DNA of 64,000 nucleotides from Gemmatimonadota bacterium (GTDB lineage: Bacteria > Latescibacterota > UBA2968 > UBA8231). Positions within the stretch are counted from its first letter, which is position 1. Each line of letters starts with the position of its first letter. Positions 1 to 64,000 of the stretch are shown piece after piece. Under the pieces are notes generated by a model. The model saw nothing but the letters and a program-made list of their open reading frames with translations, was not told where the DNA came from and made no database searches. The stretch lies in assembly GCA_038153405.1 (NCBI GenBank), contig JAYOYH010000007.1:43096-107095 (forward strand). The letters run 5' to 3'. Position numbers and translations under genes: made by a program.

Positions 1-962
1 CCGGCGCCGCTGGACAGATTGGTTACGCGCTGTTGCCGCGCCTGGCATCGGGAGCTGTATTCGGCCCCGACGTGCGCGTTTCGCTGCACCTCCTCGAAAT
101 CACGCCAGCGCTCAAAGCACTGGAGGGCGTGGTCATGGAGTTGGACGACTGCGCCTTTCCACTGCTCGACGATATCGTGCTTACAGACGACGCAGAGAAG
201 GCGTTTGACGGCATTAATTGGGGTCTACTGGTGGGCTCCAAACCGCGCGGGAAGGGTATGGAGCGCGGCGATTTGATTCGCGAAAACGGGCCTATTTTCG
301 TCGGGCAGGGCAAGGCGCTGGCGCGCGCAGCGTCCGATGTGCGGGTGCTAGTCGTGGGCAATCCGGCCAACACAAACTGCCTGATTGCCATGCACAATGC
401 CGCGGGGGCCGGGGTGCCTAAGGAGCGCTTTCACGCCATGACGCGCCTCGATCAGAATCGCGCCCAGGCGCAGCTAGCCAAGAAGGCCGGCGTCAAAGTG
501 GCCGAGGTGACCAATATGGCCATCTGGGGCAATCATAGCGCGACCCAGTACCCCGACGCGGAAAACGCGCGCATCGGTGGGCGCCCGGTTGCCGAAGTAA
601 TCGGCCACGTTTCGTGGCTACAGCAGGATTTTATAAAGATTGTCCAGCAGCGCGGGGCGGCCGTTATCGAAGCGCGCGGTCTGTCGTCGGCTGCTTCGGC
701 TGCCAATGCCGCCCTCGACCACGTAATGAGCATGGAGCGCGCCACGCCCGAGGGCGACTTTTTCTCGGCGGCCATTGTCTCTGACGGCAGCTATGGCGTT
801 GAGGAGGGGCTGATTTACTCCTTCCCCGTTTGCAGCGATGGAAAGGGGAACTGGAGTATCGTACAGGGGCTCGAATTGAGCGGTTTTGCCCGCGAAAAGA
901 TTGCCGCCACCGAGGCCGAACTCAAAGAAGAGCGGGCCGTCATAGCCGATTTGCTTTCGTAA
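1..962 (+). CDS. mdh: Malate dehydrogenase (LDH-like cytosolic type), 5'-truncated at the window edge
   Basis: The frame continues upstream of nt 33: the translation from nt 3 reads [21 protein letters not shown], the NAD-binding N-terminal region of MDH. Downstream motifs include [33 protein letters not shown] and IWGNHS. Stop is at 960-962. Confidence 0.9.
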
Positions 963-1733
963 TTGTCTCCCTCTGCAGTGCAGTGGGACGCCCGTCTGTA
1001 CGATGAGCACCACGGCTACGTGGCTCGCTTTGGGCGCGATCTGCTCGATGTGTTGCGCCCCCAGGTCGGTGAGTCCATCCTCGACCTGGGGTGCGGCACG
1101 GGCGATTTGACGGTGCAGTTGGCCGCAGTTGGATCGCAGGTGCTGGGCGTGGATGCCTCGCCCGCGATGGTCGATGCGGCCCGCGCTAAGTATCCTCAGC
1201 AATCCTTTTTACAGGCCGATGTGCGCACGCTGGATCAGGTGCTCGGACAGCGTCGCTTCGACGCCGTTTTTTCCAATGCCGTTCTCCACTGGGTTCGCCA
1301 GCCCGAACTGGCGCTGGGCCAGATGGCCGCCCGGCTGAAAAAGGGCGGCCGCTTGGTGTTGGAAATGGGCGGTGCGCGCAATATTGCCGCCATACGCGAT
1401 GGCTTGGATAGGGCCCGCCGTCACTTGGCACTGCCCGCAGTGCAATCCCCCTGGTATTTTCCCTCGCTAAGTCAGTACTGCGCCCTGGTAGAAGGGTGCG
1501 GCCTGCGCGTTGGCGCGGCGTGGCATTTTGCGCGCCCGACGCCGATGGAAGGGGAAGGGGGCCTGCGCGACTGGTTGTCCATGTTTGCCACCGCCTACCT
1601 AGACGACGTGGATTTGTCGATGAGGGAAAAATTGGTCGAAGCCGTTGAAGGACACGCCCGTGCCCAACTCTACCGCGACGGCCAGTGGTGGGTCGACTAC
1701 TGGCGGCTGCGCGTCGTCGCCCACGAGGGTTGA
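963..1733 (+). CDS. SAM-dependent methyltransferase, trans-aconitate methyltransferase (Tam)-like
   Basis: LDLGCGTGDLT is SAM-binding motif I, with the conserved VLGVDASPAMV..A downstream. The ORF begins with TTG at 963 directly after the mdh stop; GTG at 978 is an alternative start. Confidence 0.7.
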   Translation: MSPSAVQWDARLYDEHHGYVARFGRDLLDVLRPQVGESILDLGCGTGDLTVQLAAVGSQVLGVDASPAMVDAARAKYPQQSFLQADVRTLDQVLGQRRFDAVFSNAVLHWVRQPELALGQMAARLKKGGRLVLEMGGARNIAAIRDGLDRARRHLALPAVQSPWYFPSLSQYCALVEGCGLRVGAAWHFARPTPMEGEGGLRDWLSMFATAYLDDVDLSMREKLVEAVEGHARAQLYRDGQWWVDYWRLRVVAHEG

Positions 1734-1739
1734 GCTCGA

Positions 1740-2504
1740 ATGGAAGCCTACCGAGCGCGGTTTTACGACGCCTATTTTACTGGAGTGGATGGCGAAGTCG
1801 ACTTTTACGTGGACGAGGCGGCCGAAGCCAGCGGTCCCGTGCTCGAATTGGGCTGCGGCACGGGGCGCGTATTATTGCCCATCGCCCGCAGCGGGGTGGA
1901 GGTCGTTGGGCTGGATCGATCGCCTGAATTGTTGGATGTGCTGAGAGAAAAACTGGCTGGCGAAGAGGATGCCGTCGTTGAGCGGGTTGGCCTCGTCGAA
2001 GCCGATATGATTGATTTTTCCCTCGGGCAAAGAGTGGGCGCTGCCCTCATTCCCTACCGCTCGTTCCAGCACCTCTTGGATCGGAGCGACCAGGAGTGCG
2101 CGCTGCGCACTATCTGGCAGCATCTCGAGGTGGGGGGGCGACTGGTGTTCAATGCCTACGACCCGCTGGGCGATATTGCGCGCGAGGGGCTTTCCTGTCC
2201 GCTGCGCAAAGATATCGATTTCTTCGACAATCGCACCGGACACGCGGTGACCGTCTATTACAGTCGGCAAGTCGATCCCCAGGTGCAGATCATAGAGCAG
2301 GAATTCATCTATGAAGAGTTTGATGCGGAGGGCATTTCGCAGGGGCGCTGGATGAATTTGCTGCAGCTGCGCTGGACCCCGCAGGGAGAAATGGCGCATT
2401 TGTTGGAGCGCTGTGGATTTTGCATAGAGGCGCTGTACGGCGATTTCGAGGGAGCGCCCTATGCGGGATACGGCGAACAGGTATGGGTAGCCAGCCGAAC
2501 ATAA
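1740..2504 (+). CDS. Class I SAM-dependent methyltransferase
   Basis: VLELGCGTGRVLLPIA..VVGLDRSPELL is a Rossmann SAM-binding signature. It sits 6 nt after the previous methyltransferase. Confidence 0.7.
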   Translation: MEAYRARFYDAYFTGVDGEVDFYVDEAAEASGPVLELGCGTGRVLLPIARSGVEVVGLDRSPELLDVLREKLAGEEDAVVERVGLVEADMIDFSLGQRVGAALIPYRSFQHLLDRSDQECALRTIWQHLEVGGRLVFNAYDPLGDIAREGLSCPLRKDIDFFDNRTGHAVTVYYSRQVDPQVQIIEQEFIYEEFDAEGISQGRWMNLLQLRWTPQGEMAHLLERCGFCIEALYGDFEGAPYAGYGEQVWVASRT

Positions 2505-3163
2505 AAACCTACCGGCACTTGGTCTGGGATTGGAACGGCACGCTGATGGACGATGTGCAGCTGTGTCTCGAAATAACAAATCTGCTGCTAGCCCGTCGCG
2601 CCCTGCCCTCGGTCGATGTCGTTCGCTATCGCGATGTTTTTGGCTTTCCCCTGCGCGACTATTGCCTGCGACTGGGGTTTGACTTGCGCCGAGATTCCTT
2701 TGAGCAGATCAGCGACGAGTTTGCCGAAATCTACGAAGGGCGACGCTACGAGTGCCCGCTGCAGACCGGGAGCGCTCAGCGCTTGGCCGATCTTGAACGC
2801 AGAGGCGTAGAGCACTCGCTGCTTTCGGCCTACGGACAAGAACGGTTGGAAGAGATCGTGGACTACTACGAATTGACGCCCTTTTTCTCCGCGATTATTG
2901 GACTCGATAACGACTATGCTCAAGGCAAGGTCGAGCGCGGCCGTCGCTGCATGGCCGAAATGAATTGGGCTGCTGCCGACATGCTCTACATTGGGGACAC
3001 GCTGCACGACGCCGAGGTCGCACGGGCCATGGGCGTCGACTGTCTGCTCGTATCACAGGGACACCAGAGCCGTGCCAGACTGCTGTCTTCCGGTTTTCCA
3101 GTGGTAGACGATCTGGGCGCCGTGGGCCTTTTTTTAGCCGGTGGCCATGACGCCCGTCCGTGA
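2483..3163 (+). CDS. HAD-superfamily hydrolase (phosphatase-like)
   Basis: The N-terminus WDWNGTLMDD resembles HAD motif I (DxDGTLxD-like), with a C-terminal GDTLHD motif. The start was moved to the internal ATG at 2483 (MGSQPNIKTYRHLVWDWNGTL); the ORF-track start at 2420 would overlap the upstream gene by 85 nt. Confidence 0.65.
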   Translation: MGSQPNIKTYRHLVWDWNGTLMDDVQLCLEITNLLLARRALPSVDVVRYRDVFGFPLRDYCLRLGFDLRRDSFEQISDEFAEIYEGRRYECPLQTGSAQRLADLERRGVEHSLLSAYGQERLEEIVDYYELTPFFSAIIGLDNDYAQGKVERGRRCMAEMNWAAADMLYIGDTLHDAEVARAMGVDCLLVSQGHQSRARLLSSGFPVVDDLGAVGLFLAGGHDARP

Positions 3164-4352
3164 AGAATTTCTGCGGGCCTGGTGCGAGGTGAGCCGCGCT
3201 GCCCTGCGCACCAATGTGGCTACGCTGCGCTCGGGCTTGGCCGCCGGTGCGCTGCTGGGAATCGTGGTCAAAAGCGATGCCTACGGGCACGGACTCGTGC
3301 TGTGTGCCCGCGAATTTGTCGCTGCCGGTGCCGATTGGTTGGTGGTCAACTCGCTGGACGAGGCGGTGCGACTGCGCCGGGCCGGTTTGATGGTTCCGCT
3401 CTACATCTGTGCGCAGGTTGCCCCCTTTGAGGCATCGCTCGCCGTTGAGAGCGGCGCGCGCATCGTGCTGTGCGATGCGGATACTGCTCGAGCACTGGCC
3501 GCCTCAGCACGTCAGAGCGGCGTTGTGCTTCGCTGTCATATAAAGGTAGAAACAGGCACGCACCGCCAGGGTATAGGGCGGGATGAGCTGCCGGAATTTG
3601 CCCGGCTGGTCAAAGGGCTTGATGGCCTCGAGATAGAGGGCCTGACGACGCACTTTGCCGATATTGAAGAGGCGGCCGATCGCAGTTTTTCCGAAGAGCA
3701 AATGCGCGCCCTATCCGCTGCGGCCTCTGACCTGCGCTCTATGGGGATCGACGTGCCCATGGTGCATGCGGCCAATTCCGCTGCAGCCCTGCTGTGGCCG
3801 GAAACCCACGGCAGCCTCGTGCGGGCCGGCATTGCCGCCTATGGGTTATGGCCCTCCAACGCCACGCATGCGGTGGCCGAAGGGCGCTCAGCGCCGTTGC
3901 CTCGGCTCTACCCGGCGCTGAGCTGGAAGGCGCGCATCGCCCAAGTCAAAACGGTGCCAGTAGGGGGCACCATTGGCTATGGGCGCACCTTTCGCACGCG
4001 CCGTTCCATGCGCATTGGCATCGTGCCGGTTGGCTATTACGAGGGCTACGATCGCCGCATGTCGAACCGGGGCCACGTGCTGGTAGAGGGCGCGCGCGCG
4101 CCCGTGCGCGGTCGCGTTTGCATGAATATGTTTATGATCGATCTCACGGATGTTCCTCAGGTGCGCACCGGGCAGGTGGTGACGCTGCTGGGCGCCGAGG
4201 GAAGCGAGGACGTTGGTGCCCAACAGTGGGCGTCTTGGATGAACAGCATACACTACGAGGCAATCAGTCGGATTCACCCTGAACAGCCGCGTCTGCTGCG
4301 GGCAGAAGACGGGTTGCTCTATTTAGGAGAGGATGCAAAAGCATATGAGTGA
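3141..4352 (+). CDS. alr: Alanine racemase
   Basis: VVKSDAYGHG is the PLP-lysine motif of alanine racemases. The C-terminal YGR..R.G..VPVGYYEGY..R...G.VLV.G.RAP..GRVCM region matches the conserved alr beta-domain. Confidence 0.85.
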   Translation: MAMTPVREEFLRAWCEVSRAALRTNVATLRSGLAAGALLGIVVKSDAYGHGLVLCAREFVAAGADWLVVNSLDEAVRLRRAGLMVPLYICAQVAPFEASLAVESGARIVLCDADTARALAASARQSGVVLRCHIKVETGTHRQGIGRDELPEFARLVKGLDGLEIEGLTTHFADIEEAADRSFSEEQMRALSAAASDLRSMGIDVPMVHAANSAAALLWPETHGSLVRAGIAAYGLWPSNATHAVAEGRSAPLPRLYPALSWKARIAQVKTVPVGGTIGYGRTFRTRRSMRIGIVPVGYYEGYDRRMSNRGHVLVEGARAPVRGRVCMNMFMIDLTDVPQVRTGQVVTLLGAEGSEDVGAQQWASWMNSIHYEAISRIHPEQPRLLRAEDGLLYLGEDAKAYE

Positions 4353-5244
4353 GACTTGGCGCGGAATTATGCCCATCGTGGCCACGCCCTTTACGCGCAC
4401 GTACGAATTAGACGAAGCGGGATTGCGCAAGCTCGTGCACTTTTGCATCGATGCCGGGGCCACTGGACTGGTCGGGCCGGCCAATGCCAGCGAGTTTTCT
4501 ACGCTGTCCGATGACGAGCGCCGGCGCTGGATCGAGATCGTCGTCGGCGAGGCGGGCGGCCAAGTGCCGGTGGTCGCCGCAGTGACCTCCGGTCATGTAT
4601 TGCCGGCCGTGGCCCTATCCTGCTTTGCGCAGCGCGTCGGTGCAGAGGGAATTATGTCGATGCCGCCGCACGTTCTGCATCCCGATGCCGGCGGCTGTTA
4701 TGCTTTTTACGATGCCTTGAGTACGGCGGTAGATATTCCGATATGCGTGCAGAATTTTAACCTGCCGATCGGCACGCCGATGAGCGCTGAACTGCTGGCG
4801 CGCATGTGTGCTGAGTTGGACGGCGTGGACTATATAAAAGAGGAGACCGCGCCCGAACCGCGCCAGATAAGCCGCACCCTCGAAGCGGCCAAAGCCGGCT
4901 GCCGCGGGGTGCTGGGCGGACAGGGGGGTATTTACCTCATCGACGAATACCGCCGTGGAGCTTGCGGCAATATGCCGGGATGCCATACGACGGATGTGTT
5001 GGTGGATTTGTGGACTAAGCTAGAATCCGATGACGAGTCGGGCGCCAGGCAACTCTTTAACCAACTCCTGCCGCTCATGAACTACGAACGGCTCTACGGC
5101 GTGGCCGTCTACAAGCTCATTTTACATCGGCGCGGCCTGATCGATACGCCGCTGCGCCGTGCCCCTGGTGTTGATCTCGATGCCTACGATATGACCGAGT
5201 TGGACAGCGTTCTCAACAGCGTCGAAGCGCTGTTTCGCCTGTAG
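4333..5244 (+). CDS. Dihydrodipicolinate synthase/N-acetylneuraminate lyase family (DapA-like) class I aldolase
   Basis: IMPIVATPF...LDEAGLRKLVHFCIDAGATGLV matches the DHDPS-family N-terminal fold, with a length of about 300 aa. The start may be the internal ATG at 4348. Confidence 0.7.
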   Translation: MQKHMSETWRGIMPIVATPFTRTYELDEAGLRKLVHFCIDAGATGLVGPANASEFSTLSDDERRRWIEIVVGEAGGQVPVVAAVTSGHVLPAVALSCFAQRVGAEGIMSMPPHVLHPDAGGCYAFYDALSTAVDIPICVQNFNLPIGTPMSAELLARMCAELDGVDYIKEETAPEPRQISRTLEAAKAGCRGVLGGQGGIYLIDEYRRGACGNMPGCHTTDVLVDLWTKLESDDESGARQLFNQLLPLMNYERLYGVAVYKLILHRRGLIDTPLRRAPGVDLDAYDMTELDSVLNSVEALFRL

Positions 5245-5250
5245 ATAGCC

Positions 5251-6096
5251 ATGGGGGCCGAGGCGGCGATAGGGGCGATTGCGCGCGACGGGTTTTGCCT
5301 GATTGAAGGCGTAGTGCCAAGCGATGCCCTGCCGGAGATTGGCCGCCAAGTAGTGGCTGCGCAGGGCGCGCACAACTCCGAGTCCGAAGCGCAAAAGCAG
5401 GCTACGAGGGCGCGGGGGCATCGGGTCGGTGCACGCGGAGTCAGCAGCATGCGCCAGATAATAAACGCTTCGCAGGTTTTCGCTCCCTATTTGGCCGATC
5501 GCCGCATACTCGATATCGTCGAGGCCTGCTTTGGTCCTTGGCCGCGCATCTCCTGCACCGACTGCGTCATAAACGAGCCGGGCAATGAACGCGGCTACTG
5601 GCACGCCGACTGGCCCTACAACCAGACCAATGCATCCCATGTGGCCGCGCCCTATCCGGACCTGCTAATGCACCTATCGACCATTTGGATGCTGAGCGAT
5701 TTTACCCGCGAAAACGGCGCTACCTGGATTTTGCCAGGCAGCCATCGACGGGGGGAAAATCCTTCGGCCGGGTCGATGAACGGCATCGACTGCGATCGGG
5801 CACTTCCCGGGCAAATGCAGGTTGAAGGAGAGGCGGGCAGCGTGCTGGTCTACGACAGCCGGCTATGGCACGCCGTGGCGGCCAACGTCAGTTCATCGCG
5901 CCGCTTGGCCCTGTTGGTGCGCTATGCCCCTTGGTGGCTCAATCTCAACCCGACGCATCCCGGCACGCCGGAATATCAGATGATGGTCGACGAGACGGAA
6001 GGGAAGAACTACGAAGTGCCTTCGCTGCGCCGCGAGGTATTTGACGGTCTACCGCCTGCCGTCCAGCCGCTTTACCGACATTGGGTTCACCCGTAG
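5251..6096 (+). CDS. Phytanoyl-CoA dioxygenase (PhyH) family Fe(II)/2OG oxygenase
   Basis: YWHADWPY (HxD) with a later RLWHAV histidine and RRLALLVRY, typical of PhyH-family members. Confidence 0.65.
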   Translation: MGAEAAIGAIARDGFCLIEGVVPSDALPEIGRQVVAAQGAHNSESEAQKQATRARGHRVGARGVSSMRQIINASQVFAPYLADRRILDIVEACFGPWPRISCTDCVINEPGNERGYWHADWPYNQTNASHVAAPYPDLLMHLSTIWMLSDFTRENGATWILPGSHRRGENPSAGSMNGIDCDRALPGQMQVEGEAGSVLVYDSRLWHAVAANVSSSRRLALLVRYAPWWLNLNPTHPGTPEYQMMVDETEGKNYEVPSLRREVFDGLPPAVQPLYRHWVHP

Positions 6097-7615
6097 CGAA
6101 AGGCCTGCCGTGCAGCGCGCTCCCAATATCCTCTATGTGATGACCGACCAGCAGCGCTTTGATACGATTGCGGCGCTGGGCAACAAACATATTTATACGC
6201 CTAATTTCGATCGTCTCGTTGGTCGCGGATTGGCATTTACCAATGCCTATTCGACGTGTCCGGTGTGCGTTGCGGCCCGCTACACCATTCGCACGGGCTG
6301 CGAACCGCTCAATACGCGCGTCTTTTCCAACGGGATAGACGACCCGGCGCCCGGGCAGGGGGCGACGATGGCCGAGCGCTGTGGACCCTATCTGGCTGAA
6401 GCGATGGCTTCGAGGGGCTACCGCACGTTCGGCATTGGCAAGTTTCATACCAATCCCTGGGATGAAGAACTGGGCTATCAATCGCATCTGCGCAGCGAGG
6501 AATTGTACGGCAACCCCGAGCGGCGCCGCGGCGATGCCTATGCCCAGTTTATCGCCCAGCACTACCCGGCTTACGACTTTGTCGAAGGCCTAATGGGCGA
6601 GCGAACAGAGATGTACTATATGCCGCAAATGAGTCCTATGCCCGCCGAGTGCACGGTCGAGGCATGGGCCGCCGATCGCGCCGTAGAGCGCATACGCCTA
6701 GACGACGGCCGGCCCTTTTTTGGCTTTGTCTCCTTTATTGGTCCCCATCCACCGCTGGCCCCGCCCATTCCTTTTAACCGCATGTACGATCCCGATCGCA
6801 TGCCCAGTCCGGTGCGCGGCGCCGTCGATTCAGACCATATGGACGAGCAAATTCCGTGGATGAACTACGCCATTTGGGCCGAAGATATTACCGACGCGCA
6901 TGCCCGCATTTTAAAGGCGCGCTACTACGGAGAGATAAGTTATATCGACCAGTGCTTAGGCCGCATACTCGACGCGGTGGAAGCGCGCGCAGATGCCGAA
7001 GATACGCTCATCTGCTTTTTTGCCGATCACGGCGACCACATGGGCGACCACGGCGCCTGGCAGAAGGAGAGCTTTTTCGACGTTTCGTGCCGCATTCCCT
7101 TTTTGCTCAGTTGGCCGGCGCGTTTACCGGCAGACCAGCGGCGCGAGGAGTTGGTTTGCCTAACGGACCTCTTTGCCATCGCAACGGGGGCCAGTGCCGA
7201 GGTTCAGGTGCGCGATGGGTGCGATATGCTGGGGGTAGTGAGGGGCGATGTAGCCCCCCGCAGTGCGCTCTTTGGCTACTACGGTTCACCGGGCACGCCC
7301 CGGTTTAAGATTATGGTCAGAGAAGGGGAGTGGAAGTATATCTACCTAGCCAACGGTGGGCGTCAACAGCTTTTTAATTTGCGGCAGGATCCGGCGGAAA
7401 TGAGCGAGTGTGCGCGGGACAACCGAGGAAAGGTAGAGCAACTGCGAAGACTAGCTGCTGGTGCACTCGCTTGCAATGCCGGACGGGCGGCGCTTGACGG
7501 AGGCGATCTGCGCGCCTTTGCGTTTGAGGCCCGGCCGCTGCAGCGCATCTACCAATTTGACCGCTCGCGCGGCGTTGTCGGCTTTCCCACACGCCCTGAG
7601 GACGCTCTGAACTAG
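6041..7615 (+). CDS. Sulfatase (arylsulfatase family)
   Basis: NILYVMTDQQRFD is the N-terminal sulfatase signature. CVAAR fits the C/S-x-P/A-x-R formylglycine motif and is followed by GxxxxHxP-like FIGPHPP. The true start may be GTG at 6110, since the ORF-track start overlaps the upstream gene by 56 nt. Confidence 0.8.
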   Translation: MTVYRLPSSRFTDIGFTRSERPAVQRAPNILYVMTDQQRFDTIAALGNKHIYTPNFDRLVGRGLAFTNAYSTCPVCVAARYTIRTGCEPLNTRVFSNGIDDPAPGQGATMAERCGPYLAEAMASRGYRTFGIGKFHTNPWDEELGYQSHLRSEELYGNPERRRGDAYAQFIAQHYPAYDFVEGLMGERTEMYYMPQMSPMPAECTVEAWAADRAVERIRLDDGRPFFGFVSFIGPHPPLAPPIPFNRMYDPDRMPSPVRGAVDSDHMDEQIPWMNYAIWAEDITDAHARILKARYYGEISYIDQCLGRILDAVEARADAEDTLICFFADHGDHMGDHGAWQKESFFDVSCRIPFLLSWPARLPADQRREELVCLTDLFAIATGASAEVQVRDGCDMLGVVRGDVAPRSALFGYYGSPGTPRFKIMVREGEWKYIYLANGGRQQLFNLRQDPAEMSECARDNRGKVEQLRRLAAGALACNAGRAALDGGDLRAFAFEARPLQRIYQFDRSRGVVGFPTRPEDALN

Positions 7616-7626
7616 CTGTCCTCAGG
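7595..7626. terminator. 9-bp perfect inverted repeat CCTGAGGAC/GTCCTCAGG spanning the sulfatase stop, between convergent genes
   Basis: Seen directly in the sequence. There is no U tract, so this is a weak terminator candidate. Confidence 0.25.
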
Positions 7627-7652
7627 CGATGGGAAGCGGGCGCGATCTGCCT

Positions 7653-8891
7653 TTATAAATGCGTTTGCCCGGCGGAATGCAGGGCGCGCGCGCTGACCCC
7701 GAGAACGCCGAGGAAACCCTCTGAGTCGCGGTGGTCAAAGTCGCCGACGGCCTCCATCGAGGCGGTGTCCTCGCTGTAGAGGGAGTGGGGTGCATCGTCG
7801 GCGGCGTGAAACGAGACCTGCCCTTTGTACAGCGACACGGAGATGGTGCCGGTGGCCAGGCCATTGAGGTGTTCGACGAATTTCCAGCAGGCCTGCGTCG
7901 CCGTGTCGAACCAATATCCCTGGTAAATCTGCTCGGCGATATAGTCGCTGATCGGGGCAAAAACGCGCCGTGCACGGCGGTCGAGGACGAGTTGGAGCAG
8001 ATACTCGTAGCACTGTCCGAGCAGCTCGAGAGCCGGGGCTTCGTAAATACCGCGCGATTTGATCCCCACAAAGCGGTTTTCCACCGCGTGCAGTCCGATG
8101 CCGATGCCGTGTCTTCCGCCAATGGCGTTGCTTTGGGCGATGGCCTCCAGCGCCGTGACAGGCGTGCCGTTGATGGCTATGGGCTGTCCCTGCTCAAAGC
8201 GCACCGTAAAGATTTCGGCCTCGTCCGGGGCTTGCACGGCAAAGACGCCCATACCGGGGTTGACGCGGTTCGTCGGCGTATGCAGGTCTTCCAATTCGCC
8301 GGCCTCGTGCGTTAGGCCGAGAATATTGGCGTCCGTCGAGTAGGGTTTGTCGTGCGTGGCGGTTATGGGCAGGTCGTGCGCTTGGCAGTAGTCGATCATT
8401 TCCCTGCGTCCGCCGAAGGAGCTGAGAAAGTGGCTGTCGCGCCAGGGCGCATAAACGGCAATGTGCGGGTCGAGCATTTGCGTGGCTAGCTGGAAGCGCA
8501 CCTGGTCATTGCCCCGTCCAGTAGCGCCGTGTCCGAGAATGCGAATGCCGCGCTCCTGCATCAGCGGCACCATATCGGCGACGACGATGTGGCGGGCAAG
8601 GCCCGTCGTGTTCCAATAGCCGCCCTCGTAGCGGGCCTGTGCCTGCACCAGTTGAATGCCGGCCTGGCTTATGGCATCCTTTAGGTCGCCGATGATCATT
8701 TCGCTTGCGCCGCAGGCCAGCATGCGCGTGCGCACATCTTCGATATCGATCTCGTCGGGCTGTCCCAGATCGGCCGTATAGGCGATCACGTCGACGCCTT
8801 GTTGACTCAGCCAGTGAGTAATGGTGCAGCTATCGAGTCCGCCGGAGACGGCCATCATAATTTTCTGTCCCACGAGATCGGCGACGTTCAT
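7653..8891 (-). CDS. argG: Argininosuccinate synthase, type II (E. coli-like long form)
   Basis: AVSGGLDSC is the PP-loop. ADLGQPDE, YEGGYWNTTGLAR and the NDQVRFQ..ATGRGNDQVRF-type motifs align with the E. coli ArgG layout. The start is set at the ATG at 8889-8891 (MNVADLVGQKI) preceded by AGGAG; the ORF-track start at 8930 is a TTG extension. Confidence 0.9.
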   Translation of the reverse strand: MNVADLVGQKIMMAVSGGLDSCTITHWLSQQGVDVIAYTADLGQPDEIDIEDVRTRMLACGASEMIIGDLKDAISQAGIQLVQAQARYEGGYWNTTGLARHIVVADMVPLMQERGIRILGHGATGRGNDQVRFQLATQMLDPHIAVYAPWRDSHFLSSFGGRREMIDYCQAHDLPITATHDKPYSTDANILGLTHEAGELEDLHTPTNRVNPGMGVFAVQAPDEAEIFTVRFEQGQPIAINGTPVTALEAIAQSNAIGGRHGIGIGLHAVENRFVGIKSRGIYEAPALELLGQCYEYLLQLVLDRRARRVFAPISDYIAEQIYQGYWFDTATQACWKFVEHLNGLATGTISVSLYKGQVSFHAADDAPHSLYSEDTASMEAVGDFDHRDSEGFLGVLGVSARALHSAGQTHL

Positions 8892-9052
8892 TGCAGTAAC
8901 TCCTGATGGGTGCGATGTATTTTTTTGCAAAAAAAGGGGTCATGCGCGCAGAAACGCATTTGCTGAATGGATCTGAATTACCGCTAGCCCTCGAAAAATG
9001 TCAAGATCGAGAGCGGGTTGGGATGAGTGGTTGCCGGGCAGGGGACAGGAGC

Positions 9053-9322
9053 TTAGTGGAGGCCTTCTTCAAAGCTGTAGAGCACGGTGCGCAAGCGCTC
9101 CATATCTTGCGTTGGCACCGCAGCCAGGCGCCGCTCCGGGCCGATCTTAAGCCAGAGCGCGCGCCAAAGGGACAAATCAGAGGCCAAGGGCGAAGCTGGC
9201 GGCCGTTCCCCTTCTGCCCGCTTAGAGCGGCGCAGTGTGCCTAAGACAATATAGGCAATGGCACCTAGAACGTCTAGGACGATGACGATCTGTAGGAGGT
9301 GGGTGAGAAATTGATCCAACAT
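9053..9322 (-). CDS. Small hypothetical membrane protein (89 aa)
   Basis: An ORF carrying one hydrophobic helix (LLQIVIVLDVLGAIAYIVLG). There are no motifs, so coding status is uncertain. Confidence 0.3.
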   Translation of the reverse strand: MLDQFLTHLLQIVIVLDVLGAIAYIVLGTLRRSKRAEGERPPASPLASDLSLWRALWLKIGPERRLAAVPTQDMERLRTVLYSFEEGLH

Positions 9323-9439
9323 GCGCGCTGAAGGTCCTCGTATGAGCCGATGTCGACGATCGCTAGTGGCTCCAGTTTTTGTTAATATAATAAAACTTGA
9401 TACTAAGTCATACTTTATATCGGCCTGCGCTGAGATAAC

Positions 9440-9468
9440 TTGACAGGTTTATGGGAGGTCGGTATCAT
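9440..9468 (+). promoter_or_regulatory. Sigma70-like promoter TTGACA-17nt-TATCAT inside an AT-rich island upstream of the amidohydrolase gene
   Basis: TTGACA at 9440-9445, a 17-nt spacer, and TATCAT at 9463-9468. The surrounding 9340-9545 region is unusually AT-rich for this genome. Confidence 0.4.
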
Positions 9469-9549
9469 TAAAAAAGTATTTCGGCGAAAAGAGACGAGTG
9501 TTTTGACGCTCGATTTTTTTTGTAGGTAATAGTAAAAAAAGGGGCTTAT

Positions 9550-10413
9550 ATGCTGATCGATGCCCATAATCATCCCAATTGGCACGGCTTTAATGCGGAT
9601 AAGATCCTGCGCAATATGGACGAGCAGGGAATCGACCAAATGTGGCTCTTTAGCTGGGAAGTGCCCGAAGACGAATACGCTCCGTCCTACCACGCCGTGC
9701 TGCCGCCTACGGGGATGGGCATTCCACTCGAGGATGTGATTGAGGTTGGCAAGGCAGCCCCCGACCGCTTTGTATTGGGGTACATGCCGCATCCTAAGCG
9801 GCCCGATGCCATAGACCGCCTCAAGGCGGCCGTCGAGATCCATGGGATTCGCCTCGCCTCTGAACTCAAGGTGCGCTTGCCCTTTGACGATCCGGACGCC
9901 CTGCGCCTGTACGCCTTTTGCGGCGAGCAAAAACTGCCCATCACCATTCACCTCGACTATCCCATCGATCACGGCCGCGGTCATTATCCGCGGCCCAACT
10001 GGTGGTACGGCGGCAGCTTGGACGCCTTTGAGCGGGCCGTTGTCGCCTGTCCGGAAACCGTTTTTATCGGCCACGCCCCCGGATTTTGGGCTCATATTTC
10101 GGGCGACGATCAGTTTGATAAGGCCGCCTACCCCGAGGGGCCGGTCGTGCCCGGCGGACGCGTCGGCCAAATGCTGCGCACCCATGCCAACCTCTACGCC
10201 GATTTGTCGGCCGGTTCGGGGCTGCGCGCACTGCAGCGCGACGCGGAATTTGGCCGGCAGTTTCTCATCGAATTTCAGGATCGTCTGCTCTTTGGCCGAG
10301 ATTATTTCGATACCCGCCTTATGGATTTTCTCCTCGAAGCTAAACTGCCTCCGGAAGCCTTTGCCAAGATTACCCATCGCAATGCCGAGCACTTGCTACA
10401 TGCCTATCTCTAA
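9550..10413 (+). CDS. Amidohydrolase-2 family metal-dependent hydrolase (TIM barrel)
   Basis: The N-terminal MLIDAHNHPNW is the HxH metal-binding motif. The length and a later FGRD (Asp) are typical of the PF04909 family. Confidence 0.7.
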   Translation: MLIDAHNHPNWHGFNADKILRNMDEQGIDQMWLFSWEVPEDEYAPSYHAVLPPTGMGIPLEDVIEVGKAAPDRFVLGYMPHPKRPDAIDRLKAAVEIHGIRLASELKVRLPFDDPDALRLYAFCGEQKLPITIHLDYPIDHGRGHYPRPNWWYGGSLDAFERAVVACPETVFIGHAPGFWAHISGDDQFDKAAYPEGPVVPGGRVGQMLRTHANLYADLSAGSGLRALQRDAEFGRQFLIEFQDRLLFGRDYFDTRLMDFLLEAKLPPEAFAKITHRNAEHLLHAYL

Positions 10414-10505
10414 ACGAGCGCTCTTTTGAATGAGCCTAGCGCTGCCTACCGACCGCATGTGCATTGCGTTGCCACGTTCTCTTCTCCCGTCCGGTATTAG
10501 GTGCG

Positions 10506-11447
10506 ATGAATCCCCTAGAAATCTTCTGGTTTATACTGGGTTTGGTTGGACTGTACTTCGGTGCAGAATGGATGGTCACAGGTGCTTCGCGCGCTGCCGG
10601 CAGCTTTGGCATACGGCCCATCGTCGTCGGCCTGACGGTGGTGGCTTTTGGCACCTCCAGCCCCGAGTTGGCGGTGAGTATGATTGCCGTTTTCGAGGAG
10701 AGCAACGGCATTGCCATCGGTAATATCATCGGCAGCAATATTGCCAATGTGGGACTTATTTTGGGCGCTTCAGCCCTCGTTTCTCCGCTCAAGGTAGAGC
10801 TCAATGTCCTGCGCAGAGAGCTGCCGATTATGGTCTTTGTATCCCTGCTTTTTATTGTTCTACTCTACGACGGCACTATAGGGTTTTGGGATGGATGCCT
10901 GCTCTTTGTCGGCCTCCTAGTCTACTTGGCTTACCAGCTGCGCGGTCTGTTTAAGGGTGGCCAACCAACGGCCGAGTTGCCGAAGGGCCAGGGAGTGGCA
11001 CCGCGCCACGGATGGAATGCGCTGTTGATCGTCGTGGGGCTGGGTCTGTTGGTGGGGGGAGCGAACCTGATGATCGAGTCGGGTATTGTTATTGCCAAAA
11101 TGTTCGGCATTAGCGAAATCGCTATTGGCATTGCGCTGGTAGCCGTCGGAACGTCACTGCCCGAATTGGCCACCTCTATGGTAAGCGCCTTTCGCGGCGA
11201 GAGCGATATATCGGTTGGCAATATCATCGGTAGCAATATTTTCAACATCATGTGCGTCGTGGGGTTGGTCTCGATGATCGCCCCGTTGTCCGTAAGCGCG
11301 GAACTGCTTTATTTTGAACTACCCGTTATGATTGCGTTTAGTCTCGTGCTCTTTCCCTTTATGCGTTCGGGCTTTGTCCTCAGTCGCTTGGAGGGAGCGG
11401 CGCTACTCGTCGGATATGCCGTATTCATGGTTTTTGTGTTTGACTGA
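10506..11447 (+). CDS. Ca2+/Na+ antiporter, CaCA family (YrbG-like)
   Basis: Two alpha-repeats, GTSSPELAVSMIA and GTSLPELATSMVSA, each followed by GNIIGSNI(A/F)N, form the internal duplication diagnostic of CaCA exchangers. The start was chosen at ATG 10506 (MNPLEIFWF). Confidence 0.85.
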   Translation: MNPLEIFWFILGLVGLYFGAEWMVTGASRAAGSFGIRPIVVGLTVVAFGTSSPELAVSMIAVFEESNGIAIGNIIGSNIANVGLILGASALVSPLKVELNVLRRELPIMVFVSLLFIVLLYDGTIGFWDGCLLFVGLLVYLAYQLRGLFKGGQPTAELPKGQGVAPRHGWNALLIVVGLGLLVGGANLMIESGIVIAKMFGISEIAIGIALVAVGTSLPELATSMVSAFRGESDISVGNIIGSNIFNIMCVVGLVSMIAPLSVSAELLYFELPVMIAFSLVLFPFMRSGFVLSRLEGAALLVGYAVFMVFVFD

Positions 11448-11555
11448 TTCAGATTGCGCACATCGGGTGGAAGAGGCAAGAGCGCGCAACCGAACTCAGG
11501 TTAGGCGTTGGCGCATCGGGCGCATAGGTGATTTAAAAAAGCAAAGGAGTTTGAC

Positions 11556-12326
11556 ATGGATCTGGGTTTAGGAGGCAAAGTCGCCATCGTCAGCGGTGCC
11601 AGTCGCGGGATTGGCCGCTCTATTGCGCTGGCACTAGCCGCCGAAGGCGCTAAGCTGTGCGTTTGTGCTCGCAATGAGGAGGGCCTCACCATAGCCGCAG
11701 AGGAGATGCGCGTCGCCGGAGCAGAGGTTGAAGCGCTCGCGCTGGACGTGACGACGGCAGAGGGCGCCGACGCGCTGGTCGCCGGTGCGGTGGCCCGCTT
11801 TGGCGGCGTCGACATTCTCGTCAACAACGTCGGTGGCTCAGTATGGACCCCCTTTGCCGAAATAAGCGATGACGAGTGGAACCACGTGCTCAATTTGAGC
11901 TTTATGTCGGCCGTGCGCGTAAGCCGAGCCGCGTTCCCGGTGATGGAGCGAAGAGGGGGCGGCAGCATCGTCAACATCTCGTCGATCTTTGGCCGCGAGA
12001 CAGGGGGGCCCATTTCATACAACGCCGCTAAGTCGGCCATGATCAGCATGTCGTCCAATTTGGCCATAGAGGGTGCCGGCAAGAATATTCGCGTCAATTC
12101 GGTAGCGCCGGGATCCATTATCTTTCCCGGCGGCAGCTGGGAGCGCCGGCAGAAGGAAAACCCCGAGCAGATTGCCGCATTTATCGATGCCAATCTGCCC
12201 TTTGGGCGCTTCGGCAAGCCGGAAGAGGTAGCCGACGTCGTTGCTTTTCTCGTTTCCGAGCGCGGCAGTTGGGTCACGGGCGCGTGCATCAATGTCGACG
12301 GTGGCCAGTCCAAATCGAATACGTGA
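11556..12326 (+). CDS. SDR-family oxidoreductase (3-oxoacyl-ACP reductase-like)
   Basis: The TGxxxGIG motif (VSGASRGIGRSIA), NNVG, and Y..AK in the YNAAKSAM catalytic tetrad. Confidence 0.85.
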   Translation: MDLGLGGKVAIVSGASRGIGRSIALALAAEGAKLCVCARNEEGLTIAAEEMRVAGAEVEALALDVTTAEGADALVAGAVARFGGVDILVNNVGGSVWTPFAEISDDEWNHVLNLSFMSAVRVSRAAFPVMERRGGGSIVNISSIFGRETGGPISYNAAKSAMISMSSNLAIEGAGKNIRVNSVAPGSIIFPGGSWERRQKENPEQIAAFIDANLPFGRFGKPEEVADVVAFLVSERGSWVTGACINVDGGQSKSNT

Positions 12327-13356
12327 TTGGGCCGTGGCGTTCGGGCTGGTTATCGCCTTGCTCGTTGCAGGGCCCCTACTCGTCGATAAAACCGATGCGC
12401 AATCGCGCAAACAGTCGATCGACTTTCTCAACGAGCGCCTGAAGATTCCCGATTCGTCGAGGTTTACCGAAGGCGAATACATCGAGAGCGGCGTGGGGGT
12501 GCCCTTTGGCGTGGACAAGCGCCTCAGCTATTTTAGCGGCAACTACGCCGAGTCCATTACGCGCTTTAGCGAGGCGCTGCGTCGCTACCCCTACAAAGCG
12601 GAAATATGGGTATTTCTGGCGCGCTCTTTTTTCTATGAAAAGGTACCCGAAGAAGCCAAGCGGACGATTGAGCGCGCCGCTGAAGTGATGCCCGATCTAG
12701 CGGAGAGCTTCTGGGATCCTCTTTTGGAAAGCATGCTGGGCGAAATTCACAATCGCGCCTTAGAGCAGCAGGCGCAGATCGATTTTTATACGAGGAGCCA
12801 AGAGGAGTTTCTCGAACTTTTCCGACTCTTTCGCTTCCTGGTCGATGAAAATGGCATGGTTGGTATCGTGCTGCGGGCCGATGCCAAAGCGGCGAAAATG
12901 TCGTTTTTGGCGACGATGGTCTCGGCCGACTCGCGCACGCGCTACCGGGCCGAATCGGATAAGTGGGTGGCGCTGGCCGAGCAGATGCGCGGTGAAATGC
13001 GCAACTTGGGGTTTTCGCCGCCGGAGGCTGTCGAAGTGCCGGTATACCGGGAGGAGGAAGTGCCCCTCGACGATGCCGACCTCCTCGAGCAGACGCACCA
13101 GTTGCAGCTAAAAGTCGATTTTTACCAGCCACTGCTAGCTGATTTTAGCGCCCTTTTTGAAAACTATCTTGCCCTAGACCTGCCCGATGGAGCGCGCTTT
13201 GTCCTTGAGGGATTGCAGCGCGAAGCCGGGCGCGTGCGCCTGCAGGCCGATACTGCCAACGACTTTGCCATGGCCAGCCAGTACGGCGAAGAGGCCGATG
13301 CGCTCGATGCGCTGCGCGAGGAACTCCTTCAGCGCTTGCCTGATAGCGGGCCCTGA
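12292..13356 (+). CDS. Hypothetical secreted/periplasmic protein, first gene of a MotA/ExbB-like operon
   Basis: A hydrophobic N-terminal segment (WAVAFGLVIALLVAGPLLV) follows possible starts at ATG 12292, GTG 12301 or GTG 12334. No recognisable catalytic motifs. Confidence 0.5.
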   Translation: MSTVASPNRIRDWAVAFGLVIALLVAGPLLVDKTDAQSRKQSIDFLNERLKIPDSSRFTEGEYIESGVGVPFGVDKRLSYFSGNYAESITRFSEALRRYPYKAEIWVFLARSFFYEKVPEEAKRTIERAAEVMPDLAESFWDPLLESMLGEIHNRALEQQAQIDFYTRSQEEFLELFRLFRFLVDENGMVGIVLRADAKAAKMSFLATMVSADSRTRYRAESDKWVALAEQMRGEMRNLGFSPPEAVEVPVYREEEVPLDDADLLEQTHQLQLKVDFYQPLLADFSALFENYLALDLPDGARFVLEGLQREAGRVRLQADTANDFAMASQYGEEADALDALREELLQRLPDSGP

Positions 13357-14507
13357 TGAACTGGGTCGCCGCATTGCTGCTGCTGTGGTGCGCGGGCGAG
13401 TGCATGGCGAATACCCCCCTTGCGTGGCGTCGCGAGTACAATCAGGTCGTCGCCAGCATCGATACGCTCACTCGCCTCAATGGCGATCAAGACGTTGAGG
13501 CCCTCGTGCGACAGCAGGGTAATCGGGGGGCGAACGTGCCGCTCGTGCTGCTGTTTTGGGCAGACGACGAGGCGGAAATATTCATCAACGGCTTTCGCAT
13601 CGCCGAAACGCGCCTAACGCCGACGCAGGTGGAAATACCTGCTCTCTACCTGCGCGATATGAACCACATCCGCGCCCACTGCTGGGATACGGACAAGGTA
13701 GAGAGCGGGTTTATGGCGGGTTTATATGCGCGCGATGCTTCCGGCGGTCTGCGCCCGGTGCTGGTTACCAGCGAGGGGCCGTGGCGGATCGGTGAGAGAC
13801 GCGCCGAAGTGCGCTTCTACTCCAACACGCAGCCCGATATCCCCGGTGCCGAGGTCATTTGGGGCGATGGGCTTTACGGCGAAGTGTGGTTGGAGGCCGA
13901 ATTCAGCGCGCAGGCCATTCAGCAGGCGATGCAGCGTCCCGCGGTAGAGATGCCCGCGGCCAACCAGCAGTCGATGGAGGCACACGCCGTCCTGAGCCGC
14001 ATAGTGCAGCTACAGACTCGGCAAAAAGAGCTTGAAGTGCGCTTGGGCGCTAGCGCTCAAGCGGCCGAAACGCCGCGCTATAAGGGCTATGTCAGCGGTC
14101 GTTTGGGGTTTAGTTTGGGGCGGGCGGGCAGGCTGGCCGAGCGGGAAAATCGCCTGCAGGCCGAAGCGCTGTACCAATGGGCGCAGGCGCTACCTGCCCA
14201 AGAGCGCGCGCTCGTTTTTCGCCCGCCGCGCCAGTTAAAAGGGGCCGAAGCCGCCGTGCAGCGCCAGTCGCTGGCCGCCGGCGGGAGCGAGGGACGCGCG
14301 GATCGCCGCAAAGACTACTTGCCGCCGCCGGAACGAGCACCGCAGCGCGCAGGGCAGACCGCGGCTGCCTTCGCCGTTTCCCTACCTGCTGCGGGTCGCG
14401 CTATGGCTTGGTTGAGTTGGACGGCATTGATCGGATTGCTGGGGTATGCCGCTGCGGCTGGAAGGCATTGGTGGTCCCTTTTTACAGCTGAGGATTGGAA
14501 GCGATGA
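13356..14507 (+). CDS. Hypothetical exported protein with a C-terminal membrane anchor
   Basis: The ATG overlaps the upstream stop (ATGA). There is an N-terminal signal-like segment (VAALLLLWCAGEC) and a C-terminal hydrophobic helix (AMAWLSWTALIGLLGYAAAAG). The 3' end overlaps the next gene by 13 nt. Confidence 0.55.
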   Translation: MNWVAALLLLWCAGECMANTPLAWRREYNQVVASIDTLTRLNGDQDVEALVRQQGNRGANVPLVLLFWADDEAEIFINGFRIAETRLTPTQVEIPALYLRDMNHIRAHCWDTDKVESGFMAGLYARDASGGLRPVLVTSEGPWRIGERRAEVRFYSNTQPDIPGAEVIWGDGLYGEVWLEAEFSAQAIQQAMQRPAVEMPAANQQSMEAHAVLSRIVQLQTRQKELEVRLGASAQAAETPRYKGYVSGRLGFSLGRAGRLAERENRLQAEALYQWAQALPAQERALVFRPPRQLKGAEAAVQRQSLAAGGSEGRADRRKDYLPPPERAPQRAGQTAAAFAVSLPAAGRAMAWLSWTALIGLLGYAAAAGRHWWSLFTAEDWKR

Positions 14508-15271
14508 ACGCATTGCTCATCGTAGTTGGTATTGCCCTTGTCGCCGCTGGCGGGATTAGCGGCAGCTTGCTGCAGCTAATGCGCGCGCGCCGGTTACATC
14601 TGCGCGATCGCGAGCACGGCGTAGCGGTAGAACCCCTACGCCACGTGGCCGGTGCCATAGGAGCGGTGGCCGGGGTAATCGTCGGTGCGTTAGTCGCCTA
14701 TTACCTATCGCTTAACCAGCGCGCCGATCTGATCGCCTGGGTCGGACGCTGCTCATATGTACTCATCGCCTGGTCGGCCAGCGGCCACCTGATTACGCTG
14801 GCGCATATGGGATTGCATCTGGTGCGGGAGGAACGAGCCCTGCGCAAATTAGGATCGGACCCATCGCTGACCGCGCGTCGGTTGCACCTGCTGCAGGAAG
14901 AGCGCAGGACGCACCGCCACTACATCGATTTCAAGACGCGCGATGAAGAGGTAATGGATGGGTTGATCGGATTCTTTGCCGAACCGCTGCTCAACGCACG
15001 GCGGGATATGGCCCGCCTGCCCCTCTACGGCTATCTGGGCACGGTGTGCGGCATTTTACTCATGGCGCAGGAGTTGGGCCAGATCGACGAGGCTTCCCAG
15101 ACGTTTAAGGTGCTATCCTCTATGGCCGAGGGATTGGCCTTGGCTTTTAAGACGACGCTGGTCGCTCTGGTTTCTTACCTACCGCTGCGCAAGGCCGTCG
15201 ACTACATGTTGCAGCGCGTTGCCGTTGTCGAGGGAGCCTGGCGGCGCATGCGCGAGGATGCGAACGCATGA
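14495..15271 (+). CDS. Divergent MotA/TolQ/ExbB-family proton-channel protein
   Basis: The C-terminal region LPLYGYLGTVCGILLMAQELG...MAEGLALAFKTTLVALVSYLPLR matches the conserved TM2-TM3 core of MotA/TolQ/ExbB (LGT..G...aF.......ladgi.eAL.tT..GL.vAiP). The N-terminal half is atypical. Confidence 0.55.
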   Translation: MEAMNALLIVVGIALVAAGGISGSLLQLMRARRLHLRDREHGVAVEPLRHVAGAIGAVAGVIVGALVAYYLSLNQRADLIAWVGRCSYVLIAWSASGHLITLAHMGLHLVREERALRKLGSDPSLTARRLHLLQEERRTHRHYIDFKTRDEEVMDGLIGFFAEPLLNARRDMARLPLYGYLGTVCGILLMAQELGQIDEASQTFKVLSSMAEGLALAFKTTLVALVSYLPLRKAVDYMLQRVAVVEGAWRRMREDANA

Positions 15272-15687
15272 GCCGTTTACTGCGGCGTTGGGAAGAGGAG
15301 GTCGAAGAGCACGATATTAGCAAAGAGCTCTTTCTCGGCATTATGATGCTCATGCTCTGTTTGGGTATTATGATTCTCAACGCGACGCAGCCGGTCTGGC
15401 GCGTCCACCGACACGATCCGCAGCCCGATGATATTGTCGTACTCTACACGCGCGATGGGCTTGGTCTTTCGCAGGACGGCTACACGATTGTCCAGCCGCT
15501 GGCCGAGGCTAGCTTTCGCAAACTGGTGCAGGGAATGGTCAGCGATCCCGAAGCGGATTTGCATCTCTTCTTAAAGGGAGGCAGCCGCGACCAATTGGTG
15601 CGCCATGCATCGTTTGCCGATTCGCTGCTGTCGACGGATCAGGCGGGCAACAAAGTGCGCACCGCCGTATACGTCCATACGTGGTAG
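15268..15687 (+). CDS. Probable ExbD/TolR-like protein (divergent)
   Basis: A single N-terminal TM (ELFLGIMMLMLCLGIMIL) sits at the position of the ExbD TM helix. The C-terminal LHLFLKGGSRDQLVRHASFADSLLSTDQAG loosely aligns to the ExbD periplasmic domain. It is start-overlapped (ATGA) with the MotA-like gene. Confidence 0.4.
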   Translation: MSRLLRRWEEEVEEHDISKELFLGIMMLMLCLGIMILNATQPVWRVHRHDPQPDDIVVLYTRDGLGLSQDGYTIVQPLAEASFRKLVQGMVSDPEADLHLFLKGGSRDQLVRHASFADSLLSTDQAGNKVRTAVYVHTW

Positions 15688-15690
15688 AAC

Positions 15691-15733
15691 AAAAAAGGGG
15701 CTGGAGGCCGCTCGGCTCCAACCCCTTTTTTTG
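15691..15733. terminator. Bidirectional rho-independent terminator between convergent genes
   Basis: An A-run, then GGGGCTGGAG-GCCGCTCG-GCTCCAACCCC, then TTTTTTT. The GC-rich stem is flanked by an A tract upstream and a T tract downstream, so it can serve both strands. Confidence 0.55.
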
Positions 15734-15748
15734 CGGTTGATCTATGCG

Positions 15749-16567
15749 CTAATTCCCAATTACAGCGAGGACGTCAGTGCCCGCGACCATTTCGTTTAAA
15801 AAGGTGATGGTCGTTTGCCCATCGGCCGTTTTGAGTTTGTAATCATCGCCTTTTTTCAACGTGCCATAGCGGTCGGCCAGAGCGTTTACCTTGCCCGCCA
15901 CGACGACTTCAGTGCCGACGGGTACTAACTGCACGCCGGGGTCTTCAGGGTCGACCTTCTTGACTAGCTTATACTGCTTGCGGAAGGCGCTGCCAAAAGG
16001 GCGGCTGGTATCGAGGTAGCCGTTTTCCTGCAGAAATTGCTCGCTTGCCACATATAGGCGTACCGAAGTTTGCGCAGCCTTGAGCGTCGAGACTTGGTCT
16101 TGGGTTTTGGCCAGGTCCATTTCCAACTGGCGAATGTGGTCGCTCTGGCGGCGGATGGAGGTGTGGGCTTCCAAGAGCACCGTATTGAGGCTGTCGGCTT
16201 GTCCGCGCAGGCTGGCAATGGTGCGGCTATCGGCCTGCTTATCCTCTTTAAGACGGCGGATTTCGGCCTGCAGTCGGTCGTTCTGCTGTCGGCGCTGCTC
16301 GGCCAAATTGCGGAACTCGCGCAGCGATTTATTGAGGCCCTGCACGTCGCTGATGAGCTTCTCGTTGACGTGCTGTGCGCTATCGGCTTTGGCGCGCATG
16401 GCGTCGAGCAGCAGGTTGGAGTCGTCGAGCGTATAGGTTAGCGAATCAATGGCCGAGTTGGCCGAGTTGAGGTCGGTCTGCAGCTGGGCCAGCATCTGCT
16501 CCTGCTCTTCGTTGGCGCAGGCCGTCAACGAAACTGCAGTGCAGACAAGGGCGATATAGCGTAGCAT
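15749..16567 (-). CDS. Coiled-coil lipoprotein with a C-terminal globular domain
   Basis: A lipobox (SLTAC) after the signal peptide, a long heptad-rich Q/L/E/R region, and a ~100-aa non-repetitive C-terminus. Confidence 0.55.
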   Translation of the reverse strand: MLRYIALVCTAVSLTACANEEQEQMLAQLQTDLNSANSAIDSLTYTLDDSNLLLDAMRAKADSAQHVNEKLISDVQGLNKSLREFRNLAEQRRQQNDRLQAEIRRLKEDKQADSRTIASLRGQADSLNTVLLEAHTSIRRQSDHIRQLEMDLAKTQDQVSTLKAAQTSVRLYVASEQFLQENGYLDTSRPFGSAFRKQYKLVKKVDPEDPGVQLVPVGTEVVVAGKVNALADRYGTLKKGDDYKLKTADGQTTITFLNEMVAGTDVLAVIGN

Positions 16568-16584
16568 GAGAGCTCCTTTGTGCG

Positions 16585-17442
16585 TTATTTAAACTCTTTT
16601 GTGTACAGGCTATCGACTTCGGCCATGGTCTTGTTCAAGTCGTCGTAGAGCGAGGCTTGGTTGCGCGCCAATGCGTCGATCTTCTGCGCTGTCAAATCCT
16701 GTATCTCGCGGGTGGTGTTGACCTTTCCAAGCAGCGTATTCTGCCTTGAGTCGAGGGATGCCGTCGTCGTATTGAGCTTGGCCAAGTCGCTCTGCACCGC
16801 ACTGAGTTGCTGTTGCATGGTTTGCTGCCAGCGGCGCTGTGCTTCAGTAAATTCGCGATAGCGCGCATCTTCCTGAACAAAGCGATCTTCGAGCGTTTTA
16901 TTGGTCTGCTGCTGGTAGGCCAGCCTAGCGCGTCGTTCGGCTTCGAGCTTAGATTCGAGAGCGTCAGTGGCCTCGCTTTGGTCGGCCAACGCTTGGCGCG
17001 TCCGCTCGTGGTTGCTGCGTTCGTTTTGTAGGTCGCGCCGCACTTCGAATTCCGACTGAGTCAGATTGGCTTTTTCCTCCAATTGGGCGGCGAGCCGTAC
17101 GCTGAGGGCATTGAGTCGCGACGAAAACTCATTCATCTGTTCGTTGAGCTCTTGGCGATGCTCTTTTTGGCGTTCGTGATTGGTGTAGAGCACCAGGCCC
17201 ATAACGCTGCCGGCCACCAGCGTGGCATAGGCGCCGAGTAGGAAGATATGTTTGCGTTCAAACATATCGACGACGCGCAGCAGGCCGATTATACCGCCCC
17301 AAATCAGAACAATGCCGCCCGCGATTGCGGCGATGATTACGTTCAACGGGCTAATCCTCACTTGCCATGTGTAAGGGGATACAAAAGAAAAAATAACATG
17401 CTCTACAGTGCGGCGCAAACGCCAATGTGTAGCGGTCGCCAT
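16585..17442 (-). CDS. Membrane-anchored coiled-coil protein
   Basis: An N-terminal TM (LNVIIAAIAGGIVLIWGGIIGLL) followed by ~200 aa of coiled-coil-like sequence. It lies in tandem with the preceding lipoprotein. Confidence 0.5.
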   Translation of the reverse strand: MATATHWRLRRTVEHVIFSFVSPYTWQVRISPLNVIIAAIAGGIVLIWGGIIGLLRVVDMFERKHIFLLGAYATLVAGSVMGLVLYTNHERQKEHRQELNEQMNEFSSRLNALSVRLAAQLEEKANLTQSEFEVRRDLQNERSNHERTRQALADQSEATDALESKLEAERRARLAYQQQTNKTLEDRFVQEDARYREFTEAQRRWQQTMQQQLSAVQSDLAKLNTTTASLDSRQNTLLGKVNTTREIQDLTAQKIDALARNQASLYDDLNKTMAEVDSLYTKEFK

Positions 17443-17509
17443 TCGCCGTGCCGTTGCAAAAAGGGCGATTGCCCGTAATGTTTAATGAAGTGATTTAAAG
17501 GAAATTTTT

Positions 17510-19195
17510 TTGAGCGAACGGTTAACGGGGGAGCGGGCTTTGCCGCGTAAAAAAGTCTCATATGGATTTGGGCATATGCTGTGGACCATCGCACTGTCGG
17601 GCACTGTGGCGACTGTGCTCAGTGCACAGCAGGTCCATTTCGTCGACGTGACGCGGGCCGTCGGCATTGAATTTACCCATTACAATGGCGTTAGCGAAGA
17701 AAAGCGCCTGCCCGAGACGGACGGTTCCGGTGGGGCTTTTCTCGACTACGATAACGACGGCGACCTCGATCTCTACCTGGTCAACAGCGGCGATCTCATA
17801 GAGGGACGCGGACCGTGGCACAATGCGCTCTACCGCAACGATGGGTCACTTTTTGCCGACGTTACCCAAGCTACAAACACGGCCGGTGAGCGCTATGGCA
17901 TGGGGGTGGTTGCCGCCGACTACGACAACGACGGCGACGCCGATATGTATCTGACCAACTGGGGTGAGGATGCGCTCTACCGCAACGATGGGGGGTCTTT
18001 TACCAATGCGACGGGTGCGGCGGGTATTTCCAATGAGGCGTGGGGCAGCAGTGCGGCTTTTTTCGATTACGATAACGACGGCGACCTCGATCTATTTGTC
18101 GTCAACTACGTCGACTTTAGCCTTCAGACGCACAAGTGGTGTGGGCACGAGGCGCTGGGGCTGCGCTTTTACTGCGATCCACGTCAGCACAACCCCACTG
18201 TCGATCTGCTTTTTCGCAACAACGGCGATGGGACCTTTAGCGATATTGGACAGCAGGCAGGCATTGTCGAAAAGGGCAACGGCTTGGGATTGGCGTGCTG
18301 GGACTACGACAACGACGGCGATCAGGATGTCTACGTAGCCAATGATATGGAGGCCAATTTCCTATACGAAAACCAGGGGAACGGCCAGTTTTTGGAAGCC
18401 GGTTTGCTCTCGGGCACGGCGCTGAGCGCCGACGGCGCGGCGCAGGCGGGCATGGGCGTGGATACGGGTGACTTTGACGGCGACGGCGATCTCGATCTAT
18501 TTGTGACCAACTACCAATTGGAAAACAACGCGCTCTACCGCAACGACGGTCTGATGTTTAGCGACGTTAGCTTCCGCACGGGATTGGGAGAAATCAGCCT
18601 GAACTACTTGGGGTTTGGCGCTCTATTTACGGATTTCGATAACGACGGGTGGTTGGATCTATTTGTAGCCAATGGACACGTGCACGACAATATCGAGGCA
18701 TACGATAAGCTGGTTACCTATGCGCAGAAAGCGCAGCTTTTCCGCAACGAAATGGGTTCCTTTCGCGAGTTGACGGTCGATGCTGGACCGGCCTTTCAGG
18801 CAGAATACGTCGGACGCGGCACGGCGCAGGGCGACTACGATAGCGATGGAGATATGGATCTACTGTTGACCAATTCGGGCGGCGCAGCCGCGCTGCTGCG
18901 CAACGAGGGGGGCAACGCCGGAAATTGGCTGCAGGTCGATCTACGGGGAACGCTAAGCAACCGCGACGGGATAGGCGCGATTGTGCGCCTAGAGGCGGGG
19001 GGCATGCAGCGCATGCAGCAGGTCAAAGCCGGATCGGGCTATCAGTCGAGCAGCCAGAAGGCGCTCTTTTTCGGATTGGGCCGCATCGAGCGCGTTGAAC
19101 GTATTGGCATCGAGTGGCCTTCCGGGGTCAGGCAATACATACGCGATATCGCGGCAAATCAGGCGATATACATCGTCGAAGAGACGGCTCCCTAA
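17510..19195 (+). CDS. CRTAC1-family protein: FG-GAP/VCBS repeat beta-propeller plus ASPIC/UnbV C-terminal domain
   Basis: Seven or more repeats of FxDYDNDGDLDL(Y/F)V.N (FG-GAP Ca-binding motif), and a C-terminal NWLQVDLRG..SNRDGIGA.VR...G...Q....GSGYQS (ASPIC/UnbV). A signal peptide is present; the real start is possibly ATG 17576. Confidence 0.8.
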   Translation: MSERLTGERALPRKKVSYGFGHMLWTIALSGTVATVLSAQQVHFVDVTRAVGIEFTHYNGVSEEKRLPETDGSGGAFLDYDNDGDLDLYLVNSGDLIEGRGPWHNALYRNDGSLFADVTQATNTAGERYGMGVVAADYDNDGDADMYLTNWGEDALYRNDGGSFTNATGAAGISNEAWGSSAAFFDYDNDGDLDLFVVNYVDFSLQTHKWCGHEALGLRFYCDPRQHNPTVDLLFRNNGDGTFSDIGQQAGIVEKGNGLGLACWDYDNDGDQDVYVANDMEANFLYENQGNGQFLEAGLLSGTALSADGAAQAGMGVDTGDFDGDGDLDLFVTNYQLENNALYRNDGLMFSDVSFRTGLGEISLNYLGFGALFTDFDNDGWLDLFVANGHVHDNIEAYDKLVTYAQKAQLFRNEMGSFRELTVDAGPAFQAEYVGRGTAQGDYDSDGDMDLLLTNSGGAAALLRNEGGNAGNWLQVDLRGTLSNRDGIGAIVRLEAGGMQRMQQVKAGSGYQSSSQKALFFGLGRIERVERIGIEWPSGVRQYIRDIAANQAIYIVEETAP

Positions 19196-19216
19196 TGGGA
19201 AGGTCCGGTCTTGCCG

Positions 19217-20533
19217 CTATTTCTGCCCGTTGAGCTGGGCCAGCCGCTGCTGTATTTGTTCGTGCAGCGGATGGCCCGGTCCCGCGCGCTCGAGGCTTTT
19301 TTGCCACGCTTGCCGAGCGCGCACAGGGCGGCCCGCATTGAATTCACTCAGTCCGTAGGCGTACCATCCGCGCGGGTCGTCAGGCGCTAGGTGCTGCACG
19401 CGTTCGTAATAAGCGCGCGCCTCCTGGCCGCGCTTAAGCAGCTCGAGTGCCACGCCGGCGTTGAGCAGCGTGGGGATGTGCTGTGGCTGTGTGCGCAGGG
19501 CCGCTTTAAACAGGCGGAGAGCGGATAGGGGGCGTTTGTAGCGCAGCATAAGGGCGCCCATTCTTCTGTGTTGTTCGACCTCTGCACCGGGCAGTTCGCT
19601 GGCCAGATCAAACAGGTTTTCCGCTTCGTCTAAGAAACCGTGCTGGGCGAAAAAAGCGCCCAAGCGCTCGTGGTACAGGGGGGATTCCGGGGCGTTGAGT
19701 ATGGATGCACGCAGCTTTTTCATTTGCTTTGGCACGTCTGGATCGCCGGCGCCGATACGCTGTAACCGCTGGAACTTTTGCATGCTCAGTCGAGCTAGGT
19801 CGGCCCGGCCAGCGCGGCGCGCTAGCTGGGCTAAGCGGTAAAAGCCTTCGGCAAAGCCGCTGTCCAATTGAGTGGATTCAGCGAAGGCGACTAGCGCGTC
19901 GTCGTCGTTGCCTGCTCCTTCGTAGGCGCGTCCCAGATAGTAGTGCAGCGTGGAGGCATTGGGGAAGAGGCGGATGGCCTCATTGAATTGCGCAGCGGCC
20001 TCGGCAAAGCGCTCGGTTCCCAGGTATACTTCTCCCAGGCGCCGGTGGACTTCCGGTTGGTTTGGGGCATGGGTCAGCGCTTGCAATAAGTAGTGCTCGG
20101 CCGATTCGTACTGGCCGAGTTTGGTGTAAATCCCGCCCAGATTGAGATAGGTTAGGGCAAAATCAGGTCGCAGCCCGCGTATGCGTTCCAATGCGGCAAT
20201 GGCAAGCGCATAGCGCCCTTCAGAGGCGTGCGCTGTAGCCATGATATTGAGAAGGTCAACGGAGGTCGAATCGATCGCCAACCCCGCTTGGCAAGCGCTT
20301 ACCGCTTCGAGATACTGCCCGTTGACCATGTGCTCCTGCGCGCGCTGCAGGTGGTTTATAGAGGATTGACTTGGGGGCAGGGGGACCGGGGCGGTTTGCT
20401 CCGTCTGCTGGGGGGCGTCGTCGCAGGAGCAGTAGGCGATGGCCAGCAGTAGGAAGATGGTCCACTGCAGAGGCGTACGGGTCCGTTGGGGTGGTCGGCG
20501 CAATAGGGCGTGCAGTGCGTTGGCGTTGGGCAA
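19217..20533 (-). CDS. TPR-repeat lipoprotein
   Basis: An N-terminal signal with AYCSC lipobox-like Cys, and more than 8 TPR-like 34-aa units (A..Y..LG..Y...G.Y..A...). Confidence 0.75.
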   Translation of the reverse strand: MPNANALHALLRRPPQRTRTPLQWTIFLLLAIAYCSCDDAPQQTEQTAPVPLPPSQSSINHLQRAQEHMVNGQYLEAVSACQAGLAIDSTSVDLLNIMATAHASEGRYALAIAALERIRGLRPDFALTYLNLGGIYTKLGQYESAEHYLLQALTHAPNQPEVHRRLGEVYLGTERFAEAAAQFNEAIRLFPNASTLHYYLGRAYEGAGNDDDALVAFAESTQLDSGFAEGFYRLAQLARRAGRADLARLSMQKFQRLQRIGAGDPDVPKQMKKLRASILNAPESPLYHERLGAFFAQHGFLDEAENLFDLASELPGAEVEQHRRMGALMLRYKRPLSALRLFKAALRTQPQHIPTLLNAGVALELLKRGQEARAYYERVQHLAPDDPRGWYAYGLSEFNAGRPVRARQAWQKSLERAGPGHPLHEQIQQRLAQLNGQK

Positions 20534-20664
20534 AAGAAGAAAACCGTGGTTCTTTTATCGTAGACGGAATGCGTACGGAGTCGGATCAGCCAAGCAATAT
20601 AAGCTATTTTGGAGTGTATATTGAACTGCAAGGGTAGAAAAGTGCGTGGAGAATCAACTTTCTC

Positions 20665-21933
20665 ATGAGCGCAAAACAAAGAAAACTTGAACAGCACCAG
20701 CGCGATCAGCGCCAGCGTCGGCGGTGGATGGCCATCGGCTTACTCGCGGCGATTGGCCTGGGAGCCGGCTACTGGCAGTGGCAGCGCACCGTCGATGAGC
20801 GCGAGGCTGCCGAGGCGTTGCGCCGCGGAGATCAGCTTATGGCGCAGGGAAGTGTGCTACAAGCCATTGCCGTCTACCGACGGGCTGTGGAAAGGGCACC
20901 CGAACGAGCAGATGGCTGGGTGAAAATTGCGTCGGCGCATGCGGCCGCCGAGCGCTTTGCAGAGGCAGCGCCGCTGTACGAGCGGGCGCTGGATCGGGAT
21001 CCGGCCCATTTTGAAGCGCGCATTGGTCTGGCCATAAGCCGAGAGCGGCTCGGTGAGTTCTTGGTAGCGGAAGCGCATTACAAAGCAGCCATTGGGCTTC
21101 GGCCGACCTTTGCCGAGATCTACTACAACCTCGGTTATCTGTATCAGCAGCAGCGCTTGTATCAAAACGCAGCGCTCCAATATGAGAAAGCCCTCGAGCT
21201 AAAGCCAAAGTTTATTGGCGCATTGGCCAATTTGGGATGGGTCTGGGACCGACTACACGATCCAGGTAAGGCCGTGGATATATATAAGAGGGCGTTGGCC
21301 CTAAAGCCAGATGAGGTGCCCATATACGTGCGGCTAGGGGCCAGCTATATGAGTATGAGCCAGTATGAGGAAGCAAGGACGGCCTATGAGAAGGCGCTGA
21401 GCTTGGGCGACGAGCGCCCTTCCGTTCTGCATGATTTGGGCGTTATCAATGAACAGGGGGGGCAACTTGAAGAAGCGCGCGTCTATTTTCGCCGGGCTTT
21501 GCAGCAGCAGCCGAGGGCCAGTGAAACGCATTTTCACCTGGCCGGCGTGTTGGATCAGCTAGGGGATCGGGTGGGAGCCGAGGTGCATTTTCGCCGGTCT
21601 ATTGAGTTAGATCCGGATAATGCGGGCGCACATTATGGTCTAGCGCAGCTCTATTTTGCGGTTGGGCGCGGCCAAGAAGGACAGGCATTGTTGAAGATCT
21701 TTGCCCTGCTGAAGGAGTATCAAGGGCGACTGGTCCCGTTGAAGCGCGCCGTGGAACAGGCACCGCGCGATGCACAGGCCGCATACGACTTGGCCCAGTT
21801 ACATATAGAATACGGCCGAGTGCAAAAAGGCGCCGCTATCCTGCAGCGCATTCTCGAGTTGAATCCCGATTTTACAGAAGCGCAAAAACGCCTTGGAGAA
21901 ATCGCGGAGCCATCGAAGGCCGATAGGCTCTAA
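20665..21933 (+). CDS. TPR-repeat protein with an N-terminal membrane anchor
   Basis: A TM segment (WMAIGLLAAIGLGAGYW) and then about 10 TPR units (AHYKAAIGLRP..AEIYYNLGYLYQQQ.. and others). Its 3' end overlaps the convergent downstream gene by 4 nt. Confidence 0.75.
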   Translation: MSAKQRKLEQHQRDQRQRRRWMAIGLLAAIGLGAGYWQWQRTVDEREAAEALRRGDQLMAQGSVLQAIAVYRRAVERAPERADGWVKIASAHAAAERFAEAAPLYERALDRDPAHFEARIGLAISRERLGEFLVAEAHYKAAIGLRPTFAEIYYNLGYLYQQQRLYQNAALQYEKALELKPKFIGALANLGWVWDRLHDPGKAVDIYKRALALKPDEVPIYVRLGASYMSMSQYEEARTAYEKALSLGDERPSVLHDLGVINEQGGQLEEARVYFRRALQQQPRASETHFHLAGVLDQLGDRVGAEVHFRRSIELDPDNAGAHYGLAQLYFAVGRGQEGQALLKIFALLKEYQGRLVPLKRAVEQAPRDAQAAYDLAQLHIEYGRVQKGAAILQRILELNPDFTEAQKRLGEIAEPSKADRL

Positions 21934-23657
21934 GGCTGGATCGTATAGGGGTTGGAACGCAGGTTAATCGCGCTGTGCGAGCCACCCTGATGCACGACGA
22001 GGAGTTGATTAGCCGCTAGGTCGAGCAGGCGCTGGTTCGTTCCGTTAGGCCAGGTAATATCGACAGCGTCAATGCGTTCGGCCGCGCCGAGGCCAAATTG
22101 GGCGCGCAGGTCGCTGTGCGATAGATAGCTTCCAGCGCCGTTAATGCGCCGGCGCTGGCGTACGTCCCCGCTGGTAACCTCGATCAGCGCGCCGACTCCG
22201 TCGCGGCTGTCCGCACGGCCGATAAGCTGCACGTACAGCCAATTTTGCCGGTTGCCACCCTCGTTGCGCATCAGCACGGCGCGATCGTTTAAGTTGACGA
22301 CTAAAATGTCGAAGTCGCCGTCATTGTCATAGTCGCCAAAGGCCGCCCCTCTGCTGACCTGTTCAAGTGCGAGCGCGCGTGCGGCTTCTACTTGCTTAAA
22401 GCGCCCGTTTCCGACGTTGGAAAAAAGTTGGTTGGGTTGCCTGTAGCGCGATCCCGTATCGATGCGGTCGACCTGAGGGTATACGTGGCCGTTGGCCACG
22501 AACACGTCCAATAGCCCATCGTTGTCAAAATCGAAAAAGCGCGTCCCCCAGCCCATTAAATCAATGGTGGGTCCGGCTAGGCCTGCCGTCGTCGTCACAT
22601 CGGTAAAGCGCAGGCCGCCTTCGTTGCGGTATAGCGTATTGGTTTCGCTAAAGAAATGGGTGACGTAGACGTCGGGATCGCCGTCGTTGTCGTAATCGGC
22701 AAAGTCGACGCCCATGCCCGCCTCGGTGTCCCCATCGGCATTGTAAGCGACGCCAGCCATTAACGCGACGTCTTCAAACGTGCCGTCTCCGCGATTGTGG
22801 AAGAGGACGTTGGGCGTTTCGTCGTTGGCGACAAAGAGATCCAATAGCCCATCGCCATTGTAGTCTTCGGGCACGACTCCGAGGCCGTAATAGCGGTTGG
22901 CGCGTCCGATGCCGGAGGCCTCCGTGACGTCGGTAAAGACGCCGTTGCCCTCGTTGCGGTAGAGTACGTCTGGCGCGCCGACCAATCCTTTGGGGCCGCA
23001 GTAGACCTGCAGGCCGCCGTAAAAGGTGCAGAGCTGGGGGTCAGCAGGGCGATTTTCGGCGTCAAAAACGACGTAGTTAGTGACGTAGAGGTCGAGGTCG
23101 CCGTCGTTATCGTAGTCGAAGAACGCCGAACTGGCACTGAAGTCATCGCCCGCAGTGCCGGCTGCCTGCGTGCCATCGACAAAGGTACCCCTGCCTTCGT
23201 TGAGGTAGAGCATATTGGCGCCAAAGTTGGTGACGTAGAGGTCGCGATCGCCATCGTTGTCGACGTCGCCGACGGCAATGCCCGTACCCCAACCGGCGTG
23301 GTCTGCACCGGAAGCGGCGCTGTGGTCGGCGTAGTGCCCCTCGCCGTCGTTGAGGTAAAACTGATTGCCCGGCCCCGACTGATCTAAATAGGTTGAAAAG
23401 GTCGCTCCGTTGGGGAGATACAGATCTAAGTCCCCGTCGTTATCTGCATCGAAAAAGGCCGCACCGTTGCCGTGCGCTTCCAGCACGTAGCGCTTGTCGA
23501 GGTCGCCGCAGACATTGTCATAAGCAATGCCAGCGGCCTGTGTTTGGTCGCTAAAGTGCACCTGTGCCGACAGCGCTAGAGGGGCGAGGGCAAAGCCATG
23601 CCCGAGAATAATCGACTTGATCAATTTCGACTTCGTACGAATGCGTGATGGCCTCAT
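21930..23657 (-). CDS. CRTAC1-family FG-GAP/ASPIC-UnbV protein (paralog)
   Basis: A signal peptide, repeated F.DYDNDGD.DLYV.N motifs, and a C-terminal NWLYVQLIGRADSRDGVGALIEV...GAGSYLS. Confidence 0.8.
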   Translation of the reverse strand: MRPSRIRTKSKLIKSIILGHGFALAPLALSAQVHFSDQTQAAGIAYDNVCGDLDKRYVLEAHGNGAAFFDADNDGDLDLYLPNGATFSTYLDQSGPGNQFYLNDGEGHYADHSAASGADHAGWGTGIAVGDVDNDGDRDLYVTNFGANMLYLNEGRGTFVDGTQAAGTAGDDFSASSAFFDYDNDGDLDLYVTNYVVFDAENRPADPQLCTFYGGLQVYCGPKGLVGAPDVLYRNEGNGVFTDVTEASGIGRANRYYGLGVVPEDYNGDGLLDLFVANDETPNVLFHNRGDGTFEDVALMAGVAYNADGDTEAGMGVDFADYDNDGDPDVYVTHFFSETNTLYRNEGGLRFTDVTTTAGLAGPTIDLMGWGTRFFDFDNDGLLDVFVANGHVYPQVDRIDTGSRYRQPNQLFSNVGNGRFKQVEAARALALEQVSRGAAFGDYDNDGDFDILVVNLNDRAVLMRNEGGNRQNWLYVQLIGRADSRDGVGALIEVTSGDVRQRRRINGAGSYLSHSDLRAQFGLGAAERIDAVDITWPNGTNQRLLDLAANQLLVVHQGGSHSAINLRSNPYTIQP

Positions 23658-23661
23658 GAAC

Positions 23662-25965
23662 CTATTCTGTTTCGGTGAAGTGCAGCACTTGGTTGGTCTG
23701 TAAGGGACCGTGCCGCTCGCTCTGTCCAGAGGGCCAGTAGATATGCAGGCTATCTACGATCTCTTGCTGACCGAGACCGAATTCGAGCGCAAAGCTGCTG
23801 GTCGAGCCAAAGCCACCGCCGCTCTGGATTTCGGCGCGGAGCGCGCGTCTGCCGCTATAGACAACGGCCTGGGCGCCGATGGCGGAAGTGTTGGGGGGGC
23901 GTCCCTCTATATCGACGCTGAGCCACCGGTTGGAAGTTCCTTCGTTGCGGTAGAGGCTGTTGGGCCACAGGTCGCCGGGATAGTGGCCGCCGAGCCCCAC
24001 GTAGAAGTCTACATCGCCGTCGCCGTCGTAGTCGGCAAAGGCGACGCCGTGGCCCTTACCTTGATTGTCGACGCCGGCATCGCTGGCCACGTCCACATAG
24101 CTACCGTCGCGGGCGATAAAAAGCGCATTCGGCTCAAAGCGCGCCATAATAGGGCCGCCATTGGCCAGGTATATATCGATTTGCCCATCGCCGTCTAGGT
24201 CGCTGTAGCCGGCCCCCATCGAGCCAAATGCGCGCGCTAGGCCGGCGTCGGGTGCCCGTTCGTGAAAGCGATCGTTGCCGTCGTTGCGGTAGAGGTGTGC
24301 GCGACTGCGGTAGATGCCTGCGTCGCTCGTGGCCGAGGCCACAAAGTCCTCGTAATAGGCCATCGCCGAAACGAAAATATCTAGGTCGCCGTCGCTGTCG
24401 CTATCAAAAAAGAGGGGGACATAGCTGCCGTTGACCGGCGCGCTGACGCCGGCCTTTTCTGCCATATCGGCAAAGCGACCGCCGTCGTTGCGGAAGAGGC
24501 GATTGGCACCGGCGACATTGGCCACGTAAAGATCGAGATCGCCGTCGCCGTCGTAGTCGCCAAAGGCCACGCCCAAGGATTTGCCCACATCGTCTATGCC
24601 AAAAGGCGCTGCGCGCTCGCGGAACCTCCCGCTTCCGCTGTTGATATACAATTTGTTGGGTGCCCCGCTGCCGGTTACGCCGTCGGCCACGTAGAGGTCT
24701 AGCCAGCCGTCGCCGTCGACGTCGCCCCAGGCGGCGGTAAAGCTATCGTCTCCGTCTTCGGTGCCCGCTGTCGCCGCGATATCGGCAAAGCGCGCGTAGC
24801 CGTCGTTTTGGTAGAGGGAGTTGACCTCGGCACCTTCCCACGCGTCGCGCGTCACGTAGAGGTCGCTATCGCCGTCGCCGTCAAAATCGGCAGCAATGGC
24901 GGCCCAGCCCCCGATGTGTTTATCCAGTTCAGATCGCTCCGATGCGGGTGCAAAGCGTCCGTTGTCCTGTATAAACAGCCCGTGAGGTGTGGATATCCCG
25001 ACGGTGAAAAGGTCGAGATGGTCGTCGCCGTCCAAGTCGGCCCACGCTACGCCGCGGCCGCGGTCGGTTTTGTCGACCCGGTTTTCTGGCGCCACGTCGG
25101 TAAAATGCACCGGAGACGGCTGCTGCCCGTGTGCAGGTGAAATGACGTAGGCGGATGGCAGATTGCCCGGATAGGTAGCGTGTGCTGCTAGGTAGGCCAG
25201 GCGCAGGTTCCAGAGGCGCACCGGCCGCTGCGGAGAAGCGGAGGGCAGAACGTCGATTGCGCGCTTATAGGCTTCGATGGCGCCGATAAAATCGCGCTGC
25301 CAGTGTCGTGCCGTGGCCAGTAAAAAGGGCAGATGCAAATCGTCGGGGGCCTTTTGCAGGAGATCTTCAAAATCGCGCTCGGCGCGTTCAAACTGTCCCA
25401 ATCGCAGGCGCGAAGCAGCGGCCCCGGCCTTGGCCTTGACCATTTCGGGATCCACTTTCAGAATGGCCTCATACTGCTCTAAGGCTCCCTCTGGACTGGG
25501 GGGTGCATCCGTCATTAACACATCGGCATAGGCCATGCAGGCCGGCGTAAAGGTTGGAAAGCGCTCGACGATGAGCTTGAGCAGTTTGCGCGCCTCGCCG
25601 TCGCGTCGCATCATGCGGTATACCTGTGCCAGTTGAAAGGGCGCGTCAACGCGCAGAGTATCCAGCCGTATGGCGCGCTGAAGAATGGGGATGGCTTGTT
25701 CTAACTGGCGCTTGCGCATACTGATTTCGGCTAGGCCGAGCAGGGCCGTATACTCCGTCGAGTCGCGCAGGACGATTTGGCCAAAGAGCACACGCGCTGA
25801 ATCGAGCTGGGAACGGGCTACGAGCTGCATGGCCCGTTCATAGAGCGCGGGGATGTGCTCTTTAGATGGAGGTTCCGGTTCGGGTACAGGATCACAGCTA
25901 ACCACTGCGATCGCTGCTACAACAACGAATAGGGCCGAACGGGCAATGCGCATACGGGCAGTCAT
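23662..25965 (-). CDS. Fusion lipoprotein: N-terminal TPR region plus FG-GAP/ASPIC-UnbV beta-propeller
   Basis: The start was chosen at the internal Met (MTARMRIARSALFVVVAAIAVVSC, lipobox), which avoids overlap with the upstream gene. The N-terminal ~300 aa are TPR-like; the C-terminal 500 aa have FG-GAP motifs and an ASPIC tail (RWLSVDIEGRPPNTSAIGA). Confidence 0.8.
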   Translation of the reverse strand: MTARMRIARSALFVVVAAIAVVSCDPVPEPEPPSKEHIPALYERAMQLVARSQLDSARVLFGQIVLRDSTEYTALLGLAEISMRKRQLEQAIPILQRAIRLDTLRVDAPFQLAQVYRMMRRDGEARKLLKLIVERFPTFTPACMAYADVLMTDAPPSPEGALEQYEAILKVDPEMVKAKAGAAASRLRLGQFERAERDFEDLLQKAPDDLHLPFLLATARHWQRDFIGAIEAYKRAIDVLPSASPQRPVRLWNLRLAYLAAHATYPGNLPSAYVISPAHGQQPSPVHFTDVAPENRVDKTDRGRGVAWADLDGDDHLDLFTVGISTPHGLFIQDNGRFAPASERSELDKHIGGWAAIAADFDGDGDSDLYVTRDAWEGAEVNSLYQNDGYARFADIAATAGTEDGDDSFTAAWGDVDGDGWLDLYVADGVTGSGAPNKLYINSGSGRFRERAAPFGIDDVGKSLGVAFGDYDGDGDLDLYVANVAGANRLFRNDGGRFADMAEKAGVSAPVNGSYVPLFFDSDSDGDLDIFVSAMAYYEDFVASATSDAGIYRSRAHLYRNDGNDRFHERAPDAGLARAFGSMGAGYSDLDGDGQIDIYLANGGPIMARFEPNALFIARDGSYVDVASDAGVDNQGKGHGVAFADYDGDGDVDFYVGLGGHYPGDLWPNSLYRNEGTSNRWLSVDIEGRPPNTSAIGAQAVVYSGRRALRAEIQSGGGFGSTSSFALEFGLGQQEIVDSLHIYWPSGQSERHGPLQTNQVLHFTETE

Positions 25966-26780
25966 TCGATAACGTAGTCGATGCCCGTCAGTTCCTGCAG
26001 CGCTTTGCGAGCGGCTTCGGCATCGGGGCCTTGGCGCTGTTTCAATAAGTCCAGCAGCGCCTCTGCTGAGGCCGTATCCCCCCGAGCAGAAATTCCACGC
26101 ACCGCTTCCAAACGGACCCACTCGCTGGGGTCTTGCAGCGCCGCGCGAAGCAGGGGCAGTGCGTCATCGATGGGGCGAATGGCCGCTATTTGGGTGGCGA
26201 TATAGCGGACCTTTTCGTCGGGGTCGCGCATGGAGCGCAATACGGCCGGCGCGGCACTCGGCGACCAGATTTTATTGATGGCGGCCAGGGCGCTCTGGCG
26301 CACGATGGCGATACTATCGCCAAGCGCTAGCTGGAGCACGTGCGTAGCCGATGTGTCGCGGAAGCCGGGTAGGCCCTCCGCTGCGGCGGCGCGCAGATCG
26401 GCGTGGGGCGAAGAGAGTAGGAACTGTCGCACGGTATCGAGGAGAGCCGGCACGTGGATCTTCGACAGCGCGAGGACGGCTTCTTTGGCAATGTGCGTAT
26501 TGGGGTCGTGGGCGAGTGCGCGCAGCGCGTTTTCGGCGCGGGGGGAGCCTATCCGGCCGAGGACCTGAGCGCCTATATAGCGCAGGGTATCCGAGCCGCT
26601 GTCCATGGCTGCGATGAGCGGTTCAACGGCCGTGCTGCCTTGGTCGACGAGGCGATAGGCCGCTTTGCGTCGCACCGCCGACGAGGCATCGGCTAAATCG
26701 CTTACGAGCTGGTCGGTGCTGTGTTGCTCACAGCCCAGACAGCAGAGCAGAGCGATGACTAAGTATCGAGGGAACGGCAT
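25962..26780 (-). CDS. HEAT-repeat (PBS-lyase-type) lipoprotein
   Basis: The signal peptide ends LLCCLGCEQ (lipobox). Repeated A..A(A)..L(G)..(G/R)...A...L..LL.D.d..VR..A helical hairpins fit HEAT/PBS repeats. Confidence 0.7.
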   Translation of the reverse strand: MPFPRYLVIALLCCLGCEQHSTDQLVSDLADASSAVRRKAAYRLVDQGSTAVEPLIAAMDSGSDTLRYIGAQVLGRIGSPRAENALRALAHDPNTHIAKEAVLALSKIHVPALLDTVRQFLLSSPHADLRAAAAEGLPGFRDTSATHVLQLALGDSIAIVRQSALAAINKIWSPSAAPAVLRSMRDPDEKVRYIATQIAAIRPIDDALPLLRAALQDPSEWVRLEAVRGISARGDTASAEALLDLLKQRQGPDAEAARKALQELTGIDYVIE

Positions 26781-26876
26781 GGCGGGAAATGGGGGATTGC
26801 ACTGTTCCGAGGGGAAGATACCTCTCGGAACAGCGCGTTGTATTTAAGCAGTGAGAAAATGGATCGCAGTGCGGTC

Positions 26877-28058
26877 TCAGTTGACCATCTGCATAAGGCG
26901 CTGCGTCATGGAGCCTTCCTGAGTCAGCGCGTAGACGATGACGTTGATCGCCATTTGCATCTGGCGCAGCTTATCCTGCCCTTCAACGGATTCCGTATAC
27001 CCCAGGCCGAGGCTGAAATCGATTCCTACGAGGCGCCCCTTTATAAAGTGTCCCGTGGTATATTGCCAAGCATTTTGGTTCTTGTTGGAACTGGTTCCGC
27101 GCGTCGAAGTAGGCGCTCCCCCTTTGAAATCGAAATAGGAGCTGAAGACCGGGTGGTCGTCTGGGAGGCGCTCAGACCAGAAATCGCGGCCCTCTACCAA
27201 ACCGCCGTACTTTTCGAGGCCCTCTTTAACAAAACCGATGCCGCCAAAAATAAATCCGCCGGACAGCAGATAGCGGGTCATCTGCTCCAATTCGCTCTCG
27301 TTGGGTGCACCTGCGGGCAGGATAATGGGTATTTCCAATAGGCGATCGTCGTCGTAGGTGATGCTGCCGATGAAATCGGCGCTGATGCCCGTATACTCGT
27401 TCAGGCCGTTAACTAAAAAGCGCAGATTATTGGTCGATCCGGTCGCCGTGCCCGAAGCCAGTGCGGCAGCAGATATTACGCGGGCAAAGTTGATGAACCC
27501 TTTAATGGCCTGCGGATCGCCCTGTTCCTGCACGAGCATGGCGCGGTAGCGTCCGGTGTCCATGCTATTGACGTCGAGCATTTCAAGCGCCATATCGATT
27601 TTATTGTCCGGTTGGCGCGTGCCCGTAATGTCTACGGCGGTCATGGAAGGCTCCAGGGCAACCGTCCCCAAATCCACGGAGCGGGCCACCATCATCGATG
27701 GGCTTGCAGTCATGTTGAGTGCGGAAATGGTGCTAAAACTGGCCGTGGCCTTCACCTGGTCCATCCGCGCGCGCGTGGCTACGGTCTGGCGCTGGATCAT
27801 TTGCCGTTTGGGTTTGGGGATCTTGCGCAGTTCAAGTGGCTTGGTCAGCCGCGGTTCGCGCTTTATGAACTTGGTCGTCAGCGGCCTTGGAGCCGTCTCA
27901 ACCGTCTCTTCCAGGGGATCGATGATCGCCGCGCAAAGGTGGATGAGCACGGCGAGTATCAGCGATAATAGGAGATACTTATGGAGCTCTTTGAGAAGAA
28001 TCTCAGGATGGAACGATCGGGCGGGTGAAACAAAGCGCCGCGCAATGCCTGAACTCAT
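26877..28058 (-). CDS. Hypothetical membrane-anchored protein, possibly DUF4159-like C-terminal domain
   Basis: An N-terminal TM (YLLLSLILAVLIHLCAAII). The C-terminal segment TRYLLSGGFIFGG...RDFWSERLPDDHPVFSSYFDF resembles the DUF4159 signature as I recall it. This is a tentative assignment made from memory. Confidence 0.45.
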   Translation of the reverse strand: MSSGIARRFVSPARSFHPEILLKELHKYLLLSLILAVLIHLCAAIIDPLEETVETAPRPLTTKFIKREPRLTKPLELRKIPKPKRQMIQRQTVATRARMDQVKATASFSTISALNMTASPSMMVARSVDLGTVALEPSMTAVDITGTRQPDNKIDMALEMLDVNSMDTGRYRAMLVQEQGDPQAIKGFINFARVISAAALASGTATGSTNNLRFLVNGLNEYTGISADFIGSITYDDDRLLEIPIILPAGAPNESELEQMTRYLLSGGFIFGGIGFVKEGLEKYGGLVEGRDFWSERLPDDHPVFSSYFDFKGGAPTSTRGTSSNKNQNAWQYTTGHFIKGRLVGIDFSLGLGYTESVEGQDKLRQMQMAINVIVYALTQEGSMTQRLMQMVN

Positions 28059-29131
28059 TGTAAAACCCTTTTCTCGTAGTGAACGGGCCGCTGCTTTGAA
28101 AAGACGAGATCGCCGATGCCCAGTGTCTGACCGCGTTTACGCACAGCGCGCTCCAACTTGTGGAGTCGCACCGTTGCCGAAGTGGGACCGACGGCTACTA
28201 CTTTTACTCGGCCCAGCTTCATCTGCCTGTTTTCTCGCTGGAACACATCGAGCTGCATCCCTTCAATAATGCCATGATTAGCCCCTCTGTCAATGCGATA
28301 CTGAGGTCGGTTGTCTTCATCGGTCGCTAGGATGGTGGAGATCGTTCCCCACAGGGGCAGGTGTGCGTCAATTTGGGGCAGGAGATCGCGTATCATGCAA
28401 TCGATGAGATGGCCGCCGATGGCCGCATCGTTTTCGAGTGGGGATAGATACCAGCGGTCAGCGGAATTCAGCATGCGCAGGGAGGGTGGGTTTTTAAAGC
28501 GCTGACGCATAATCGGTGCTACGTAATCGCGTATGACCTCGGGGTGGGTATAGCCCGGATATTTGTCGGGATTGTAAACAAATCGGTTGTCGTGCTGCAG
28601 CATGATAGTGCTATCCTGTAAAGCGGACCAGACGATTTTATCGCGCTGGGTTTCTATCAGTCTAACTTCGATCGCCGCGCTCAGTGCGGGAAGAGCGGCT
28701 ACTTCTCTGGGCTGAGAGTCGGCGGAACCGGAAAGCGTGGCTGCACTCGGCTCTGTGTAATACAGTGTGCGGTTGCGGTACAGCCTATCGATGCGCCGCA
28801 GCACGAAGTGTAAAACAAAGTCGATGCCTTCCTCCGCTTGAAATACGCTTCGTCCCCGCTGATCTAACTGTGCCGCTCGCGAGACCAGCCTGCAGCGGGG
28901 AAGGGTACCCAAGCCCCGCATTACGCCTTTTTGGGCCCGATAGCTTGCCGACTCGTATAGCGAATCGAGATGATCCCATCGCTTATCGGCGTCGGTCTCG
29001 TCGCTGAATGCGATGGCAACATTTAGGTGGGGTCTGGCCTGTAGGGCAGAGGGAGCAATTAGACCGAGGAGGATGCTCCACGCGCTCCACCGTATCATGA
29101 GCCTCTTTTCGTAGTCTATATTGAGCGCCAA
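28055..29131 (-). CDS. Hypothetical secreted protein (first gene of the long minus-strand operon)
   Basis: Signal peptide (MIRWSAWSILLGLIAPSALQA). No known motif. There is a 4-nt overlap with the downstream gene. Confidence 0.5.
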   Translation of the reverse strand: MALNIDYEKRLMIRWSAWSILLGLIAPSALQARPHLNVAIAFSDETDADKRWDHLDSLYESASYRAQKGVMRGLGTLPRCRLVSRAAQLDQRGRSVFQAEEGIDFVLHFVLRRIDRLYRNRTLYYTEPSAATLSGSADSQPREVAALPALSAAIEVRLIETQRDKIVWSALQDSTIMLQHDNRFVYNPDKYPGYTHPEVIRDYVAPIMRQRFKNPPSLRMLNSADRWYLSPLENDAAIGGHLIDCMIRDLLPQIDAHLPLWGTISTILATDEDNRPQYRIDRGANHGIIEGMQLDVFQRENRQMKLGRVKVVAVGPTSATVRLHKLERAVRKRGQTLGIGDLVFSKQRPVHYEKRVLQ

Positions 29132-29285
29132 ATTGTGCGTAAAAATACATCTGCCTTAAGGCAATAACAATAATTATTTTTTTAGTTGTATGGGATTTTA
29201 AGATATAGACAACTATAGCCAAACACAGGCAATGCAATGCGTTTATGAATTTGTTAAGAATTTTGAAAAAGGGGGCGATATGATC

Positions 29286-29314
29286 TTGACTTTGGTTGCA
29301 CTGCCAATTATCTT
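29286..29314 (+). promoter_or_regulatory. Sigma70-like promoter TTGACT-17-TATCTT in a ~270-bp AT-rich divergent intergenic region
   Basis: TTGACT at 29286-29291 and TATCTT at 29309-29314. The island at 29132-29400 is far more AT-rich than the flanking DNA and separates divergent operons. Confidence 0.35.
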
Positions 29315-29414
29315 GGCCAATCAAGTAGACATTTTTTTACGCTCAATACCTAGGCTCTAATCGCGCAGCGTGCGCGGGGATGACCTAAGGTGTTTTTCTT
29401 CAAGGAGAAGAAGT

Positions 29415-30347
29415 ATGAGGAAGCTGAGCATAGCTGCAGCTGCAGTGGTCGGTTTGGCCGGTGCCGCTTTCGCCCAGGGCGAAAGGGTATTCGACCTGCC
29501 GAAGCTTACCCAGGCACCCGTTCTCGACGGTGTCATTGACGGCGATGAGTGGAACGGTTCGCTCGAACTCGACTGTTCCCCCTCGCGCGTTCAGGCCGAC
29601 GGTGCCGAGTATGGCTGGCGCGACATCGAAGCCCAGCAGAGCGAAGTTAGCGTCAATCAGTTGGTGCAGTCGGATGGCGAAGATGCCGCGATTGCCCGCA
29701 CCGATGCCGACTTCAGCTCGCGCATTTGGCAGGCTTGGGATGACGACGGCCTGTGGGTCGTAACCGCCGCTGCCGACAACGTCCATGACGTTGAGGGTGG
29801 TGACCGCGGTTGGGCCTGGTGGGAGCGCGATAGCCTCTCCCTCTACGTCGATCTGCTCAACGAAAAAGAAGAGTCTGTGCTCAACGGTGAATACACCGCG
29901 CTGAATATCATCAACTTCCAGGCTCGTCCGCTTGAGTCCAGCCCCTACACCGTTTCGTGGGCCCGCACGGTTGAAAATGCGCGTTCTGACGAAGACGGTA
30001 ACGATCCCGACCTCGTCGCTGGTTTCGACAACGGCTATCGCGACGCAGGCGACGAGTTTGGTGGCGAAGCAGACTACGTCCTTGAGATGTTTATTCCCTG
30101 GGAGAACCTGCTCCGTTTTAACCTGCCCGCCACGCCGGTCGTCGGCACCGAGATGGGTTTCTCTTGGCTGCCGCCAGATCCGGATGGCGATGACGCCTAC
30201 GGCGGTCAGTTGCAGTGCTGGGGATGGGCTGATGACCCCTCCAACTACTCCACTTGGATCTTCTCCGACATGCCGGCTGGTCCCGCTGGTGGCAGCACGG
30301 CCGTCGAGAGCGATTCATGGGGTCGCATCAAGACGACGTTCCAGTAA
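29415..30347 (+). CDS. Secreted CBM9-like (carbohydrate-binding family 9 / DOMON-like) protein
   Basis: AAGGAG Shine-Dalgarno 8 nt before ATG 29415. The signal peptide ends AFA-QGE. The mature N-terminus LTQAPVLDGVIDGDEWNGS matches the CBM9 opening motif (P.IDG..DE.W), and later W/D-rich beta strands follow. Confidence 0.65.
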   Translation: MRKLSIAAAAVVGLAGAAFAQGERVFDLPKLTQAPVLDGVIDGDEWNGSLELDCSPSRVQADGAEYGWRDIEAQQSEVSVNQLVQSDGEDAAIARTDADFSSRIWQAWDDDGLWVVTAAADNVHDVEGGDRGWAWWERDSLSLYVDLLNEKEESVLNGEYTALNIINFQARPLESSPYTVSWARTVENARSDEDGNDPDLVAGFDNGYRDAGDEFGGEADYVLEMFIPWENLLRFNLPATPVVGTEMGFSWLPPDPDGDDAYGGQLQCWGWADDPSNYSTWIFSDMPAGPAGGSTAVESDSWGRIKTTFQ

Positions 30348-30512
30348 GACTGGGCTTTATAGCCTGATGTAAAGGTCGTATTGTTGAGTTTCATGCCGGG
30401 GAAGTTACTTCCTCGGCATGAAACCTATAGAGGCCTATGCCTTTTTTCACTACAATACAAATTTGGATACGTGCCCGTGCGGGTGCGTGTCGAGGATGAC
30501 GGGGAGCCGACG

Positions 30513-33500
30513 GTGAAAACGCCCTTCAAGGTGAATTTAAGCCAAATAGCACGGTTCTTGGCGTTGGTTGGCTTATGGACGCTTGCCTCCCAGGCCGATG
30601 CGCAGCGCCATCCGGAATCGCAGGGCCCCTTGCCCTACTATCGCGATGAACCGGGGGTGTTGCCGGAGCCTGAATGGCTGCATCGCCCCGAGTTCATCCG
30701 TGGGCCGCGGGATCGCTATGAGCGCGGTGCCAATCGACTGTTTTTGGCCACAGGGGACGACGTTCCCTACCTCAACTACGCCGAAGAGCGCTTTATCCTC
30801 TCGCAGCGAGAGTTAATTCCTTGGTTCCAGCCCAAAGGCCGTTCTTGGAAATTTCGCAACACGCGCTGGGATCGCATGGGCAATTATATGGGATCCCCCT
30901 CCAGTACATCCTCGCCGGCCAGCGGTTATTTGCGGCTGTTTTCTTGGGAGGAAACGCGCAGCGACGACGACGGTTTAGGGCGCAGTTTTATCGACCATCG
31001 CTCGCCTTCGCCGTGGGGGCCGCCTGCCGGATATAACGACGCCACTTTGCGCATAGGTCATTACAACTATAAAGATCTTCACTGGACGGCTACCGTCGGT
31101 CAGAGTGTGCGCAGTTATTTCACGCCGTTGACGCTAGCGCAAAGCCATCTTTCCGTGGCGCGCTTGGACTTCGATAATAAATTCGGCAAAGACCGCGCCA
31201 CGATTCTGCTCAACAGGGGGCGGACGCGGCCCGGTGGCCTCTTTTCCGAATGGGCTTCCGTTGGCGGTGAAACCGAAGATGCCAACCCAGTCCTTATGTA
31301 CGGTCTCCACTACAAGCATCGCTTCGGCCGCTACGCCCAATTTGGCACGACGCTCCTCAACCAGGTTTTGAACCAACCCGGATCCGGCAGCAGCAGTCCT
31401 TTGAAGGGCGATCTGCCCTACGATATGCTCGGTCCGCGCGTGATTCGCGTGTTCATCGCCGATGATTCACCCAGAGAGAGCCTGCACAATGCCAAGGTCT
31501 ACGGCGTCGACATCGTCGTTCGCGGCACGCGCGGAGACCAGCCCGTGACCCTTAGCAACCGCCAGGGGGAATTCTACGACCCGGGTTTAGAGCCGGTAGT
31601 GGCAGGTGGGCGGTTGCTGAGCGGAGATGGGCGGGAGGCGGTCGGTCTTGAAACGGTCGTGTATGAATTTACTATTCCGGGTGATATTACGGCGACCTCG
31701 GCCCGCTTCTTCGCCGATGTCTCCAACGACTATCGAATTGGCATTCGGCAAATCTACGATTTTCCCGGCATTAGCCGCTCGGGCGAGCTCGATTTGGAAG
31801 AGCGGGTTTGGCCCGACGACTTCGTCACCACCGAATCCGTCACGCGCCGCCCCTTTAAGTGGGATATCCAGGAGGGCGAGGAACCCTATTATACGGTGGC
31901 CCGTTCGGAGGGCGTGGGGCAAAATGGTTCAAACCGTCGCGTCGTGCAGTTCGATCACGGCATTCCCACGGGCCAGAACCTATTTTCGTTCGACGCACAG
32001 GCCAATCTCATCGGTCTGAAGTTCAGCGGCGAAATCGTCCGCAACAATCAGAATTACATCTATCCCGTAGGCCGCAATGACGGGCGGCGGACCAGCCACA
32101 AGGCGTTGGCCTATTGGCTCAACGTCAAAAAGGATATTGGGATTGCCAAGCGCTTGGGCGCGCAGCTGGGCGCCGAGTTTTTTCGCTTGGATCCCAGCTA
32201 TAGCGGCGGCTATGACAGCCAGCGCGGCGGCATGGCCTTCCACTTAGATCTGCAGGAATCACCGGGTGGGCGCGTGAAGTCGGATACGCAGGAGTACGGA
32301 CTGGTCGAAGACAACGACGACGACGATCAGTGGCCCGATGATTTTGTCGAAGATACAGCCTCGCCGGGACGCCTTTCTTACCCCGGTTGGCCCAACGCAT
32401 CCGTATATCCGGGCTTGGACGAAAATCTCGACAATATTCCCGACGTCGACCGCAACGAAAACTTTGTGCCCGATTGGAACGAGGCATTTCTCACCTACGA
32501 TGTCGATCCGCCAGAGTTTGTCTACGGAATAGACTTTAACAACAACGGCATGCCGGATTTTCGCGAGAACGACGACTTGCCCGACTATCCTTATCGCCGG
32601 GATCAAAAGGGACGCCACTTCTTCCTATTGCTTGACCGCTTGGGCGGCTGGGGCAAATCCATTTCCGCTGGCTACTATAAGTCGAACGAGATTGCTGGCG
32701 GGACTGAGGCCAAAAGCATGTACCTGCGCTATGCTCTCGAAAAGCAGCGAGATGGGGTGGGGAGTTTACAAATCAACATCGATACCAAGATCGTAGAGGA
32801 CAATATTCAAGACGATAGCTACGTGTATATCGTCCCGCCCAACGACGACGATGTCATTCCCTGGCTCAACAAGCCGGACCATCATCCCGACGTTGCCGGT
32901 CGCTACCGTCCTGCAACGCCCGATCCGCTGCTGATGCGCGACAGCTGGGTCAATACCGCTTATATCGACGCCGATTACCTGAAGATTGCGAATATGCGCA
33001 TTCACAATGCGCTGCTGTGGACGCGCAACAGCATGTCCGAGATTCCCCTTGAAGGAGGCGGAGATGGCGAGTTGTTGCAGGCCGAAGACGTCCGCTCGCG
33101 CCTCATCGTGATCAACAAAGTCGATCGAACCTGGTTGCTTAAGTCCATCGCGATTTCGACCAAGTTCAAACACCGCTTAATCTACGAAAATGTCGACAGC
33201 GAAGAAGATCCGCGCATATCAGCTTCCGATTTTATTCCCATCGTGATGGGGGAGTATGCGCTGACGCCCAAGACCCGATTGGTGCTGGGCGCACAGGGCA
33301 TGCCTTTTTTGCCCATGAAGCACTGGGATAGAGCCAATAAAGACGGCACTTATTCTCAGACCGACTACGCCTTCATGTACAAGATGCGCTCGGAGTATTT
33401 CGGTTTTGAAAACGACTTCTTCTTCGGCTATTTGCTTACGGATAGGCAGCACACTCGATTGCGCGACCGCGACTTCAATCGCGGCACGTTTTTCGTCGAA

Positions 33501-33518
33501 GTCATAACGCCATTCTAA
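30513..33518 (+). CDS. Large (~1000 aa) predicted outer-membrane beta-barrel protein with an acidic Ca-binding-like insert (paralog A)
   Basis: The GTG start at 30513 is preceded by GGGGAG and gives the signal peptide MKTPFKVNLSQIARFLALVGLWTLASQADA. The C-terminus ...FFVEVITPF carries the terminal Phe typical of OM beta-barrels. It is a strong paralog of 37552..40482. It lacks TonB-box/plug motifs, so it is not a classical TBDT. Confidence 0.7.
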   Translation: MKTPFKVNLSQIARFLALVGLWTLASQADAQRHPESQGPLPYYRDEPGVLPEPEWLHRPEFIRGPRDRYERGANRLFLATGDDVPYLNYAEERFILSQRELIPWFQPKGRSWKFRNTRWDRMGNYMGSPSSTSSPASGYLRLFSWEETRSDDDGLGRSFIDHRSPSPWGPPAGYNDATLRIGHYNYKDLHWTATVGQSVRSYFTPLTLAQSHLSVARLDFDNKFGKDRATILLNRGRTRPGGLFSEWASVGGETEDANPVLMYGLHYKHRFGRYAQFGTTLLNQVLNQPGSGSSSPLKGDLPYDMLGPRVIRVFIADDSPRESLHNAKVYGVDIVVRGTRGDQPVTLSNRQGEFYDPGLEPVVAGGRLLSGDGREAVGLETVVYEFTIPGDITATSARFFADVSNDYRIGIRQIYDFPGISRSGELDLEERVWPDDFVTTESVTRRPFKWDIQEGEEPYYTVARSEGVGQNGSNRRVVQFDHGIPTGQNLFSFDAQANLIGLKFSGEIVRNNQNYIYPVGRNDGRRTSHKALAYWLNVKKDIGIAKRLGAQLGAEFFRLDPSYSGGYDSQRGGMAFHLDLQESPGGRVKSDTQEYGLVEDNDDDDQWPDDFVEDTASPGRLSYPGWPNASVYPGLDENLDNIPDVDRNENFVPDWNEAFLTYDVDPPEFVYGIDFNNNGMPDFRENDDLPDYPYRRDQKGRHFFLLLDRLGGWGKSISAGYYKSNEIAGGTEAKSMYLRYALEKQRDGVGSLQINIDTKIVEDNIQDDSYVYIVPPNDDDVIPWLNKPDHHPDVAGRYRPATPDPLLMRDSWVNTAYIDADYLKIANMRIHNALLWTRNSMSEIPLEGGGDGELLQAEDVRSRLIVINKVDRTWLLKSIAISTKFKHRLIYENVDSEEDPRISASDFIPIVMGEYALTPKTRLVLGAQGMPFLPMKHWDRANKDGTYSQTDYAFMYKMRSEYFGFENDFFFGYLLTDRQHTRLRDRDFNRGTFFVEVITPF

Positions 33519-33523
33519 TCACG

Positions 33524-34285
33524 GTGAATGCGATGCCTCTGTTGAACTATACCGGCATACTCGCGGCTCTGTTGATCGCGGGATGCGCGCTTCCTCCGCA
33601 CTCTGTCCTTAAGTATCAGGTGCAGGCTTTACCCATTATCCCCGCGGGTGAATCGGTCTTTTACGAAGATCCGGTAGACAGCACCATTGTTTGGAGCAAA
33701 GAGGGCCTACAAATCAAAGTCCGGTTTTACAACGACGACATGCTCGATGCCCGTTTTGATCCGAGAGTGAGCCCCTATACGCTGACCGGATGGAGCGATC
33801 CAATCTTGGGGTACACGCCGCCGCTGTGGACGACGTTTGAAATCACGGTGATCAACCGCACGCGCGAACGCGTAGAACTCGACCCGACACAGGCCATACT
33901 GCGACTGGACAATGGCAACCATCTCTATTGTCGTCAAGGCGTTGGGGTTTGGAAGACGCTGCCGCACTACTACGACTACAGCTATCTGAAGTGGAGTGGC
34001 CGCCAGGGCAACGTCGAGTTTTATGCCAATACGGACCGTAACGCCATTTGGAACCGCACGGAATTTCAGCGCGAAAAGCCCGTGCGCAAAGGGCGCAAAT
34101 ACACGGGTATGCTAACCTTTCCTCGGCTGCCCAATGACGTCGAGTCGTTCACCCTTGAAATCAACGATTTCATCTTGGCCTATGACAGTGCCGAAGCCGG
34201 TTTTGGCAATCCGATAGAGTTTACTGATATACACTTTGACTTTACAGTGAAGCAGGGAGTGGTCACCGTGGAGAGGAGTCGCTAA
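33524..34285 (+). CDS. Lipoprotein, uncharacterised family (paralog of 45422..46216)
   Basis: Lipobox LIAGCA. It shares ..F.ITV.N.T....E.DP....L....G..L.Y.. and a C-terminal ..DF.L.(F/Y)D(S/A)...P....F....F.V.QGVV motif with 45422..46216. Confidence 0.65.
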   Translation: MNAMPLLNYTGILAALLIAGCALPPHSVLKYQVQALPIIPAGESVFYEDPVDSTIVWSKEGLQIKVRFYNDDMLDARFDPRVSPYTLTGWSDPILGYTPPLWTTFEITVINRTRERVELDPTQAILRLDNGNHLYCRQGVGVWKTLPHYYDYSYLKWSGRQGNVEFYANTDRNAIWNRTEFQREKPVRKGRKYTGMLTFPRLPNDVESFTLEINDFILAYDSAEAGFGNPIEFTDIHFDFTVKQGVVTVERSR

Positions 34286-34954
34286 ATGAGAGCGCCTGCT
34301 CTATACATGCGCGCGTTTGCCGTGTTTGCTGCGTTGGCTGCCGTTGTTGGCTGTGGAAATCTGAAATACCAGGCGCTCAAGGGGACCAGCGTGGAGAATC
34401 CACCGCAGGCTCCGGTGAAGGTCTACGTAAAGGAGTTCCCCGTTACGAGCAAGGCCAATGTAATCGATCCCAATGCCGCGCTGGGGGACGGCGGTTACGG
34501 TGGAGGCGGGCGATCGATCAATGCGCTGGCGGAAGTGGGCAATGCCATCATGGTCATATCGAGGCCCTCGCGCATCGAAGACCTAACCCGTTCCCTACTG
34601 CGCGAACTGCGTCCGCGGCAGCTGCGCATCTTTTCCGAGTACGATCGGGTAACAGACTTGAAGGGCGTTCGCAATATTGACAACCCATTTGTCCTCGTGC
34701 CGCCGGAAGACGAGTCGGCGCAGCTCGAAATTAGTGGCACTGTCTACTTGTTGAGCGAACGCGTCGAGCAGCGTTTTTCGCAAAACAGCAGCAGCGCGCG
34801 CGTGGAGCTTGTAGTGCGTGATGTTGCCAGCGGGGAAGAGGTTCGCTTGCCGCCGACGGCGGCCGGTATAAGCATGACCTATAACTCGAAAGAATTGGAA
34901 GAGGCGATCGCCATTTTCATCTCCACGCTGCTAACCCAAAAGACGCTCTTTTGA
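34286..34954 (+). CDS. Lipoprotein, hypothetical
   Basis: Signal with lipobox VVGCG, and a Gly-rich linker DGGYGGGGRS. It is translationally coupled, with the ATG 1 nt after the upstream stop. Confidence 0.55.
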   Translation: MRAPALYMRAFAVFAALAAVVGCGNLKYQALKGTSVENPPQAPVKVYVKEFPVTSKANVIDPNAALGDGGYGGGGRSINALAEVGNAIMVISRPSRIEDLTRSLLRELRPRQLRIFSEYDRVTDLKGVRNIDNPFVLVPPEDESAQLEISGTVYLLSERVEQRFSQNSSSARVELVVRDVASGEEVRLPPTAAGISMTYNSKELEEAIAIFISTLLTQKTLF

Positions 34955-34955
34955 G

Positions 34956-36602
34956 GTGGTGAGGAAGATTGCCTTGGTATCAATGGTAACCATGCTGACG
35001 GCCTTTCCCAGCGCAGTGGATGCTGCAAGCCAAACGGTGACTTGGCGTTGGGATGGCGAGGATGCGAGTGTCTTGCAGTTGCTGCAGACAAGCGTTGACG
35101 TCGGCCGCGGAGTTGTGTTGGACGTGCTCTCGCCAGACAAAAATATAGCTTTGGGAGCGATCGCGCGGAACGATTTTGGTCTGCGTGAACCGCTGACGGA
35201 CGGGGAGGTCTCTCTGGTTGCCAGCGAGTGGATATCCAATACGCCGAACGTATTCGGTCGATATTTCACCGTTGACCTTGGTGTAAACCGTGCGATAACG
35301 CGGGTGCGGGTGCGGCCCGGTCAAACCGCGATTAACCAACCGGAATACTACATCCGCGGATACAGAGTGGAAGCGGCCTTGGAAAATGATCCGGATATTT
35401 GGCGTCTGCTGGCCGAAGAGCGCACGAACTTCAATTTGCTAATTGACACCGGTGCGGACTCTACGTGGGCCGTTGTGGCCGATGGTCAACTCGCTTCTCG
35501 TTTGGGCCGCTACGTGCGCTTTACCATTACCCGGCAGGACCGCAGCAATTGGGTGGCAATTGGCGATATCGAGGTGTTCGGCGAGGGCGTTGAGGCTGAG
35601 GGTACGGCTCAATACACCTGGTTGCCGCAAGCACCGGTGAATGTGGGGCGCATACGGTGGCAGACCGAAGACCGTGCAGAGGGATTTAGTCTGTCTGCCA
35701 AGGGCGGTGATGAAACGTGGTCTACCGTCAACCCGCTGGAGTCCGATCGGTCTTTTGCAGGAGCTGAACCGATCGACTCGCTGCAATTTATGGCCTCGCT
35801 GTCGACTCACGATCCGTTTGCCACGCCCGTTTGGCGCGGGGTAGAGGTCGAATACGACACGCGCTTAGTCGCCGACGGGGCGTTGGGGGCGGTTGAGCCC
35901 AACGCGGTTGCCCGCGGGGAGTGGGCCGAGATTAACTACAGCATTGAACTGGCACTGCGAGCGGATAATTACGGTGTGGATAGGGTGCTATTGGACGGAA
36001 CGGCGCTGGTCGTTGATGGGCTGCGCGTGGATGGCGTCTTGCTGAGCAATAATGAGTATAGCTACAGCGCCAACGACGAATTGGGTCAGACTGAGATACA
36101 GATAAACCGCGCGGTCTTGCAGACGGCTCTGCTCCAAATAGAAGGCCGGGGCCTTTTCCTCAACGAGGTAACGGAGATAGGATTTCGCGTTGGCAATGCG
36201 CAGCAGGAAGAAGCCGACGGCTATATTAACTGGCAAAACGGCCGAGAGAGCCCGGTGGCTAGTTGGCGCGTGCGCGCTCAGGGAACACCCGGCGAATTGC
36301 TCGGCGAGATCGAGCTTTCCGAGCGGCCATTCTCGCCCTACGAAAGCAAAGAGCTGACGTTCAAGTTTATCGTCTCCAATTTGAACAACCCAACGGATAT
36401 CGTCCTTTCGCTCTATCGTTTGAACGGCGTGCGGGTCCGGCAAATGCAGCAAAACGGCGGTGCGCGGCCCTATGAATTCCGCTGGGATGGAAGGGATGAA
36501 GGGGACCGATTGGTGGACCCCGGTCTCTACTTGTACGAGGTAAGAGTAGCCGGTGGCGGCGAGAGGAGCGGGCGGCGAGGAACATGCGTTGTCGCCTATT
36601 AG
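34956..36602 (+). CDS. Secreted protein with a discoidin (F5/8 type C)-like domain and a C-terminal FlgD-Ig-like domain
   Basis: The central YVRFTITRQDRSNWVAIGDIEVFGEG is a discoidin-domain signature. The C-terminus YEFRWDGRDEGDRLVDPGLYLYEVRV matches the FlgD Ig-like/T9SS-type C-terminal domain pattern. Start could be GTG 34956 or ATG 34983. Confidence 0.6.
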   Translation: MVRKIALVSMVTMLTAFPSAVDAASQTVTWRWDGEDASVLQLLQTSVDVGRGVVLDVLSPDKNIALGAIARNDFGLREPLTDGEVSLVASEWISNTPNVFGRYFTVDLGVNRAITRVRVRPGQTAINQPEYYIRGYRVEAALENDPDIWRLLAEERTNFNLLIDTGADSTWAVVADGQLASRLGRYVRFTITRQDRSNWVAIGDIEVFGEGVEAEGTAQYTWLPQAPVNVGRIRWQTEDRAEGFSLSAKGGDETWSTVNPLESDRSFAGAEPIDSLQFMASLSTHDPFATPVWRGVEVEYDTRLVADGALGAVEPNAVARGEWAEINYSIELALRADNYGVDRVLLDGTALVVDGLRVDGVLLSNNEYSYSANDELGQTEIQINRAVLQTALLQIEGRGLFLNEVTEIGFRVGNAQQEEADGYINWQNGRESPVASWRVRAQGTPGELLGEIELSERPFSPYESKELTFKFIVSNLNNPTDIVLSLYRLNGVRVRQMQQNGGARPYEFRWDGRDEGDRLVDPGLYLYEVRVAGGGERSGRRGTCVVAY

Positions 36603-37452
36603 AAGCTGGTTGTTGTTCATTAATTGTTTGGGACTCAGTGTCGTAGGGCCAGTCGGCGCCGCGTTTGAAACGGGGGCAGGGGCGTATTCCACTGCGCTGG
36701 GCAACGCTTTTTCGGCCGGGGTAGAATCGGCCGAAGGAGTATGGTTTAATCCTGCGACCTCTGCTAGGCTGCGTTTGCCGCGCGTCGCCATAACGCAGGG
36801 TGCGCTCTACTCAGGGCTGAGCGATCGCCCAAGCATCAGCGCTGCAGCCGGTGTTTGGCCCCGGCGCTGGGGCACGCTGCAGGCGGGTTTTTCCGGCCTG
36901 TGGGCAGATGATTGGGCTGAAAGCCAGTGGCTATTGGGCTACGGTCGCGTGCTGCACCCTCGGTTGTCGGTTGGAGCGCAGCTGCGGACGGCCAGTTGGA
37001 GTTCGGGGCGCTATGGGCAGCGCCGCTGGCTGGCCACCGTCGGTGCCCTATACGAAGCGGGGTGGGTCAGTTCGCGTTCCTACGTTCGCTTTTCGGCTGT
37101 CGTGGCCAATATAGGCCGGCCCGATTCCAAGTCGGCCAGGGCGTCGGGTATGCCCGCGCGTTCGCATACGTTGGGCATGCAGGTTCGAAATGCAACGCGT
37201 GCCCTCTTGCTCGACTTGGTCGAACAGGGCGGCGATTGGCAGGCGCGCTGCGGGTATGAATCGGTGCTGCGCGCCGAATTAAAGCTGCGGCTTGGAGCGA
37301 CGGTATTGCGGGGTGATACCGTAAATAAGACCGGGCATATAGGACTGGGGTACGAGTGGAAAAACGTGCATTTTGACTATGCGTTTTCGCGTTCGTACGA
37401 CCTAAACGACTTCGGGGCCGACCACCGTTTTGGCATTGGCTATGCTTGGTGA
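36553..37452 (+). CDS. Small predicted outer-membrane beta-barrel protein with a FadL/PorV-like Gly-rich N-terminal motif
   Basis: GAGAYSTALGNAFSAGVESAEGVWFNPA resembles the FadL/PorV N-terminal motif (G.G.a....GAia.DA....NPA). The C-terminal ...RFGIGYAW carries a terminal aromatic. The likely true start is TTG 36610, giving the signal peptide LLFINCLGLSVVGPVGAA. Confidence 0.5.
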   Translation: MAARGAGGEEHALSPIRSWLLFINCLGLSVVGPVGAAFETGAGAYSTALGNAFSAGVESAEGVWFNPATSARLRLPRVAITQGALYSGLSDRPSISAAAGVWPRRWGTLQAGFSGLWADDWAESQWLLGYGRVLHPRLSVGAQLRTASWSSGRYGQRRWLATVGALYEAGWVSSRSYVRFSAVVANIGRPDSKSARASGMPARSHTLGMQVRNATRALLLDLVEQGGDWQARCGYESVLRAELKLRLGATVLRGDTVNKTGHIGLGYEWKNVHFDYAFSRSYDLNDFGADHRFGIGYAW

Positions 37453-37551
37453 GGTTTCGGACGCAACGAAAAGGCAAAAGGATTCGCTGAGCGGAGGCGA
37501 ATGTCCATGAAAATAGAGCGGTTTTTATACTTCTCGGGTGAGGGAGCAATT

Positions 37552-40482
37552 ATGGAGCACGCGAATCGCGGTTATCGCTTGAGGTTACACGTCCTCGGGG
37601 TGCTTTGCGCGCTGGTCGCTCTGGGCGATGTCGGGTTTGCGCAGACGCACCTGCGCGATCGCGACTTTCTCAATCTGGGCTCGACAGAGGGCTATCTCAA
37701 CTACGGCCGCACGGAATACGAGCCCTATCCCGAACTCATTAGTGCGCGCAATCGCTACGACCGCCTGGGCAATTTTCAGATGCGCGGCCACAGGACGTTC
37801 ACCTGGGAACTCCAGCGTCCTGGGTTTAGCGAAATCAGCACGCGCTCTGAGCAGTATCTGGGTTGGTTTAACAACCTCATCATTATGAATGATACTTACC
37901 GGGGTTGGGATTTCGGGGTGACGGTTGGTGAGGATATCCGCACTAAACTCACCGATTTGACCTTCCACGATCCGCGCTACTACGGTATTCGCATGGACGG
38001 CGCGTCGGCCGATAACCGCTTTACGCTACTGCTTAGCCAGGGCGGCACGCAGGCCACGCAGTCGCCCAATCCCAAGTTTTCCACTTTTCAGGGCGGCAAA
38101 GAGCGTTCGTCTGTGCTGATGTTTGGTGGACACTGGGAGACGCAGTTGGGCAATATCCTCAAACTGGGCGCTACTTATTTCAACCACCATATGTTGGATA
38201 CGTTCAATGACAAGGGCGCCTTTGTCCGCGGCGATACACCCTATAGCATGCTGGCGCCCGCCTTTATTACGATCATCGTCGAGGACGATTCGCCCGATGC
38301 CAATCAGGTCGGTGCCGTCGTATACGATGTGGGTATCGAAATTCAGGCCGAGTCGCTGGGGCAGCAAATCCGCCTTAGCAGCTTGGAAGGCGATGCCAAC
38401 TACGATCCCACTCTGAGGCCGACGGTAGAAGGCGGCCTTCTCAACGCAGACGGCGGTCGTCACGTCAGCGGCGACGGCCAGCGCGTATTCTACACTTTCC
38501 GGATGCCCGAGTTCGCCCTGCCCGACGCGGCCGACTATGCCAACGATCCGTCCGCGGCGTTAAACGGACTCACGGTCAAATCGGTTCGCTTTCTGGCCGA
38601 TGTAGCCGGCGATTACAGAATATTGGTTAAGCAGCAGCACCTCTTCTTCAATGAATCGGCCTACGAGAAGAACCTCGAAAAAGAGTATGTGCCCGGCGAT
38701 AATAGCTACGTCAATCCATTCACCGGTTTGAAAGGAGCGGATGCCCTGCTGAGTCCGCAAGAAGCCTACGAAGCGGGGGAAGAAATATTCAAGCAGTGGC
38801 CGGTGCCGCCCAACCAGTCGATTAGCCAACTCAACCCCTTTATGCAGTTCAAATGGGATCTGGAAAACCCAGAAGAGGTGGCCTATACCGTCGTCCGCGC
38901 CGAGTCCAACTCAACCGATCTGAGCAACCGCCGCATCGTGAGCTTTGACTACGGCATTCCCACCGGGCAAGCGCTATTCGGTCTCAATAGCCACCTGACG
39001 TTGGGTGGATTTGATGTCAAGGCCGAGTTCGTTACAAATCCGCAGTATTTTATCTACCCGATTGGGAATAATGCGGGCAAGCGATTTCAGAAGAAGACGT
39101 TGGCCTACTTCATCAATGCGGTCAAGCGCTACGAGTCGCTGTCCTTTGGCGTTGAACTCTTCCAACTCGACCCCGACTACGGCGGCAATTACGACAGCAT
39201 TCGCGGTGGCGTGCCCTTTTTTACTGATGTGGCGCAAACCGGTTCGCAAATGCAGGAAATATTCGTCATGACCGACAACGACGACAACGATCAGTGGCCC
39301 GACGAACTCATCGTCGAACTGCCTAGCGCAGACCGCCAAGATTCGGGCGTTTTTCCCGGCCTCGACGAAAACCAGGATCTGGTGCCCGATACCGATCAGA
39401 ACCTCAACGGCATCGCCGACTGGACCGAGCCCATTATTTTTTACGATGCCGATCCACCCGAATTCGTCTACGGCCTCGACTTCAACAACAACGGCGTAGT
39501 CGATTTTCGCGAAAACGATGGGTTGCCCGATTACCCCTATCGCCGTGATCGCCGCGGGTTCCACCTCTTCACGCGCAAGGACGGCCTCGGCTTGTTGGGT
39601 AAGACCCTTTCGCTGGGCTACTACGACACCAAGGAAGTGGCTGGTCGCGGCAGGGCCAAGGCCATCTACGCGCGCTACGAGTACAGCACGAACTCACCGT
39701 ATTTGGGCCGTATTCGCATCAACGAGGATATCAAACGCGTAGAAGACAGTATTCGCGATGACGTCTATATCTGGCGCGATCGCAGCGTGCAGCGCATCGA
39801 CTCGCCCTATCCGCACATCACGCCGCGTCAGATAGAGGAGCGCGACCTCAACTCGCAGTTGCTGCCGCCCGACAGGGACCCGTTGCTGATGCGCAACAGC
39901 CTAGTCAATACCCTCTTTATCGAGGCACGCACCAGCCCCATCATCGATTTTAATTTGATCAACAACATTCAATGGCTGCGCAACAGCCAGTCAGCTGACG
40001 AGTTTGACGACGGCGTAGTACAAGAAGAGGACGTCCGTTCGCTCATCACCATGGTCAATAAAGTCGACTATACGATCCGCGCTGGAAATGTTACGGTAAA
40101 GCCCATGTTCAAGCATTTGCTCCTGCGCGAACACTCGCAAAAGCTCGATCGCGAACAGGGTCAAGGCAGCACGCGCTCGTTTTCCATTTTTACGCCGATT
40201 TTGCGCACCCGTCTCGATCTGACCAACAAATCCTACCTGCAGCTGGGATTTCAGGGGTTGCCGTTCTGGCGCTACACCAAGACCGACCGCGTCGACAGCA
40301 GCCAGAATTTCAAGGAGTGGACTACCGTATTCATGTTGACCAATCGATCGGATTACTATGGTTTTGCGCTGTCGACTCAAATTGGCTGGGAGACTACCCG
40401 CCGCGAGTATGACGACGAGATCAATTCGGCGCTCAACCGCAACAGCTCTACGCTGTTTTTCGATGTGCTGGCCGGCTTTTAA
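37552..40482 (+). CDS. Large predicted outer-membrane beta-barrel protein with an acidic Ca-binding-like insert (paralog B)
   Basis: GAGGGA Shine-Dalgarno before ATG 37552. The signal peptide is MEHANRGYRLRLHVLGVLCALVALGDVGFAQT and the C-terminus ...LFFDVLAGF. It shares long blocks with paralog A, for example NDD(D/N)DQWPDE, GLDEN.D..PD.D.N, DPPEFVYG(I/L)DFNNNG..DFRENDxLPDYPYRRD and PLLMR(D/N)S.VNT. Confidence 0.7.
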   Translation: MEHANRGYRLRLHVLGVLCALVALGDVGFAQTHLRDRDFLNLGSTEGYLNYGRTEYEPYPELISARNRYDRLGNFQMRGHRTFTWELQRPGFSEISTRSEQYLGWFNNLIIMNDTYRGWDFGVTVGEDIRTKLTDLTFHDPRYYGIRMDGASADNRFTLLLSQGGTQATQSPNPKFSTFQGGKERSSVLMFGGHWETQLGNILKLGATYFNHHMLDTFNDKGAFVRGDTPYSMLAPAFITIIVEDDSPDANQVGAVVYDVGIEIQAESLGQQIRLSSLEGDANYDPTLRPTVEGGLLNADGGRHVSGDGQRVFYTFRMPEFALPDAADYANDPSAALNGLTVKSVRFLADVAGDYRILVKQQHLFFNESAYEKNLEKEYVPGDNSYVNPFTGLKGADALLSPQEAYEAGEEIFKQWPVPPNQSISQLNPFMQFKWDLENPEEVAYTVVRAESNSTDLSNRRIVSFDYGIPTGQALFGLNSHLTLGGFDVKAEFVTNPQYFIYPIGNNAGKRFQKKTLAYFINAVKRYESLSFGVELFQLDPDYGGNYDSIRGGVPFFTDVAQTGSQMQEIFVMTDNDDNDQWPDELIVELPSADRQDSGVFPGLDENQDLVPDTDQNLNGIADWTEPIIFYDADPPEFVYGLDFNNNGVVDFRENDGLPDYPYRRDRRGFHLFTRKDGLGLLGKTLSLGYYDTKEVAGRGRAKAIYARYEYSTNSPYLGRIRINEDIKRVEDSIRDDVYIWRDRSVQRIDSPYPHITPRQIEERDLNSQLLPPDRDPLLMRNSLVNTLFIEARTSPIIDFNLINNIQWLRNSQSADEFDDGVVQEEDVRSLITMVNKVDYTIRAGNVTVKPMFKHLLLREHSQKLDREQGQGSTRSFSIFTPILRTRLDLTNKSYLQLGFQGLPFWRYTKTDRVDSSQNFKEWTTVFMLTNRSDYYGFALSTQIGWETTRREYDDEINSALNRNSSTLFFDVLAGF

Positions 40483-40526
40483 AAGGCCCAACCACCTAGG
40501 ACGCAGAACGAACTGAGGATCCAACT

Positions 40527-43500
40527 ATGCTTCTTGTGAATCTTCTCGTGATTGCCATAATGGGCGGAGCTGTGGGGTTGACGTCGCGCTATTTTTCCCC
40601 GCAAGAGCTGCAAGATCGCTTTGGCTTTGGGCAAAAGCTCTATGCCTTGGGCGACTACGAGAAGGCCTTGCCTCATTTCGAAGCCGTTATGGCGACGAAA
40701 AACAACATCACGATCAACGTCGAAGATGTCACTGTTACTCTCGACGAGTTTATCTTGCCCGTGCGAGTTGCTGCCACCTATCAGCTGGGCAATACGCACA
40801 ACAAGCTGGGGCAGGACAAACTGCGCCGCTCGGGGTTCTTGCGCGCAGAGGGCAAAGAGGATCAAGCCGATCAGCGCTACCAAGAGGCATTGGAGGAATT
40901 CAAGCGCAGCTTGGAGTATTTTGGCGAAATAAGCGCTGGCGAAGAAATCGATGAGCGCACGCGGGTTATGGCGCAATTCCAGACGCTTGAAACCAACTAC
41001 AAGCTCAAGCAATTTGATAGCGTGATTGAAGAGGGGGAACGCCTGCTCGAGCAGTTTCCCAACAGCGTGTATGAGACGGCCGCTTACTATAATATCGGCT
41101 GGTCGTATTACGAATTGGGTCAATACGGCAACGCTATCGACAACTTTAAAGAAGTGATAACGCTGTCGCCGCGCGGTTCGCACGCCGACCGCTCATACTT
41201 TCAGATCGCCGAATCGTACGGCAATTTGGAAGAGTACGACCAATCGCTGAACTACCTGGACCGGCTCATACGGCGCTATGACTTTTCCGCGATGTCGGAA
41301 AAGGAACTGATAGAAATGGCCAGCCTCAAGCTCAAAGGCCTCGTCGAGGAGACCTCGCGTGAATTGGTCGCCAAAGCACAGCTCAAGCGCGGCGATATTT
41401 TTTCCCGGCGCGGCGATGTAGATATGGCGCTGGCGGCCTATGCCAATGTGCCGGAAAAGTATCCGATGGAGACGGCACTAGTCGAGAATGCCTACATTCG
41501 CTCAGCCGAACTGATCAACGAAACGCGCGGCACCGACGCGGCGCTTATCGCCTACCAGAGCGCCATTGAAAACGTTGACGACAAGCGCTTTCAGGCCAGA
41601 ACTCAGCTGACGATCGCGCGCTTGCTGTTTGAAAAAGATGCCTTTGAACGGGCGGCCGAGCAGTACCGCATCTTCCTCAGCGCCTACGGAGACGTGGCGG
41701 CGCGCATTGGCTTTGCCGAAGACAAGGTGCTCTTCCGCATCAGCCAGTGTCACCAAGCGCTGATTCGCACGCACTTGGCCAACGGCAATGCCGATGGGGC
41801 AGACGAAGCAACGGCTGAGGCGTTGAGGATCTACGACGAGCTGCTAGTCAAACACGGCGATAGCCCGCTGTTGCCCGACGTCTACTTCTCGCGCGGTTAC
41901 GCCCGCCAGCTAATAAAAGACGCAGGAGCAGCCGACGACTTCACGCATATGGTTAGTACCTACCCCGATCACCCAGCCGCCCCCAATGCGCTTCTGCAGC
42001 TTGCGCGCATCGACTTTGAGGCGGGTAAGTTCCAGAGGGCACAGGCGACCTATGAGCGATTGCTGACGGACTTTCCCGAATCTGACCCGATCAATCCCGC
42101 GCGTATGGAACTGGGTCTGTGCTTCAAGAATATGAACGACCTGACCCGCGCAATCGCCTCCTTTGAATCGATTGATTCGCAGTGGAGCCAGTGGGGCAAA
42201 GTGCAGGCTGAGTTGGCCGACCTCTACGTGCGTTCCGGCGATCGCTCGGGTGCCAAGCGCGTGCTCGAGCGCGCTATGGAGCAGGTTGACAGCGATGAAC
42301 TGCGCGGACAGCTCGTTTACGTAAAATCGCGCGTCCACTTCACCGAGGCCGAGTATCGCGAGGCCATTGAAGGCTTTTCGCAAGCGCTGGAACTGCCTAT
42401 TCGCGAAGATATTTACAACGGTTCGCTTCTCTCGCGGGGCAGTGCATACTACGAACTGGCCAAAACGCTCGATGCCAAGGGCGATACGGCGCGCGCGCGC
42501 GGCGAATACGAGTTGTCTTTGATTGATATGAAAGCGCTCCTTGAGCGCGACCCGCCAGCCAACATAAAGGACAGCGCATTTCGTACTTTGGGTGCGGGAA
42601 TGATCCGTCTGCAGCGAGAGGACGAGGCCGTTCGCTACTACAAAGAGCTCATCGCATCCAGCGATGATCAGCAGCAGCGCGCGACGTTTCAAATGCTGCT
42701 GATGGAGCTCTATTTTGATCAGCAGGCCTTCGAACAGTCTGAAATCTTTGCCCGAGAGCTCCTCGAAATGGATTTCGAGGACGACAACAACGCCGGCTAT
42801 TACCGCAAAGAACGCGCCTATTCAATAATTGGCAACGCGCTTGTTCAGCGCAAAGATTATGCGGAAGCCAGTAAGATTTTCGCCGAAGGGCTAGCCCAGT
42901 ATCCACAGTCGGGTGAGAGCGCCAACCTGGCCTTTTCCAAGGCGTTTTCTGATTTCAATGGCGGCGATTACGAACTGGCCGCTAAGGGGTTTGCTTTTTA
43001 TGTCAATTCGTTTTCGAACGATCGCAATGCCGTACACGGCCAGTACTACCTGGCCCATAGCTATCAAATGCTCACCGACTTTGATAGCGCGGCGACGTCA
43101 TTCAGTGAGCTAATGGATCGCTATCCTCGCTCGAACTATACCGAAGAGGCGATGTTCTTAGTCGGGGAAAATTACTACAACAAGCGCGATTTCGCCGCCG
43201 CTTCGCAGGCCTATTCTACGCTGCTAGAGCGCTTTCCGAAGGGAAGGTATGGCGACGCGGCTCTGTACGCCAAGGCCTGGTGCGAATTCGAGCAAGAAGA
43301 TATGGAAGCGGGAGTGGCTTCAATGGCCCAGCTCGTAAGCAACTTTCCCCAAAGCGAGTTTGCCGCCAAAGCTCAGTTTACGGTTGGCGATTACCACTAC
43401 AACAACCGCAACTATAAAGAGGCGCTCAAAGCCTACTCTGTCTTGATCGAGTCCTATGCCTCTACGCCGGAAAAACAGCGCGCAGAAGCTCTCGTCGAAG

Positions 43501-43799
43501 AACTGAGCGAAATCGAGGCGAGTTTGGATTACGCTCAGGTTATGGGCAAATTCGAGTCAAAAGACTATGAAAATGCCATTAGGGGTTTTAAGGAAATTAT
43601 CGAGAAATATCCCGATACCTATACGCAGCTGGCTGCCTATTGCAATCTGGGGCTCACCTACGAGATCCTCAGGCAGTGGCCTCAAGCTGTCGAGAATTAC
43701 GATCAAACCCTGGCCAGAGGGGAGGGCGATATCGAAAATTCGGACGTCGTCAATTTTGCTCGTCTGCACCGGGATTGGATCGTCGAAAACAGGCTATAA
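40527..43799 (+). CDS. 1090-aa TPR-repeat protein with an N-terminal membrane anchor
   Basis: An N-terminal TM (LLVNLLVIAIMGGAVGL) followed by more than 20 TPR-like units throughout (YNIGWSYYELGQYGNAIDNFKEVI and many others). Periplasmic scaffold-like. Confidence 0.8.
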   Translation: MLLVNLLVIAIMGGAVGLTSRYFSPQELQDRFGFGQKLYALGDYEKALPHFEAVMATKNNITINVEDVTVTLDEFILPVRVAATYQLGNTHNKLGQDKLRRSGFLRAEGKEDQADQRYQEALEEFKRSLEYFGEISAGEEIDERTRVMAQFQTLETNYKLKQFDSVIEEGERLLEQFPNSVYETAAYYNIGWSYYELGQYGNAIDNFKEVITLSPRGSHADRSYFQIAESYGNLEEYDQSLNYLDRLIRRYDFSAMSEKELIEMASLKLKGLVEETSRELVAKAQLKRGDIFSRRGDVDMALAAYANVPEKYPMETALVENAYIRSAELINETRGTDAALIAYQSAIENVDDKRFQARTQLTIARLLFEKDAFERAAEQYRIFLSAYGDVAARIGFAEDKVLFRISQCHQALIRTHLANGNADGADEATAEALRIYDELLVKHGDSPLLPDVYFSRGYARQLIKDAGAADDFTHMVSTYPDHPAAPNALLQLARIDFEAGKFQRAQATYERLLTDFPESDPINPARMELGLCFKNMNDLTRAIASFESIDSQWSQWGKVQAELADLYVRSGDRSGAKRVLERAMEQVDSDELRGQLVYVKSRVHFTEAEYREAIEGFSQALELPIREDIYNGSLLSRGSAYYELAKTLDAKGDTARARGEYELSLIDMKALLERDPPANIKDSAFRTLGAGMIRLQREDEAVRYYKELIASSDDQQQRATFQMLLMELYFDQQAFEQSEIFARELLEMDFEDDNNAGYYRKERAYSIIGNALVQRKDYAEASKIFAEGLAQYPQSGESANLAFSKAFSDFNGGDYELAAKGFAFYVNSFSNDRNAVHGQYYLAHSYQMLTDFDSAATSFSELMDRYPRSNYTEEAMFLVGENYYNKRDFAAASQAYSTLLERFPKGRYGDAALYAKAWCEFEQEDMEAGVASMAQLVSNFPQSEFAAKAQFTVGDYHYNNRNYKEALKAYSVLIESYASTPEKQRAEALVEELSEIEASLDYAQVMGKFESKDYENAIRGFKEIIEKYPDTYTQLAAYCNLGLTYEILRQWPQAVENYDQTLARGEGDIENSDVVNFARLHRDWIVENRL

Positions 43800-43835
43800 C
43801 ACGCACCCTACAAGCGCTACAATGGGAGGTCTAAG

Positions 43836-44504
43836 ATGTCGGAAAATTTTATAGTCGGCCAGTTTCTCAAGGGCGGTCCAATGATGTGGCCGCTATTGAT
43901 CTGTTCTCTCATTTCGATGGTCGTTGCCATCGACCGCCTGTTGAGCTATATGCGCCTGCCGTCTGAGGAAGAGGCGGAAGCACATCTTTCGGAAGTGGAA
44001 TCGGTGTTGGAAAAGGGCGGCGAAGCGGCCGCCGTAGAGCACTTCAAGGCGAATAAAGGCGTGCTCAATTACGTTTTTGCCGCGTTGTTAAAACGCTATG
44101 ACTCGCTCGTTTTAGAGAATCGGACGGATGTGGAGGATATGCGGCAGGAACTCATCACGGTTACGGAAGAGGCGGGCATCGACTATCTCGGCCGTCTGCT
44201 CAATGCCTTAGGGACGATTGGGGTGCTCGCACCGCTCATGGGGCTGCTGGGAACGATCGTGGGAATGATCCGCGCCTTTGACGCCATTGCCCAGGCCGGT
44301 GCCGGCGATCCGGCCGCCGTGGCCAGCGGTATTTCCGAAGCGCTTATCACCACGGCTTCGGGTCTGATCGTGGCCATTCCGACCATCGTCTTTCACCGTT
44401 ACCTATCTGCCCGGGCCGACAAGGCGTATAAGGAGATTGAACTCTACTGCCATGCCTTCGCCAACACGCTTATCGTTCGCTTTAGCAATCAGCGCGAGAG
44501 CTAG
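43836..44504 (+). CDS. exbB: MotA/TolQ/ExbB-family proton channel
   Basis: The classic core LGTIGVLAPLMGLLGTIVGMIRAF....GAGDPAAVASGISEALITTASGLIVAIPTIVFHRYL, with 3 TM segments and a length of 222 aa. Confidence 0.85.
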   Translation: MSENFIVGQFLKGGPMMWPLLICSLISMVVAIDRLLSYMRLPSEEEAEAHLSEVESVLEKGGEAAAVEHFKANKGVLNYVFAALLKRYDSLVLENRTDVEDMRQELITVTEEAGIDYLGRLLNALGTIGVLAPLMGLLGTIVGMIRAFDAIAQAGAGDPAAVASGISEALITTASGLIVAIPTIVFHRYLSARADKAYKEIELYCHAFANTLIVRFSNQRES

Positions 44505-44519
44505 AAGAGGAGAAGGGGG

Positions 44520-44966
44520 ATGCCCAAAAGGCCAGCACTAGCTCGGCGAATAAAGGGCAAGGCGCGCAATAATGCGCGTTTTGCGACCAGTACAGATCCG
44601 GATATGACGCCGTTGATCAACTGCATCTTTCTGCTATTGGTCTTCTTTATGGTGGCGACGACCTTTCTCAATACTAAGGGGCTTAGCGTTGATTTGCCTG
44701 GAGGCCAGGGGGATGATTCTTCGCGCGCTAGCAAAGATATCAACATCGTCATAGAAAAAGACGGTGCGATACAGGTCAACGGCGAATTGACGACGACCGA
44801 GCAGCTTGCCGAGCGGATTGGCAATATCGTTCAGTCCGATAATATCAAGAATGTGATTATAGAGGCGCATCGCACCGTTCGACACCAAACGGTGGTCCAG
44901 GTCGTCGATATCGCGCGCGGACAGGGTATCCAAGCGGTGGCTTTTGCCAAGTCGGCGGAGGGCTAG
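44520..44966 (+). CDS. exbD: ExbD/TolR-family protein (copy 1)
   Basis: DMTPLINCIFLLLVFFMVATTF is the ExbD TM signature, with a periplasmic domain following. The length is 148 aa. Confidence 0.85.
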   Translation: MPKRPALARRIKGKARNNARFATSTDPDMTPLINCIFLLLVFFMVATTFLNTKGLSVDLPGGQGDDSSRASKDINIVIEKDGAIQVNGELTTTEQLAERIGNIVQSDNIKNVIIEAHRTVRHQTVVQVVDIARGQGIQAVAFAKSAEG

Positions 44967-44968
44967 CC

Positions 44969-45418
44969 ATGGCGCGCAGAATGCAGACAAGCGATGCCAA
45001 CAACAACGATCTTAACCTGACACCCCTGATTGACGCGGTCTTTCTATTGCTGGTCTTTTTTATGGTCACGTCAGTTTTTGTACAGGCCACGCAGTTAAAG
45101 ATCGAGTTGCCCATTGCCGACAACTACGACAAGATCGACCAGGAGAAAAAGCTGAGCCTGCTCATTTCGGCCGAGGGGCAACTCGAGTTTAACAGTCAGT
45201 TGGTGAGCATGGGCCAGTTGACCGGCTTCATTGAGGACGAACGCCTGCGTTCGGGGTCGGGCACCCTCATCATAACGGCCGATGCGCAAACGCCGCACGG
45301 CTTTGTACTCGATGCGATGGAAATGGCGGTAATGGCAGGTGTGAGCAAGATCGACCTCGAAACCGGCGAAAACAAAGCGGCCGGAGAGGCCAGCGCCGCG
45401 GCCGCAGCAAAGGAATAG
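44969..45418 (+). CDS. exbD: ExbD/TolR-family protein (copy 2)
   Basis: DLNLTPLIDAVFLLLVFFMVTSVF. It starts 3 nt after the copy-1 stop, and the length is 149 aa. Confidence 0.85.
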   Translation: MARRMQTSDANNNDLNLTPLIDAVFLLLVFFMVTSVFVQATQLKIELPIADNYDKIDQEKKLSLLISAEGQLEFNSQLVSMGQLTGFIEDERLRSGSGTLIITADAQTPHGFVLDAMEMAVMAGVSKIDLETGENKAAGEASAAAAAKE

Positions 45419-45421
45419 CGA

Positions 45422-46216
45422 ATGACGTCCCTTCGGTTGAGTTCTATTGCCCTGTGTATGTCCCTTATCGCCACGCTGAGCGGATGTGCCTATCTGGCCA
45501 GCCTCATCCCGCAAGAGATGTATTACGAAATCTCTCTCAGCCCTTTGCTGCCCGAGGGGAGAGGTGAGTATCAGGTTGACCCCGACGATCCCCAAGCGGT
45601 GACGTTTAGCCACGAGGGCATGGTCGTACGGGTGCGGCCCTATACCGACGACGAACTCAACGCGCTCTATCCACCGCTCTTTGACGGGCGCCATACCAAT
45701 CCCTACACCACCGATCAACTCAATGTGGATCTCGGCTACGTGCCGCCGATTTTTATGGTGTTTGACATAACGGTGGTCAACCAGACGTATTCCAAGATCG
45801 AATTTGACCCGGCTAGGACTTTGCTTACGACCAATACCGGACGCAAGCTGCGCTATTACGATCCCGGTAGAGCTGGAGAGGGCGTAGATCCGCTGGGTGG
45901 AAACCGCTTTAGCACCTATTATCAGACGGAGCGGGGCCGTTCGGGTATCGATAAGGACATCAACTTGGAACGCATGGGCCTTATTTACAAAACGGCTTTC
46001 CATCGCTTTCGCCCCGTCTTTCGCGGCGACGAGCGCAGCGGCACGCTGACCTTTGATAAGTTGCCTCCCGATGCGACCGAGGTGGTCCTTTCAGTTGATG
46101 ACTTCGTCCTTTCTTTTGACGCGAGCGGCAACCCCGAACGGACCATTGACTTTGAGTGCCGGTTTAAAGTCAACCAGGGCGTTGTTGAAAGCCAAGTCGA
46201 TCCGCTGTTAGATTAG
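45422..46216 (+). CDS. Lipoprotein, uncharacterised family (paralog of 33524..34285)
   Basis: Lipobox TLSGCA, with FDITVVNQTYSKIEFDP and C-terminal DFVLSFDASGNP...F..RFKVNQGVVE blocks shared with 33524..34285. Confidence 0.65.
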   Translation: MTSLRLSSIALCMSLIATLSGCAYLASLIPQEMYYEISLSPLLPEGRGEYQVDPDDPQAVTFSHEGMVVRVRPYTDDELNALYPPLFDGRHTNPYTTDQLNVDLGYVPPIFMVFDITVVNQTYSKIEFDPARTLLTTNTGRKLRYYDPGRAGEGVDPLGGNRFSTYYQTERGRSGIDKDINLERMGLIYKTAFHRFRPVFRGDERSGTLTFDKLPPDATEVVLSVDDFVLSFDASGNPERTIDFECRFKVNQGVVESQVDPLLD

Positions 46217-46296
46217 GGCGCCAGCCCCCTCTATCGGGGCCCATTTAACGAAGGTTAACTCACCTGTTTAAACCGCACATCGTTTCATCTGCAAGT

Positions 46297-46341
46297 AATT
46301 CGACCAGAGAATGCACGGCCTCCGCACTCTCTGGTCGAATT
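46297..46341. promoter_or_regulatory. Perfect 14-bp inverted repeat AATTCGACCAGAGA-N17-TCTCTGGTCGAATT ending 3 nt before the ATG of the PPIase gene
   Basis: Seen directly: arms at 46297-46310 and 46328-46341. The hairpin would occlude the ribosome-binding region. This is a candidate operator or translational control element, or a terminator for the upstream gene. Confidence 0.5.
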
Positions 46342-46344
46342 GTA

Positions 46345-47985
46345 ATGTCGTCTTTGTCGCTCGCCCTATGTGGGCTGCTGATGGCCTGTGGCGGCGAGAA
46401 GCCGGCGCCCACACTGCTGGCACGAGTAGGCGATAAGTCCATCCATATCGACGATCTCATTGCTTTTGAGCGCGCCATTGAAAGCGGAGATTCGCTGAGC
46501 GCAGAGGCGCATCGCCAGCACCTTAATACGCTCGTCGATCGCGAAGTGCTGATCTTGGAAGCGCGAGCCCAAGGCTTGGAGACCGATGCCTATTTTCAGC
46601 AGGTACTGGCTGGTGATATTGAAACTAAACTAGCCGAAATGATGTTTAATCAGGAGGTGGCCGAGCGCTCTGAACCGACGCCGGAAGAAATTGAGGCGGC
46701 CTATGCCACCGGTGATTGGAAGCAGCAGGTCGTAAGCGTTGAGCTGTTCTTGCCCGACGAGGAAACGGCGCTTAGGGTGCGCGCGGAAATTCTCAATGGA
46801 ATGGACATCTTCGAGGCCGGTCGACTCTATTCGGTTGACCGCCTAATGCACATTCCGATGGGCGGTGCTCAGCAGTTTGTCTATTCCAAACAGGATGGAC
46901 CGGCCGAAGTCGTTCAGCGCGTTTTTCAGATTCCCGCCGGTAGTATTTCATCGCCTATACCGCTATTTAATGGCTTTGTCCTAGCCTACGTCGCCGAGTA
47001 CCGCGACGTCCAGCGTGCGGAGGTCGCCGACGAATTGGCCCGCTATGTTCGCAAGGAAAAGCGTCGCTTGCTGCGGGGGGCCTATTTGCAGCATTTGAAC
47101 AAAGCGCTCAATCTGCAGTTTTCATCGACCGGTTTAGAGCGCGCTGTTGCCCATTTGTCGCAGCTGAAAGCGGACGATTCGACGCCGCTGCCGGCCGACT
47201 CCAATGCGGTGGTCTATTCGTACGGTGACGCGTCTGCCGACCTGGGGACCGTTGTGGGATTGATGCAGGGTCCGGCGCGGCGCTGGCCCGAAATAAATTC
47301 GGAAAATATCGTCGCCGAAATAAAGAATACCGTATTGCCGAATCTGCTAATGGCCGCCAATGCGCGCGAACGCGATATCGATTCCTCGCCCGAGTTCCTC
47401 GCCTGGAAGAGCTGGCGCAGCGAGGATTTGCTCCTTTCGCTGCTGCGCAAAACCGTTTGCTCCGGCATCGAGGTGTCAGAAGATGAGGTGGTCTCGCACT
47501 ATCGGAAAGTGAGGCGGCGCTTTCGCATTCCCGGCTATGCCCGAGTGCGCGATGTGCTGGTGGCAACGCGGGAGGAAGCTGTTGCGCTCAAAGAGGCCGT
47601 TGAAAATGGAGCCGACTTTGCCCAGATCATTGAGGAGCATTCCCTGCGCAAGGGCAGCAAAAAAGGCGTGTTTCGCGTCTTTGCCCTACAGGCCAATAAA
47701 TATGGCAGCGGGTGGATGAACTACGCGTTTAACGTCCCTATCGGACAGCTTGAGGGGCCCGTGCAGGCCGAAGGGGGATTTTCCCTATTGGAAGTAGTCG
47801 AACGGGTCGATGATGCCTATTATTCCCTCGACGAGTCTAGGGTGCGCTCGGCGGTCACGCGCGATATGCAAAAAATAAAAGAACGCAGCGCGTTTAATGA
47901 ATTTGTAAGGGACGTGCGCGCAAGGCGCGCTGAGCAAATTACCCTATACCAAGATCATCTGGCAGCTGTTTGGGAGCGCCCGTAG
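46345..47985 (+). CDS. SurA/PpiD/PrsA-like periplasmic chaperone lipoprotein with a parvulin-type PPIase domain
   Basis: The signal ends LLMACGG (lipobox). The parvulin domain RVRDVLVATREEAVALKEAVENGADFAQIIEEHS..KG.....F..G.M...F....F....G.L.GPV....GF.LLEV is typical of PpiC/SurA. Confidence 0.75.
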   Translation: MSSLSLALCGLLMACGGEKPAPTLLARVGDKSIHIDDLIAFERAIESGDSLSAEAHRQHLNTLVDREVLILEARAQGLETDAYFQQVLAGDIETKLAEMMFNQEVAERSEPTPEEIEAAYATGDWKQQVVSVELFLPDEETALRVRAEILNGMDIFEAGRLYSVDRLMHIPMGGAQQFVYSKQDGPAEVVQRVFQIPAGSISSPIPLFNGFVLAYVAEYRDVQRAEVADELARYVRKEKRRLLRGAYLQHLNKALNLQFSSTGLERAVAHLSQLKADDSTPLPADSNAVVYSYGDASADLGTVVGLMQGPARRWPEINSENIVAEIKNTVLPNLLMAANARERDIDSSPEFLAWKSWRSEDLLLSLLRKTVCSGIEVSEDEVVSHYRKVRRRFRIPGYARVRDVLVATREEAVALKEAVENGADFAQIIEEHSLRKGSKKGVFRVFALQANKYGSGWMNYAFNVPIGQLEGPVQAEGGFSLLEVVERVDDAYYSLDESRVRSAVTRDMQKIKERSAFNEFVRDVRARRAEQITLYQDHLAAVWERP

Positions 47986-48104
47986 CGCGGGTCTCGACGG
48001 GGGAGTATTTTCCCACGTCGAGCGGTCTCCATTAGAGTGAGCATGCCGGGCGGCTCAACGCTACCGGAGTTGAGTGGGTTCATAGGCTTCTCCTATCAAG
48101 GGAA

Positions 48105-50105
48105 ATGGATCTGAACGTGGCCGATGCAAGAGGGCAGGAGCGCTTCGAAATAATGCCCGAAGACGCGCCGTTTGAGCCAGGGTTTAATATCAAGACGCTC
48201 TGGGCGGCGCTCTTTGTCGGATTCGTTATGTTGCCGGGGGCTATTTACCTCGGATTGGTGACCGGGCAGAGTATGGCCGGCGGCGCCGAGTGGGTGACGC
48301 TCATTCTCTTTATCGAGATTGCCAAGCGCACCTTTGTCCGCCTGCGCACACAAGAGATTATTATTCTCTACTGGGTGGCCGGTGGCTTGGTGCTGATGGG
48401 GGGGAAGCTAGGCACGGGGGCCGACCTGTTTGGCGGTCCGTTTGGCGTGCTCATTTGGGATCAGTATTTAATTCAATCCCCCCAGGCCAATGGCTTGGCC
48501 GAGCACATTCCGGATTGGGTCGTGCCGCCGCGCGGATCGGAAGCGCTGCTCGAGCGCAGCTTTCTGCACGCGGCCTGGATCAAGCCGATTTTCATATTGC
48601 TCGTAGCGGTGGTACTACAGCGGATCAATGCCCTCTCGCTAGGCTATGCGCTCTTTCGCATAACCCACGATATAGAGCGCTTGCCCTATCCCATGGCCTA
48701 TGTGCAGGCTGGGGGAGCTACCGCTCTTGCAGAAACCTCATCGCAAAAAGAAGGTTGGCGCTGGCACGTATTCAGCACGGGTACTTTTATCGGGGCGGTC
48801 TGGGGTCTGTTGTATGTCGTGGTGCCAACGCTGTCTTCTGTATTTCTCACGGAGACGGTTTCCGTTCTGCCCATTCCCTTTATTGATTTCACGGTGCCCA
48901 TGAAGTCGGTGCTGCCGGCTGCAGTAATCGGTTTGGCTACCGATCTCATTCACGTGCTCATTGGATTGGTGCTGCCCTTTTGGGTTGTCGTGGGCGTATT
49001 TTCATCGTCTATTCTAGCCAATCTGGTGGCCAACCCGCTGCTCTATGCCAGTGGGGTATTGCACACCTGGGAACCGGGTATGTCGGCTATTCCGACGATG
49101 ATCGCCAATTCGTTCGACTTTTGGCTGAGCTTCTCCATTGGGGGGGCTATCGTCGTGGCATTGGTCGGTTTTACCACGGCATTTATTTCGCTGCGCGCGG
49201 CACAGCGCTCCGTGGCGCAGCCATCTGATCGAGGCGGTCCCAGCCCCGAGCGCGGCGATATACGCATCGTCTATGCATTGGGTATCTGGGCGTTGAGCAC
49301 GCTGGCCTTTGTTGGGATGGTTTACTATCTGGTGCCCCAATTCCCCTGGTGGATAACTGCCTTTTTTGGCTTTGTGTGGACCCCTATTTACTCCTATATC
49401 GGCGCGCGCATGGTCGGTTTAACTGGCAGCCCACAGGGGGTGACTTTTCCCTACCTGCGCGAGGCGAGCTTCTATCTTTCGGGTTATCAGGGCGCGGGGA
49501 TTTGGTTTGCTCCCGTACCGATCTTCCAGTGGGGGTATGAGGCGCAGACCTTTAAGCAACTCGAGTTAACGCGCACTCGCTTCGGTTCGCTAATAAAAAT
49601 GACGGCCCTGACCCTCTTGGTCATGTTCGTCTGCTCGTTTTTGTTTTGGTCGCTCATTTGGAAATTGGGACCGATTCCCTCGTCGGCCTATCCCTATGTG
49701 CAAAAGCTCTGGCCCTTTCACGCGACGATGCAGGCTTTTTGGGTCAAATCGACGCTGCCAGGTGCCAGTTCGAACCTGCTGACGCAGATCATTCGCTGGG
49801 ACTATATCGGCATCGGGTTGCTCTTCAGCAGCGTGCTCTACGCCGCCCTCCACGTGCTGCACGCGCCGATGGCTATTTTCTACGGTTTTGTCGCTGGGCT
49901 CGGACAGTGGCCGCACTTTGTGATCTTAAATTTTATTGGAGCCATGCTCGGGCGCTTTTACCTGCAAAAGCGCTTTGGCGAGGAACGCTGGCGGGCCTAT
50001 GCGCCGATTTTGCTGGCCGGCTATTCCTGTGGGGTGGGACTCATTGGCATGAGTTCGATTGCCATTGCCCTGATTTCCAAAGCCGTTTCACAGGTCGTCT
50101 TTTAG
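48105..50105 (+). CDS. Large polytopic membrane protein (666 aa), uncharacterised family
   Basis: At least 12 hydrophobic helices, rich in W/Y/G, with no transporter signature recognised by eye. It is encoded immediately upstream of a related-looking 634-aa membrane protein. Confidence 0.6.
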   Translation: MDLNVADARGQERFEIMPEDAPFEPGFNIKTLWAALFVGFVMLPGAIYLGLVTGQSMAGGAEWVTLILFIEIAKRTFVRLRTQEIIILYWVAGGLVLMGGKLGTGADLFGGPFGVLIWDQYLIQSPQANGLAEHIPDWVVPPRGSEALLERSFLHAAWIKPIFILLVAVVLQRINALSLGYALFRITHDIERLPYPMAYVQAGGATALAETSSQKEGWRWHVFSTGTFIGAVWGLLYVVVPTLSSVFLTETVSVLPIPFIDFTVPMKSVLPAAVIGLATDLIHVLIGLVLPFWVVVGVFSSSILANLVANPLLYASGVLHTWEPGMSAIPTMIANSFDFWLSFSIGGAIVVALVGFTTAFISLRAAQRSVAQPSDRGGPSPERGDIRIVYALGIWALSTLAFVGMVYYLVPQFPWWITAFFGFVWTPIYSYIGARMVGLTGSPQGVTFPYLREASFYLSGYQGAGIWFAPVPIFQWGYEAQTFKQLELTRTRFGSLIKMTALTLLVMFVCSFLFWSLIWKLGPIPSSAYPYVQKLWPFHATMQAFWVKSTLPGASSNLLTQIIRWDYIGIGLLFSSVLYAALHVLHAPMAIFYGFVAGLGQWPHFVILNFIGAMLGRFYLQKRFGEERWRAYAPILLAGYSCGVGLIGMSSIAIALISKAVSQVVF

Positions 50106-50228
50106 CCCGATTATAGATCGTTATTTATTCGCTGTTTCCACGGCAATACGCCGCTCCACCGATCCCCTTGAGATGCGTTAATGGATGTGAAATGCGAGCC
50201 ATGCTGCGCACCATTTTGACGAACCGCC

Positions 50229-52133
50229 ATGACCTATAGATCGTTCATATTGGGCACCTTGGTGGTGCTGGCTGTGGTCTGCGGGGCGCCCTATGCCATC
50301 TGGATGGTGCGCTCGTCGGAAATCACGTGGTCCTATTTTCCCACCAGCGTTGGCTTTTGCTTTGTCGTCCTCTTTTTGCTCAATGCACTCATACAGAAGG
50401 TGAGCGGTCGGTCTTTTCTACAGCCAAGTGAGTGGGCGATTGTCGTGATTATGGGTTTGGCGGCCACGGGTATACCGACCTTTATCGTCGGCACGCTATT
50501 GGCCATTATTTCCAGTCCATACTACGGGGCAACGCCCGAAAATGACTGGGAGGGCAATATTCACGCTTTCCTCCCCGACTGGCTGGTGCCTAGCCCCGAA
50601 GGCGGAGCCATGCGCCATTTCTACGAGGGGCTGCCCGCCGGCCAGGAGGTGCCCTTTGACGTCTGGATGGGGCCGCTGTTCTGGTGGCTGAGTCTTATTT
50701 TTTCCATCTACTTTATCTGCTTTTGCATGGTCGTGCTGTTTCGAAGGCAGTGGGTTGAAAACGAGCGCTTGGTCTTTCCGCTGATGGAAATGCCGCGCCT
50801 ATTGGTCGACGAAGATGGTCGTCATCTGCTGCGTTCTAAGCTATTCTGGGCCGGGTGTGCTGTGCCCCTGTCTATGATGCTGTTTAACGTGGTGGGTTAT
50901 TTCTACATTGGGTTTCCGCAAATAAACTTTCACCACCCCGTTACGATCGAGTTGAGTCGCGATTTTCCCGCACTCTCGCTCATGCTCTACTTTCCCGTCA
51001 TCGGTTTTATGTATTTGGTGAGCACCTCCGTTTCGCTCAGCATCGTCGTCTTTTACCTAATCGCTGTTCTGCAGGAGGGGATTACCAATCGCATTGGCTA
51101 CGACGTGACGCGCCCCGATGCCTGTGTCTGGGGCATGCAGTCGCTTTCCTGGCAGGCGTGGGGCGGATTTACGGCGATGGTGCTGATCAGTTTGTGGATG
51201 GCTCGGCGACATCTGGGCGCTGTCGCTGGCCAGGTCTTTGCCGGGCAAAGGACCGTGGACGATAGCGAGGAGATGATTTCCTACCGCACAGCGGTTTACG
51301 GTTTCCTCTTGGGGTTGCTCTACGTGGTGGGCTGGCTGTGGAAATCCGGTATGGATCTGCACGTCGCCCTGCTCTTTATCGGCGCCGTATTGATCGCCTA
51401 TTACGGCGTTACCCGCCTGGTTATCCAGGCCGGCATTTACTTTCTGACCCCCCCAGTGGGTGCCCAAGCATTTGCCCTAGCCATAACCGGCACGAGCATT
51501 GGCGGTCACAACTTGGTTGCTCTGGGGCTCTCCTACGCCTGGTTTGGCGACGTGCAGTCGCTCTTTATGCCGGCGGCTGCGCACGGGGCGCGCCTAGCCG
51601 AAATTTATCGCGTGCGTCGCGGTATGGCTTGGGCGCTGGGGGCGGCCGTGCTGATCGGTTTTGTCGCCAATATCTACTTTGTCCTGACGCTGTGCTACAA
51701 GTTTGGCGCGGGCAATTTTGGCTCCTGGTACTTTGTTGCCGGGGGCGGAGCAGGAGGCATGGCTTTTAACGGAGTCATTCGCCATTTTAACGATCCCTGG
51801 CCGATGGATGTAAACAAGCTTAGCTACTTTGCCATTGGAGCATGTGCCTACGCGCTGCTGGCATTTTGTCAATATCGCTTTTACTGGTGGCCACTGTCGC
51901 CCGTAGGGATTGCCGTCGCACCACTGTGGATGACGCGTCTGATCGTGTTTTCGGTCTTTTTGGCTTGGGTGAGCAAGAGTGCCATTATGCGCTATGGGGG
52001 GATTAGCGCCTACCGCACGGCGCGGCCATTTTTCATGGGGCTGATCGCGGGTTATTTTCTCGGCGTCGGCATTTCCTACTGCATAGATGCCATTTGGTTT
52101 ATGGGGGACGGACACGTTTATTTTCACGGCTAG
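50229..52133 (+). CDS. Large polytopic membrane protein (634 aa), paralog of 60796..62802
   Basis: It shares extended blocks with the 60796..62802 product: GAPYAIW..SSEITWS(Y/F)FP..VGF.FV, MGL..TGIP.F..G, W..P.FWWLS.I...Y..CFC.VV..R.QWVE.ERL..PLME.P, FLAWV.KS.IMR.GGI. Confidence 0.7.
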   Translation: MTYRSFILGTLVVLAVVCGAPYAIWMVRSSEITWSYFPTSVGFCFVVLFLLNALIQKVSGRSFLQPSEWAIVVIMGLAATGIPTFIVGTLLAIISSPYYGATPENDWEGNIHAFLPDWLVPSPEGGAMRHFYEGLPAGQEVPFDVWMGPLFWWLSLIFSIYFICFCMVVLFRRQWVENERLVFPLMEMPRLLVDEDGRHLLRSKLFWAGCAVPLSMMLFNVVGYFYIGFPQINFHHPVTIELSRDFPALSLMLYFPVIGFMYLVSTSVSLSIVVFYLIAVLQEGITNRIGYDVTRPDACVWGMQSLSWQAWGGFTAMVLISLWMARRHLGAVAGQVFAGQRTVDDSEEMISYRTAVYGFLLGLLYVVGWLWKSGMDLHVALLFIGAVLIAYYGVTRLVIQAGIYFLTPPVGAQAFALAITGTSIGGHNLVALGLSYAWFGDVQSLFMPAAAHGARLAEIYRVRRGMAWALGAAVLIGFVANIYFVLTLCYKFGAGNFGSWYFVAGGGAGGMAFNGVIRHFNDPWPMDVNKLSYFAIGACAYALLAFCQYRFYWWPLSPVGIAVAPLWMTRLIVFSVFLAWVSKSAIMRYGGISAYRTARPFFMGLIAGYFLGVGISYCIDAIWFMGDGHVYFHG

Positions 52134-52190
52134 TGCGCCGTAGCTGTTGGGGCTATGGTCCCGAATGGGAAGGTTTCGAGGGAGTTGGCT

Positions 52191-55100
52191 ATGAAGAAAT
52201 TGCTCAGTGGAGCGGTCCTGGTCTTTGCGCTGGGAATGGTGCTGGCGCTGGCCGTTGGCGATCCGCAGCGGATCAATACGCGAGTAAATGCCTTTTTCGG
52301 CTGGGAGCCAACGCCTCCACGGGCCGAGCGCCTAGTGGGCGAAGAGGAGGCTGGGGCCCTGCGCGCGCTGGTATCGGGCATTCGCCGTCAGGATGTGGCT
52401 GCCGAGATTGAGCATTTTGCCGCTATGGGATCCCGCGTTACGGGCTATCCGGGTGAGCGCCGTGCCTATGAGTATATTCGCGACCGTTTTGCCGAATTGG
52501 GGTTAGATGATGTCCGCAGCGAGGCCTTTTCAGTCACAGTGCCCATTGACAAGGGAGGGCAATTGCACCTTCCCAACGGTCAGGTAAAAGAGCTCTACAG
52601 CCTGTGGCCCAACGGCGTGCGCACGCCTTCGCTGCCGGCTGGCGGCATACGAGGGCCGCTGGTATATGGCGGCAAGGGAACGCTGGAAGAGGTGGACGGT
52701 AAGGTGCTAGACGGCGCGATCGTCTTACTCGATTTCGACGGTGGGCAAAACTACTTGAACCTGGCCACGCTGGGAGTTCGAGCGGTCGTCTTCTTCGACA
52801 ACGGCGGCGTCAATCGCGAGCAGGCCGCCGACAAATTTCTCAAGGTCTCGGTCGACGTCCCGCGGTTTTGGATCGAGCGCCAAGATGCATTGGCGTTGGT
52901 AGACGAGCTGCAGCGCAATTCGGTGCAGGTTCGGGTCGAGGCGCAAATGGATTGGGAGGCGGTGGAGGCCCGCAATATCTACGGTTGGCTACCCGGCTCC
53001 GAGGCCATGATGCCGCCCAAAAGTCGCGAAGGCGATCAGGCGTGGAGGGAACAGGTCATCGTCGTGCAGGCCTATTACGATGCGATGTCGGTGGTCCCTG
53101 CTAGGGCGCCTGGGGCGGAAAATGCCGCCGGCATTGTCGCCCTGCTCAAACTGGCCGAAACGCTTAGGGAACAGCGACCGCAATACTCGGTGTTATTCTT
53201 GGCGACATCGGGGCATTTTCAGGGGCTGGAAGGCATCAACGACTTCCTCTATCGGCACAGTCGCGGCAGCGAGTATTTTCGCGAGCGCATGGCCGATGCC
53301 GAGCGCATAGACTTCGACCTAATGCTCTCGCTCGACCTATCGAGCCACGGCCAGCGCAGTGCTTCCTTTGGCATGGGGACCTTCTACAACCCCGAGTGGC
53401 AGACCGACAACTACGTCAAATACATGCTCACCCCTTATTCCAAGCGCTTAAGTCAGGCCATCGAAGAGATTTTTGCCGATTCCACGCGCCACTACGAGGG
53501 GATCGCGCCCCCCAAGCGCACGTGGAAAAATTTCATGCCTATTCCGCTGGCCTTTGCCAGCGAGGCGGCCGCCTTTGTCGGGCAAAAGGCCCTGGCGCTG
53601 GCCACGGCCAACGATGCGCGCAGAGCGGTCGACACGCCCCTCGACGTGCCCGAAGCAATGAATCTGGACAATCTCACCCGGCAGATCCGCACGCTGGCCG
53701 CTATGCTGGCATGGGCCGGGCGCGATGCCGAATTGCTCAAGCCGGGCAAGTTGGAACTGGAAGACTATGGGCACAGCCTAGCCGGGTCCATTTACTGGTT
53801 TGATCGGGACGTAAACTTTGCCGTGCCCAAATCGCCGGTGGCCGGTGCACTGGTGACCTACCAGCAGCAGGGGCCCAATTCGGTGGCCGGCGTGCGCACG
53901 CTCATGGTGCGCAAGGCCGACGACGAAGGGCGATTTCGCTTTGATATCATGCGCAATCGCTACGAAAATACCATCAAGGCCTACGAAATTGATGCGCGCG
54001 GTCAGATCGTTTCTGCGCCCGATATGGGGCAGGAAGGGGACGAGACCTATCCTATGGCTCACCCCTGGGGTTGGTGGGAAAATGAAATGCTGCAGGTCCT
54101 CTTTAAATGCCGCGCGCTGAGTCTGTTTGAAACGGTCGACTCGCGCTACCTATCGGTGCTCGATCACGTAACGGTACTCGACGATCGCGACGGTGTGCCG
54201 CAGTCGTGGGGGGCCGACTACGTCGAGCGCCAGAGCAACGAAGAGGGTAAGGTCACGCTGGCTTCCGTCGTCTACGCTCAGCCGGGCACGCGGGTCAAGG
54301 TGCTGATGAGCACCAGTCTGTTTGGCGTGCGCTACTTGCTCAGCGGTGCCCCCGATGCGCTCCTAGAAAACCCCGTTCAGCCGGAAGAAGTCGACGAGGG
54401 AGTGCTAAAGCGCGCGTTGGGCAATGGCTATCCCATCGACGCCGGCACCGTGCTGCGGCCGAGTTATGCAGCGGCGCGCGATATGTGGACGCTCGACGAC
54501 GCGCGCATCAAGCAGTTGGCCCGCTACGGGGTGCGCAACGACAAGTTTATGCGTCTGCACGAGGAGGCGCGCGCCGCGCTGATGGCGGCGCGCGAGCACC
54601 TCGATGCACTTCGCTACAGCCAGTACAAGGCCAGCACGCGGGAAGCGTGGGGCTTAGAGGGGCGAGGGTATCCAGATATCAAAGCAACGGCCGATGATAC
54701 CGTATACGGCGTGATTTTTTACTTTGCTCTGCTGCTGCCTTTCTCCTTTTGCTGCGAGCGGCTCTTTTTCGGCTTTGCCGACGTGCGCAGGCAGATGCTG
54801 GGCGCGGCGCTATTCTTTCTCGGCATCTTCCTCCTCATGCGCTTTATCCACCCGGCGTTTAAGTTGTCGTCATCGCCCTATATCATTTTCTTGGCCTTTG
54901 TAATTTTTGCCATTGGCGGCACGGCGCTCATGATGATTCTCGGCCGCTTTACGCGCGAGGTCAGCCAGCGCAAGCGCGCATCGGCCGGCGTACACGAGAC
55001 CGATATCGGCCGCATTAGCGCAACGGCAGCGGCGGTTGCACTGGGCATTTCGAACCTGCGCAAGCGCAAAGTCCGCACCCTACTAACCGTTGTCACATTA

Positions 55101-56810
55101 ACATTGCTAACATTTACGGCACAAGCATTTACGTCTGTTCAAAGTTATTTGAAGTACTATCAGATTCCGCGTCCTAACGCCCCAAGCTATGAAGGTGCTC
55201 TGCTGCGCGATCGCGGTTGGAAGGGCATGCAGCTTTCTGTGCTCGACTATGCGGAGAGCGCTTTCGGCAGCGAGGGCCAGGTGCTGCCGCGCTCCTGGCT
55301 GTCGACCCACCTGATTGGCGAGCGCGCCTACATCGATGTGCAGCGCCGGGAGACAGGGGCCGAAAGCTTTGCCTTCGCTATGATGGGCGTGGTCCCTGCG
55401 GAGCGCGATCTGATGGGGTATGGCGATATGCTGGTCGGTGCGGAGAGTCGCTTTTTTGCCGAAGGGGAGCGCGACGTATGCATTTTGCCCCAGGCGCTGG
55501 CCGAAATTCTCGGCATCGGCGCGCAGGACGTCGGCCGCGTCGAGGTGTGGATCATGGGACAGGCCTACCGCGTTATCGGCTTAATCGACGGGGAGCAAAT
55601 CGATGTGCTGCGCGATTTGGACAACGAGAGTCCCATGCCGGTCGATACGGTGGCCGAGGCGCAGAAAATGCAAGAAATGGCCAATCTCGACCCGCGCCTG
55701 ATGGATACGGCGGCCATCGAAACCTTTACGCACCTGCTGGCCAACAACGTCGTTTTATTGCCCTATCAGAAGGTGATTGATCTGGGGGGCACGCTGCGCT
55801 CAATCGCCCTGGCCGACTTTTCCGACCGCCAGGTTCTGCTCGACGAGGTCGAAGACTTTGTGTCTCGGGTGGCCGTTCCGCTCTTTGTCGGCGCCGACGA
55901 GCGCGTGCGGGTCTATACTTCAATGGGTTCGGCGTCGCTGTCGGGGATGGGCAACCTGTTCGTGCCGATGCTCATCGCCGCGCTGATCGTCCTCAATACC
56001 ATGTTGGGTTCGGTCTATGAGCGCTCGTCGGAAATTGGCGTATACAGTTCGGTGGGGCTGGCCCCCGGGCACATTTCCTCGCTCTTTATCGCCGAGAGTA
56101 TGGTATTTGCCATCGTCGGCGCGGTGCTGGGCTATCTCGTCGGCCAGTCGACTACCCTCTTGCTAACGCGCTACGAACTGCTGGGGGGGATGTTTCTCAA
56201 CTACTCATCGCTTTCGGCCATCACCTCGACGCTGATCGTCATGGCCACCGTAGTTCTTTCCACGCTCTATCCGGCCCGCAAAGCGGCGTCGATGTCCGTG
56301 CCCGATGTGACGCGGCGCTGGACCTTTCCCGAACCCGACGGCGATCGCTGGCAGTTCGACTTTCCCTTTACGCTGGCGCGCAACGATGCGCTGGGCAGCG
56401 GGGCTTACCTGCACCGGGTATTTTCCTCCTACGGCGAGGGATCGGTGGGCGATTTCATGACCGAAGACGTGGCGTTTCGTCGGGAGCGCGGCGGAGCCGA
56501 TCCGATTTACGCACTCGAACTCATGGTTTGGCTAGCTCCCTACGATTTGGGCGTGAGTCAGCGCGTCGTCTTGCGCATGCTGCCGACGGAGGATATCGCC
56601 GGCATCTATCGCATCGAAATGCAGATAGAGCGGATCAGCGGCGACGTGGCCTCGTGGAAGCGACTCAATTCAGGTTTCCTCAACGTGCTGCGCAAGCGCT
56701 TTCTCGTATGGCGCACTATTCCCCAGGAAATGCGCGCAGCATACCGGCAGCAGGGAGACGAATTGGCCGAGGCATCCACCGTGCCGCAGGGGGCATCTGC
56801 CCGCACTTAG
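52191..56810 (+). CDS. 1551-aa fusion protein: signal/TM, then PA plus M28-peptidase-like ectodomain with degenerate active-site motifs, then C-terminal FtsX/MacB-type ABC permease domain(s)
   Basis: GAGGGAG Shine-Dalgarno before ATG 52191 (MKKLLSGAVLVFALG). Residues ~100-420 show the PA-domain and M28 layout, but with YYDAMS where HxDS is expected, GAENAAG where GA(D/N)DDGSG is expected, and ATSGHFQG where the EE(x)GLxGS-type motif is expected. Residues ~860-1450 show MacB/FtsX topology: TM, a large loop, then three TMs with SSVGLAPGHISSLFIAESMVFAIVGAVLGYLVG...LYPARKAASMSVPDV. No ATPase gene is adjacent. Confidence 0.7.
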   Translation: MKKLLSGAVLVFALGMVLALAVGDPQRINTRVNAFFGWEPTPPRAERLVGEEEAGALRALVSGIRRQDVAAEIEHFAAMGSRVTGYPGERRAYEYIRDRFAELGLDDVRSEAFSVTVPIDKGGQLHLPNGQVKELYSLWPNGVRTPSLPAGGIRGPLVYGGKGTLEEVDGKVLDGAIVLLDFDGGQNYLNLATLGVRAVVFFDNGGVNREQAADKFLKVSVDVPRFWIERQDALALVDELQRNSVQVRVEAQMDWEAVEARNIYGWLPGSEAMMPPKSREGDQAWREQVIVVQAYYDAMSVVPARAPGAENAAGIVALLKLAETLREQRPQYSVLFLATSGHFQGLEGINDFLYRHSRGSEYFRERMADAERIDFDLMLSLDLSSHGQRSASFGMGTFYNPEWQTDNYVKYMLTPYSKRLSQAIEEIFADSTRHYEGIAPPKRTWKNFMPIPLAFASEAAAFVGQKALALATANDARRAVDTPLDVPEAMNLDNLTRQIRTLAAMLAWAGRDAELLKPGKLELEDYGHSLAGSIYWFDRDVNFAVPKSPVAGALVTYQQQGPNSVAGVRTLMVRKADDEGRFRFDIMRNRYENTIKAYEIDARGQIVSAPDMGQEGDETYPMAHPWGWWENEMLQVLFKCRALSLFETVDSRYLSVLDHVTVLDDRDGVPQSWGADYVERQSNEEGKVTLASVVYAQPGTRVKVLMSTSLFGVRYLLSGAPDALLENPVQPEEVDEGVLKRALGNGYPIDAGTVLRPSYAAARDMWTLDDARIKQLARYGVRNDKFMRLHEEARAALMAAREHLDALRYSQYKASTREAWGLEGRGYPDIKATADDTVYGVIFYFALLLPFSFCCERLFFGFADVRRQMLGAALFFLGIFLLMRFIHPAFKLSSSPYIIFLAFVIFAIGGTALMMILGRFTREVSQRKRASAGVHETDIGRISATAAAVALGISNLRKRKVRTLLTVVTLTLLTFTAQAFTSVQSYLKYYQIPRPNAPSYEGALLRDRGWKGMQLSVLDYAESAFGSEGQVLPRSWLSTHLIGERAYIDVQRRETGAESFAFAMMGVVPAERDLMGYGDMLVGAESRFFAEGERDVCILPQALAEILGIGAQDVGRVEVWIMGQAYRVIGLIDGEQIDVLRDLDNESPMPVDTVAEAQKMQEMANLDPRLMDTAAIETFTHLLANNVVLLPYQKVIDLGGTLRSIALADFSDRQVLLDEVEDFVSRVAVPLFVGADERVRVYTSMGSASLSGMGNLFVPMLIAALIVLNTMLGSVYERSSEIGVYSSVGLAPGHISSLFIAESMVFAIVGAVLGYLVGQSTTLLLTRYELLGGMFLNYSSLSAITSTLIVMATVVLSTLYPARKAASMSVPDVTRRWTFPEPDGDRWQFDFPFTLARNDALGSGAYLHRVFSSYGEGSVGDFMTEDVAFRRERGGADPIYALELMVWLAPYDLGVSQRVVLRMLPTEDIAGIYRIEMQIERISGDVASWKRLNSGFLNVLRKRFLVWRTIPQEMRAAYRQQGDELAEASTVPQGASART

Positions 56811-57925
56811 AGGAGCACTTCGCGCCCGCTGCGCGCCGACTCGTAGCAGGCGTCGATGACCTTTTGCAAGTTGAGGAGTTGGCGCGCATCCTGCATATCC
56901 CACGTTTTGCCGCTTAGCAGATTGTCGACGATTGCTGCGTCTTGGGCGTGCACGCTGTCAAACCAGTTGTCGCCGGCCAGTTCGGGGGTGCGGTCGACGA
57001 CCTCGCCCTCTTCGTCGACGAGGACCGAGAAGGGCGCACCGGTTATCGTGCCCTTTTCCGCTGTGAGCTGAAAGCTGTGAAAGTCCGTCACTTCGCTGCA
57101 CCAGTTGCCCTCGAGCGCTAAATAACTGCCGTTGTCAAAGCGCACAAAGGCCCCCAGCAGGTCTTCGGCATCGTAGCGGGCGTGCACGTGTTTGCCCAGC
57201 TTGGGGCCGCGCTTAGTGGGAAAGAGGCGCGAAGTGGAAGCGCTTACGGACACGGGATTGGGCGAGAGACTGACCCACATGACGAGATCCAGCGTGTGCA
57301 CCAAGGTCGAGGCCAGCACGCCGCCGCCCGAGGTGGCCAAGTGGTAGTGTGGGGCCCAGGCCGGCGGAACGGTATGGCAGCCCCAAGCCTTTAAATACAC
57401 GGGGTTCCCCAATGCGCCTTCGACCATGAGCTTGCGCGCATGCTGCGAGGAGGGCAGGTGGCGCATATTGGTGCCCAATTGCACCTGCCGACCAACCTTT
57501 TGGGCCCTTTGAAGCACCTCTGTAGCTTCTTCCGAATTCATCATAAAAGGCTTTTCGCACAGGATATTGGCTCCTGCATCAAGGCTGGCCAATGCCATGA
57601 GACAATGCGTATTGGGCATGGTGGCAATAATGACCAAATCGAGCGCGTCTCCCTCGAGCATGGTTCGGTAGTCGTTGGCTTTGCGCGCCTCGGGCCACTG
57701 CTGACCGGCCGCTTCTAAGCGCTCTGCATCGAGGTCGCATAGGGCGGTAACGGTGACGCGCTCTTCTCCGATTGCTTGGAGACCGCGGAAGTGGACGTTG
57801 GCCTGGGTGCCGCAGCCGATCATGCCGATGCGGATGGGTGAGTTTGCCATGTTCGTATGCCTTCTTGGCGATAGGGGTATTCGGCTTACATCTGTGGTGT
57901 GGAATTGTAGGTAAGCATATGGCAC
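56807..57925 (-). CDS. Gfo/Idh/MocA-family NAD(P)-dependent oxidoreductase
   Basis: The N-terminal IRIGMIGCGTQANVHF Rossmann motif and a conserved EKP motif (ILCEKPFMMN). Confidence 0.85.
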   Translation of the reverse strand: MPYAYLQFHTTDVSRIPLSPRRHTNMANSPIRIGMIGCGTQANVHFRGLQAIGEERVTVTALCDLDAERLEAAGQQWPEARKANDYRTMLEGDALDLVIIATMPNTHCLMALASLDAGANILCEKPFMMNSEEATEVLQRAQKVGRQVQLGTNMRHLPSSQHARKLMVEGALGNPVYLKAWGCHTVPPAWAPHYHLATSGGGVLASTLVHTLDLVMWVSLSPNPVSVSASTSRLFPTKRGPKLGKHVHARYDAEDLLGAFVRFDNGSYLALEGNWCSEVTDFHSFQLTAEKGTITGAPFSVLVDEEGEVVDRTPELAGDNWFDSVHAQDAAIVDNLLSGKTWDMQDARQLLNLQKVIDACYESARSGREVLL

Positions 57926-57946
57926 CTGCGCAAGGCGATGCAGGGC

Positions 57947-58636
57947 CTAATCGACATATTCCGTGCGTTCGGAGTTGAGCAGGTCGCGCACGGACTCAAT
58001 ATTGTCCTGGCCTAAGCGGACGCTTCGGGTCAGGTCTTCTTCGGCCTGCCGCACCGCGGGTAGTTTTTGGCATACGGCATCGAGTTGATCGCGCGGAATG
58101 ACAACGACGCCGTCGCGATCGGCCACGGCGACTTCGCCCGAATCGACGCAGGTGCCTCCCATAACCACGGGTAGCCCCACCGTACCGGGCCCGTTGCGCG
58201 TGCAGGAATTGGGGGTGATACCCATGCAAAAGGTGGGGATGCCCACGGGTATGATACCGTCTATATCGCGCATGAGTCCATCCGTCACAAAGCCGACAAT
58301 GCCTTTGTTGCGCGCCATCGACAGCATAATATCACCAGCTACGCAGGTTTTGGTAAAGGTATCGGTAGCCACGAAAAGGGCGTCGCCTGGCTGGGCCAAT
58401 TCAAGCGCGGCAAAAACGGCCAGATTATCCCCTGGACCCGGGTGACAGGTGACGATGGGGGCGGTGAGTTTGCAGTTGTGCGGATCGAGGGCCTTGATGC
58501 GGTAGTCGAGGGCGCCGCGGCCATTCATGCAGTCTACGATAAAGCCGGTAGGGGTATTGCGCAGCGCGCGCAAAATAGAACTGTCGGGCCGCGGAATATG
58601 GCGGCGCACCGTAAGTAGGGGAGGATCTTTGATCAT
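57947..58636 (-). CDS. RraA-family protein (RraA / 4-hydroxy-4-methyl-2-oxoglutarate aldolase / demethylmenaquinone methyltransferase-like fold)
   Basis: GDNLAVFAALELAQPGDALFVAT...GDIMLSMARNKGIVGFVTDGLMRD and a GEVAVADRDGVVVIP tail are characteristic of the RraA-like family. Confidence 0.8.
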   Translation of the reverse strand: MIKDPPLLTVRRHIPRPDSSILRALRNTPTGFIVDCMNGRGALDYRIKALDPHNCKLTAPIVTCHPGPGDNLAVFAALELAQPGDALFVATDTFTKTCVAGDIMLSMARNKGIVGFVTDGLMRDIDGIIPVGIPTFCMGITPNSCTRNGPGTVGLPVVMGGTCVDSGEVAVADRDGVVVIPRDQLDAVCQKLPAVRQAEEDLTRSVRLGQDNIESVRDLLNSERTEYVD

Positions 58637-58763
58637 TGGGTTATCTCCGTGTGGGCGCTGCGTTTTCTACATAAAAAGTGGATGAGATAAAGTAGCTAAG
58701 CATGGGGTAAACGGCGATGGCTTGGCTCCCCATGTATGTCTGAATCGACCTCGGACAGAAGGC

Positions 58764-59855
58764 TTAGTGGGCAATGACTACCTGAGCCGGGTTGATTGCC
58801 CCATAGCGGCCCTTATTCGCGGTGATTTCAAAGGCCTCCGGCACCTTGTCGAGGCCCTCCAATAGGTGGCGAATGGTAGGCTTCATGGAAATGCGGCCAG
58901 TGGCGACTAGGCGCACGGTGTATTCGAGGTGGGCCTGCGAACTGATATCGGGAAAGAGGTAGCGCAGGCTGCGCTCGCGGAAGACGTCGATATCCAATTC
59001 CAGCGGGGTGCCAAACCACGAAACGCCGACCAGTTTGCCGCCCGAGCGCACCGAATACAGGGCCTGTTTTAGGGCGCGGTCACCGGCCAGGCCTTGTTTG
59101 GGACTGCCGCCGGCGCACTCAAATACCACGTCGGCCCCCTCGCCTCCAGTTAGGTCGAGGATGGCTTCGACCGGATTGCAGTCGCTGGCGTTAATGGCGT
59201 GGTCCGCTCCCAATGCGCGCGAAAGCTGGCAGGCTTCGGGGCGCACGTCGACAGTGATAAGCTGACCGGCTCCGCAGGCGCGGGCCGCTTGCATGCTCTC
59301 AATGCCCATGCTACCCTGACCAAATATGACCACGCTATCGCCGGGGCGTATTTGCGCCGTTTCGACACCGGCTATGCTGTCGCTCAGCGACTGCAGCGTC
59401 GCCGCTTCGCTGTCCGAGATGCGCTCGTCGACCTTTACTAGCGAAATGGCCGGTAGCAGGGCGCGCTCGGCAAAGCAGCCGGGCAGTTGAAACCCGATAA
59501 TGGGGCCCTTGCGACAGTCGTTGCCGCGCTCGGAGCGGCACATCGGGCACAGCCCGCAGGGCAGTTTGGCGCGGGCGGCCACGCGGTCGCCAACGGCGTA
59601 ACCCTCTACGTCCGTGCCCACTTCGACTATGCGCGCGCAAAACTCGTGCCCGAATAGCTGCAGCGGGGCGTCGCGCTCTAAGCGCCGTTTGGTCTGCTCG
59701 TACGCAAGGGTCGGTATGCCGAAGGCCAACTGTGCTTCAGTAACGCTCGGCTGCACGACGAGAGGTTCCACCAATACGTGGTCTGCCGGACAGGTGGGCA
59801 TGTCGATATCGTCCAAGCGCATATCGCCAAATGCGTAAAATCGCCATGCTTTCAT
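58764..59855 (-). CDS. Zn-dependent medium-chain alcohol dehydrogenase (sorbitol/threonine dehydrogenase-like)
   Basis: GHEFCARIVEVG is the catalytic Zn GHE motif. CGLCPMCRSERGNDC is the structural Zn Cys cluster. GQGSMGIESMQAARACGA is the NAD-binding GxGxxG. Confidence 0.85.
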   Translation of the reverse strand: MKAWRFYAFGDMRLDDIDMPTCPADHVLVEPLVVQPSVTEAQLAFGIPTLAYEQTKRRLERDAPLQLFGHEFCARIVEVGTDVEGYAVGDRVAARAKLPCGLCPMCRSERGNDCRKGPIIGFQLPGCFAERALLPAISLVKVDERISDSEAATLQSLSDSIAGVETAQIRPGDSVVIFGQGSMGIESMQAARACGAGQLITVDVRPEACQLSRALGADHAINASDCNPVEAILDLTGGEGADVVFECAGGSPKQGLAGDRALKQALYSVRSGGKLVGVSWFGTPLELDIDVFRERSLRYLFPDISSQAHLEYTVRLVATGRISMKPTIRHLLEGLDKVPEAFEITANKGRYGAINPAQVVIAH

Positions 59856-59973
59856 AGGGTTTCTCCGGTGAAATAGGTAGCAGCAAGGTAGGGTTTAGCA
59901 CGCTGGGCAACAAGGGTCTTGCTGCGCTTTCTGCAAAGGGGGAAATTACAGCAAATATCTCTGGAGGTTACCA

Positions 59974-60789
59974 TTGAACACGCACCCAACTTTTCGCTCC
60001 GATCAGCGCGGTGAGATCCTCAACTTTTTTCGCAGCCAGCAATACGCCGTTGTCGGCGATGCTCTTTGCGCGACGGAAGTGGCCGAACTCAACCAATTGG
60101 TCGACCGCTCCAAGGCGCACTATCCTGCTCTGTGGGGCATCGGCAGCGCCGATATCCACACGCACGGCCAGATCCTCGTCGACCATCCGGAAATGGATCC
60201 CTTTGCCCGCCACCCGCTGGCGCTGGGGTTGGTAAAGGACCTCTTGGGGCCAGAGCCGCGCTTCGCGCAAATAGATTTTCGCGACGTGCCGCCGGGCGTT
60301 GGCGAGAAGGCGGCGCTGCCCTTCCATCGCGATCGCGGATTCGTGCCGGCTGCCTTTTGGCAAGAAAATCTACTTCAATGCGCGTACGTATGCGCCATCT
60401 ACTACTTGAGCGATGTGGGGGATGGGGACACCTGTTTTTGCGTGGTGCCCAACAGCCATCCTTATCCGAGTCGCGAAGAGGCCGCGCTGCAGATGGGGGA
60501 TGCATACGTAGAAATTCCCATTCGCGGATCTGCGGGCACGATGGTGCTCTACAACATAGCGATATACCACACGCGGGTGCTCGGCCAGAGGGATGCCGGA
60601 CGCCGCACGATGCATCACTACTTCAGTCGCGAGGGGAATCCGCCCCTGACCAATTGGGCGCTGGTGCCGCGCCGTTTGGCCCAACACGAAGACGGCGAGA
60701 CGCGCACCTACTACAGCCAGTGGACCGAGGCGATGCAGGTCTATGCAGAAGCGGGTTTTAGCCGTGCCGATACAGACGGAAAGAAATAG
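59974..60789 (+). CDS. Phytanoyl-CoA dioxygenase (PhyH)-family Fe(II)/2OG oxygenase (second copy)
   Basis: PFHRDRGF (HxD) and a later IAIYHTRV His, with a length of about 270 aa. It is related in layout to 5251..6096. Confidence 0.65.
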   Translation: MNTHPTFRSDQRGEILNFFRSQQYAVVGDALCATEVAELNQLVDRSKAHYPALWGIGSADIHTHGQILVDHPEMDPFARHPLALGLVKDLLGPEPRFAQIDFRDVPPGVGEKAALPFHRDRGFVPAAFWQENLLQCAYVCAIYYLSDVGDGDTCFCVVPNSHPYPSREEAALQMGDAYVEIPIRGSAGTMVLYNIAIYHTRVLGQRDAGRRTMHHYFSREGNPPLTNWALVPRRLAQHEDGETRTYYSQWTEAMQVYAEAGFSRADTDGKK

Positions 60790-60795
60790 ACGGTG

Positions 60796-62802
60796 CTACC
60801 CGTGCAAAATGGGATGGCCGTTGCCGGGAAAAAAAATCATATCGACGATAAAGGAGATGCCGACCCCGCTAAAGTGGCCTATGATAAGGCCTAGGAAAAA
60901 AGGAGCGGCCTTGCGATAGAGATCGATGCCGCCGAAGCGCATAATGAGACTTTTAGCCGCCCAGGCGATAAAGATGGCTGCCGCCTGATTGCGAATCATC
61001 CACACGGAAGATATGGCCAATCCAACGGGGTGGAGCGGCCACCATGGAAAGCGGTACTGCAAAAAAGTCAGGACCGACATAGCCGCCGAGCCGATGGCAA
61101 AGAACGTCAGCTTTTGCGCGTGAAAATCGGCTGGACTCTTGATCTTAGCCATGACGTCGTCAAACGAGCGCACGCCGGCGCCGGAGGATACGCGGAAGAA
61201 CCACGAGTTGAAATTCGATGCGCCCTGATCGTAGGCCATAGTGATGACATAGGCCAGCGTGGAGAAAAAGCCAACGCCTAGAGCCAGAATAATGGCTAGC
61301 CCTAGGCCGCGTCGGGTCATGCGCATGGCGTCGTGCAGGCGGGCAGCGTGGGCGGCCGAGGGCATAAAGATCGACTGTACGTCTCCGAAGAAAGAGTAGC
61401 TCAGGCCGAGGGCCGCTAAACCGCTGGGATTTATGGAGGCCGTTCCCAGCGTCATCATGGTCATCGCCTGGCTAACGATGGGCGTGGTCATATAAAATAC
61501 GCCGGTCTGCACCACTAGGCGCGTTATGCCTAGGTAGGCGATGAGTACGCCGGCCAGAAAAAAAGCGGCCACCGAAAACTCCATGCCCGCTCGGTAGAGC
61601 CAGGCCAGCATGTAGGAAACGCCGAGGAGCAATCCCACGCTGGCGGCGCGATAGGACATCAACTCGCGCGAGTCGTCGATCTCTATGCTGGTATTCCACG
61701 CTTTGCGCGCCACGTCTTTGAGGTGGTCGCGCGCCATCCACAGGCTCCACAGCACCAGCGTTACAAAGGCCCCCCAGCACTGCCACGACGTCGAGGGAAG
61801 GCCCCAGACAAAGGTATCGCCCTCCGTTACGCCCAAACCAAAGCGGTTGAAGAGTCCTTCCTCGAGCATAGTGAGGATAAAGAAAAACCATATGCTAAAC
61901 GTGATGTTTAGGTTGGCAAAATACATAAAGCCAACCACGGGGAAGTAGTAGCGGATATTGATCGTTGGAAAGCCGTGGGCTATCTGTATGGGGTGTTCCC
62001 AGGCGATCGTGGGAAAGAAGTGAAAGAAGAAGCCGACGATATTCCACAGGGCAATAAAGAGGGGAATGGCGGCACCGGCCCAGAACACTTTGTTGCGCAT
62101 GATGGCCGGCAGCAGAGAGGGCGAATCTGCATCGGCGACGAGGGCTTGGGGCACTTCCATCAGCGGGTAGGCCAGCCGTTCGCGCTCGACCCACTGCTTG
62201 CGCAGGATGACGACGAGGCAGAAGCAGACCAAGTAGAGGGTCCAGATAAAGCTCAGCCACCAAAACATCGGCATAGTCCAGGCGTTGAGCAGGGTGCTCC
62301 AAGGAATGGGCTCGCCAATGGGAAGACCCTCGAAGAACCAGGTCATGGCTAGCCCCTCGTTCGAGGGGAGCAGCCAGGCGGGAAGGTGGGGCAGAACGTG
62401 AGTGCCCCACTGATTTTCCGCCGAGGCGAAATAGTAGGGCGTCGTCGGAATGGACAGAACGAAGCCCATCATGAAAATGGGTATACCGGTGGTGACTAGA
62501 CCCATGACGACGACGGTAATCATCTCAGCCGGTTGCAGCGCCCAGCGCGGGTTGAGGGCTTTGAGCAGGGCGTTGAGGCCAATGAGGCAGACAAAGAAAA
62601 AGCCGACGGCAATGGGAAAGAATGACCAAGTAATTTCAGACGAACCCAGCACCCAGATGGCATAGGGCGCGCCTAGGCACACGACGAGGACCTGCAGCAG
62701 GCCCAGCAGCAGGGAGCGCAGCGTCAGTCCGCTGGTCAAGCCAGACTGTGCGGAGGGCTCGCCGTCTGATGGATCAGATACGGGCATTGTAGAATTGGGC
62801 AC
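60796..62802 (-). CDS. Large polytopic membrane protein (668 aa), paralog of 50229..52133
   Basis: See the shared blocks listed for 50229..52133. There are 12 or more TM helices. Confidence 0.7.
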   Translation of the reverse strand: MPNSTMPVSDPSDGEPSAQSGLTSGLTLRSLLLGLLQVLVVCLGAPYAIWVLGSSEITWSFFPIAVGFFFVCLIGLNALLKALNPRWALQPAEMITVVVMGLVTTGIPIFMMGFVLSIPTTPYYFASAENQWGTHVLPHLPAWLLPSNEGLAMTWFFEGLPIGEPIPWSTLLNAWTMPMFWWLSFIWTLYLVCFCLVVILRKQWVERERLAYPLMEVPQALVADADSPSLLPAIMRNKVFWAGAAIPLFIALWNIVGFFFHFFPTIAWEHPIQIAHGFPTINIRYYFPVVGFMYFANLNITFSIWFFFILTMLEEGLFNRFGLGVTEGDTFVWGLPSTSWQCWGAFVTLVLWSLWMARDHLKDVARKAWNTSIEIDDSRELMSYRAASVGLLLGVSYMLAWLYRAGMEFSVAAFFLAGVLIAYLGITRLVVQTGVFYMTTPIVSQAMTMMTLGTASINPSGLAALGLSYSFFGDVQSIFMPSAAHAARLHDAMRMTRRGLGLAIILALGVGFFSTLAYVITMAYDQGASNFNSWFFRVSSGAGVRSFDDVMAKIKSPADFHAQKLTFFAIGSAAMSVLTFLQYRFPWWPLHPVGLAISSVWMIRNQAAAIFIAWAAKSLIMRFGGIDLYRKAAPFFLGLIIGHFSGVGISFIVDMIFFPGNGHPILHG

Positions 62803-62877
62803 GGTAAACTCTCGTTTTAGGTCGCGTCAAGATATTTTCCATAGGGACAGACGTCAATGTCGTTGGGGCGGGGTCGA

Positions 62878-63699
62878 TTACTCGGGCAGTCGTCCCAGCG
62901 GCGTTTGCGGTCCCGTCAGCACCGCGTGGCCCCAAGTGCTGTCGTCATCGCCGTTGCCATAGATCATAAAGTGTCCACCGTAGGGGCCGCCGTCGGGATC
63001 GGTGTGGACGATTTCCATGCTGTATTCATCGCCGACCTGCGGCGGCTGCCAGCGCGGGTCACTCTGGCCAAAGGTCGCCGCCATATCCACGCGGGCTTCC
63101 AAGACAAAATCACCGGCATGGCCGCTAAAGCGAACCTGCCATTCAACGGCGGGAATGGTTTCCTCTACGTAGGATTTGCCCGGTGCGCCGTGCCGCCACC
63201 AGGCATGCGAAGGCTTTTGCTCGGTAGAAGCGGTAAAGCAAAAGGCATTGTCGCCCTGGGCAAAAAGTTCAGGGGCGCGATCGCGGGGCCCTTCCATGAA
63301 CCAGCAGATCGCATCGCGAAAATACCAGCGCTTATCGGCTGGCTGTGGGTCATCTACATCGTTTACATTATCGCTTACTTCGGCGCCAAAGTAGAAGTGC
63401 GTGGCATCCCAAGCGGCGTAGTAGCGCGCGCTGAGGTCCTCTTCTATGGGGCCTTCATCACCGTGGTTGGTGAGGCGGTTGCGTGCTCCTCGGTCGAGTG
63501 CGTAGGGTGCCGATTGGCTGATGCGCCGCATATCCCACACGCCATCGCTGTGCGCGCGATCTTTCCATTCGCTCAGATCACCATCAATCGACGGAGGCGC
63601 GAGCAAGAGGGGGATGCGCAGTGGAGTCGGCGATTCGAATGCCCAGAGCGTGGCCGGTACGAGCAGTGCTACGATTGCAATATTGATCATGAACGTCAC
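62878..63699 (-). CDS. Secreted CBM9-like protein (second copy)
   Basis: A signal peptide (MINIAIVALLVPATLWAFE) is followed by APPSIDGDLSEWKD (the CBM9 opening motif) and the W/D-rich YYAAWDATHFYFGAEVSDNVNDVDDP, which parallels 29415..30347. Confidence 0.6.
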   Translation of the reverse strand: MTFMINIAIVALLVPATLWAFESPTPLRIPLLLAPPSIDGDLSEWKDRAHSDGVWDMRRISQSAPYALDRGARNRLTNHGDEGPIEEDLSARYYAAWDATHFYFGAEVSDNVNDVDDPQPADKRWYFRDAICWFMEGPRDRAPELFAQGDNAFCFTASTEQKPSHAWWRHGAPGKSYVEETIPAVEWQVRFSGHAGDFVLEARVDMAATFGQSDPRWQPPQVGDEYSMEIVHTDPDGGPYGGHFMIYGNGDDDSTWGHAVLTGPQTPLGRLPE

Positions 63700-63854
63700 T
63701 CCATTGTTGGAAGGATACTATACGCAAAAAAGGAGAAAACGGCGAGTGAGTATGGTCATTAGGGTAGGGAAGGAATGGCTACAGTGACGCTCATTTTGCC
63801 GATTCACCTTGCAAGTAATGCGACCACTCGCTATATATAACGCCGTGAATAGAA

Positions 63855-64000
63855 CGAAGAAAAATGCGATGGAAGTTATGCGAACTGGGCGCTGGCTGTG
63901 GTGTTGCGTACTGCTGTGCTTTAGCTGCGGGACGCCGGAGCGCATTCGGCCGGGTGAACCAGTTAGAGTTGTCCTATGGGAATTCGGCGGCGTGCCCGGG
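63855..64000 (+). CDS. 5' end of a lipoprotein gene, possibly an ABC-type solute-binding protein; truncated by the window end
   Basis: The frame starting ATG 63855/63864 gives MRTGRWLWCCVLLCFSCGTPE (lipobox) and then VRVVLWEFGGVPG, with no stop before the window ends. Confidence 0.4.

Follow-up and report, generated by a model that had tools for sequence, protein, structure and literature searches.

A lineage-conserved cluster of CRTAC1-like propeller proteins with TPR and HEAT partners beside a divergent envelope locus

The closest described counterpart of the proteins reported here is vertebrate CRTAC1 (cartilage acidic protein 1/ASPIC; PDB ID: 9ETN), in which an FG-GAP Ca2+-binding β-propeller is likewise followed by a UnbV_ASPIC domain. 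In bacteria, the multi-copy status of ASPIC/UnbV genes was already noted for Solibacter (PMC3174227) and for the Poribacteria, sponge symbionts in which the family is expanded and counted among the eukaryote-like repeat proteins (PMC3909097). As the initial annotation of this DNA had stated, the bacterial homologues have no established function: no functional study was found in the searchable literature, and no ligand, enzyme activity, or interaction is reported there for any of them. The family is large (14,872 clusters of 50% identity at E ≤ 1e-30), and most of its members come from free-living soil Acidobacteriota. We compared 139 CRTAC1-like genes in 80 loci of ~20 kb from several phyla; these loci are not phylogenetically independent, and gene calling in them was crude. 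At least two CRTAC1-like genes were present in 36 of the 80 loci. Of the direct neighbors of the 139 genes, 39% were TPR genes, versus 5% of other genes (odds ratio 11, p = 3e-28; non-independent loci). This adjacency occurred in 52 of the 80 loci, and 68 of the 94 TPR pairs were co-directional. Among 10 long family members sampled with Pfam, TPR fusions were N-terminal in four and C-terminal in four. Multiple copies and TPR adjacency or fusion are thus the norm for the family, and the triplication with TPR proteins, initially described as unusual, is not so. The pairing of a propeller with helical-repeat proteins is already known and common in several bacterial phyla.

The window, that is, the whole 64-kb stretch of DNA analyzed, contains exactly three CRTAC1-like copies, designated A, B, and C. 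All three lie in the cluster at 17510–29131 (Table 1), together with two stand-alone TPR proteins (TPR1 and TPR2) and one HEAT-repeat lipoprotein; one of the three CRTAC1/ASPIC-UnbV proteins is fused to TPR. Pfam bears out the earlier domain calls for these six genes, and their positions are as first given. The two promoter-proximal genes, whose products the initial annotation left undescribed, encode a DUF4159 protein and the orphan protein unk358. Export signals were found on all eight cluster products when the N termini were read by eye, and all of the products appear to be exported.

Table 1 Features of the cluster and its surroundings
Feature	Position	Strand	Size or composition	Basis
CRTAC1-like paralog A	17510..19195	+	561 aa	Pfam, Ca motifs, N terminus by eye, L001 orthologue, tree
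Stand-alone TPR protein 1 (TPR1)	19217..20533	-	438 aa	Pfam, N terminus, orthologues
Divergent intergenic region TPR1/TPR2	20534..20664	.	131 nt, GC 0.42	
Stand-alone TPR protein 2 (TPR2)	20665..21933	+	422 aa	Pfam, N terminus
Terminator-like GC hairpin, then CTTTTTG	21830..21849	-		Consensus scan only (E. coli-style)
CRTAC1-like paralog B	21930..23657	-	575 aa	Pfam, PDB 9ETN match, orthologues
Paralog C	23662..25965	-	767 aa	Pfam; start 25965 agrees with database gene calls
HEAT-repeat lipoprotein	25962..26780	-	272 aa	Pfam HEAT_2 (E = 6e-42); lipobox by eye
RNA hairpin, no U-tract	26799..26836	-	13+2 bp stem	Folding versus shuffles
Membrane-anchored DUF4159 protein	26877..28058	-	393 aa	
Orphan exported protein unk358, Sec signal peptide	28055..29098	-	347 aa	
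AT-rich divergent control region, unk358/CBM9-like gene	29099..29415	.		
Start of divergent conserved envelope locus (secreted CBM9-like protein and giant orphan protein)	29416..33518	+		Pfam CBM9_1

In A, B, and C, seven FG-GAP_3 stretches (E = 3e-48, 3e-49, and 6e-40, respectively) are directly followed by a C-terminal UnbV_ASPIC domain (PF07593), whose matches (E = 1e-18, 4e-19, and 2e-16; 67.2, 68.6, and 60.3 bits, cutoff 23.4) cover the whole model length. Binding of Ca2+ is predicted from DxDxDG-type motifs (Dx[DN]x[DN]G), which number seven in A, seven in B, and six in C. B matched the CRTAC1 structure 9ETN with E = 5e-22, and the family profile matched it with E = 4.5e-50 in an alignment running through the UnbV_ASPIC tail. 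The repeats, the tail, the Ca2+ loop motifs, and the homology to CRTAC1 place all three proteins in the CRTAC1/ASPIC-UnbV family. By eye, A carries a Sec-type signal peptide (..TVATVLSA/QQ) ahead of its seven-bladed FG-GAP Ca propeller and UnbV_ASPIC tail, and B carries a Sec signal peptide (..LAPLALSA/QV). C has a lipoprotein signal (..AVVSC) and an N-terminal TPR region fused to the CRTAC1-like propeller and UnbV_ASPIC tail. The pairwise identities among A, B, and C are 43/31/34%. Their orthologues form separate clades, each with 100/100 bootstraps, and an exclusive grouping of A with B was recovered in 0/100. A phylogeny had been suggested initially as the way to separate recent from ancient duplication; the identities of 31 to 43% and the fully supported clades indicate that the three paralogs diverged anciently.

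The DNA comes from a marine bacterium related to the Latescibacterota (WS3), and the cluster is conserved within this lineage. It is syntenic in five Latescibacterota-type genomes (L001, L002, L003, L004, and L085), down to ~50% protein identity, and the paralogs are clustered there; scattered paralogs, which the initial annotation had named as speaking against its interpretation, were not seen. The A orthologue in L001 is 72% identical, and TPR1 orthologues are present in L001, L002, L003, and L085, the same four genomes that keep the convergent layout of B and TPR2. The B orthologues (62–74% identical) adjoin the HEAT gene in all five genomes, and the HEAT gene is always immediately upstream of B. 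The C orthologues are 50 to 68% identical, and their position differs in L002, L003, and L085.

Each propeller is matched to a TPR module: C by fusion, B by its convergent neighbor TPR2, and A by its convergent neighbor TPR1. The recurrent TPR–CRTAC1 module as defined here therefore occurs in the fused form in C and in the adjacent form in A/TPR1 and B/TPR2. TPR1 and TPR2 are pure TPR proteins in Pfam. As read by eye, the N terminus of TPR1 is hydrophobic with Cys residues, and the protein is possibly a lipoprotein or signal-anchored; TPR2 has a basic segment followed by an N-terminal transmembrane anchor, and the N terminus of the HEAT protein is lipobox-like (..LLCCLGC). The start of unk358, placed initially at TTG 29131, is replaced by ATG 29098, which has a GAGG ribosome-binding site and gives a product identical to a 347-aa database protein. 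The resulting N terminus (MIRWSAWSILLGLIAPSALQA/RP) has no Cys and hence no lipobox. No sequence match to unk358 was found in Pfam, NCBIfam, or PDB. In its structural model (pLDDT 66.7, low to moderate), the N-terminal half is predicted to have a PelC/LptE/CsgG/HpaA-type fold, and the best structural matches are HpaA, a flagellar LPHT-ring protein, PelC, CsgG, LptE, and the N-domain of TolB. The DUF4159 protein is the best conserved of all cluster proteins. An N-terminal transmembrane helix is followed by a basic Pro-rich segment, which is conserved, and the C-terminal DUF4159 domain (PF13709) exceeds the Pfam gathering score and is modeled with a GATase1/ThuA-like fold (pLDDT 58.4, likewise low to moderate).

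The five minus-strand genes between 29098 and 21930 are co-directional with short gaps or overlaps, and their junctions are as first described: overlaps of 4 nt at 28055/28058 and 25962/25965, a gap of 96 nt between DUF4159 and HEAT (26781–26876), and a gap of 4 nt between C and B (23658–23661). The unk358 stop overlaps the DUF4159 start, and these genes form a translationally coupled pair. The further proposal of one long operon is put in doubt. The RNA hairpin in the 96-nt gap (ΔG −34.1, z −5.9; equaled by 0/200 shuffles) stops 18 nt short of the HEAT start codon and is unique within the window. In orthologues, the same junction is occupied by an intrinsic terminator of canonical form in L002 and in L003; L001 has a hairpin there, and in L085 a gene on the opposite strand is inserted. 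The hairpin of the window is probably an attenuator or a processing or stability element that splits unk358–DUF4159 from HEAT–C–B. No promoter-like site was found between the hairpin and HEAT in a sigma-70 scan of E. coli style, which may not suit the host phylum. Because the hairpin has no U-tract and the stretch behind it is too short for a promoter, attenuated read-through is likelier than full separation; the hairpin and the orthologous terminators and insertion therefore point to two units, unk358–DUF4159 and then HEAT–C–B, the latter probably transcribed by read-through. B is the final gene of the minus-strand unit, and its stop codon overlaps that of the convergent TPR2 by 4 nt. The terminator-like hairpin that lies within the 3′ end of TPR2, ~80 nt past the B stop codon, is likely the end of the HEAT–C–B transcript. 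A, TPR1, and TPR2 each stand alone on their own strand outside this unit, and A is monocistronic. Among the outcomes that would refute the single operon, a terminator within it had been named at the outset, and the strong hairpin between DUF4159 and HEAT is of that kind.

The AT-rich divergent region upstream of unk358 is real and recurs in orthologues (GC 0.34 in L001, 0.42 in L002, and 0.34 in L085), but its earlier limits of 29132–29400 become 29099–29415, since the flanking genes start at ATG 29098 and ATG 29416, the latter being the start of the CBM9-like gene (310 aa gene call). The GC content of this island is 0.38 versus 0.58 for the window, the lowest of all intergenic gaps in the window. 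Sigma-70-like hexamers were matched on both strands using an E. coli-style consensus that may not suit the host phylum, and the island has no Rfam match. The divergent locus encodes the CBM9-like protein, two giant orphan proteins, lipoproteins, a discoidin-like protein, a 1090-aa TPR protein, and ExbB-ExbD-ExbD; the window also holds a sulfatase. The first giant orphan (1013–1045 aa) ends in ..VITPF, and its paralog lies at 37501–40482. Their signal peptide and C-terminal Phe make them likely outer-membrane proteins, and homology to transporters is not detectable. The CBM9-like and giant-orphan genes are syntenic with the cluster in L001, L002, L004, and L085. On the same Latescibacterota chromosome, a second CRTAC1-like locus (L005) also lies ~2 kb from a giant-orphan homologue.

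Here, we propose, tentatively, that the locus is a conserved exported cluster, split into units by the hairpin, whose ligand-binding propellers are tethered by TPR and HEAT proteins and serve the adjacent outer-membrane/ExbBD locus. The island would drive unk358–DUF4159, the conserved intercistronic hairpin would lower or process read-through into HEAT–C–B, and A, TPR1, and TPR2 would each be transcribed alone. With low confidence, the TPR and HEAT proteins would be membrane-tethered adaptors that keep the propellers, themselves soluble, in the periplasm or close to the outer membrane. The ligand bound there, and possibly also modified, by the propellers would be a polymer, most likely a glycan; in an accessory role, they would capture it for, or hand it over to, the neighboring outer-membrane apparatus driven by the proton motive force. 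These steps are equally provisional. A role in nutrient or glycan handling is suggested because, elsewhere, the family is neighbored by LacI regulators, TonB-dependent-type barrels, Laminin_G_3 genes, ABC permeases, and FGE-sulfatase-domain genes. The last were adjacent to a CRTAC1-like gene in 11/11 cases (p = 9e-8) and fused once; for the barrels, direct adjacency showed no significant enrichment relative to the remainder of those loci (odds ratio 1.7, p = 0.16). An assembly for envelope biogenesis or polymer export rather than uptake, in which the propellers, the TPR lipoproteins, and a PelC/LptE-like protein would behave like BamB/BamD, TolB/CpoB, or PelB/PelC, is unlikely. It would help insert the adjacent giant outer-membrane proteins or export a surface polymer through them. 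The modeled resemblance of unk358 to ring- or plug-forming envelope proteins would fit such an assembly, as would the ExbB/ExbD (TolQR-like) genes on both sides, the tight linkage of unk358–DUF4159 with the divergent locus in every orthologous genome, and weak TPR matches to PilW, YbgF, BamD, and LapB-type models, all of them sub-threshold (YbgF, 34–43 bits versus 90; BamD, 19 versus 81). However, no Pel, Lpt, Bam, Tol-Pal, or OmpA-like family was found above threshold, and unk358 lacks the lipobox of PelC, LptE, and CsgG. Several divergent copies per locus, and LacI regulators and FGE-sulfatase-domain genes nearby in other phyla, are not expected of a housekeeping assembly factor.

A role of the propellers as surface adhesins, or as eukaryote-like proteins of the integrin/CRTAC1 kind that bind a matrix, is quite unlikely. 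The cell would then attach through them to particles, algae, or host tissue, and the TPR and HEAT proteins would be the scaffolds that anchor them. Homology to the extracellular-matrix protein CRTAC1, weak similarity to integrin α propellers, Ca2+ motifs in every blade, and the expansion in sponge-symbiont Poribacteria (PMC3909097) agree with adhesion, but A and B have plain Sec signals with no recognizable surface-sorting or anchoring domain, the family is mostly from free-living soil bacteria, and the N-terminal transmembrane anchor of the partner TPR2 implies the inner membrane, which favors a periplasmic location. Very little probability is given to the propellers being enzymes, such as Ca2+-dependent β-propeller polysaccharide lyases or hydrolases with paralogs differing in substrate. 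Several polysaccharide lyase families are Ca2+-binding β-propellers, and divergent paralogs with sugar-type regulators and transporters nearby in other phyla fit substrate diversification. Against this, the propellers have no sequence match to solved enzymes, their PDB matches being only CRTAC1 and integrins, and nearly every invariant residue is a Gly, Asp, or Asn in the structural Ca loops; no separate catalytic motif stands out. Chance assembly of functionally unlinked neighbors in a genome where CRTAC1-like and TPR genes abound is disfavored as highly improbable: members of both families are very numerous, A, TPR1, and TPR2 would be transcribed apart from the other cluster genes, and the position of C varies among genomes, yet the gene set stays together at ~50% protein identity in five genomes, TPR adjacency is enriched 11-fold, and fusions are common in both orientations.

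As to known systems, unk358 has neither the lipobox Cys nor a family-level sequence match of the PelC/LptE/CsgG lipoproteins, whose fold its model may share. Membership in Tol-Pal or BAM was rejected; TolB, Pal, BamA, and BamD were not recognized, the only TPR matches being generic and sub-threshold. The TolB propeller is from another family, whereas the window propellers are FG-GAP and not TolB- or BamB-type, and the window ORFs scanned included no recognizable Pal/OmpA-like or Pel gene. The likeness to Bacteroidota polysaccharide utilization loci (SusC/SusD) may be one of functional analogy only: exported accessory binders with an energized outer-membrane transporter, and carbohydrate-binding-type domains (CBM9-like and discoidin-like) nearby. 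No SusC/TonB-dependent receptor or SusD family was matched in the ~50 window ORFs scanned with Pfam. Integrin α-subunit propellers share the seven FG-GAP blades with DxDxDG Ca2+ loops, but the similarity is marginal (E ~1e-4 to 1e-2), and the β-subunit partner, thigh/calf, and transmembrane tail are missing here. Vertebrate CRTAC1 carries an EGF-like domain after the UnbV_ASPIC tail; no Pfam domain follows the tail in A, B, or C. In contrast to the vertebrate protein, with which identity is low, the window proteins are bacterial, carry Sec or lipoprotein signals, and have TPR either as a separate partner or in fusion. The multi-copy ASPIC/UnbV genes (“CRTAC1 family protein”) of Acidobacteriota, Poribacteria, and Planctomycetota have the same architecture, a length of ~550 to 600 aa, several copies per locus, and an adjacent or fused TPR gene. 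The present cluster differs from them in its HEAT lipoprotein, DUF4159, and orphan partners, seen only in Latescibacterota-type loci, and in its stand-alone TPR genes, which are convergent here, whereas the co-directional arrangement is usual elsewhere.

The gene set proposed for the cluster in the initial annotation was borne out by the ORF listing and Pfam (see the table). Three CRTAC1-like paralogs, here called A, B, and C, combine an FG-GAP propeller with an UnbV_ASPIC tail, and tblastn found exactly three such copies in the 64-kb window. The propellers each contain six or seven calcium-loop motifs (Dx[DN]x[DN]G..D), and the DNA repeats of the cluster region are the coding FG-GAP blade repeats only. 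B matched a human CRTAC1 chain in the PDB (9ETN; E = 5e-22); with a 20-sequence family profile, the E value was 4.5e-50 and the alignment reached through the UnbV_ASPIC tail, while the remaining PDB matches were integrin alpha propellers only, all marginal. A lookup of B by exact sequence in public contigs found no copy. In NCBIfam, the CRTAC1-like, DUF4159, CBM9-like, and giant (~1000-aa orphan) proteins and the orphan exported protein unk358 had no curated-model match, and the TPR and HEAT proteins gave only generic matches below threshold. Relaxing Pfam to E ≤ 10 gave no meaningful match for the orphans. The start of unk358, initially placed at a TTG codon (29131), was moved to the ATG at 29098, and a database protein of identical length and sequence exists. 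Four short Logan contigs from the same organism also carry unk358 (sequencing runs SRR26337540, SRR26337541, SRR26337549, and SRR26337550), and independent gene calling on them reproduced the series of 347, 393, and 272 aa with its 4-nt overlaps, as well as the start of the CBM9-like gene.

Features of the cluster and its neighbourhood (window positions)
Feature	Position	Strand	Description
Second, divergent ExbB-like gene	14495-15271		Left of the cluster; with small downstream ORF (span 14495-15687)
A	17510-19195	+	7 FG-GAP_3 stretches and full-length C-terminal UnbV_ASPIC (Pfam)
TPR1	19217-20533	-	TPR only (Pfam)
TPR2	20665-21933	+	TPR only (Pfam)
Terminator-like hairpin and CTTTTTG	21849-21830		~80 nt past the B stop codon (consensus scan)
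B	21930-23657	-	7 FG-GAP_3 stretches and full-length C-terminal UnbV_ASPIC (Pfam)
C	23662-25965	-	7 FG-GAP_3 stretches, full-length C-terminal UnbV_ASPIC, and N-terminal TPR region (Pfam)
HEAT (lipoprotein gene)	25962-26780	-	HEAT_2 (Pfam)
DUF4159 protein	26877-28058	-	393 aa; C-terminal half DUF4159, 37.3 bits (cutoff 25.9; Pfam)
unk358	29098 (ATG start)	-	347-aa orphan; GAGG before start
AT-rich divergent island	29099-29415		Between unk358 and the CBM9-like gene
CBM9-like gene	29416 (start)	+	310 aa
Giant orphan	30381-33518	+	1013-1045 aa, ends ..VITPF
Giant paralog	37501-40482		993 aa; 35% identical to the giant orphan
ExbB and two tandem ExbD-like genes	43836-45418	+	Right of the cluster; ExbD-like 44520-44966 and 44969-45418
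302-aa ORF	45095-46003	-	Overlaps the ExbB/ExbD-like genes; probably spurious
DUF6785+DUF6784 membrane protein	50229-52133	+	
1551-aa protein	52155-56810		Peptidase_M28 and FtsX-like permease domains
DUF6785+DUF6784 membrane protein	60796-62802	-	

Export signals were judged by eye from the N-termini. Sec-type signal peptides were recognized in A, B, unk358, and the CBM9-like protein, and lipoprotein-like N-termini in C (..AVVSC) and HEAT (..CLGC; ..LCGC in the L003 orthologue); for TPR1, the N-terminus is ambiguous. In TPR2 and the DUF4159 protein, a single TM helix comes after a basic N-terminus, so their bulk is probably periplasmic. Judged from these signals, all cluster products appear to leave the cytoplasm.

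The pairwise identities of the paralogs are 43% (A/B), 31% (A/C), and 34% (B/C). A neighbour-joining tree built from 143 propeller sequences placed each paralog with its own orthologues and A nearest to Poribacteria and other Latescibacteria copies. In a 36-sequence subset, the orthologue groups of B, C, and A were each recovered in 100 of 100 bootstraps and an exclusive A+B group in none of 100. A recent triplication is ruled out by the low identities and the separate clades, which settles a point that the initial annotation had left to a phylogeny of the ASPIC paralogs. Judged from these sequences, the triplication is old: it happened before the lineages with orthologues of ~50–66% present-day identity split off.

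Relatives of B were sought in one genome per species, which gave at least 578 loci. The closest among them is L001, from a Tara Oceans MAG (74% identity), followed by L002–L004 from Candidatus Latescibacterota MAGs (62–66%). L001 retains the whole region in the same order; the shared stretch begins with the ExbB-like gene to the left of A and extends to a 1045-aa protein right of the island. The GC content of the L001 locus is 0.47 versus 0.58 in the window though the proteins are 49–93% identical, a large difference in composition for relatives that are fairly close. In L002, L003, L004, and a further locus, L085, the proteins are ~40–66% identical to those of the window; all four keep unk358–DUF4159–HEAT–B, the divergent series of CBM9-like, giant, and lipoprotein genes, and TPR2 convergent with B. 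C and TPR1 are placed after TPR2, not between HEAT and B, in L002, L003, and L085, and among the syntenic loci compared, an A orthologue occurs in L001 only. The shared gene order in these five loci means that the paralogs are clustered in related genomes and not scattered, the alternative considered at the outset.

In the initial annotation, the minus-strand operon was driven from the AT-rich divergent island, and this island held up: its GC content (0.38 versus 0.58 for the window) is the lowest of all intergenic gaps, and its counterparts in L001, L002, and L085 are likewise AT-rich. Sigma-70-like hexamer pairs occur on both strands of the island as consensus matches, in a scan that may not suit the phylum. 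In an alignment with the L001 counterpart, the island showed little conservation and yielded no shared motif. Rfam gave no match in 16500–30500, so neither the island nor the gaps contain a known riboswitch or sRNA. The best sigma-70-like match of the region (28293–28266, minus strand; TTGACA-16-CATTAT, extended TG, 10/12) falls within the coding sequence of unk358, with the DUF4159 start ~210 nt further downstream; it may represent an internal promoter or have arisen by chance.

The sole real gap in the minus-strand series, between the DUF4159 and HEAT genes, folds into a long hairpin (ΔG −34.1 kcal/mol, z −5.9), and none of 200 shuffles folded as well. This hairpin has no counterpart elsewhere in the window, lacks a U-tract, and stops 18 nt short of the HEAT ATG. 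At the same junction, intrinsic terminators of textbook form are present in L002 and L003; their 15–19-bp stems are followed by UUUU(U), and they end ~19 and ~21 nt before the start codon, respectively. A different hairpin is present in L001 and none in L004. In L085, an opposite-strand gene (11287–12981; SLFN_AlbA_2, HATPase_c_4, and AlkZ-like matches) lies exactly at this junction, and apart from this insertion the cluster is syntenic. What is conserved in the junction element is its position and shape, and not its sequence. The stretch from the hairpin to HEAT is too short for a promoter and contained no promoter-like match in the consensus scan, which points to attenuated or processed read-through into HEAT rather than two independent promoters. 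The series would then be expressed in two tiers, unk358–DUF4159 first and HEAT–C–B second. A, TPR1, and TPR2 are single genes on their respective strands (A/TPR1 convergent, TPR1/TPR2 divergent, and TPR2/B convergent). The description "mostly one long operon" can therefore stand for at most five of the eight genes, and these five are interrupted by the hairpin break.

The arrangement had also been called unusual, and this did not survive the wider comparison. A full HMMER search of 1.84 billion cluster representatives gave 78,092 relatives of B with the cutoff at E ≤ 1e-3; tightening it to E ≤ 1e-30 left 14,872 (~14,900), counted as 50%-identity clusters. Eighty loci, spanning Acidobacteriota, Poribacteria, Latescibacterota, Planctomycetota, Binatia, and others, were fetched, and their genes were called crudely at the ORF level. 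Of the 80, 36 contain at least two CRTAC1-like regions within ±10 kb, and the set contains 139 CRTAC1-like genes, including 15 fused to TPR. TPR proteins make up 75 of 193 direct neighbours (39%) versus 34 of 636 other genes (5%), with an odds ratio of 11 (p = 3e-28) in loci that are phylogenetically non-independent and were chosen through one query. A TPR gene is directly adjacent in 52 of the 80 loci, and 68 of 94 TPR/CRTAC1 pairs are co-directional. Ten longer family members, picked by length, comprised four N-terminal and four C-terminal TPR fusions, one FGE-sulfatase fusion, and one tandem double CRTAC1. The TPR fusions argue, with high confidence, for a physical or functional partnership between TPR and propeller. 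That ASPIC/UnbV genes occur in several copies had been noted before for Solibacter usitatus (PMC3174227) and Poribacteria (PMC3909097). Family size, multi-copy loci, and TPR adjacency elsewhere rule out a unique or unusual cluster. The proteins clearly belong to known families, and the cluster is an ordinary instance of a common, uncharacterised CRTAC1–TPR module with Latescibacterota-specific additions; among the loci examined, homologues of HEAT, DUF4159, and unk358 lie beside CRTAC1-like genes in Latescibacterota-type loci only.

In loci outside Latescibacterota, the commonest non-TPR direct neighbours were TonB-dependent-type barrels (CarboxypepD_reg + OMP_b-brl_4; 12 loci), FGE-sulfatase-domain proteins (11 loci), DUF6785/DUF6784 membrane proteins (seven loci, Poribacteria and one Latescibacteria locus), LacI regulators (five loci), and Laminin_G_3 proteins (three loci). 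Barrel adjacency was considered as support for uptake, but its enrichment is not significant (p = 0.16), and it is therefore kept as weak context. FGE-sulfatase (SUMF1-like) genes are highly specific, being adjacent to CRTAC1-like genes in 11 of 11 cases (p = 9e-8; L005, L011, L027, L048, L060, L062, L063, L066, L067, L070, and L078), and protein P0213 fuses the two domains. The FGE-sulfatase domain is a second strong partner of CRTAC1-like proteins besides TPR. The DUF6785/DUF6784 adjacency suggests a link to CRTAC1 that is not obvious within the window, where two such membrane proteins are encoded.

Across the island, the conserved plus-strand series encodes the CBM9-like protein, the giant orphan, two lipoproteins, a discoidin/FlgD_ig protein, a 1090-aa TPR/YfiO-like protein, and ExbB with two ExbD-like proteins. 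Both giants are ~1000 aa long, with a signal peptide, a C-terminal ..F, and a conserved core rich in Asp, Asn, and Pro. Their family comprises 41 database clusters, mostly Latescibacterota, and searches of Pfam and the PDB, including with a profile, found no relative; they are likely a new outer-membrane protein family. L005, a second CRTAC1-like locus on the Latescibacterota chromosome of L002, lies ~2 kb from a giant homologue.

Here, we conclude with high confidence that the cluster consists of lineage-conserved exported envelope proteins, with three CRTAC1-family propellers of ancient origin and the TPR partners of these at its core. A chance neighbourhood is disfavoured, as the conservation and the fusions speak against it. 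As to function, we tentatively propose that the TPR and HEAT proteins act as adaptors tethering the propellers, which may bind a polymeric ligand, plausibly a glycan, and that this binding would serve the ExbBD-linked outer-membrane apparatus next door. The propellers might instead mediate adhesion or matrix binding, or be enzymatic. A further alternative, a role in envelope assembly or polymer export, has in its favour the fold matches of unk358, whose AlphaFold2 model (15 homologues; pLDDT 66.7, pTM 0.59) is of moderate quality and resembles PelC/LptE/HpaA-type envelope proteins at the fold level only. unk358 has no lipobox and no match in Pfam, NCBIfam, or PDB sequence searches; it is the fastest-evolving cluster member (49% identity in L001), and its family is tiny (17 database clusters).

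Beyond the proposed ligand binding for the adjacent apparatus, a broader and rather unlikely reading is that the CRTAC1-like propeller and its TPR partner form an unrecognised, phylum-spanning module of two parts, periplasmic or at the surface, that would act as an accessory for substrate capture or hand-over to energised outer-membrane transporters outside Bacteroidota. Its partner would be the TonB-dependent-type barrels in Acidobacteriota and the orphan ~1000-aa outer-membrane protein family with ExbBD in Latescibacterota. If so, the cluster would exemplify the module in compact form, with three paralogs and additional HEAT, DUF4159, and PelC-like components, and a family of >10,000 clusters, to which the ancestor of human CRTAC1 belongs, would gain its first assigned function.

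Among soil and marine bacteria, proteins of the CRTAC1 family are very abundant. The statement that the bacterial homologs have no established function agrees with the searchable literature, where no functional study of any of them was found; a "CRTAC1 family protein" gene is merely noted inside hydrazine-synthase-like clusters (PMC12758564), and vertebrate CRTAC1 is studied as a disease biomarker. Searches on DUF4159 function and on FG-GAP proteins in PULs or in Latescibacteria likewise found no functional study. The locus does not reveal the function of the family; comparative work gives testable handles, namely the TPR partnership, which is statistically strong and includes fusions of either orientation, the strong FGE-sulfatase-domain partnership in Poribacteria and relatives, and the arrangement conserved in Latescibacterota, in which the propellers are linked to a HEAT lipoprotein and the orphan outer-membrane/ExbBD locus. 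If the propellers are ligand-capture accessories for outer-membrane transport, this would bear on polymer turnover by uncultured Latescibacterota, Acidobacteriota, and Poribacteria.

The DUF4159 protein is the most conserved cluster member (92% identity in L001 and 50–55% in L002–L004 and L085), with 452 homologues annotated mostly as Latescibacterota; a PDB search by sequence returned noise only. Its AlphaFold2 model is usable for residues ~187–380 only. Residues 56–186 were unmodelled despite very high sequence conservation, and with the N-terminal half missing, the model gave no functional insight. After the TM helix, a basic, proline-rich segment (PRPLTTKFIKREPRLTKPLELRKIPQPKRQ.., residues ~56–110) is almost invariant across homologues that are ~50% identical overall, and AlphaFold leaves it unstructured. 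The topology of an anchor, a Pro/Lys linker, and a globular domain is similar to that of TonB, as a resemblance only.

Follow-up and report, generated by a model that had tools for sequence, protein, structure and literature searches.

The window, the whole stretch of 64,000 nucleotides analyzed here, carries 13 co-directional genes (g1 to g13) on its plus strand between positions 29415 and 47985, with intergenic gaps of -50 to 48 nt over g1-g12 and 128 nt ahead of g13. A first-pass annotation had the position, shared strand and tight packing of this cluster right but counted 14 genes, although its own list also held 13; its domain calls for the individual genes were matched by Pfam and NCBIfam families, some at sub-threshold scores. 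The extent that it gave was too narrow, since conserved members lie outside: a membrane-anchored DUF4159 protein of 393 aa (g0b; 26877-28058, minus strand), a secreted protein of 358 aa with no known family (g0a; 28055-29131, minus strand) that heads the divergent operon, and a polytopic inner-membrane protein with about 12 transmembrane helices (g14; 48105-50105, plus strand). Because the DUF4159 gene, which the annotation missed and which belongs to the system, sits upstream on the minus strand, the system reaches beyond the plus-strand genes.

The first plus-strand gene, g1 (29415-30347, or with a start at 29370), encodes a secreted CBM9-like protein (CBM9_1, E 2.7e-7, 31.1 bits versus a cutoff of 23.4) with a signal peptide ending in AGAAFA/QG. 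Two lipoproteins, g3 (33524-34285, lipobox IAGC) and the core member g12 (45422-46216, lipobox LSGC), are paralogs as originally proposed (34% identity, E 3e-40). Another small lipoprotein, g4 (34286-34954, lipobox VVGC), matched no Pfam or NCBIfam family and nothing in the PDB. Among the loci examined, matches to g1 and g4 were restricted to Latescibacterota. The last of the 13 genes, g13 (46345-47985), encodes a SurA-like parvulin PPIase lipoprotein (Rotamase_2, 53.4 bits; Rotamase, 35.5 bits; lipobox LMAC).

On the minus strand, g0a has no Pfam match and is not homologous to DUF4159; it adjoins g1 divergently in most Latescibacterota loci (26-78% identity). Downstream, g14 is a constant neighbor in Latescibacterota, the only phylum matched among the loci examined, and is absent from the clusters of other phyla. 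It has no Pfam, NCBIfam or PDB match, its identity across loci is 76-97% (76-86% where that of the barrels described below is about 60%), and its membership of the system is uncertain. A HEAT-repeat protein of 272 aa (25962-26780, minus strand; Pfam HEAT_2, 142 bits) is a recurrent neighbor, adjoining the cluster in one locus each from KSB1 (L062), Latescibacterota (L065) and a metagenome (L077), and is weakly assigned to the system.

Giant outer-membrane barrels and their neighbors g5 and g6

Two genes encode giant outer-membrane barrels, A (g2; 30381-33518, plus strand, C-terminus ...VEVITPF) and the core member B (g7; 37501-40482, plus strand); g2 probably starts at GTG 30513, giving a product of about 1001 aa. 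Sequence comparison confirmed the paralogy suggested for them (35% identity, E 6e-158), and both, like g6, end in an outer-membrane-barrel-like terminal F or W. Neither matched a Pfam or NCBIfam family, a barrel-family profile found no PDB sequence at E≤10, and searches of the databases and literature library brought up no paper, structure or curated family that describes the barrels or the cluster, in keeping with the earlier remark that the barrels fit no known family. No Plug or TonB_dep_Rec match was obtained in Pfam or NCBIfam for barrels A and B and 20 distant relatives, and TonB_C was absent from the window ORFs tested (the cluster genes plus about 31 flanking ORFs of at least 150 aa). 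The barrels are thus not ordinary TonB-dependent or SusC transporters. SprA and LptD were rejected as identities on the lack of an SprA family match and of PDB sequence matches.

The fold is a beta-barrel whose best Foldseek matches are the largest known barrels: Deinococcus SlpA (top match, E 1.9e-9), MtrB (E 1.8e-8), LptD (E 4e-6) and SprA, all with TM-scores of at most 0.23; SprA, at 0.22, is no better a match than MtrB or LptD. The barrels appear to be very large, with about 30 or more strands, far above 22. The combination of barrel and small lipoprotein recalls LptD-LptE, but the barrels have no sequence match to SlpA, MtrB or LptD, the SLH/coiled-coil, cytochrome partner and LptD N-terminal jellyroll are missing, and g12 has a generic Ig-like sandwich fold unlike LptE. 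Several members of the barrel family gave weak, sub-threshold matches to Pfam SlpA_C. Two EF-hand-like loops are invariant in the giant barrels and may bind calcium.

Between the barrels lie a discoidin (F5/8 type C) surface protein with a T9SS-type C-terminal domain (CTD) (g5; 34956-36602, plus strand) and a small outer-membrane barrel of the PorV/PorQ/PorP superfamily of T9SS carriers (g6; 36553-37452, plus strand). The matches of g5 itself are sub-threshold (F5_F8_type_C at 24.8-27.3 bits, just below cutoffs; FlgD_ig, 20.2 bits; PorU CTD, E 1.5e-4), but it is homologous to a KSB1 ortholog (E 2e-25), and orthologs from four phyla reach Pfam CHU_C (27.3-30.9 bits versus a cutoff of 27) as well as F5_F8_type_C; the NCBIfam models for CTDs of types A and B stayed sub-threshold, orthologs included. 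Similarly, g6, which ends in ...GIGYAW, scores below the cutoff of NCBIfam PorV_fam (PorV/PorQ; E 4.8e-8, 32.9 bits versus 90) and shows full-length homology to its KSB1 ortholog (E 2e-9). Orthologs of g6 exceed the Pfam PorP_SprF cutoff of 22.3 (35.8 bits in KSB1, and 27.6 bits), and the one from Ignavibacteriales reaches 92.1 bits against the cutoff of 90 for NF033709 (PorV/PorQ). Judged from these sequence matches, the T9SS resemblance suspected at first is real at the family level, and it rests on the orthologs, the window's own g5 and g6 lying below every curated cutoff. All annotated discoidin-barrel loci outside Latescibacterota (L060-L062, L064, L113, L114) have further genes for CTD proteins beside the cluster; the tandem-barrel locus L063 has none.

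Conservation of gene order across phyla

The order g0a/g1 to g14 is kept in about 35 Latescibacterota genomes, at barrel identities down to 50-60%; because it recurs in this many independent genome loci, the arrangement is not due to chance. An eight-gene core (discoidin, PorV/P-like barrel, giant barrel, TPR protein, ExbB, ExbD, DUF4159 protein, g12-type lipoprotein) is present in Ignavibacteriales, Zixibacteria, KSB1 and Marinimicrobia, and the core order recurs in about 12 further metagenome loci. The core TPR protein is anchored and ~1040-1090 aa long; barrel A, g1, g3, g4, g11 and g13 were not found in the four-phylum core. The barrel family is FCB-wide and no one-off, the cluster is kept in at least five phyla, and the co-conservation on which the first-pass reading depended is present.

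Of 22 loci, 20 have a discoidin gene upstream of the barrel; of 48 Latescibacterota loci, 47 have the TPR gene after the last barrel. Each genome has one main locus with a fixed order, and in some loci the barrels have expanded into three to five tandem paralogs. In one locus, a gene for a PD40-like protein separates the barrels from the TPR gene, and at least seven loci from several phyla have as neighbor a GHL10 glycosidase-like protein that bears a secretion tail. Besides Latescibacterota, a second lineage, ordered discoidin-barrel-barrel-PPIase, links a g13-type PPIase to the barrels.

The modules are split in some lineages: Handelsmanbacteria-type loci lack ExbBD beside the barrels, one lineage has the discoidin-barrel-barrel-PPIase order only, with no motor within 10 kb of the barrels, and the DUF4159 gene of Latescibacterota is read from the other strand. 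These cases would suit a mere juxtaposition of at least two unrelated operons, with a Ton-type motor, a T9SS cargo/carrier pair and a family of barrels and lipoproteins as the separate units. We consider this very improbable: five phyla or more share the order at protein identities of 25-40%, neighboring genes are a few bases apart or overlap stop to start, and unrelated genes would not be expected to stay together in this way. It is instead likely that the genes form a single ExbBD-coupled envelope complex.

Motor, TPR protein and DUF4159 protein

Barrel B is followed on the plus strand by g8 (40527-43799), a 1090-aa protein with a single N-terminal transmembrane helix as its membrane anchor and TPR families spanning residues 159-1064. 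It includes six YbgF/CpoB-like TPR units (TIGR02795, 229 bits) and has a sub-threshold match to PorW/SprE (108.6 bits, cutoff 250). Next come an ExbB/TolQ-type proton channel, g9 (43836-44504; Pfam MotA_ExbB, 103.9 bits), and two ExbD/TolR paralogs, g10 (44520-44966; Pfam ExbD, 92.2 bits) and g11 (44969-45418; 90.5 bits). The transmembrane Asp of g11 (TPLIDAVF) is conserved and is also kept in all the single-copy ExbDs of the other phyla; g10 has Asn instead (TPLINCIF). In NCBIfam, TolQ and TolR are the top families for g9, g10 and g11, with all scores far short of the equivalog cutoffs (TolQ for g9, 99.6 bits versus 221).

These matches, with the YbgF-like units of g8, raise the alternative of Tol-Pal-like envelope maintenance, in which stator and TPR protein would stabilize or tether the outer membrane and the barrels, remotely SlpA-like, would be structural or porin elements and not devices dedicated to transport. 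The single-copy, near-universal, housekeeping-like conservation of the locus would agree with this, as would the PD40-like protein of one locus and, for a structural porin, the SlpA and SlpA_C matches of the barrels. However, the stator scores are sub-equivalog, g8 is four times the length of CpoB, the cluster contains no TolA, TolB, Pal, OmpA-like or SLH domain, and the constant pairing of a CTD-discoidin protein with a barrel of the T9SS-carrier family would go unexplained; we regard this alternative as unlikely.

The DUF4159 protein g0b (Pfam DUF4159, 37.3 bits) is related over its full length to the product of the KSB1 gene that directly follows ExbD (27% identity, E 3e-40), and a DUF4159 gene occupies this same place, the TonB position, in Ignavibacteriales, Zixibacteria and Marinimicrobia. 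It has one N-terminal transmembrane helix with a His (LSLILAVLIH); among 12 non-Latescibacterota proteins, 11 have the His and 10 the SxxxH arrangement, and from most Latescibacterota proteins the His is missing. The core of the motif after this helix, with the consensus KF(I/V/M)(K/Q)R(A/E)PRLxK(P/Q/T)(L/M)EL, is invariant in 23 distinct homologs; the flanking PRPL...RKIP residues are constant in Latescibacterota sequences only. DUF4159 belongs to a class-I glutamine-amidotransferase-like clan (PMC4702930). From this position and these sequence features, the protein is a candidate TonB-like force transducer.

Candidate functions of the cluster

The cluster appears to encode a so far undescribed machine that is driven by protons and reaches across the two membranes. 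The "candidate undescribed trans-envelope machine" of the first-pass annotation thus stands as to co-conservation and the lack of a describing family or paper; its function, as in that annotation, we infer. At the inner membrane, an ExbB/ExbD (TolQ/TolR-like) stator driven by the proton-motive force would act alongside the ~1090-aa TPR solenoid with its N-terminal anchor, which would take an SprE/PorW role, and the DUF4159 protein with its TonB-like S-x-x-x-H helix and invariant basic, proline-containing linker. Force would pass from the stator through the DUF4159 and TPR proteins to a complex of giant barrel and carrier, with the giant barrel as conduit or platform. The Ig-like lipoproteins of the g12 family would also reside in the outer membrane, and the barrels would be the clients of the SurA-like PPIase. 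In the manner of T9SS carriers, the small PorV/PorQ/PorP barrel would hold the T9SS-type CTD of the glycan-binding discoidin protein. Our tentative preference is that motor force on the barrel and carrier complex releases and exports, anchors or moves this surface lectin, and possibly neighboring CTD proteins too, as in T9SS.

In T9SS, the extended translocon consists of a giant barrel, a carrier, a PPI and a TPR protein, and carrier-substrate release needs motor energy (PMC10994853). The cluster resembles this system (SprA-PorV/PorP-PPI-SprE-SkpA, powered by GldLM/PorLM) in its giant barrel, its PorV/PorQ/PorP-superfamily carrier with a CTD surface protein encoded beside it, its large TPR protein with weak PorW/SprE similarity, its peptidyl-prolyl isomerase and its proton-driven inner-membrane motor. 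It differs in having a barrel of about 1000 aa where that of T9SS has about 2400, an ExbB/ExbD rather than a GldL/GldM motor with no GldK/N hub, a TPR protein anchored by an N-terminal helix where the T9SS counterpart is a lipoprotein, a PPIase of parvulin/SurA type, a g6 without the SprF cysteine tail, and DUF4159 and g12 proteins without T9SS counterparts.

Several observations count against a T9SS-like job. The cluster has no GldK/L/M/N-like gene, and no sequence relation between the barrels and SprA is detectable. Most Latescibacterota DUF4159 proteins lack the transmembrane His, and some lineages lack an adjacent motor. Tandem barrels in three to five copies look more transporter-like, and the CBM9, discoidin and GHL10 neighbors suit uptake equally. 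A second translocon would be superfluous where a canonical T9SS is already in place, as may be the case in some of these phyla (PMC11285876).

The g5/g6 pair, of the same families as CTD adhesin/carrier pairs, also invites a gliding-like reading, in which the ExbBD/TPR/TonB-like motor would move or unmask a discoidin adhesin on the small barrel and a giant-barrel platform, as in Myxococcus Agl-Glt or Bacteroidota SprB-SprF. The Agl-Glt and Nfs machines of Myxococcus, which span the envelope and serve motility and the spore coat, unite outer-membrane barrels and a surface adhesin with a TolQR-type motor, single-pass TonB-like proteins and several TPR proteins. The cluster resembles this parts list and its overall logic by description; its barrels are several-fold larger, and its T9SS-family link is absent in Myxococcus. 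We hold such propulsion to be quite unlikely: many lineages carrying the cluster are presumably planktonic with small genomes, the cluster has no track proteins (GldJ/K-like), and g6 lacks the cysteine-bearing C-terminal tail that connects SprF to the mobile track (PMC12635249).

Nearly as likely as the T9SS-like job, and thus a possibility of some weight, is Ton/SusCD-like uptake, with the giant barrel as an energized channel through which a large glycan or another polymer is imported. The discoidin protein, displayed through T9SS and joined in Latescibacterota by the CBM9 protein g1, would capture the ligand on the cell surface, the g12 lipoprotein would serve as lid or plug, ExbBD and the TonB-like DUF4159 protein would open the channel, and the TPR protein would be the usual companion of FCB Ton operons. 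Against uptake stand the lack of a plug domain, TonB box or TonB_C domain, and a strand number that appears far above that of TonB-dependent/SusC barrels; the DUF4159 domain takes the C-terminal place that TonB_C has in FCB Ton systems. Moreover, the single main locus of fixed order differs from variable, multi-copy PULs, loci outside Latescibacterota contain no consistent catabolic or inner-membrane transporter genes, and a ~1000-aa TPR protein and dedicated PPIase are foreign to known uptake loci.

In favor of uptake, TPR genes precede ExbB and one or two ExbD genes in FCB Ton systems as they do here, and Fibrobacter succinogenes has a cellulose-induced TPR-exbB-exbD-exbD-tonB cluster (FSU_2396-2403; PMC6851124). 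The single-pass protein in the TonB position shares the SxxxH helix and basic/Pro linker, and the ~1000-aa barrel followed by lipoproteins (g2-g3-g4) recalls SusC-SusD-SusE. Glycan-binding modules (CBM9_1, F5/8 type C), the adjacent GHL10 glycosidase-like protein and tandem barrel copies typical of transporter families point the same way, as does the tight linkage in Latescibacterota of the polytopic g14, which could move the product over the inner membrane.

Gene order and a core shared between phyla

Thirteen open reading frames (ORFs) lie on the forward strand between positions 29370 and 47985, with intergenic gaps of -50 to 48 nt from g1 to g12 and of 128 nt ahead of g13. The first-pass annotation had proposed fourteen co-directional genes; the common direction stands, but the count does not, and its own list also holds thirteen. 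Domain searches bore out its labels for the CBM9-like protein g1 (31.1 bits; cutoff 23.4), the discoidin protein g5, the small barrel g6, the TPR protein g8, the stator genes g9 (ExbB), g10 and g11 (both ExbD), the parvulin-type PPIase g13, and the lipoboxes, which occur in g3, g4, g12 and g13. The giant barrels A (g2, most likely starting at the GTG at 30513) and B (g7) end, like g6, in Phe or Trp, as is typical of outer-membrane barrels. Paralogy had been claimed for the two barrels and for the lipoproteins g3 and g12, and both claims were confirmed (35% identity, E 6e-158; 34% identity, E 3e-40). Counts in a promoter and terminator scan were near the shuffled expectation, and the scan was therefore left out of setting operon boundaries. 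PADLOC defence models gave no match, and scanning the window for Rfam families and tRNAs found none.

Homologues of barrel B are all annotated as hypothetical proteins and come mostly from Candidatus Latescibacterota metagenome-assembled genomes (MAGs). Scanning a single genome for each species yielded 58 loci, nearly all Latescibacterota, some of them labelled Gemmatimonadota or Handelsmanbacteria. In tblastn searches with every window protein, the order from g0a, a secreted protein on the reverse strand (28055-29131), through g1, g2 and onward to g13 and g14 was kept in ~35 loci, including ones whose barrels are only 50-60% identical, and gene calls in a 6.3-Mb genome show the same arrangement. 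In 47 of 48 loci a TPR gene comes after the last barrel, and 34 of the 37 loci with enough flanking sequence have ExbB; Handelsmanbacteria-type loci have no ExbB/ExbD beside the barrels.

When 1.84 billion representatives were searched with a profile of the barrel family, 731 clusters (50% identity) matched, 231 with E<=1e-30, and a search started from a distant member reached KSB1, Zixibacteria, Marinimicrobia, Ignavibacteriales and MAGs labelled 'Bacteroidetes'. Annotated contexts from Ignavibacteriales (L060), Zixibacteria (L061), KSB1 (L062) and Marinimicrobia (L064) share a common core: a discoidin protein with a CHU_C/FlgD_ig C-terminus, an outer-membrane protein of ~310-330 aa, a giant barrel, a TPR protein of ~1040 aa, ExbB, a single ExbD, one or two DUF4159 proteins and a small lipoprotein. 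In pairwise comparisons g5 (E 2e-25), g6 (E 2e-9) and the window's DUF4159 gene g0b (E 3e-40) matched their KSB1 orthologues, and g12 matched the lipoproteins of KSB1 (E 1.5e-39), Zixibacteria (E 1e-32), Ignavibacteriales (E 3e-30) and Marinimicrobia (E 2e-28). On the strength of the four-phylum cores and this pairwise homology, the predicted ancestral system is g5-g6-g7-g8-g9-g10/11 together with DUF4159 and g12. In the window the DUF4159 gene (26877-28058, reverse strand) has moved to the divergent strand, so the system reaches beyond 29415-47985, the range first assigned to it; a cluster does lie there, but that boundary leaves an ancestral member outside.

Barrel A, g1, g3, g4, the second ExbD, g13 and g14 fall outside the core of the other four phyla. 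Among the loci examined, g1, g4 and g14 have matches in Latescibacterota only, while a SurA-like PPIase and extra copies of the barrel and of ExbD occur in some variants from elsewhere. A metagenome scan added 47 loci, with the core order repeated in ~12; in three metagenome loci ExbB-ExbD-ExbD lies upstream of the discoidin gene instead, and a further metagenome lineage has discoidin-barrel-barrel-SurA-like PPIase only. In 20 of 22 loci the discoidin gene precedes the first barrel by no more than 2.5 kb. The first-pass annotation had made its proposal of a joint machine depend on co-conservation, which was found both as the same gene order in ~35 Latescibacterota loci and as the core in four further phyla. 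Set beside this recurrence, we give very little chance to the alternative that unrelated operons are merely juxtaposed here, and consider it probable that the genes specify a single envelope-spanning assembly.

The cluster is followed by g14 (48105-50105, forward strand), a predicted inner-membrane protein with ~12 transmembrane (TM) helices that matched nothing in Pfam, NCBIfam or the PDB. Conservation in the neighbourhood is highest for g14 (76-86% identity where the barrels show ~60%), which always follows g13 in Latescibacterota; a relationship to the adjacent DUF6785 gene was rejected. Relative to the remaining window, AT skew is strongly negative (-0.25 to -0.30) at 48001-52000, coinciding with the polytopic genes g14 and g15.

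The giant barrels

An AlphaFold2 model of the barrel, built from a 37-sequence alignment and of moderate confidence, is mostly beta, with ~34 long strands (pLDDT 69, pTM 0.66) and low-confidence segments at residues 37-101, 591-681 and 754-794. Foldseek placed the largest known barrels at the top of its matches to this model, namely SlpA (1.9e-9), MtrB (1.8e-8), SprA (2.7e-6) and LptD (4e-6); all TM-scores were <=0.23, and the matches were generic barrel matches only. The family profile found nothing among PDB sequences at E<=10. Apart from sub-threshold SlpA_C matches, neither Pfam nor NCBIfam offered a family for barrels A and B or for 20 distant members.

These searches bear directly on the possibility, raised in the first-pass annotation, that the barrels are ordinary TonB-dependent transporters (TBDTs) or SusC homologues. 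No Pfam Plug domain was detected in barrels A and B at E<=0.01, NCBIfam gave none at E<=0.1, and the 20 distant members had none; the 22-strand TonB_dep_Rec barrel signature was not detectable by sequence or by fold. Because Plug and TonB_dep_Rec are missing, PDB sequences do not match and the fold matches are generic, we excluded a TBDT/SusC identity, and the same sequence and fold data exclude LptD and ushers. SprA, a family of about 2400 aa and 36 strands whose sequence signature we looked for, was rejected since Pfam and NCBIfam gave no match, the profile missed the SprA chains in the PDB, and Foldseek returned a TMq of 0.22 and a TMt of 0.11. SlpA, defined by an SLH domain, a coiled coil and an SlpA_C barrel above cutoff, was rejected as well: the window barrels have no SLH and no SlpA_C match, relatives reach at most 26.8 bits for SlpA_C against a cutoff of 35, and SlpA, although the top Foldseek match, has a TM-score of 0.20. 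Since neither sequence nor fold searches supplied a family, barrels A and B are assigned to a large uncharacterised family of outer-membrane barrels, distinct from TBDT/SusC, SprA, LptD and SlpA.

All members of this family share a long acidic stretch in which two 12-residue loops are invariant; in barrel B these loops read D632-x-N-x-N-G-x-x-D-x-x-E643 and D660-x-N-x-N-G-x-V-D-x-x-E671. The loops match the EF-hand calcium-loop consensus, and they may bind calcium.

Several Latescibacterota genomes carry a second locus in which three tandem barrel paralogues are accompanied by a g12-like lipoprotein and a TPR protein (L048, L050, L052, L056 and L057). At locus L063, in a 5.9-Mb genome, five or more barrels stand in tandem and no motor lies close by, and L114 has three barrels with a PD40-like protein and a TPR protein.

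Motor, TPR protein and DUF4159

The stator genes score far above their Pfam cutoffs, g9 with 103.9 bits for MotA_ExbB (cutoff 22.9) and g10 and g11 with 92.2 and 90.5 bits for ExbD (cutoff 25.4). Their best NCBIfam matches are TolQ and TolR, which might suggest Tol-Pal-like envelope maintenance; these scores lie far below the equivalog cutoffs, however (TolQ 99.6 against 221; TolR 63.6 and 57.8 against 127), and the cluster contains no TolB, PD40 or OmpA-like domain, so that we regard such a role as improbable. The transmembrane Asp is kept in g11 (44969-45418; TPLIDAVF) and in the single ExbD of the four other phyla (TPLIDCVF), while g10 (44520-44966) has Asn (TPLINCIF) at that position, which corresponds to the proton-binding Asp of E. 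coli ExbD and TolR. The sequences suggest that g10 and g11 form an asymmetric ExbD pair.

The 1090-aa product of g8 has a single N-terminal hydrophobic helix followed by TPR. It scores 229 bits for TIGR02795 (CpoB/YbgF; cutoff 90), but in six separate stretches of a long anchored protein, and as judged from this pattern g8 is of the CpoB/YbgF repeat type and not an equivalog.

A nearby TonB gene had also been held to weigh against the machine first proposed. We defined the TonB family by a TM helix with SxxxH at the N-terminus, a spacer rich in Pro and a TonB_C domain at the C-terminus, and found no TonB_C among the cluster genes and ~31 flanking window ORFs of >=150 aa, nor in the six annotated homologous loci. 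The gene that follows ExbD in the other phyla instead encodes a DUF4159 protein with an N-terminal TM helix, an invariant segment and the DUF4159 domain. Outside Latescibacterota the TM helix contains His in 11 of 12 sequences and S-x-x-x-H, the TonB transmembrane pattern, in 10 of 12; the invariant basic and Pro-containing segment after it reads KF(I/V/M)(K/Q)R(A/E)PRLxK(P/Q/T)(L/M)EL. Most Latescibacterota copies have lost the TM His, although one is retained in the window copy g0b, whose C-terminal domain is DUF4159 and not TonB_C. Position and architecture are consistent with a TonB-like role for DUF4159, as a functional analogy only. On structural evidence, Pfam assigns DUF4159 to the glutamine-amidotransferase-like clan (PMC4702930). 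The g12-type lipoprotein of Ignavibacteriales carries a fused second DUF4159 domain, which hints at DUF4159 pairing between the inner and outer membranes. The candidacy of g0a as a second DUF4159 protein was rejected.

A second, very divergent MotA/ExbB-like module lies at 12241-15271 on the forward strand and comprises three co-directional ORFs: one with weak TPR_19 similarity (12241-13356), one without a family (13356-14507) and one matching MotA_ExbB (14495-15271; 30.4 bits, E 3.8e-7). No ExbD or TonB partner was recognised for it.

Putative T9SS-type surface proteins and the candidate assembly

The discoidin match of g5 is near threshold, and its C-terminus gives FlgD_ig 20.2 bits (cutoff 27) and the PorU C-terminal domain (CTD) at E 1.5e-4. 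Its orthologues in four phyla score 27.3-30.9 bits for Pfam CHU_C ('Type IX secretion signal'; cutoff 27) and carry the motif PNPF(S/T)PNGDGxxD ... WDGRD; they are sub-threshold for TIGR04131 (type B, about 20 bits against 35) and likewise for TIGR04183 (type A), and their best NCBIfam matches are the CTDs of PorU and PorZ. The adjoining g6 has no Pfam match and gives PorV_fam at 32.9 bits (cutoff 90, E 4.8e-8). Its orthologues match Pfam PorP_SprF at 35.8 bits in KSB1 and 27.6 bits in Ignavibacteriales (cutoff 22.3), and the latter also reaches 92.1 bits for NF033709 PorV/PorQ (cutoff 90). The adjacency of g6 to its CTD partner g5 is as expected of a carrier. In Bacteroidota, small barrels of this kind are reported to bind the CTD of a partner and to carry or anchor it at the surface (PMC9143113, PMC12618676).

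SprF has a twin-cysteine tail that forms a disulfide link to GldK and ties SprF to the gliding track (PMC12635249). That C-terminal tail is absent from g6 and four orthologues, which end at the last strand (...GIGYAW, ...NFRF etc.), and no gldKLMN/PorKLMN-like genes were found in the cluster or the scanned window ORFs; that the assembly propels adhesins we consider to have only a slight chance of being correct.

Extra CTD genes flank every annotated locus outside Latescibacterota that has the discoidin-barrel pair, and are lacking at the tandem-barrel locus L063. One such protein is a GHL10 (PF02638) glycosidase-like protein with Por_Secre_tail, found in Ignavibacteriales (L060, 956-2704), Zixibacteria (L061, 19524-21335), Marinimicrobia (L064, 13142-14959) and related metagenome contigs (also L067, L070, L076 and L079).

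In the single assembly that we favour, the ExbB/ExbD stator would cooperate with the TPR and DUF4159 proteins, both anchored and periplasmic, which would extend to a complex in the outer membrane made up of one or more giant barrels, one or more g12-type lipoproteins and the carrier barrel with the surface lectin that it holds. As to its purpose, we tentatively propose a T9SS-like role, because the extended T9SS translocon has the same cast and, in its genomic surroundings, the barrel is most tightly linked to CTD proteins. Besides a giant barrel and a carrier, that translocon has a PPI and a TPR protein, and it requires motor energy to free the carrier-substrate complex (PMC10994853). The main rival is Ton/SusCD-like uptake of a glycan that the discoidin and CBM9 proteins would capture, which we judge only a little less likely. 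It draws on the DUF4159 gene in TonB position, the GHL10 neighbour, the barrel-lipoprotein gene order, the tandem barrel expansions, the linked polytopic g14, and the habit in the FCB group of pairing TPR genes with exbB-exbD-exbD-tonB (PMC6851124).

By its logic the cluster can be grouped with energy-transducing envelope systems of the Ton, Tol, Glt and T9SS kind, and it may resemble Myxococcus Agl-Glt and Nfs (GltA-K, NfsA-H). From sequence, only the stator, the small barrel of carrier type and the lectin with its CTD appear to fall into known families. No curated family covers the barrels, the g12 lipoprotein, g4, g0a or g14; PDB sequence searches with g4, g5, g6, g14 and DUF4159 gave nothing useful, and in the library searched we found no description of the cluster, of DUF4159, or of Latescibacteria with ExbB. 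A more speculative and doubtful reading is that Latescibacterota, Ignavibacteriota, Zixibacteria, KSB1, Marinimicrobia and relatives possess an unrecognised class of envelope machine, an ExbBD-powered counterpart or evolutionary relative of T9SS/gliding. Such a class would comprise its own translocon or platform barrels with EF-hand loops, TonB-like DUF4159 transducers and a dedicated carrier and lectin pair.

The systems that let the outer membrane draw on proton-motive energy of the inner membrane are few: Ton, Tol-Pal, Agl-Glt, T9SS/gliding and flagellar stators. If the genes form one machine, it would be a new entry among them, would tie Ton-type motors to T9SS-type surface proteins, and would give the ~1000-aa barrel family, DUF4159 and the g12 lipoproteins their first functional context. 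The phyla concerned are abundant in oceans, sediments and soils and almost uncultured; the machine would be a candidate for how carriers display or use glycan-binding surface proteins, with a bearing on polymer degradation and particle attachment.

Elsewhere in the window, paralogous polytopic DUF6785 plus DUF6784 proteins (E 4e-100 and 6e-110) are encoded at 50229-52133 (forward) and 60796-62802 (reverse), and a 1551-aa Peptidase_M28 plus FtsX-like permease protein with several TM helices at 52155-56810 (forward). Three FG-GAP/UnbV_ASPIC (CRTAC1-like) paralogues lie at 17510-19195 (forward), 21930-23657 (reverse) and 23662-26121 (reverse), the last with an N-terminal TPR, and are interleaved with TPR proteins at 19217-20533 (reverse) and 20665-21933 (forward). 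The Latescibacterota locus L065 likewise has two FG-GAP/ASPIC genes, one with an N-terminal TPR, beyond a HEAT gene.

What the first reader, a model, noticed from the sequence alone, without database searches (positions are those of the whole stretch)
30513..40482. Two paralogous ~1000-aa OM barrels share a highly conserved acidic insert
The pair is 30513..33518 and 37552..40482. The best-conserved stretch between them is an Asp-rich block: NDDDDQWPDD...GLDENLDNIPDVDRNENFVPDWNE...DPPEFVYGIDFNNNGMPDFRENDDLPDYPYRRD in A (nt ~32290-32610) against NDDDNDQWPDE...GLDENQDLVPDTDQNLNGIADWTE...DPPEFVYGLDFNNNGVVDFRENDGLPDYPYRRD in B (nt ~39265-39560). The D-x-D-x-N/D-G-x-x-D spacing resembles thrombospondin-type-3, OmpA-like or EF-hand-like Ca-binding loops. 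This suggests an extracellular or periplasmic Ca-dependent plug or gate shared by both barrels. Outside this block the N-termini have diverged, consistent with an old duplication and conserved function.
Basis: seen in the sequence. Interest (0 to 1): 0.75.

Follow-up and report, generated by a model that had tools for sequence, protein, structure and literature searches.

The report
Outer-membrane barrel pair with calcium-type loop
Two related genes encode large outer-membrane barrel proteins of an unnamed but widespread family whose best-conserved part is a very acidic, calcium-binding-type surface loop, and across many uncultured bacteria these barrels sit next to surface-protein, TPR and ExbB/ExbD motor genes, which points to an undescribed cell-envelope machine.

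Summary
A (30513-33518) and B (37552-40482) are full-length paralogs: 35% identity, E 4e-158. Identity peaks at 62-80% in the Asp/Asn-rich block against about 30-40% elsewhere. Both have signal peptides and a C-terminal Phe. An AlphaFold model of B (pLDDT 88, pTM 0.86) matches only outer-membrane beta-barrels. The nearest match is Deinococcus SlpA, followed by MtrB, LptD and TonB-dependent receptors.

The block is not a low-complexity linker. About 23 positions are at least 90% conserved across 105 relatives that share only 25-40% identity overall. These positions form four acidic sites, two with exact EF-hand loop spacing (DxNxNGxxDxxE). Strict EF-hand and thrombospondin type-3 patterns are not met. 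Strand parity places the block in a 127-residue extracellular loop. Whether it plugs the lumen could not be tested.

The family has no Pfam or NCBIfam model and no PDB sequence relative. It has 724 clusters in a 1.84-billion-protein library and is often multi-copy in Latescibacterota, Poribacteria and Gemmatimonadota. It recurs in the order T9SS type-B-like CTD protein, then optionally a PorP/PorV-like barrel, then the barrel, then a giant TPR protein, then often ExbB-ExbD-ExbD.

Most likely this is a Ca2+-stiffened surface cap or dock on a new barrel family. Calcium binding and function remain inferred.

The parts
30513..33518 (+). Barrel A (1001 aa from GTG 30513). Signal peptide at 30513-30602 ending ...SQADA. 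C-terminal beta-signal ...FFVEVITPF.
32304..32618 (+). Acidic block of A (residues 598-702, net charge -21). Site I DNDDDDQWPD at 32310-32339. Site II DENLDNIPDVDR at 32418-32453. Site III DRNENFVPDWNE at 32448-32483. Site IV DFNNNGMPDFRE at 32532-32567.
37552..40482 (+). Barrel B (976 aa from ATG 37552; database gene calls start at 37507). Signal peptide at 37552-37644. C-terminal ...LFFDVLAGF. AlphaFold model with pLDDT 88 and pTM 0.86, about 24-26 transmembrane strands.
39169..39549 (+). Long loop of B (residues 540-666) between strands 530-539 and 667-677. Strand parity places it on the extracellular side. It contains the acidic block.
   Evidence: (secondary structure), own parity count
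39262..39549 (+). Acidic block of B (residues 571-666, net charge -21). Site I DNDDNDQWPD at 39274-39303. Site II DENQDLVPDTDQ at 39364-39399. Site III DQNLNGIADWTE at 39394-39429. Site IV DFNNNGVVDFRE at 39478-39513, followed by NDGLPDYPYRRD.
29370..30347 (+). CBM9-like protein upstream of A, conserved in syntenic loci.
33524..34285 (+). Lipoprotein (253 aa, ...LIAGC) directly after A. Paralog of 45422-46216.
34286..34954 (+). Second lipoprotein (222 aa, ...VVGCG), no family match.
34956..36602 (+). 548-aa protein with an F5/8 type C domain and a FlgD_ig / T9SS-CTD-like C-terminus. It is the partner type found upstream of family barrels elsewhere.
36553..37452 (+). 299-aa PorV/PorP-like small barrel immediately upstream of B. 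NCBIfam PorV_fam E 4.8e-8, below the cut-off. Homologous to the Pfam PorP_SprF protein at the same position in L004.
40527..43799 (+). 1090-aa TPR protein with an N-terminal hydrophobic helix, immediately downstream of B.
43836..45418 (+). ExbB (43836-44504), ExbD (44520-44966), ExbD (44969-45418).
45422..46216 (+). Lipoprotein (264 aa, ...LSGCA), paralog of 33524-34285 (34% identity, E 3e-40). Not a TonB.
46345..47985 (+). PpiC-type (SurA-like) peptidyl-prolyl isomerase, recurrent near family barrels.

Best explanation
A and B are paralogous members of an unnamed family of large outer-membrane beta-barrels, about 850-1110 aa and about 24-26 strands. This part is shown.

The family's signature is a block of about 95 residues with net charge -21, lying inside a 127-residue loop. 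The strand pattern puts that loop on the cell-surface side. The block carries four fixed acidic sites. Two have the 1-3-5-6(Gly)-9-12(Glu) spacing of EF-hand loops. The other two are overlapping Asp/Asn clusters of the thrombospondin-type-3 kind.

The most likely mechanism is inferred, not shown. Extracellular Ca2+ (or another divalent cation) is chelated at these sites and folds an otherwise structure-less loop into a rigid knot. That knot caps or partly fills the wide barrel, or forms the docking surface for partner proteins. The metal-stabilised insertions that line the pore of Deinococcus SlpA are the precedent.

The barrels work within a conserved envelope module. The gene order is a surface protein with a T9SS type-B-like C-terminal domain, optionally a PorP/PorV-like small barrel, this barrel with a partner lipoprotein, a giant TPR protein, and often an ExbB-ExbD-ExbD motor and a PpiC chaperone. 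I therefore favour a role as the outer-membrane anchor or exit platform for the adjacent CTD-bearing surface proteins.
For: Paralogy and barrel nature:
- BLASTP of A against B gives E 4e-158.
- Both have signal peptides and a terminal Phe.
- The AlphaFold model has pLDDT 88 and pTM 0.86.
- Foldseek ranks SlpA first (E 6e-9), then MtrB and LptD.
- Weak SlpA_C Pfam hits occur in 6 of 52 members.

Block as family signature:
- About 23 positions are at least 90% conserved in 105 divergent members.
- The distant 1108-1117-aa subfamily (21-24% identity to B over the longer alignments) matches best in the block.
- The DNA motif D-x-N-N-N-x3-D-x2-E-[ND]-D recovered 118 loci in GTDB genomes, of which 110 are family members.
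- omega is 0.02-0.04, with the lowest dN in the block and normal dS.

Ca-loop character:
- Two loose EF-hand-type loops occur per protein in 104 of 105 members, against 0.04 in shuffles.
- The block is confidently modelled (pLDDT 72-96) yet almost entirely coil, as expected for ion-wrapped loops.

Sidedness: from the C-terminus, all turns assigned as periplasmic are 2-7 residues and all loops assigned as external are 6-244 residues. The block falls in an external loop.

Precedent: SlpA pore insertions are stabilised by Asp-coordinated metal sites (PMC9388160).

Module:
- Identical synteny in L002, L003, L125 and L126.
- Distant loci L004, L005, L006 and L001 keep the barrel next to various of CTD-bearing or PorP_SprF proteins upstream and giant TPR or ExbB/ExbD downstream.
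- Homologs of the 548-aa protein lie upstream on the same strand in 55 of 64 cases.
- Upstream neighbours: CHU_C in 30 of 72 and FlgD_ig in 34 of 72.
- Downstream neighbours: TPR in 28 of 76.
- Type B CTD proteins are known to be anchored by adjacent PorP-like barrels (PMC9143113).
Against: - No ion binding was measured or modelled.
- Strict EF-hand and TSP3 signatures fail.
- The tools give no coordinates, so whether the block lies in the lumen, on top of the barrel or at an interface is unknown.
- The strand count and the parity at the N-terminal end are uncertain. I count 23 clear strands.
- The barrels have no detectable similarity to PorP/SprF or SprA models.
- A is preceded by a CBM9-like protein without a recognised CTD.
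- ExbB/ExbD next to an outer-membrane barrel is classically a sign of uptake, not of display.
- All genomes are uncultured MAGs, so there are no expression or localisation data.
Confidence: 0.5

Rival explanations
1. Energised uptake channel. The barrels would be functional analogues of TonB-dependent or SusC-like transporters. Surface lipoproteins and carbohydrate-binding partners (CBM9-like, F5/8 type C) would capture substrate and ExbB/ExbD would power import. The acidic loop would be the substrate- or cation-binding site, as with the Ca2+-dependent extracellular loops of BtuB (own knowledge).
For: - ExbB-ExbD-ExbD lies in the cluster here and next to distant members.
- The family is multi-copy per genome, with at least 4-5 loci in single Latescibacterota chromosomes and tandem arrays of 2-3.
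- A partner lipoprotein follows each barrel.
- Carbohydrate-binding domains occur in neighbours.
Against: - No Plug or TonB_dep_Rec Pfam match in A, B or 52 diverse members.
- No recognisable TonB box.
- No TonB/TolA-like gene in the cluster; the ORF after ExbD2 is a lipoprotein.
- L003 keeps the whole cluster without ExbB/ExbD.
- The upstream partners carry secretion-type CTDs.
Confidence: 0.2
2. Structural scaffold. As proposed for D. radiodurans SlpA, the barrel would not be a conduit. It would be an abundant outer-membrane scaffold whose lumen is filled by metal-stabilised insertions and which organises or tethers the envelope through the TPR protein.
For: - SlpA is the closest fold match, and the only Pfam signal is SlpA_C.
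- The SlpA insertions with Asp-coordinated metal sites are the nearest precedent.
- The TPR partner resembles YbgF/BamD-type envelope organisers by repeat matches.
Against: - No SLH domain or coiled-coil stalk.
- The SlpA insertions are lineage-specific, whereas this block is the most conserved part of the family.
- Many divergent paralogs per genome, each paired with a different CTD protein, argue for specific partners rather than bulk scaffolding.
Confidence: 0.15
3. Periplasmic docking element. The acidic block would face the periplasm and be the binding site for the giant TPR protein or the ExbD periplasmic domains.
For: - The TPR gene follows the barrel in 28 of 76 loci.
- TPR domains bind extended peptides, and the block is an extended coil with the invariant motif PDYPY.
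Against: This orientation would put every long loop (up to 244 residues) in the periplasm and every 2-7-residue turn outside. It would also end the chain outside. That is the reverse of all known BAM-assembled barrels (established OMP topology).
Confidence: 0.08
4. Ordinary acidic low-complexity linker with no specific role.
For: High D/N/E content.
Against: - Position-specific conservation of at least 90% at about 23 positions with almost no indels in sites II-IV across 105 divergent proteins.
- Lowest dN along the gene.
- High model confidence.
Confidence: 0.02

Closest known systems
Deinococcus radiodurans SlpA (30-strand outer-membrane barrel; PDB 8AE1, 8AGD, 7ZGX; Pfam SlpA_C PF21620)
   Same: Very large single-chain outer-membrane barrel. 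It is the top Foldseek match (E 6e-9), and SlpA_C is the only Pfam model giving recurrent hits, all weak and below the cut-off. SlpA has large insertions lining the pore that are stabilised by Asp-coordinated metal sites (PMC9388160).
   Different: No SLH domain or coiled-coil stalk. Sequence similarity is below the Pfam cut-off (25 against 35 bits), and a PDB profile search finds nothing. The SlpA insertions are lineage-specific, whereas here the acidic block is the family's invariant core. Genomic context differs: CTD proteins, PorP-like barrels, TPR and ExbBD.
EF-hand and thrombospondin type-3 / dockerin-type Ca2+ loops
   Same: 12-residue loops with ligands at positions 1, 3, 5, 9 and 12, and Gly at 6 (DQNLNGIADWTE, DFNNNGVVDFRE). 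Overlapping Asp/Asn sites and a coil-only fold, as in TSP3 'wires'.
   Different: PROSITE PS00018 and the TSP3 pattern are not matched (0 of 105). No flanking helices, no disulfides, no Pfam hit. The loops are embedded in an outer-membrane barrel loop.
LptD-LptE and TonB-dependent / SusC-like transporters
   Different: No OstA, LptD, Plug or TonB_dep_Rec domains. No TonB box and no TonB gene in the cluster.
T9SS PorP/SprF-type anchors of type B CTD proteins, and the SprA translocon
   Same: The barrel occupies the genomic slot just downstream of type-B-like CTD (CHU_C / FlgD_ig) proteins. A PorP/PorV-like barrel, a TPR protein (sub-threshold PorW/SprE repeat match) and a prolyl isomerase are nearby.
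   Different: No sequence match to the PorP_SprF family (at E<=0.01) in 52 diverse members and none to any Pfam family, including SprA families, in A or B at E<=10. Size is about 1000 aa, against about 300 (PorP) or about 2400 (SprA). The linked motor is ExbB/ExbD, not GldLM/PorLM. The phyla are outside Bacteroidota.

Membership tests
BAM-assembled outer-membrane beta-barrel | Sec signal peptide | tested here: met
   A: MKTPFKVNLSQIARFLALVGLWTLASQADA|Q. B: MEHANRGYRLRLHVLGVLCALVALGDVGFA|Q. Read directly; no predictor was run.
BAM-assembled outer-membrane beta-barrel | C-terminal beta-signal ending in an aromatic residue | tested here: met
   A ends ...FFVEVITPF and B ends ...LFFDVLAGF. Most relatives end in F, W or Y.
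BAM-assembled outer-membrane beta-barrel | Closed antiparallel barrel fold resembling solved OMPs | tested here: met
TonB-dependent transporter | Plug domain (PF07715) and TonB_dep_Rec barrel (PF00593) | tested here: not met
   No Pfam hit in A or B at E<=10, nor in 52 diverse members at E<=0.01.
TonB-dependent transporter | N-terminal TonB box and a cognate TonB | tested here: inconclusive
   No TonB-box-like motif seen by eye in the mature N-termini. No TonB Pfam hit in the cluster. The ORF after ExbD2 is a lipoprotein.
SlpA / SlpA_C (PF21620) | Pfam SlpA_C at or above the gathering score | tested here: not met
   Best score 25.1 bits against a cut-off of 35. 6 of 52 members give weak hits; A and B give none.
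SlpA / SlpA_C (PF21620) | N-terminal SLH domain and trimeric coiled-coil stalk | tested here: not met
   No SLH hit. The model shows no long helices.
EF-hand | PROSITE PS00018 loop pattern and helix-loop-helix | tested here: not met
   0 of 105 sequences match PS00018. The DSSP assignment of the block is coil.
EF-hand | 12-residue loop with O-ligands at positions 1, 3, 5, 9 and 12 | tested here: met
   Sites III and IV are present in 104 of 105 sequences under the loose pattern, 2.0 per sequence.
EF-hand / TSP3 (function) | Actual Ca2+ binding | not testable with these tools
   Needs ITC, Tb3+ luminescence or a structure with ions.
Thrombospondin type-3 repeat | Pfam TSP_3 / DxDxDGxxDxxD with disulfides | tested here: not met
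   No Pfam hit, pattern in 0 of 105, and no Cys in either block.
LptD | OstA N-terminal jellyroll and LptD C-terminal Pfam domains | tested here: not met
T9SS PorP/SprF or SprA | Sequence membership (PF11751, SprA families) | tested here: not met
T9SS PorP/SprF or SprA | Gene directly downstream of a type B CTD cargo gene | tested here: met
   CHU_C in 30 of 72 and FlgD_ig in 34 of 72 upstream neighbours. 55 of 64 homologs of the 548-aa protein lie upstream on the same strand.

The most novel reading that the evidence does not exclude
The barrel family would be the outer-membrane core of an undescribed, ExbB/ExbD-powered surface-display or secretion pathway in Latescibacterota, Poribacteria, Gemmatimonadota and Ignavibacteria. 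That pathway would handle T9SS type-B-like CTD proteins without, or alongside, the canonical SprA/GldKLMN machinery. The invariant Ca2+-loaded acidic loop would be its extracellular gate or cargo dock, and the giant TPR protein the link to the inner-membrane motor.
Probability: 0.2. Interest if true: 0.85.

Novelty: new variant of a known kind. Interest (0 to 1): 0.6.

Why it matters
Large outer-membrane barrels are the gateways of diderm bacteria, and the known large ones (LptD, SprA, SlpA, ushers, TonB-dependent transporters) each define a major envelope process. This is an unnamed family with hundreds of sequence clusters. It has several copies per genome in abundant but uncultured phyla, including sponge symbionts and marine and soil Latescibacterota and Gemmatimonadota.

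Its signature is sharp enough to find members from DNA alone, and its gene neighbourhood is fixed, linking it to T9SS-type cargo and to an ExbB/ExbD motor with no TonB in sight. If the acidic loop is a Ca2+-dependent cap or dock, it gives a concrete, mutable handle for testing how these organisms display or exchange surface proteins. It would also test what the widespread 'TPR-ExbB-ExbD-ExbD' cassettes energise.

Tried and rejected
- Single-sequence Pfam, NCBIfam and PDB searches of A and B found nothing.
- A PDB profile search with 52 members found nothing meaningful.
- The first AlphaFold run, with 41 close sequences, left the block at pLDDT 35-65. Only the 105-sequence alignment gave a usable model.
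- The afdb50 fold library was unavailable.
- A second word-indexed homolog search with the alignment returned the same set as the first.
- A block-only profile search returned only 11 short fragments. It therefore says nothing about whether the block occurs in other architectures.
- The search for related loci with the broad alignment failed for lack of a conserved stretch. It was replaced by a degenerate DNA motif scan.
- PDB sequence searches of the 548-aa protein, the PorV-like protein and the lipoprotein were uninformative.
- Literature searches found no description of this family.
- I first took the 264-aa ORF after ExbD2 to be a TonB. I rejected this because it is a lipoprotein paralog of the ORF after A.
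- I tested whether the 666-aa ORF is a DUF6785 paralog. It is not.
- The low-complexity-linker reading was rejected on the conservation data.
Full report
**1. What is in the sequence**

The two ORFs are real and intact.
- A runs from a GTG at 30513, with GGGGAG upstream, to 33518.
- B runs from an ATG at 37552, with GGTGAGGGAG upstream, to 40482. Database gene calls for B start 45 nt earlier.
- BLASTP aligns A and B end to end at 35% identity, E 4e-158.
- A 40-column sliding identity profile is flat at about 30-40%. It rises to 62-80% over A 633-720 / B 602-690, and it is lowest and gappiest in the first 100 or so residues.
- Each block has net charge -21 and no cysteine. D+E makes up 26% of the block against 12.6% elsewhere in B.

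**2. They are outer-membrane beta-barrels of an unnamed family**

- Both proteins start with a typical signal peptide and end in ...ITPF / ...LAGF, the aromatic-terminated beta-signal of BAM substrates.
- Neither matches any Pfam or NCBIfam model or any PDB sequence. A 52-member profile also finds nothing in the PDB.
- With a 41-sequence alignment, AlphaFold gave pLDDT 71 and left the block disordered. With 105 diverse relatives it gave pLDDT 88 and pTM 0.86.
- The only recurrent Pfam signal in the family is a sub-threshold hit to SlpA_C, in 6 of 52 members.

So the fold class is settled, no known family claims these proteins, and the most distant detectable kinship is with the SlpA-type giant barrels.

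**3. The block is the family signature**

- A profile search of 1.84 billion representative proteins finds 724 clusters at E<=1e-3 and 222 at E<=1e-30.
- In an alignment of 105 members sharing 25-40% identity with B, the positions that are at least 90% conserved are concentrated in the block: D575 N576 D577 D578 D580 D584, P602 G603 D605 D609 D613, D623 E626, G641 D643 N645 N647 D651 E654 D656 D660 Y663 D666.
- A 1108-1117-aa subfamily shares only 21-24% identity with B where longer alignments are obtained, and it aligns best in the block.
Of these, 110 encode family members by a local HMM search. The other 8 lie in unrelated taxa and are the expected chance matches.
- Against a 96%-identical ortholog, omega is 0.021 for B and 0.044 for A. 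dN in the block is 0-0.014 and dS is normal, so selection acts on the protein.

The 'low-complexity linker' alternative is excluded.

**4. Anatomy of the block**

There are four sites (B numbering).

| Site | Motif | Note |
|---|---|---|
| I | D575-N-D-D-x-D580-x-[WYF]-P-D584 | Asp/Asn cluster |
| II | D605-x-[DN]-x-D609-G-x-P-D613 | overlaps site III |
| III | [DN]615-x-N617-x-N619-G-x-P-D623-x-x-E626 | EF-hand loop spacing |
| IV | D643-x-N645-N-N647-G-x-x-D651-x-R-E654 | EF-hand loop spacing; followed by [ND]-D656...D660-Y-P-Y663..D666..G669-x-H671 |

- Sites III and IV have the 1, 3, 5, 6(Gly), 9, 12(Glu) spacing of EF-hand loops.
- The loose pattern occurs exactly twice per protein in 104 of 105 members, against 0.04 in shuffles.
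- The strict PROSITE EF-hand pattern and the thrombospondin type-3 pattern are never matched. There is no Pfam hit, no disulfide and no helix-loop-helix.
- The model shows the block as a confidently placed (pLDDT 72-96) but almost purely coil segment. This is what ion-wrapped loops look like.

My reading is that the block works like a cluster of Ca2+-binding loops but is not a member of either named family. Ion binding itself is inferred.

**5. Which side of the membrane**

I counted hairpins back from the C-terminal strand, which ends in the periplasm in all known BAM substrates.
- The alternating connections on one side are 2, 4, 2, 5, 3, 7, 2, 2, 3, 3 and 2 residues long.
- On the other side they are 9, 7, 10, 13, 49, 6, 127, 9, 244, 18 and 6 residues long.

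This is the classic pattern of short periplasmic turns and long external loops. It places residues 540-666, which hold the block and a small hairpin, outside the cell. A second giant external loop (217-460) contains a beta-sandwich and helices. I count 23 clear strands, so the barrel probably has about 24-26. The N-terminal 80 residues, four short strands with conserved Y48, N50 and G73, are unassigned.

The tools return no coordinates. Whether the block dips into the lumen (plug or gate), caps it or forms a rim could not be determined. The best precedent is SlpA, whose pore is lined by large insertions held by Asp-coordinated metal sites (PMC9388160).

**6. Context: a conserved module**

On the + strand the window encodes, in order:
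- a CBM9-like protein
- barrel A
- a lipoprotein (253 aa)
- a second lipoprotein (222 aa)
- a 548-aa protein with an F5/8 type C domain and a FlgD_ig / T9SS-CTD-like C-terminus
- a PorV/PorP-like barrel (299 aa)
- barrel B
- a 1090-aa TPR protein
- ExbB, ExbD, ExbD
- a 264-aa ORF
- a PpiC-type isomerase

The 264-aa ORF is not a TonB. It is a lipoprotein paralog of the one after A (34% identity, E 3e-40), so the duplicated unit was barrel plus lipoprotein.

The whole arrangement is syntenic in relatives at 55-96% identity, with separate A-type and B-type orthologs. The duplication is therefore old.

Distant members keep the core:

| Locus | Gene order |
|---|---|
| L004 | CTD proteins, PorP_SprF, barrel, TPR, ExbB |
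| L005 | CTD and F5/8C proteins, three tandem barrels, TPR |
| L006 | PpiC, ExbB, ExbD, ExbD, ExbB, three barrels |
| L001 | barrel, ExbB, ExbD, ExbD |

Across the 8-kb GTDB loci:
- Homologs of the 548-aa protein, mainly of its C-terminal 100-300 residues, lie upstream on the same strand as the barrel in 55 of 64 cases, often abutting it.
- Among 72 immediate upstream neighbours, Pfam finds FlgD_ig in 34 and CHU_C, the T9SS type-B secretion-signal domain, in 30. It also finds F5/8C, PorZ-type propellers and PorP_SprF.
- Among 76 downstream neighbours, 28 are TPR proteins and 7 carry CarboxypepD_reg, the domain fused to ExbB in L001.

Single Latescibacterota chromosomes carry at least 4-5 separate loci, and tandem arrays of 2-3 barrels are common.

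**7. Mechanism**

Shown:
- a paralogous pair of barrels
- an invariant acidic four-site block with Ca-loop spacing
- an external-loop position, by topology
- a fixed gene neighbourhood

Inferred:
- Divalent cations fold the block into a rigid element that closes, caps or provides a docking surface on a wide barrel.
- The barrel serves the adjacent CTD-bearing surface protein as anchor or exit platform. In Bacteroidota, type B CTD proteins are held at the surface by the PorP/SprF-like barrel encoded next to them (PMC9143113).
- The TPR protein and ExbB/ExbD supply the periplasmic link and the energy.

Rivals, with my confidence in each:
- ExbBD-energised uptake channel, 0.2. ExbBD, multi-copy expansion, lipoprotein and carbohydrate-binding partners fit. 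The lack of a plug, TonB box or TonB gene counts against it.
- SlpA-like structural scaffold, 0.15.
- Periplasm-facing dock for the TPR protein, 0.08. It contradicts the loop-length asymmetry.
- Meaningless acidic linker, 0.02.

**8. Comparison and novelty**

The proteins are outer-membrane barrels, a known kind, and metal-stabilised loops in giant barrels have a precedent in SlpA. Three things are new:
- a large, unnamed family whose most conserved element is a four-site acidic loop
- a DNA-level signature that retrieves the family with about 93% specificity
- a recurrent genomic triad of T9SS type-B-like CTD protein, barrel and giant TPR protein, often with ExbB/ExbD, in phyla outside Bacteroidota

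I found no paper describing it. I rate it a new variant of a known kind, with interest 0.6. The boldest reading not excluded is that this is the outer-membrane core of an undescribed ExbBD-powered surface-display or secretion route (probability about 0.2).

**9. Limits**

- All relatives are metagenome-assembled genomes.
- Taxon labels are inconsistent. The 96%-identical syntenic MAG is labelled Gemmatimonadota, while most homologs are labelled Latescibacterota.
- Neighbour statistics come from 8-kb slices, so the frequencies are lower bounds.
- There are no ion-binding, localisation or expression data.

Noticed in passing
33524-34285 (+) and 45422-46216 (+): Two lipoproteins of 253 and 264 aa are paralogs (34% identity, E 3e-40). 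One follows each barrel module. They have no Pfam, NCBIfam or PDB relatives, and homologs recur next to family barrels in 13 other loci. They could be barrel partners or plugs in the manner of LptE.
   Followed up: partly
34956-36602 (+) and 36553-37452 (+): A 548-aa protein (F5/8 type C domain plus FlgD_ig / T9SS-CTD-like C-terminus) is followed by a PorV/PorP-like 299-aa barrel. The two ORFs overlap by 50 nt as listed, so the true start of the second is probably further downstream.
   Followed up: partly
40527-45418 (+): A cassette of giant TPR protein (1090 aa, N-terminal hydrophobic helix), ExbB, ExbD and ExbD, with no TonB/TolA-like gene. One syntenic relative (L003) lacks ExbB/ExbD but keeps everything else.
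   Followed up: partly
17510-19195 (+), 21930-23657 (-), 23662-26121 (-): Three FG-GAP / ASPIC-UnbV repeat proteins, one of them fused to TPR repeats, with two further TPR proteins (19217-20533, 20665-21933) between them.
   Followed up: no
48105-52133 (+) and 60796-62802 (-): The strong T-over-A skew (AT skew -0.25 to -0.30) at 48-52 kb coincides with polytopic membrane proteins: an unassigned 666-aa ORF and a DUF6785/DUF6784 protein. A second DUF6785/DUF6784 paralog lies at 60796-62802. The 666-aa ORF is not homologous to the DUF6785 protein.
   Followed up: partly
52155-56810 (+): A 1551-aa fusion of an M28 peptidase domain with an FtsX-type permease C-terminus. It is also present at the end of the syntenic locus L003.
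   Followed up: no
26877-28058 (-): A DUF4159 protein upstream of the cluster. DUF4159 recurs beside family loci in distant relatives (L003, L005, L126, and by phmmer L081, L083, L119, L124).
   Followed up: no
L126 (GCA_038128265.1, JAYPJE010000007.1): The nearest public relative of the window (B ortholog 96% identical, fully syntenic) is labelled 'Gemmatimonadota bacterium', whereas most homologs are labelled Latescibacterota. The phylum label of this lineage looks inconsistent between records.
   Followed up: no
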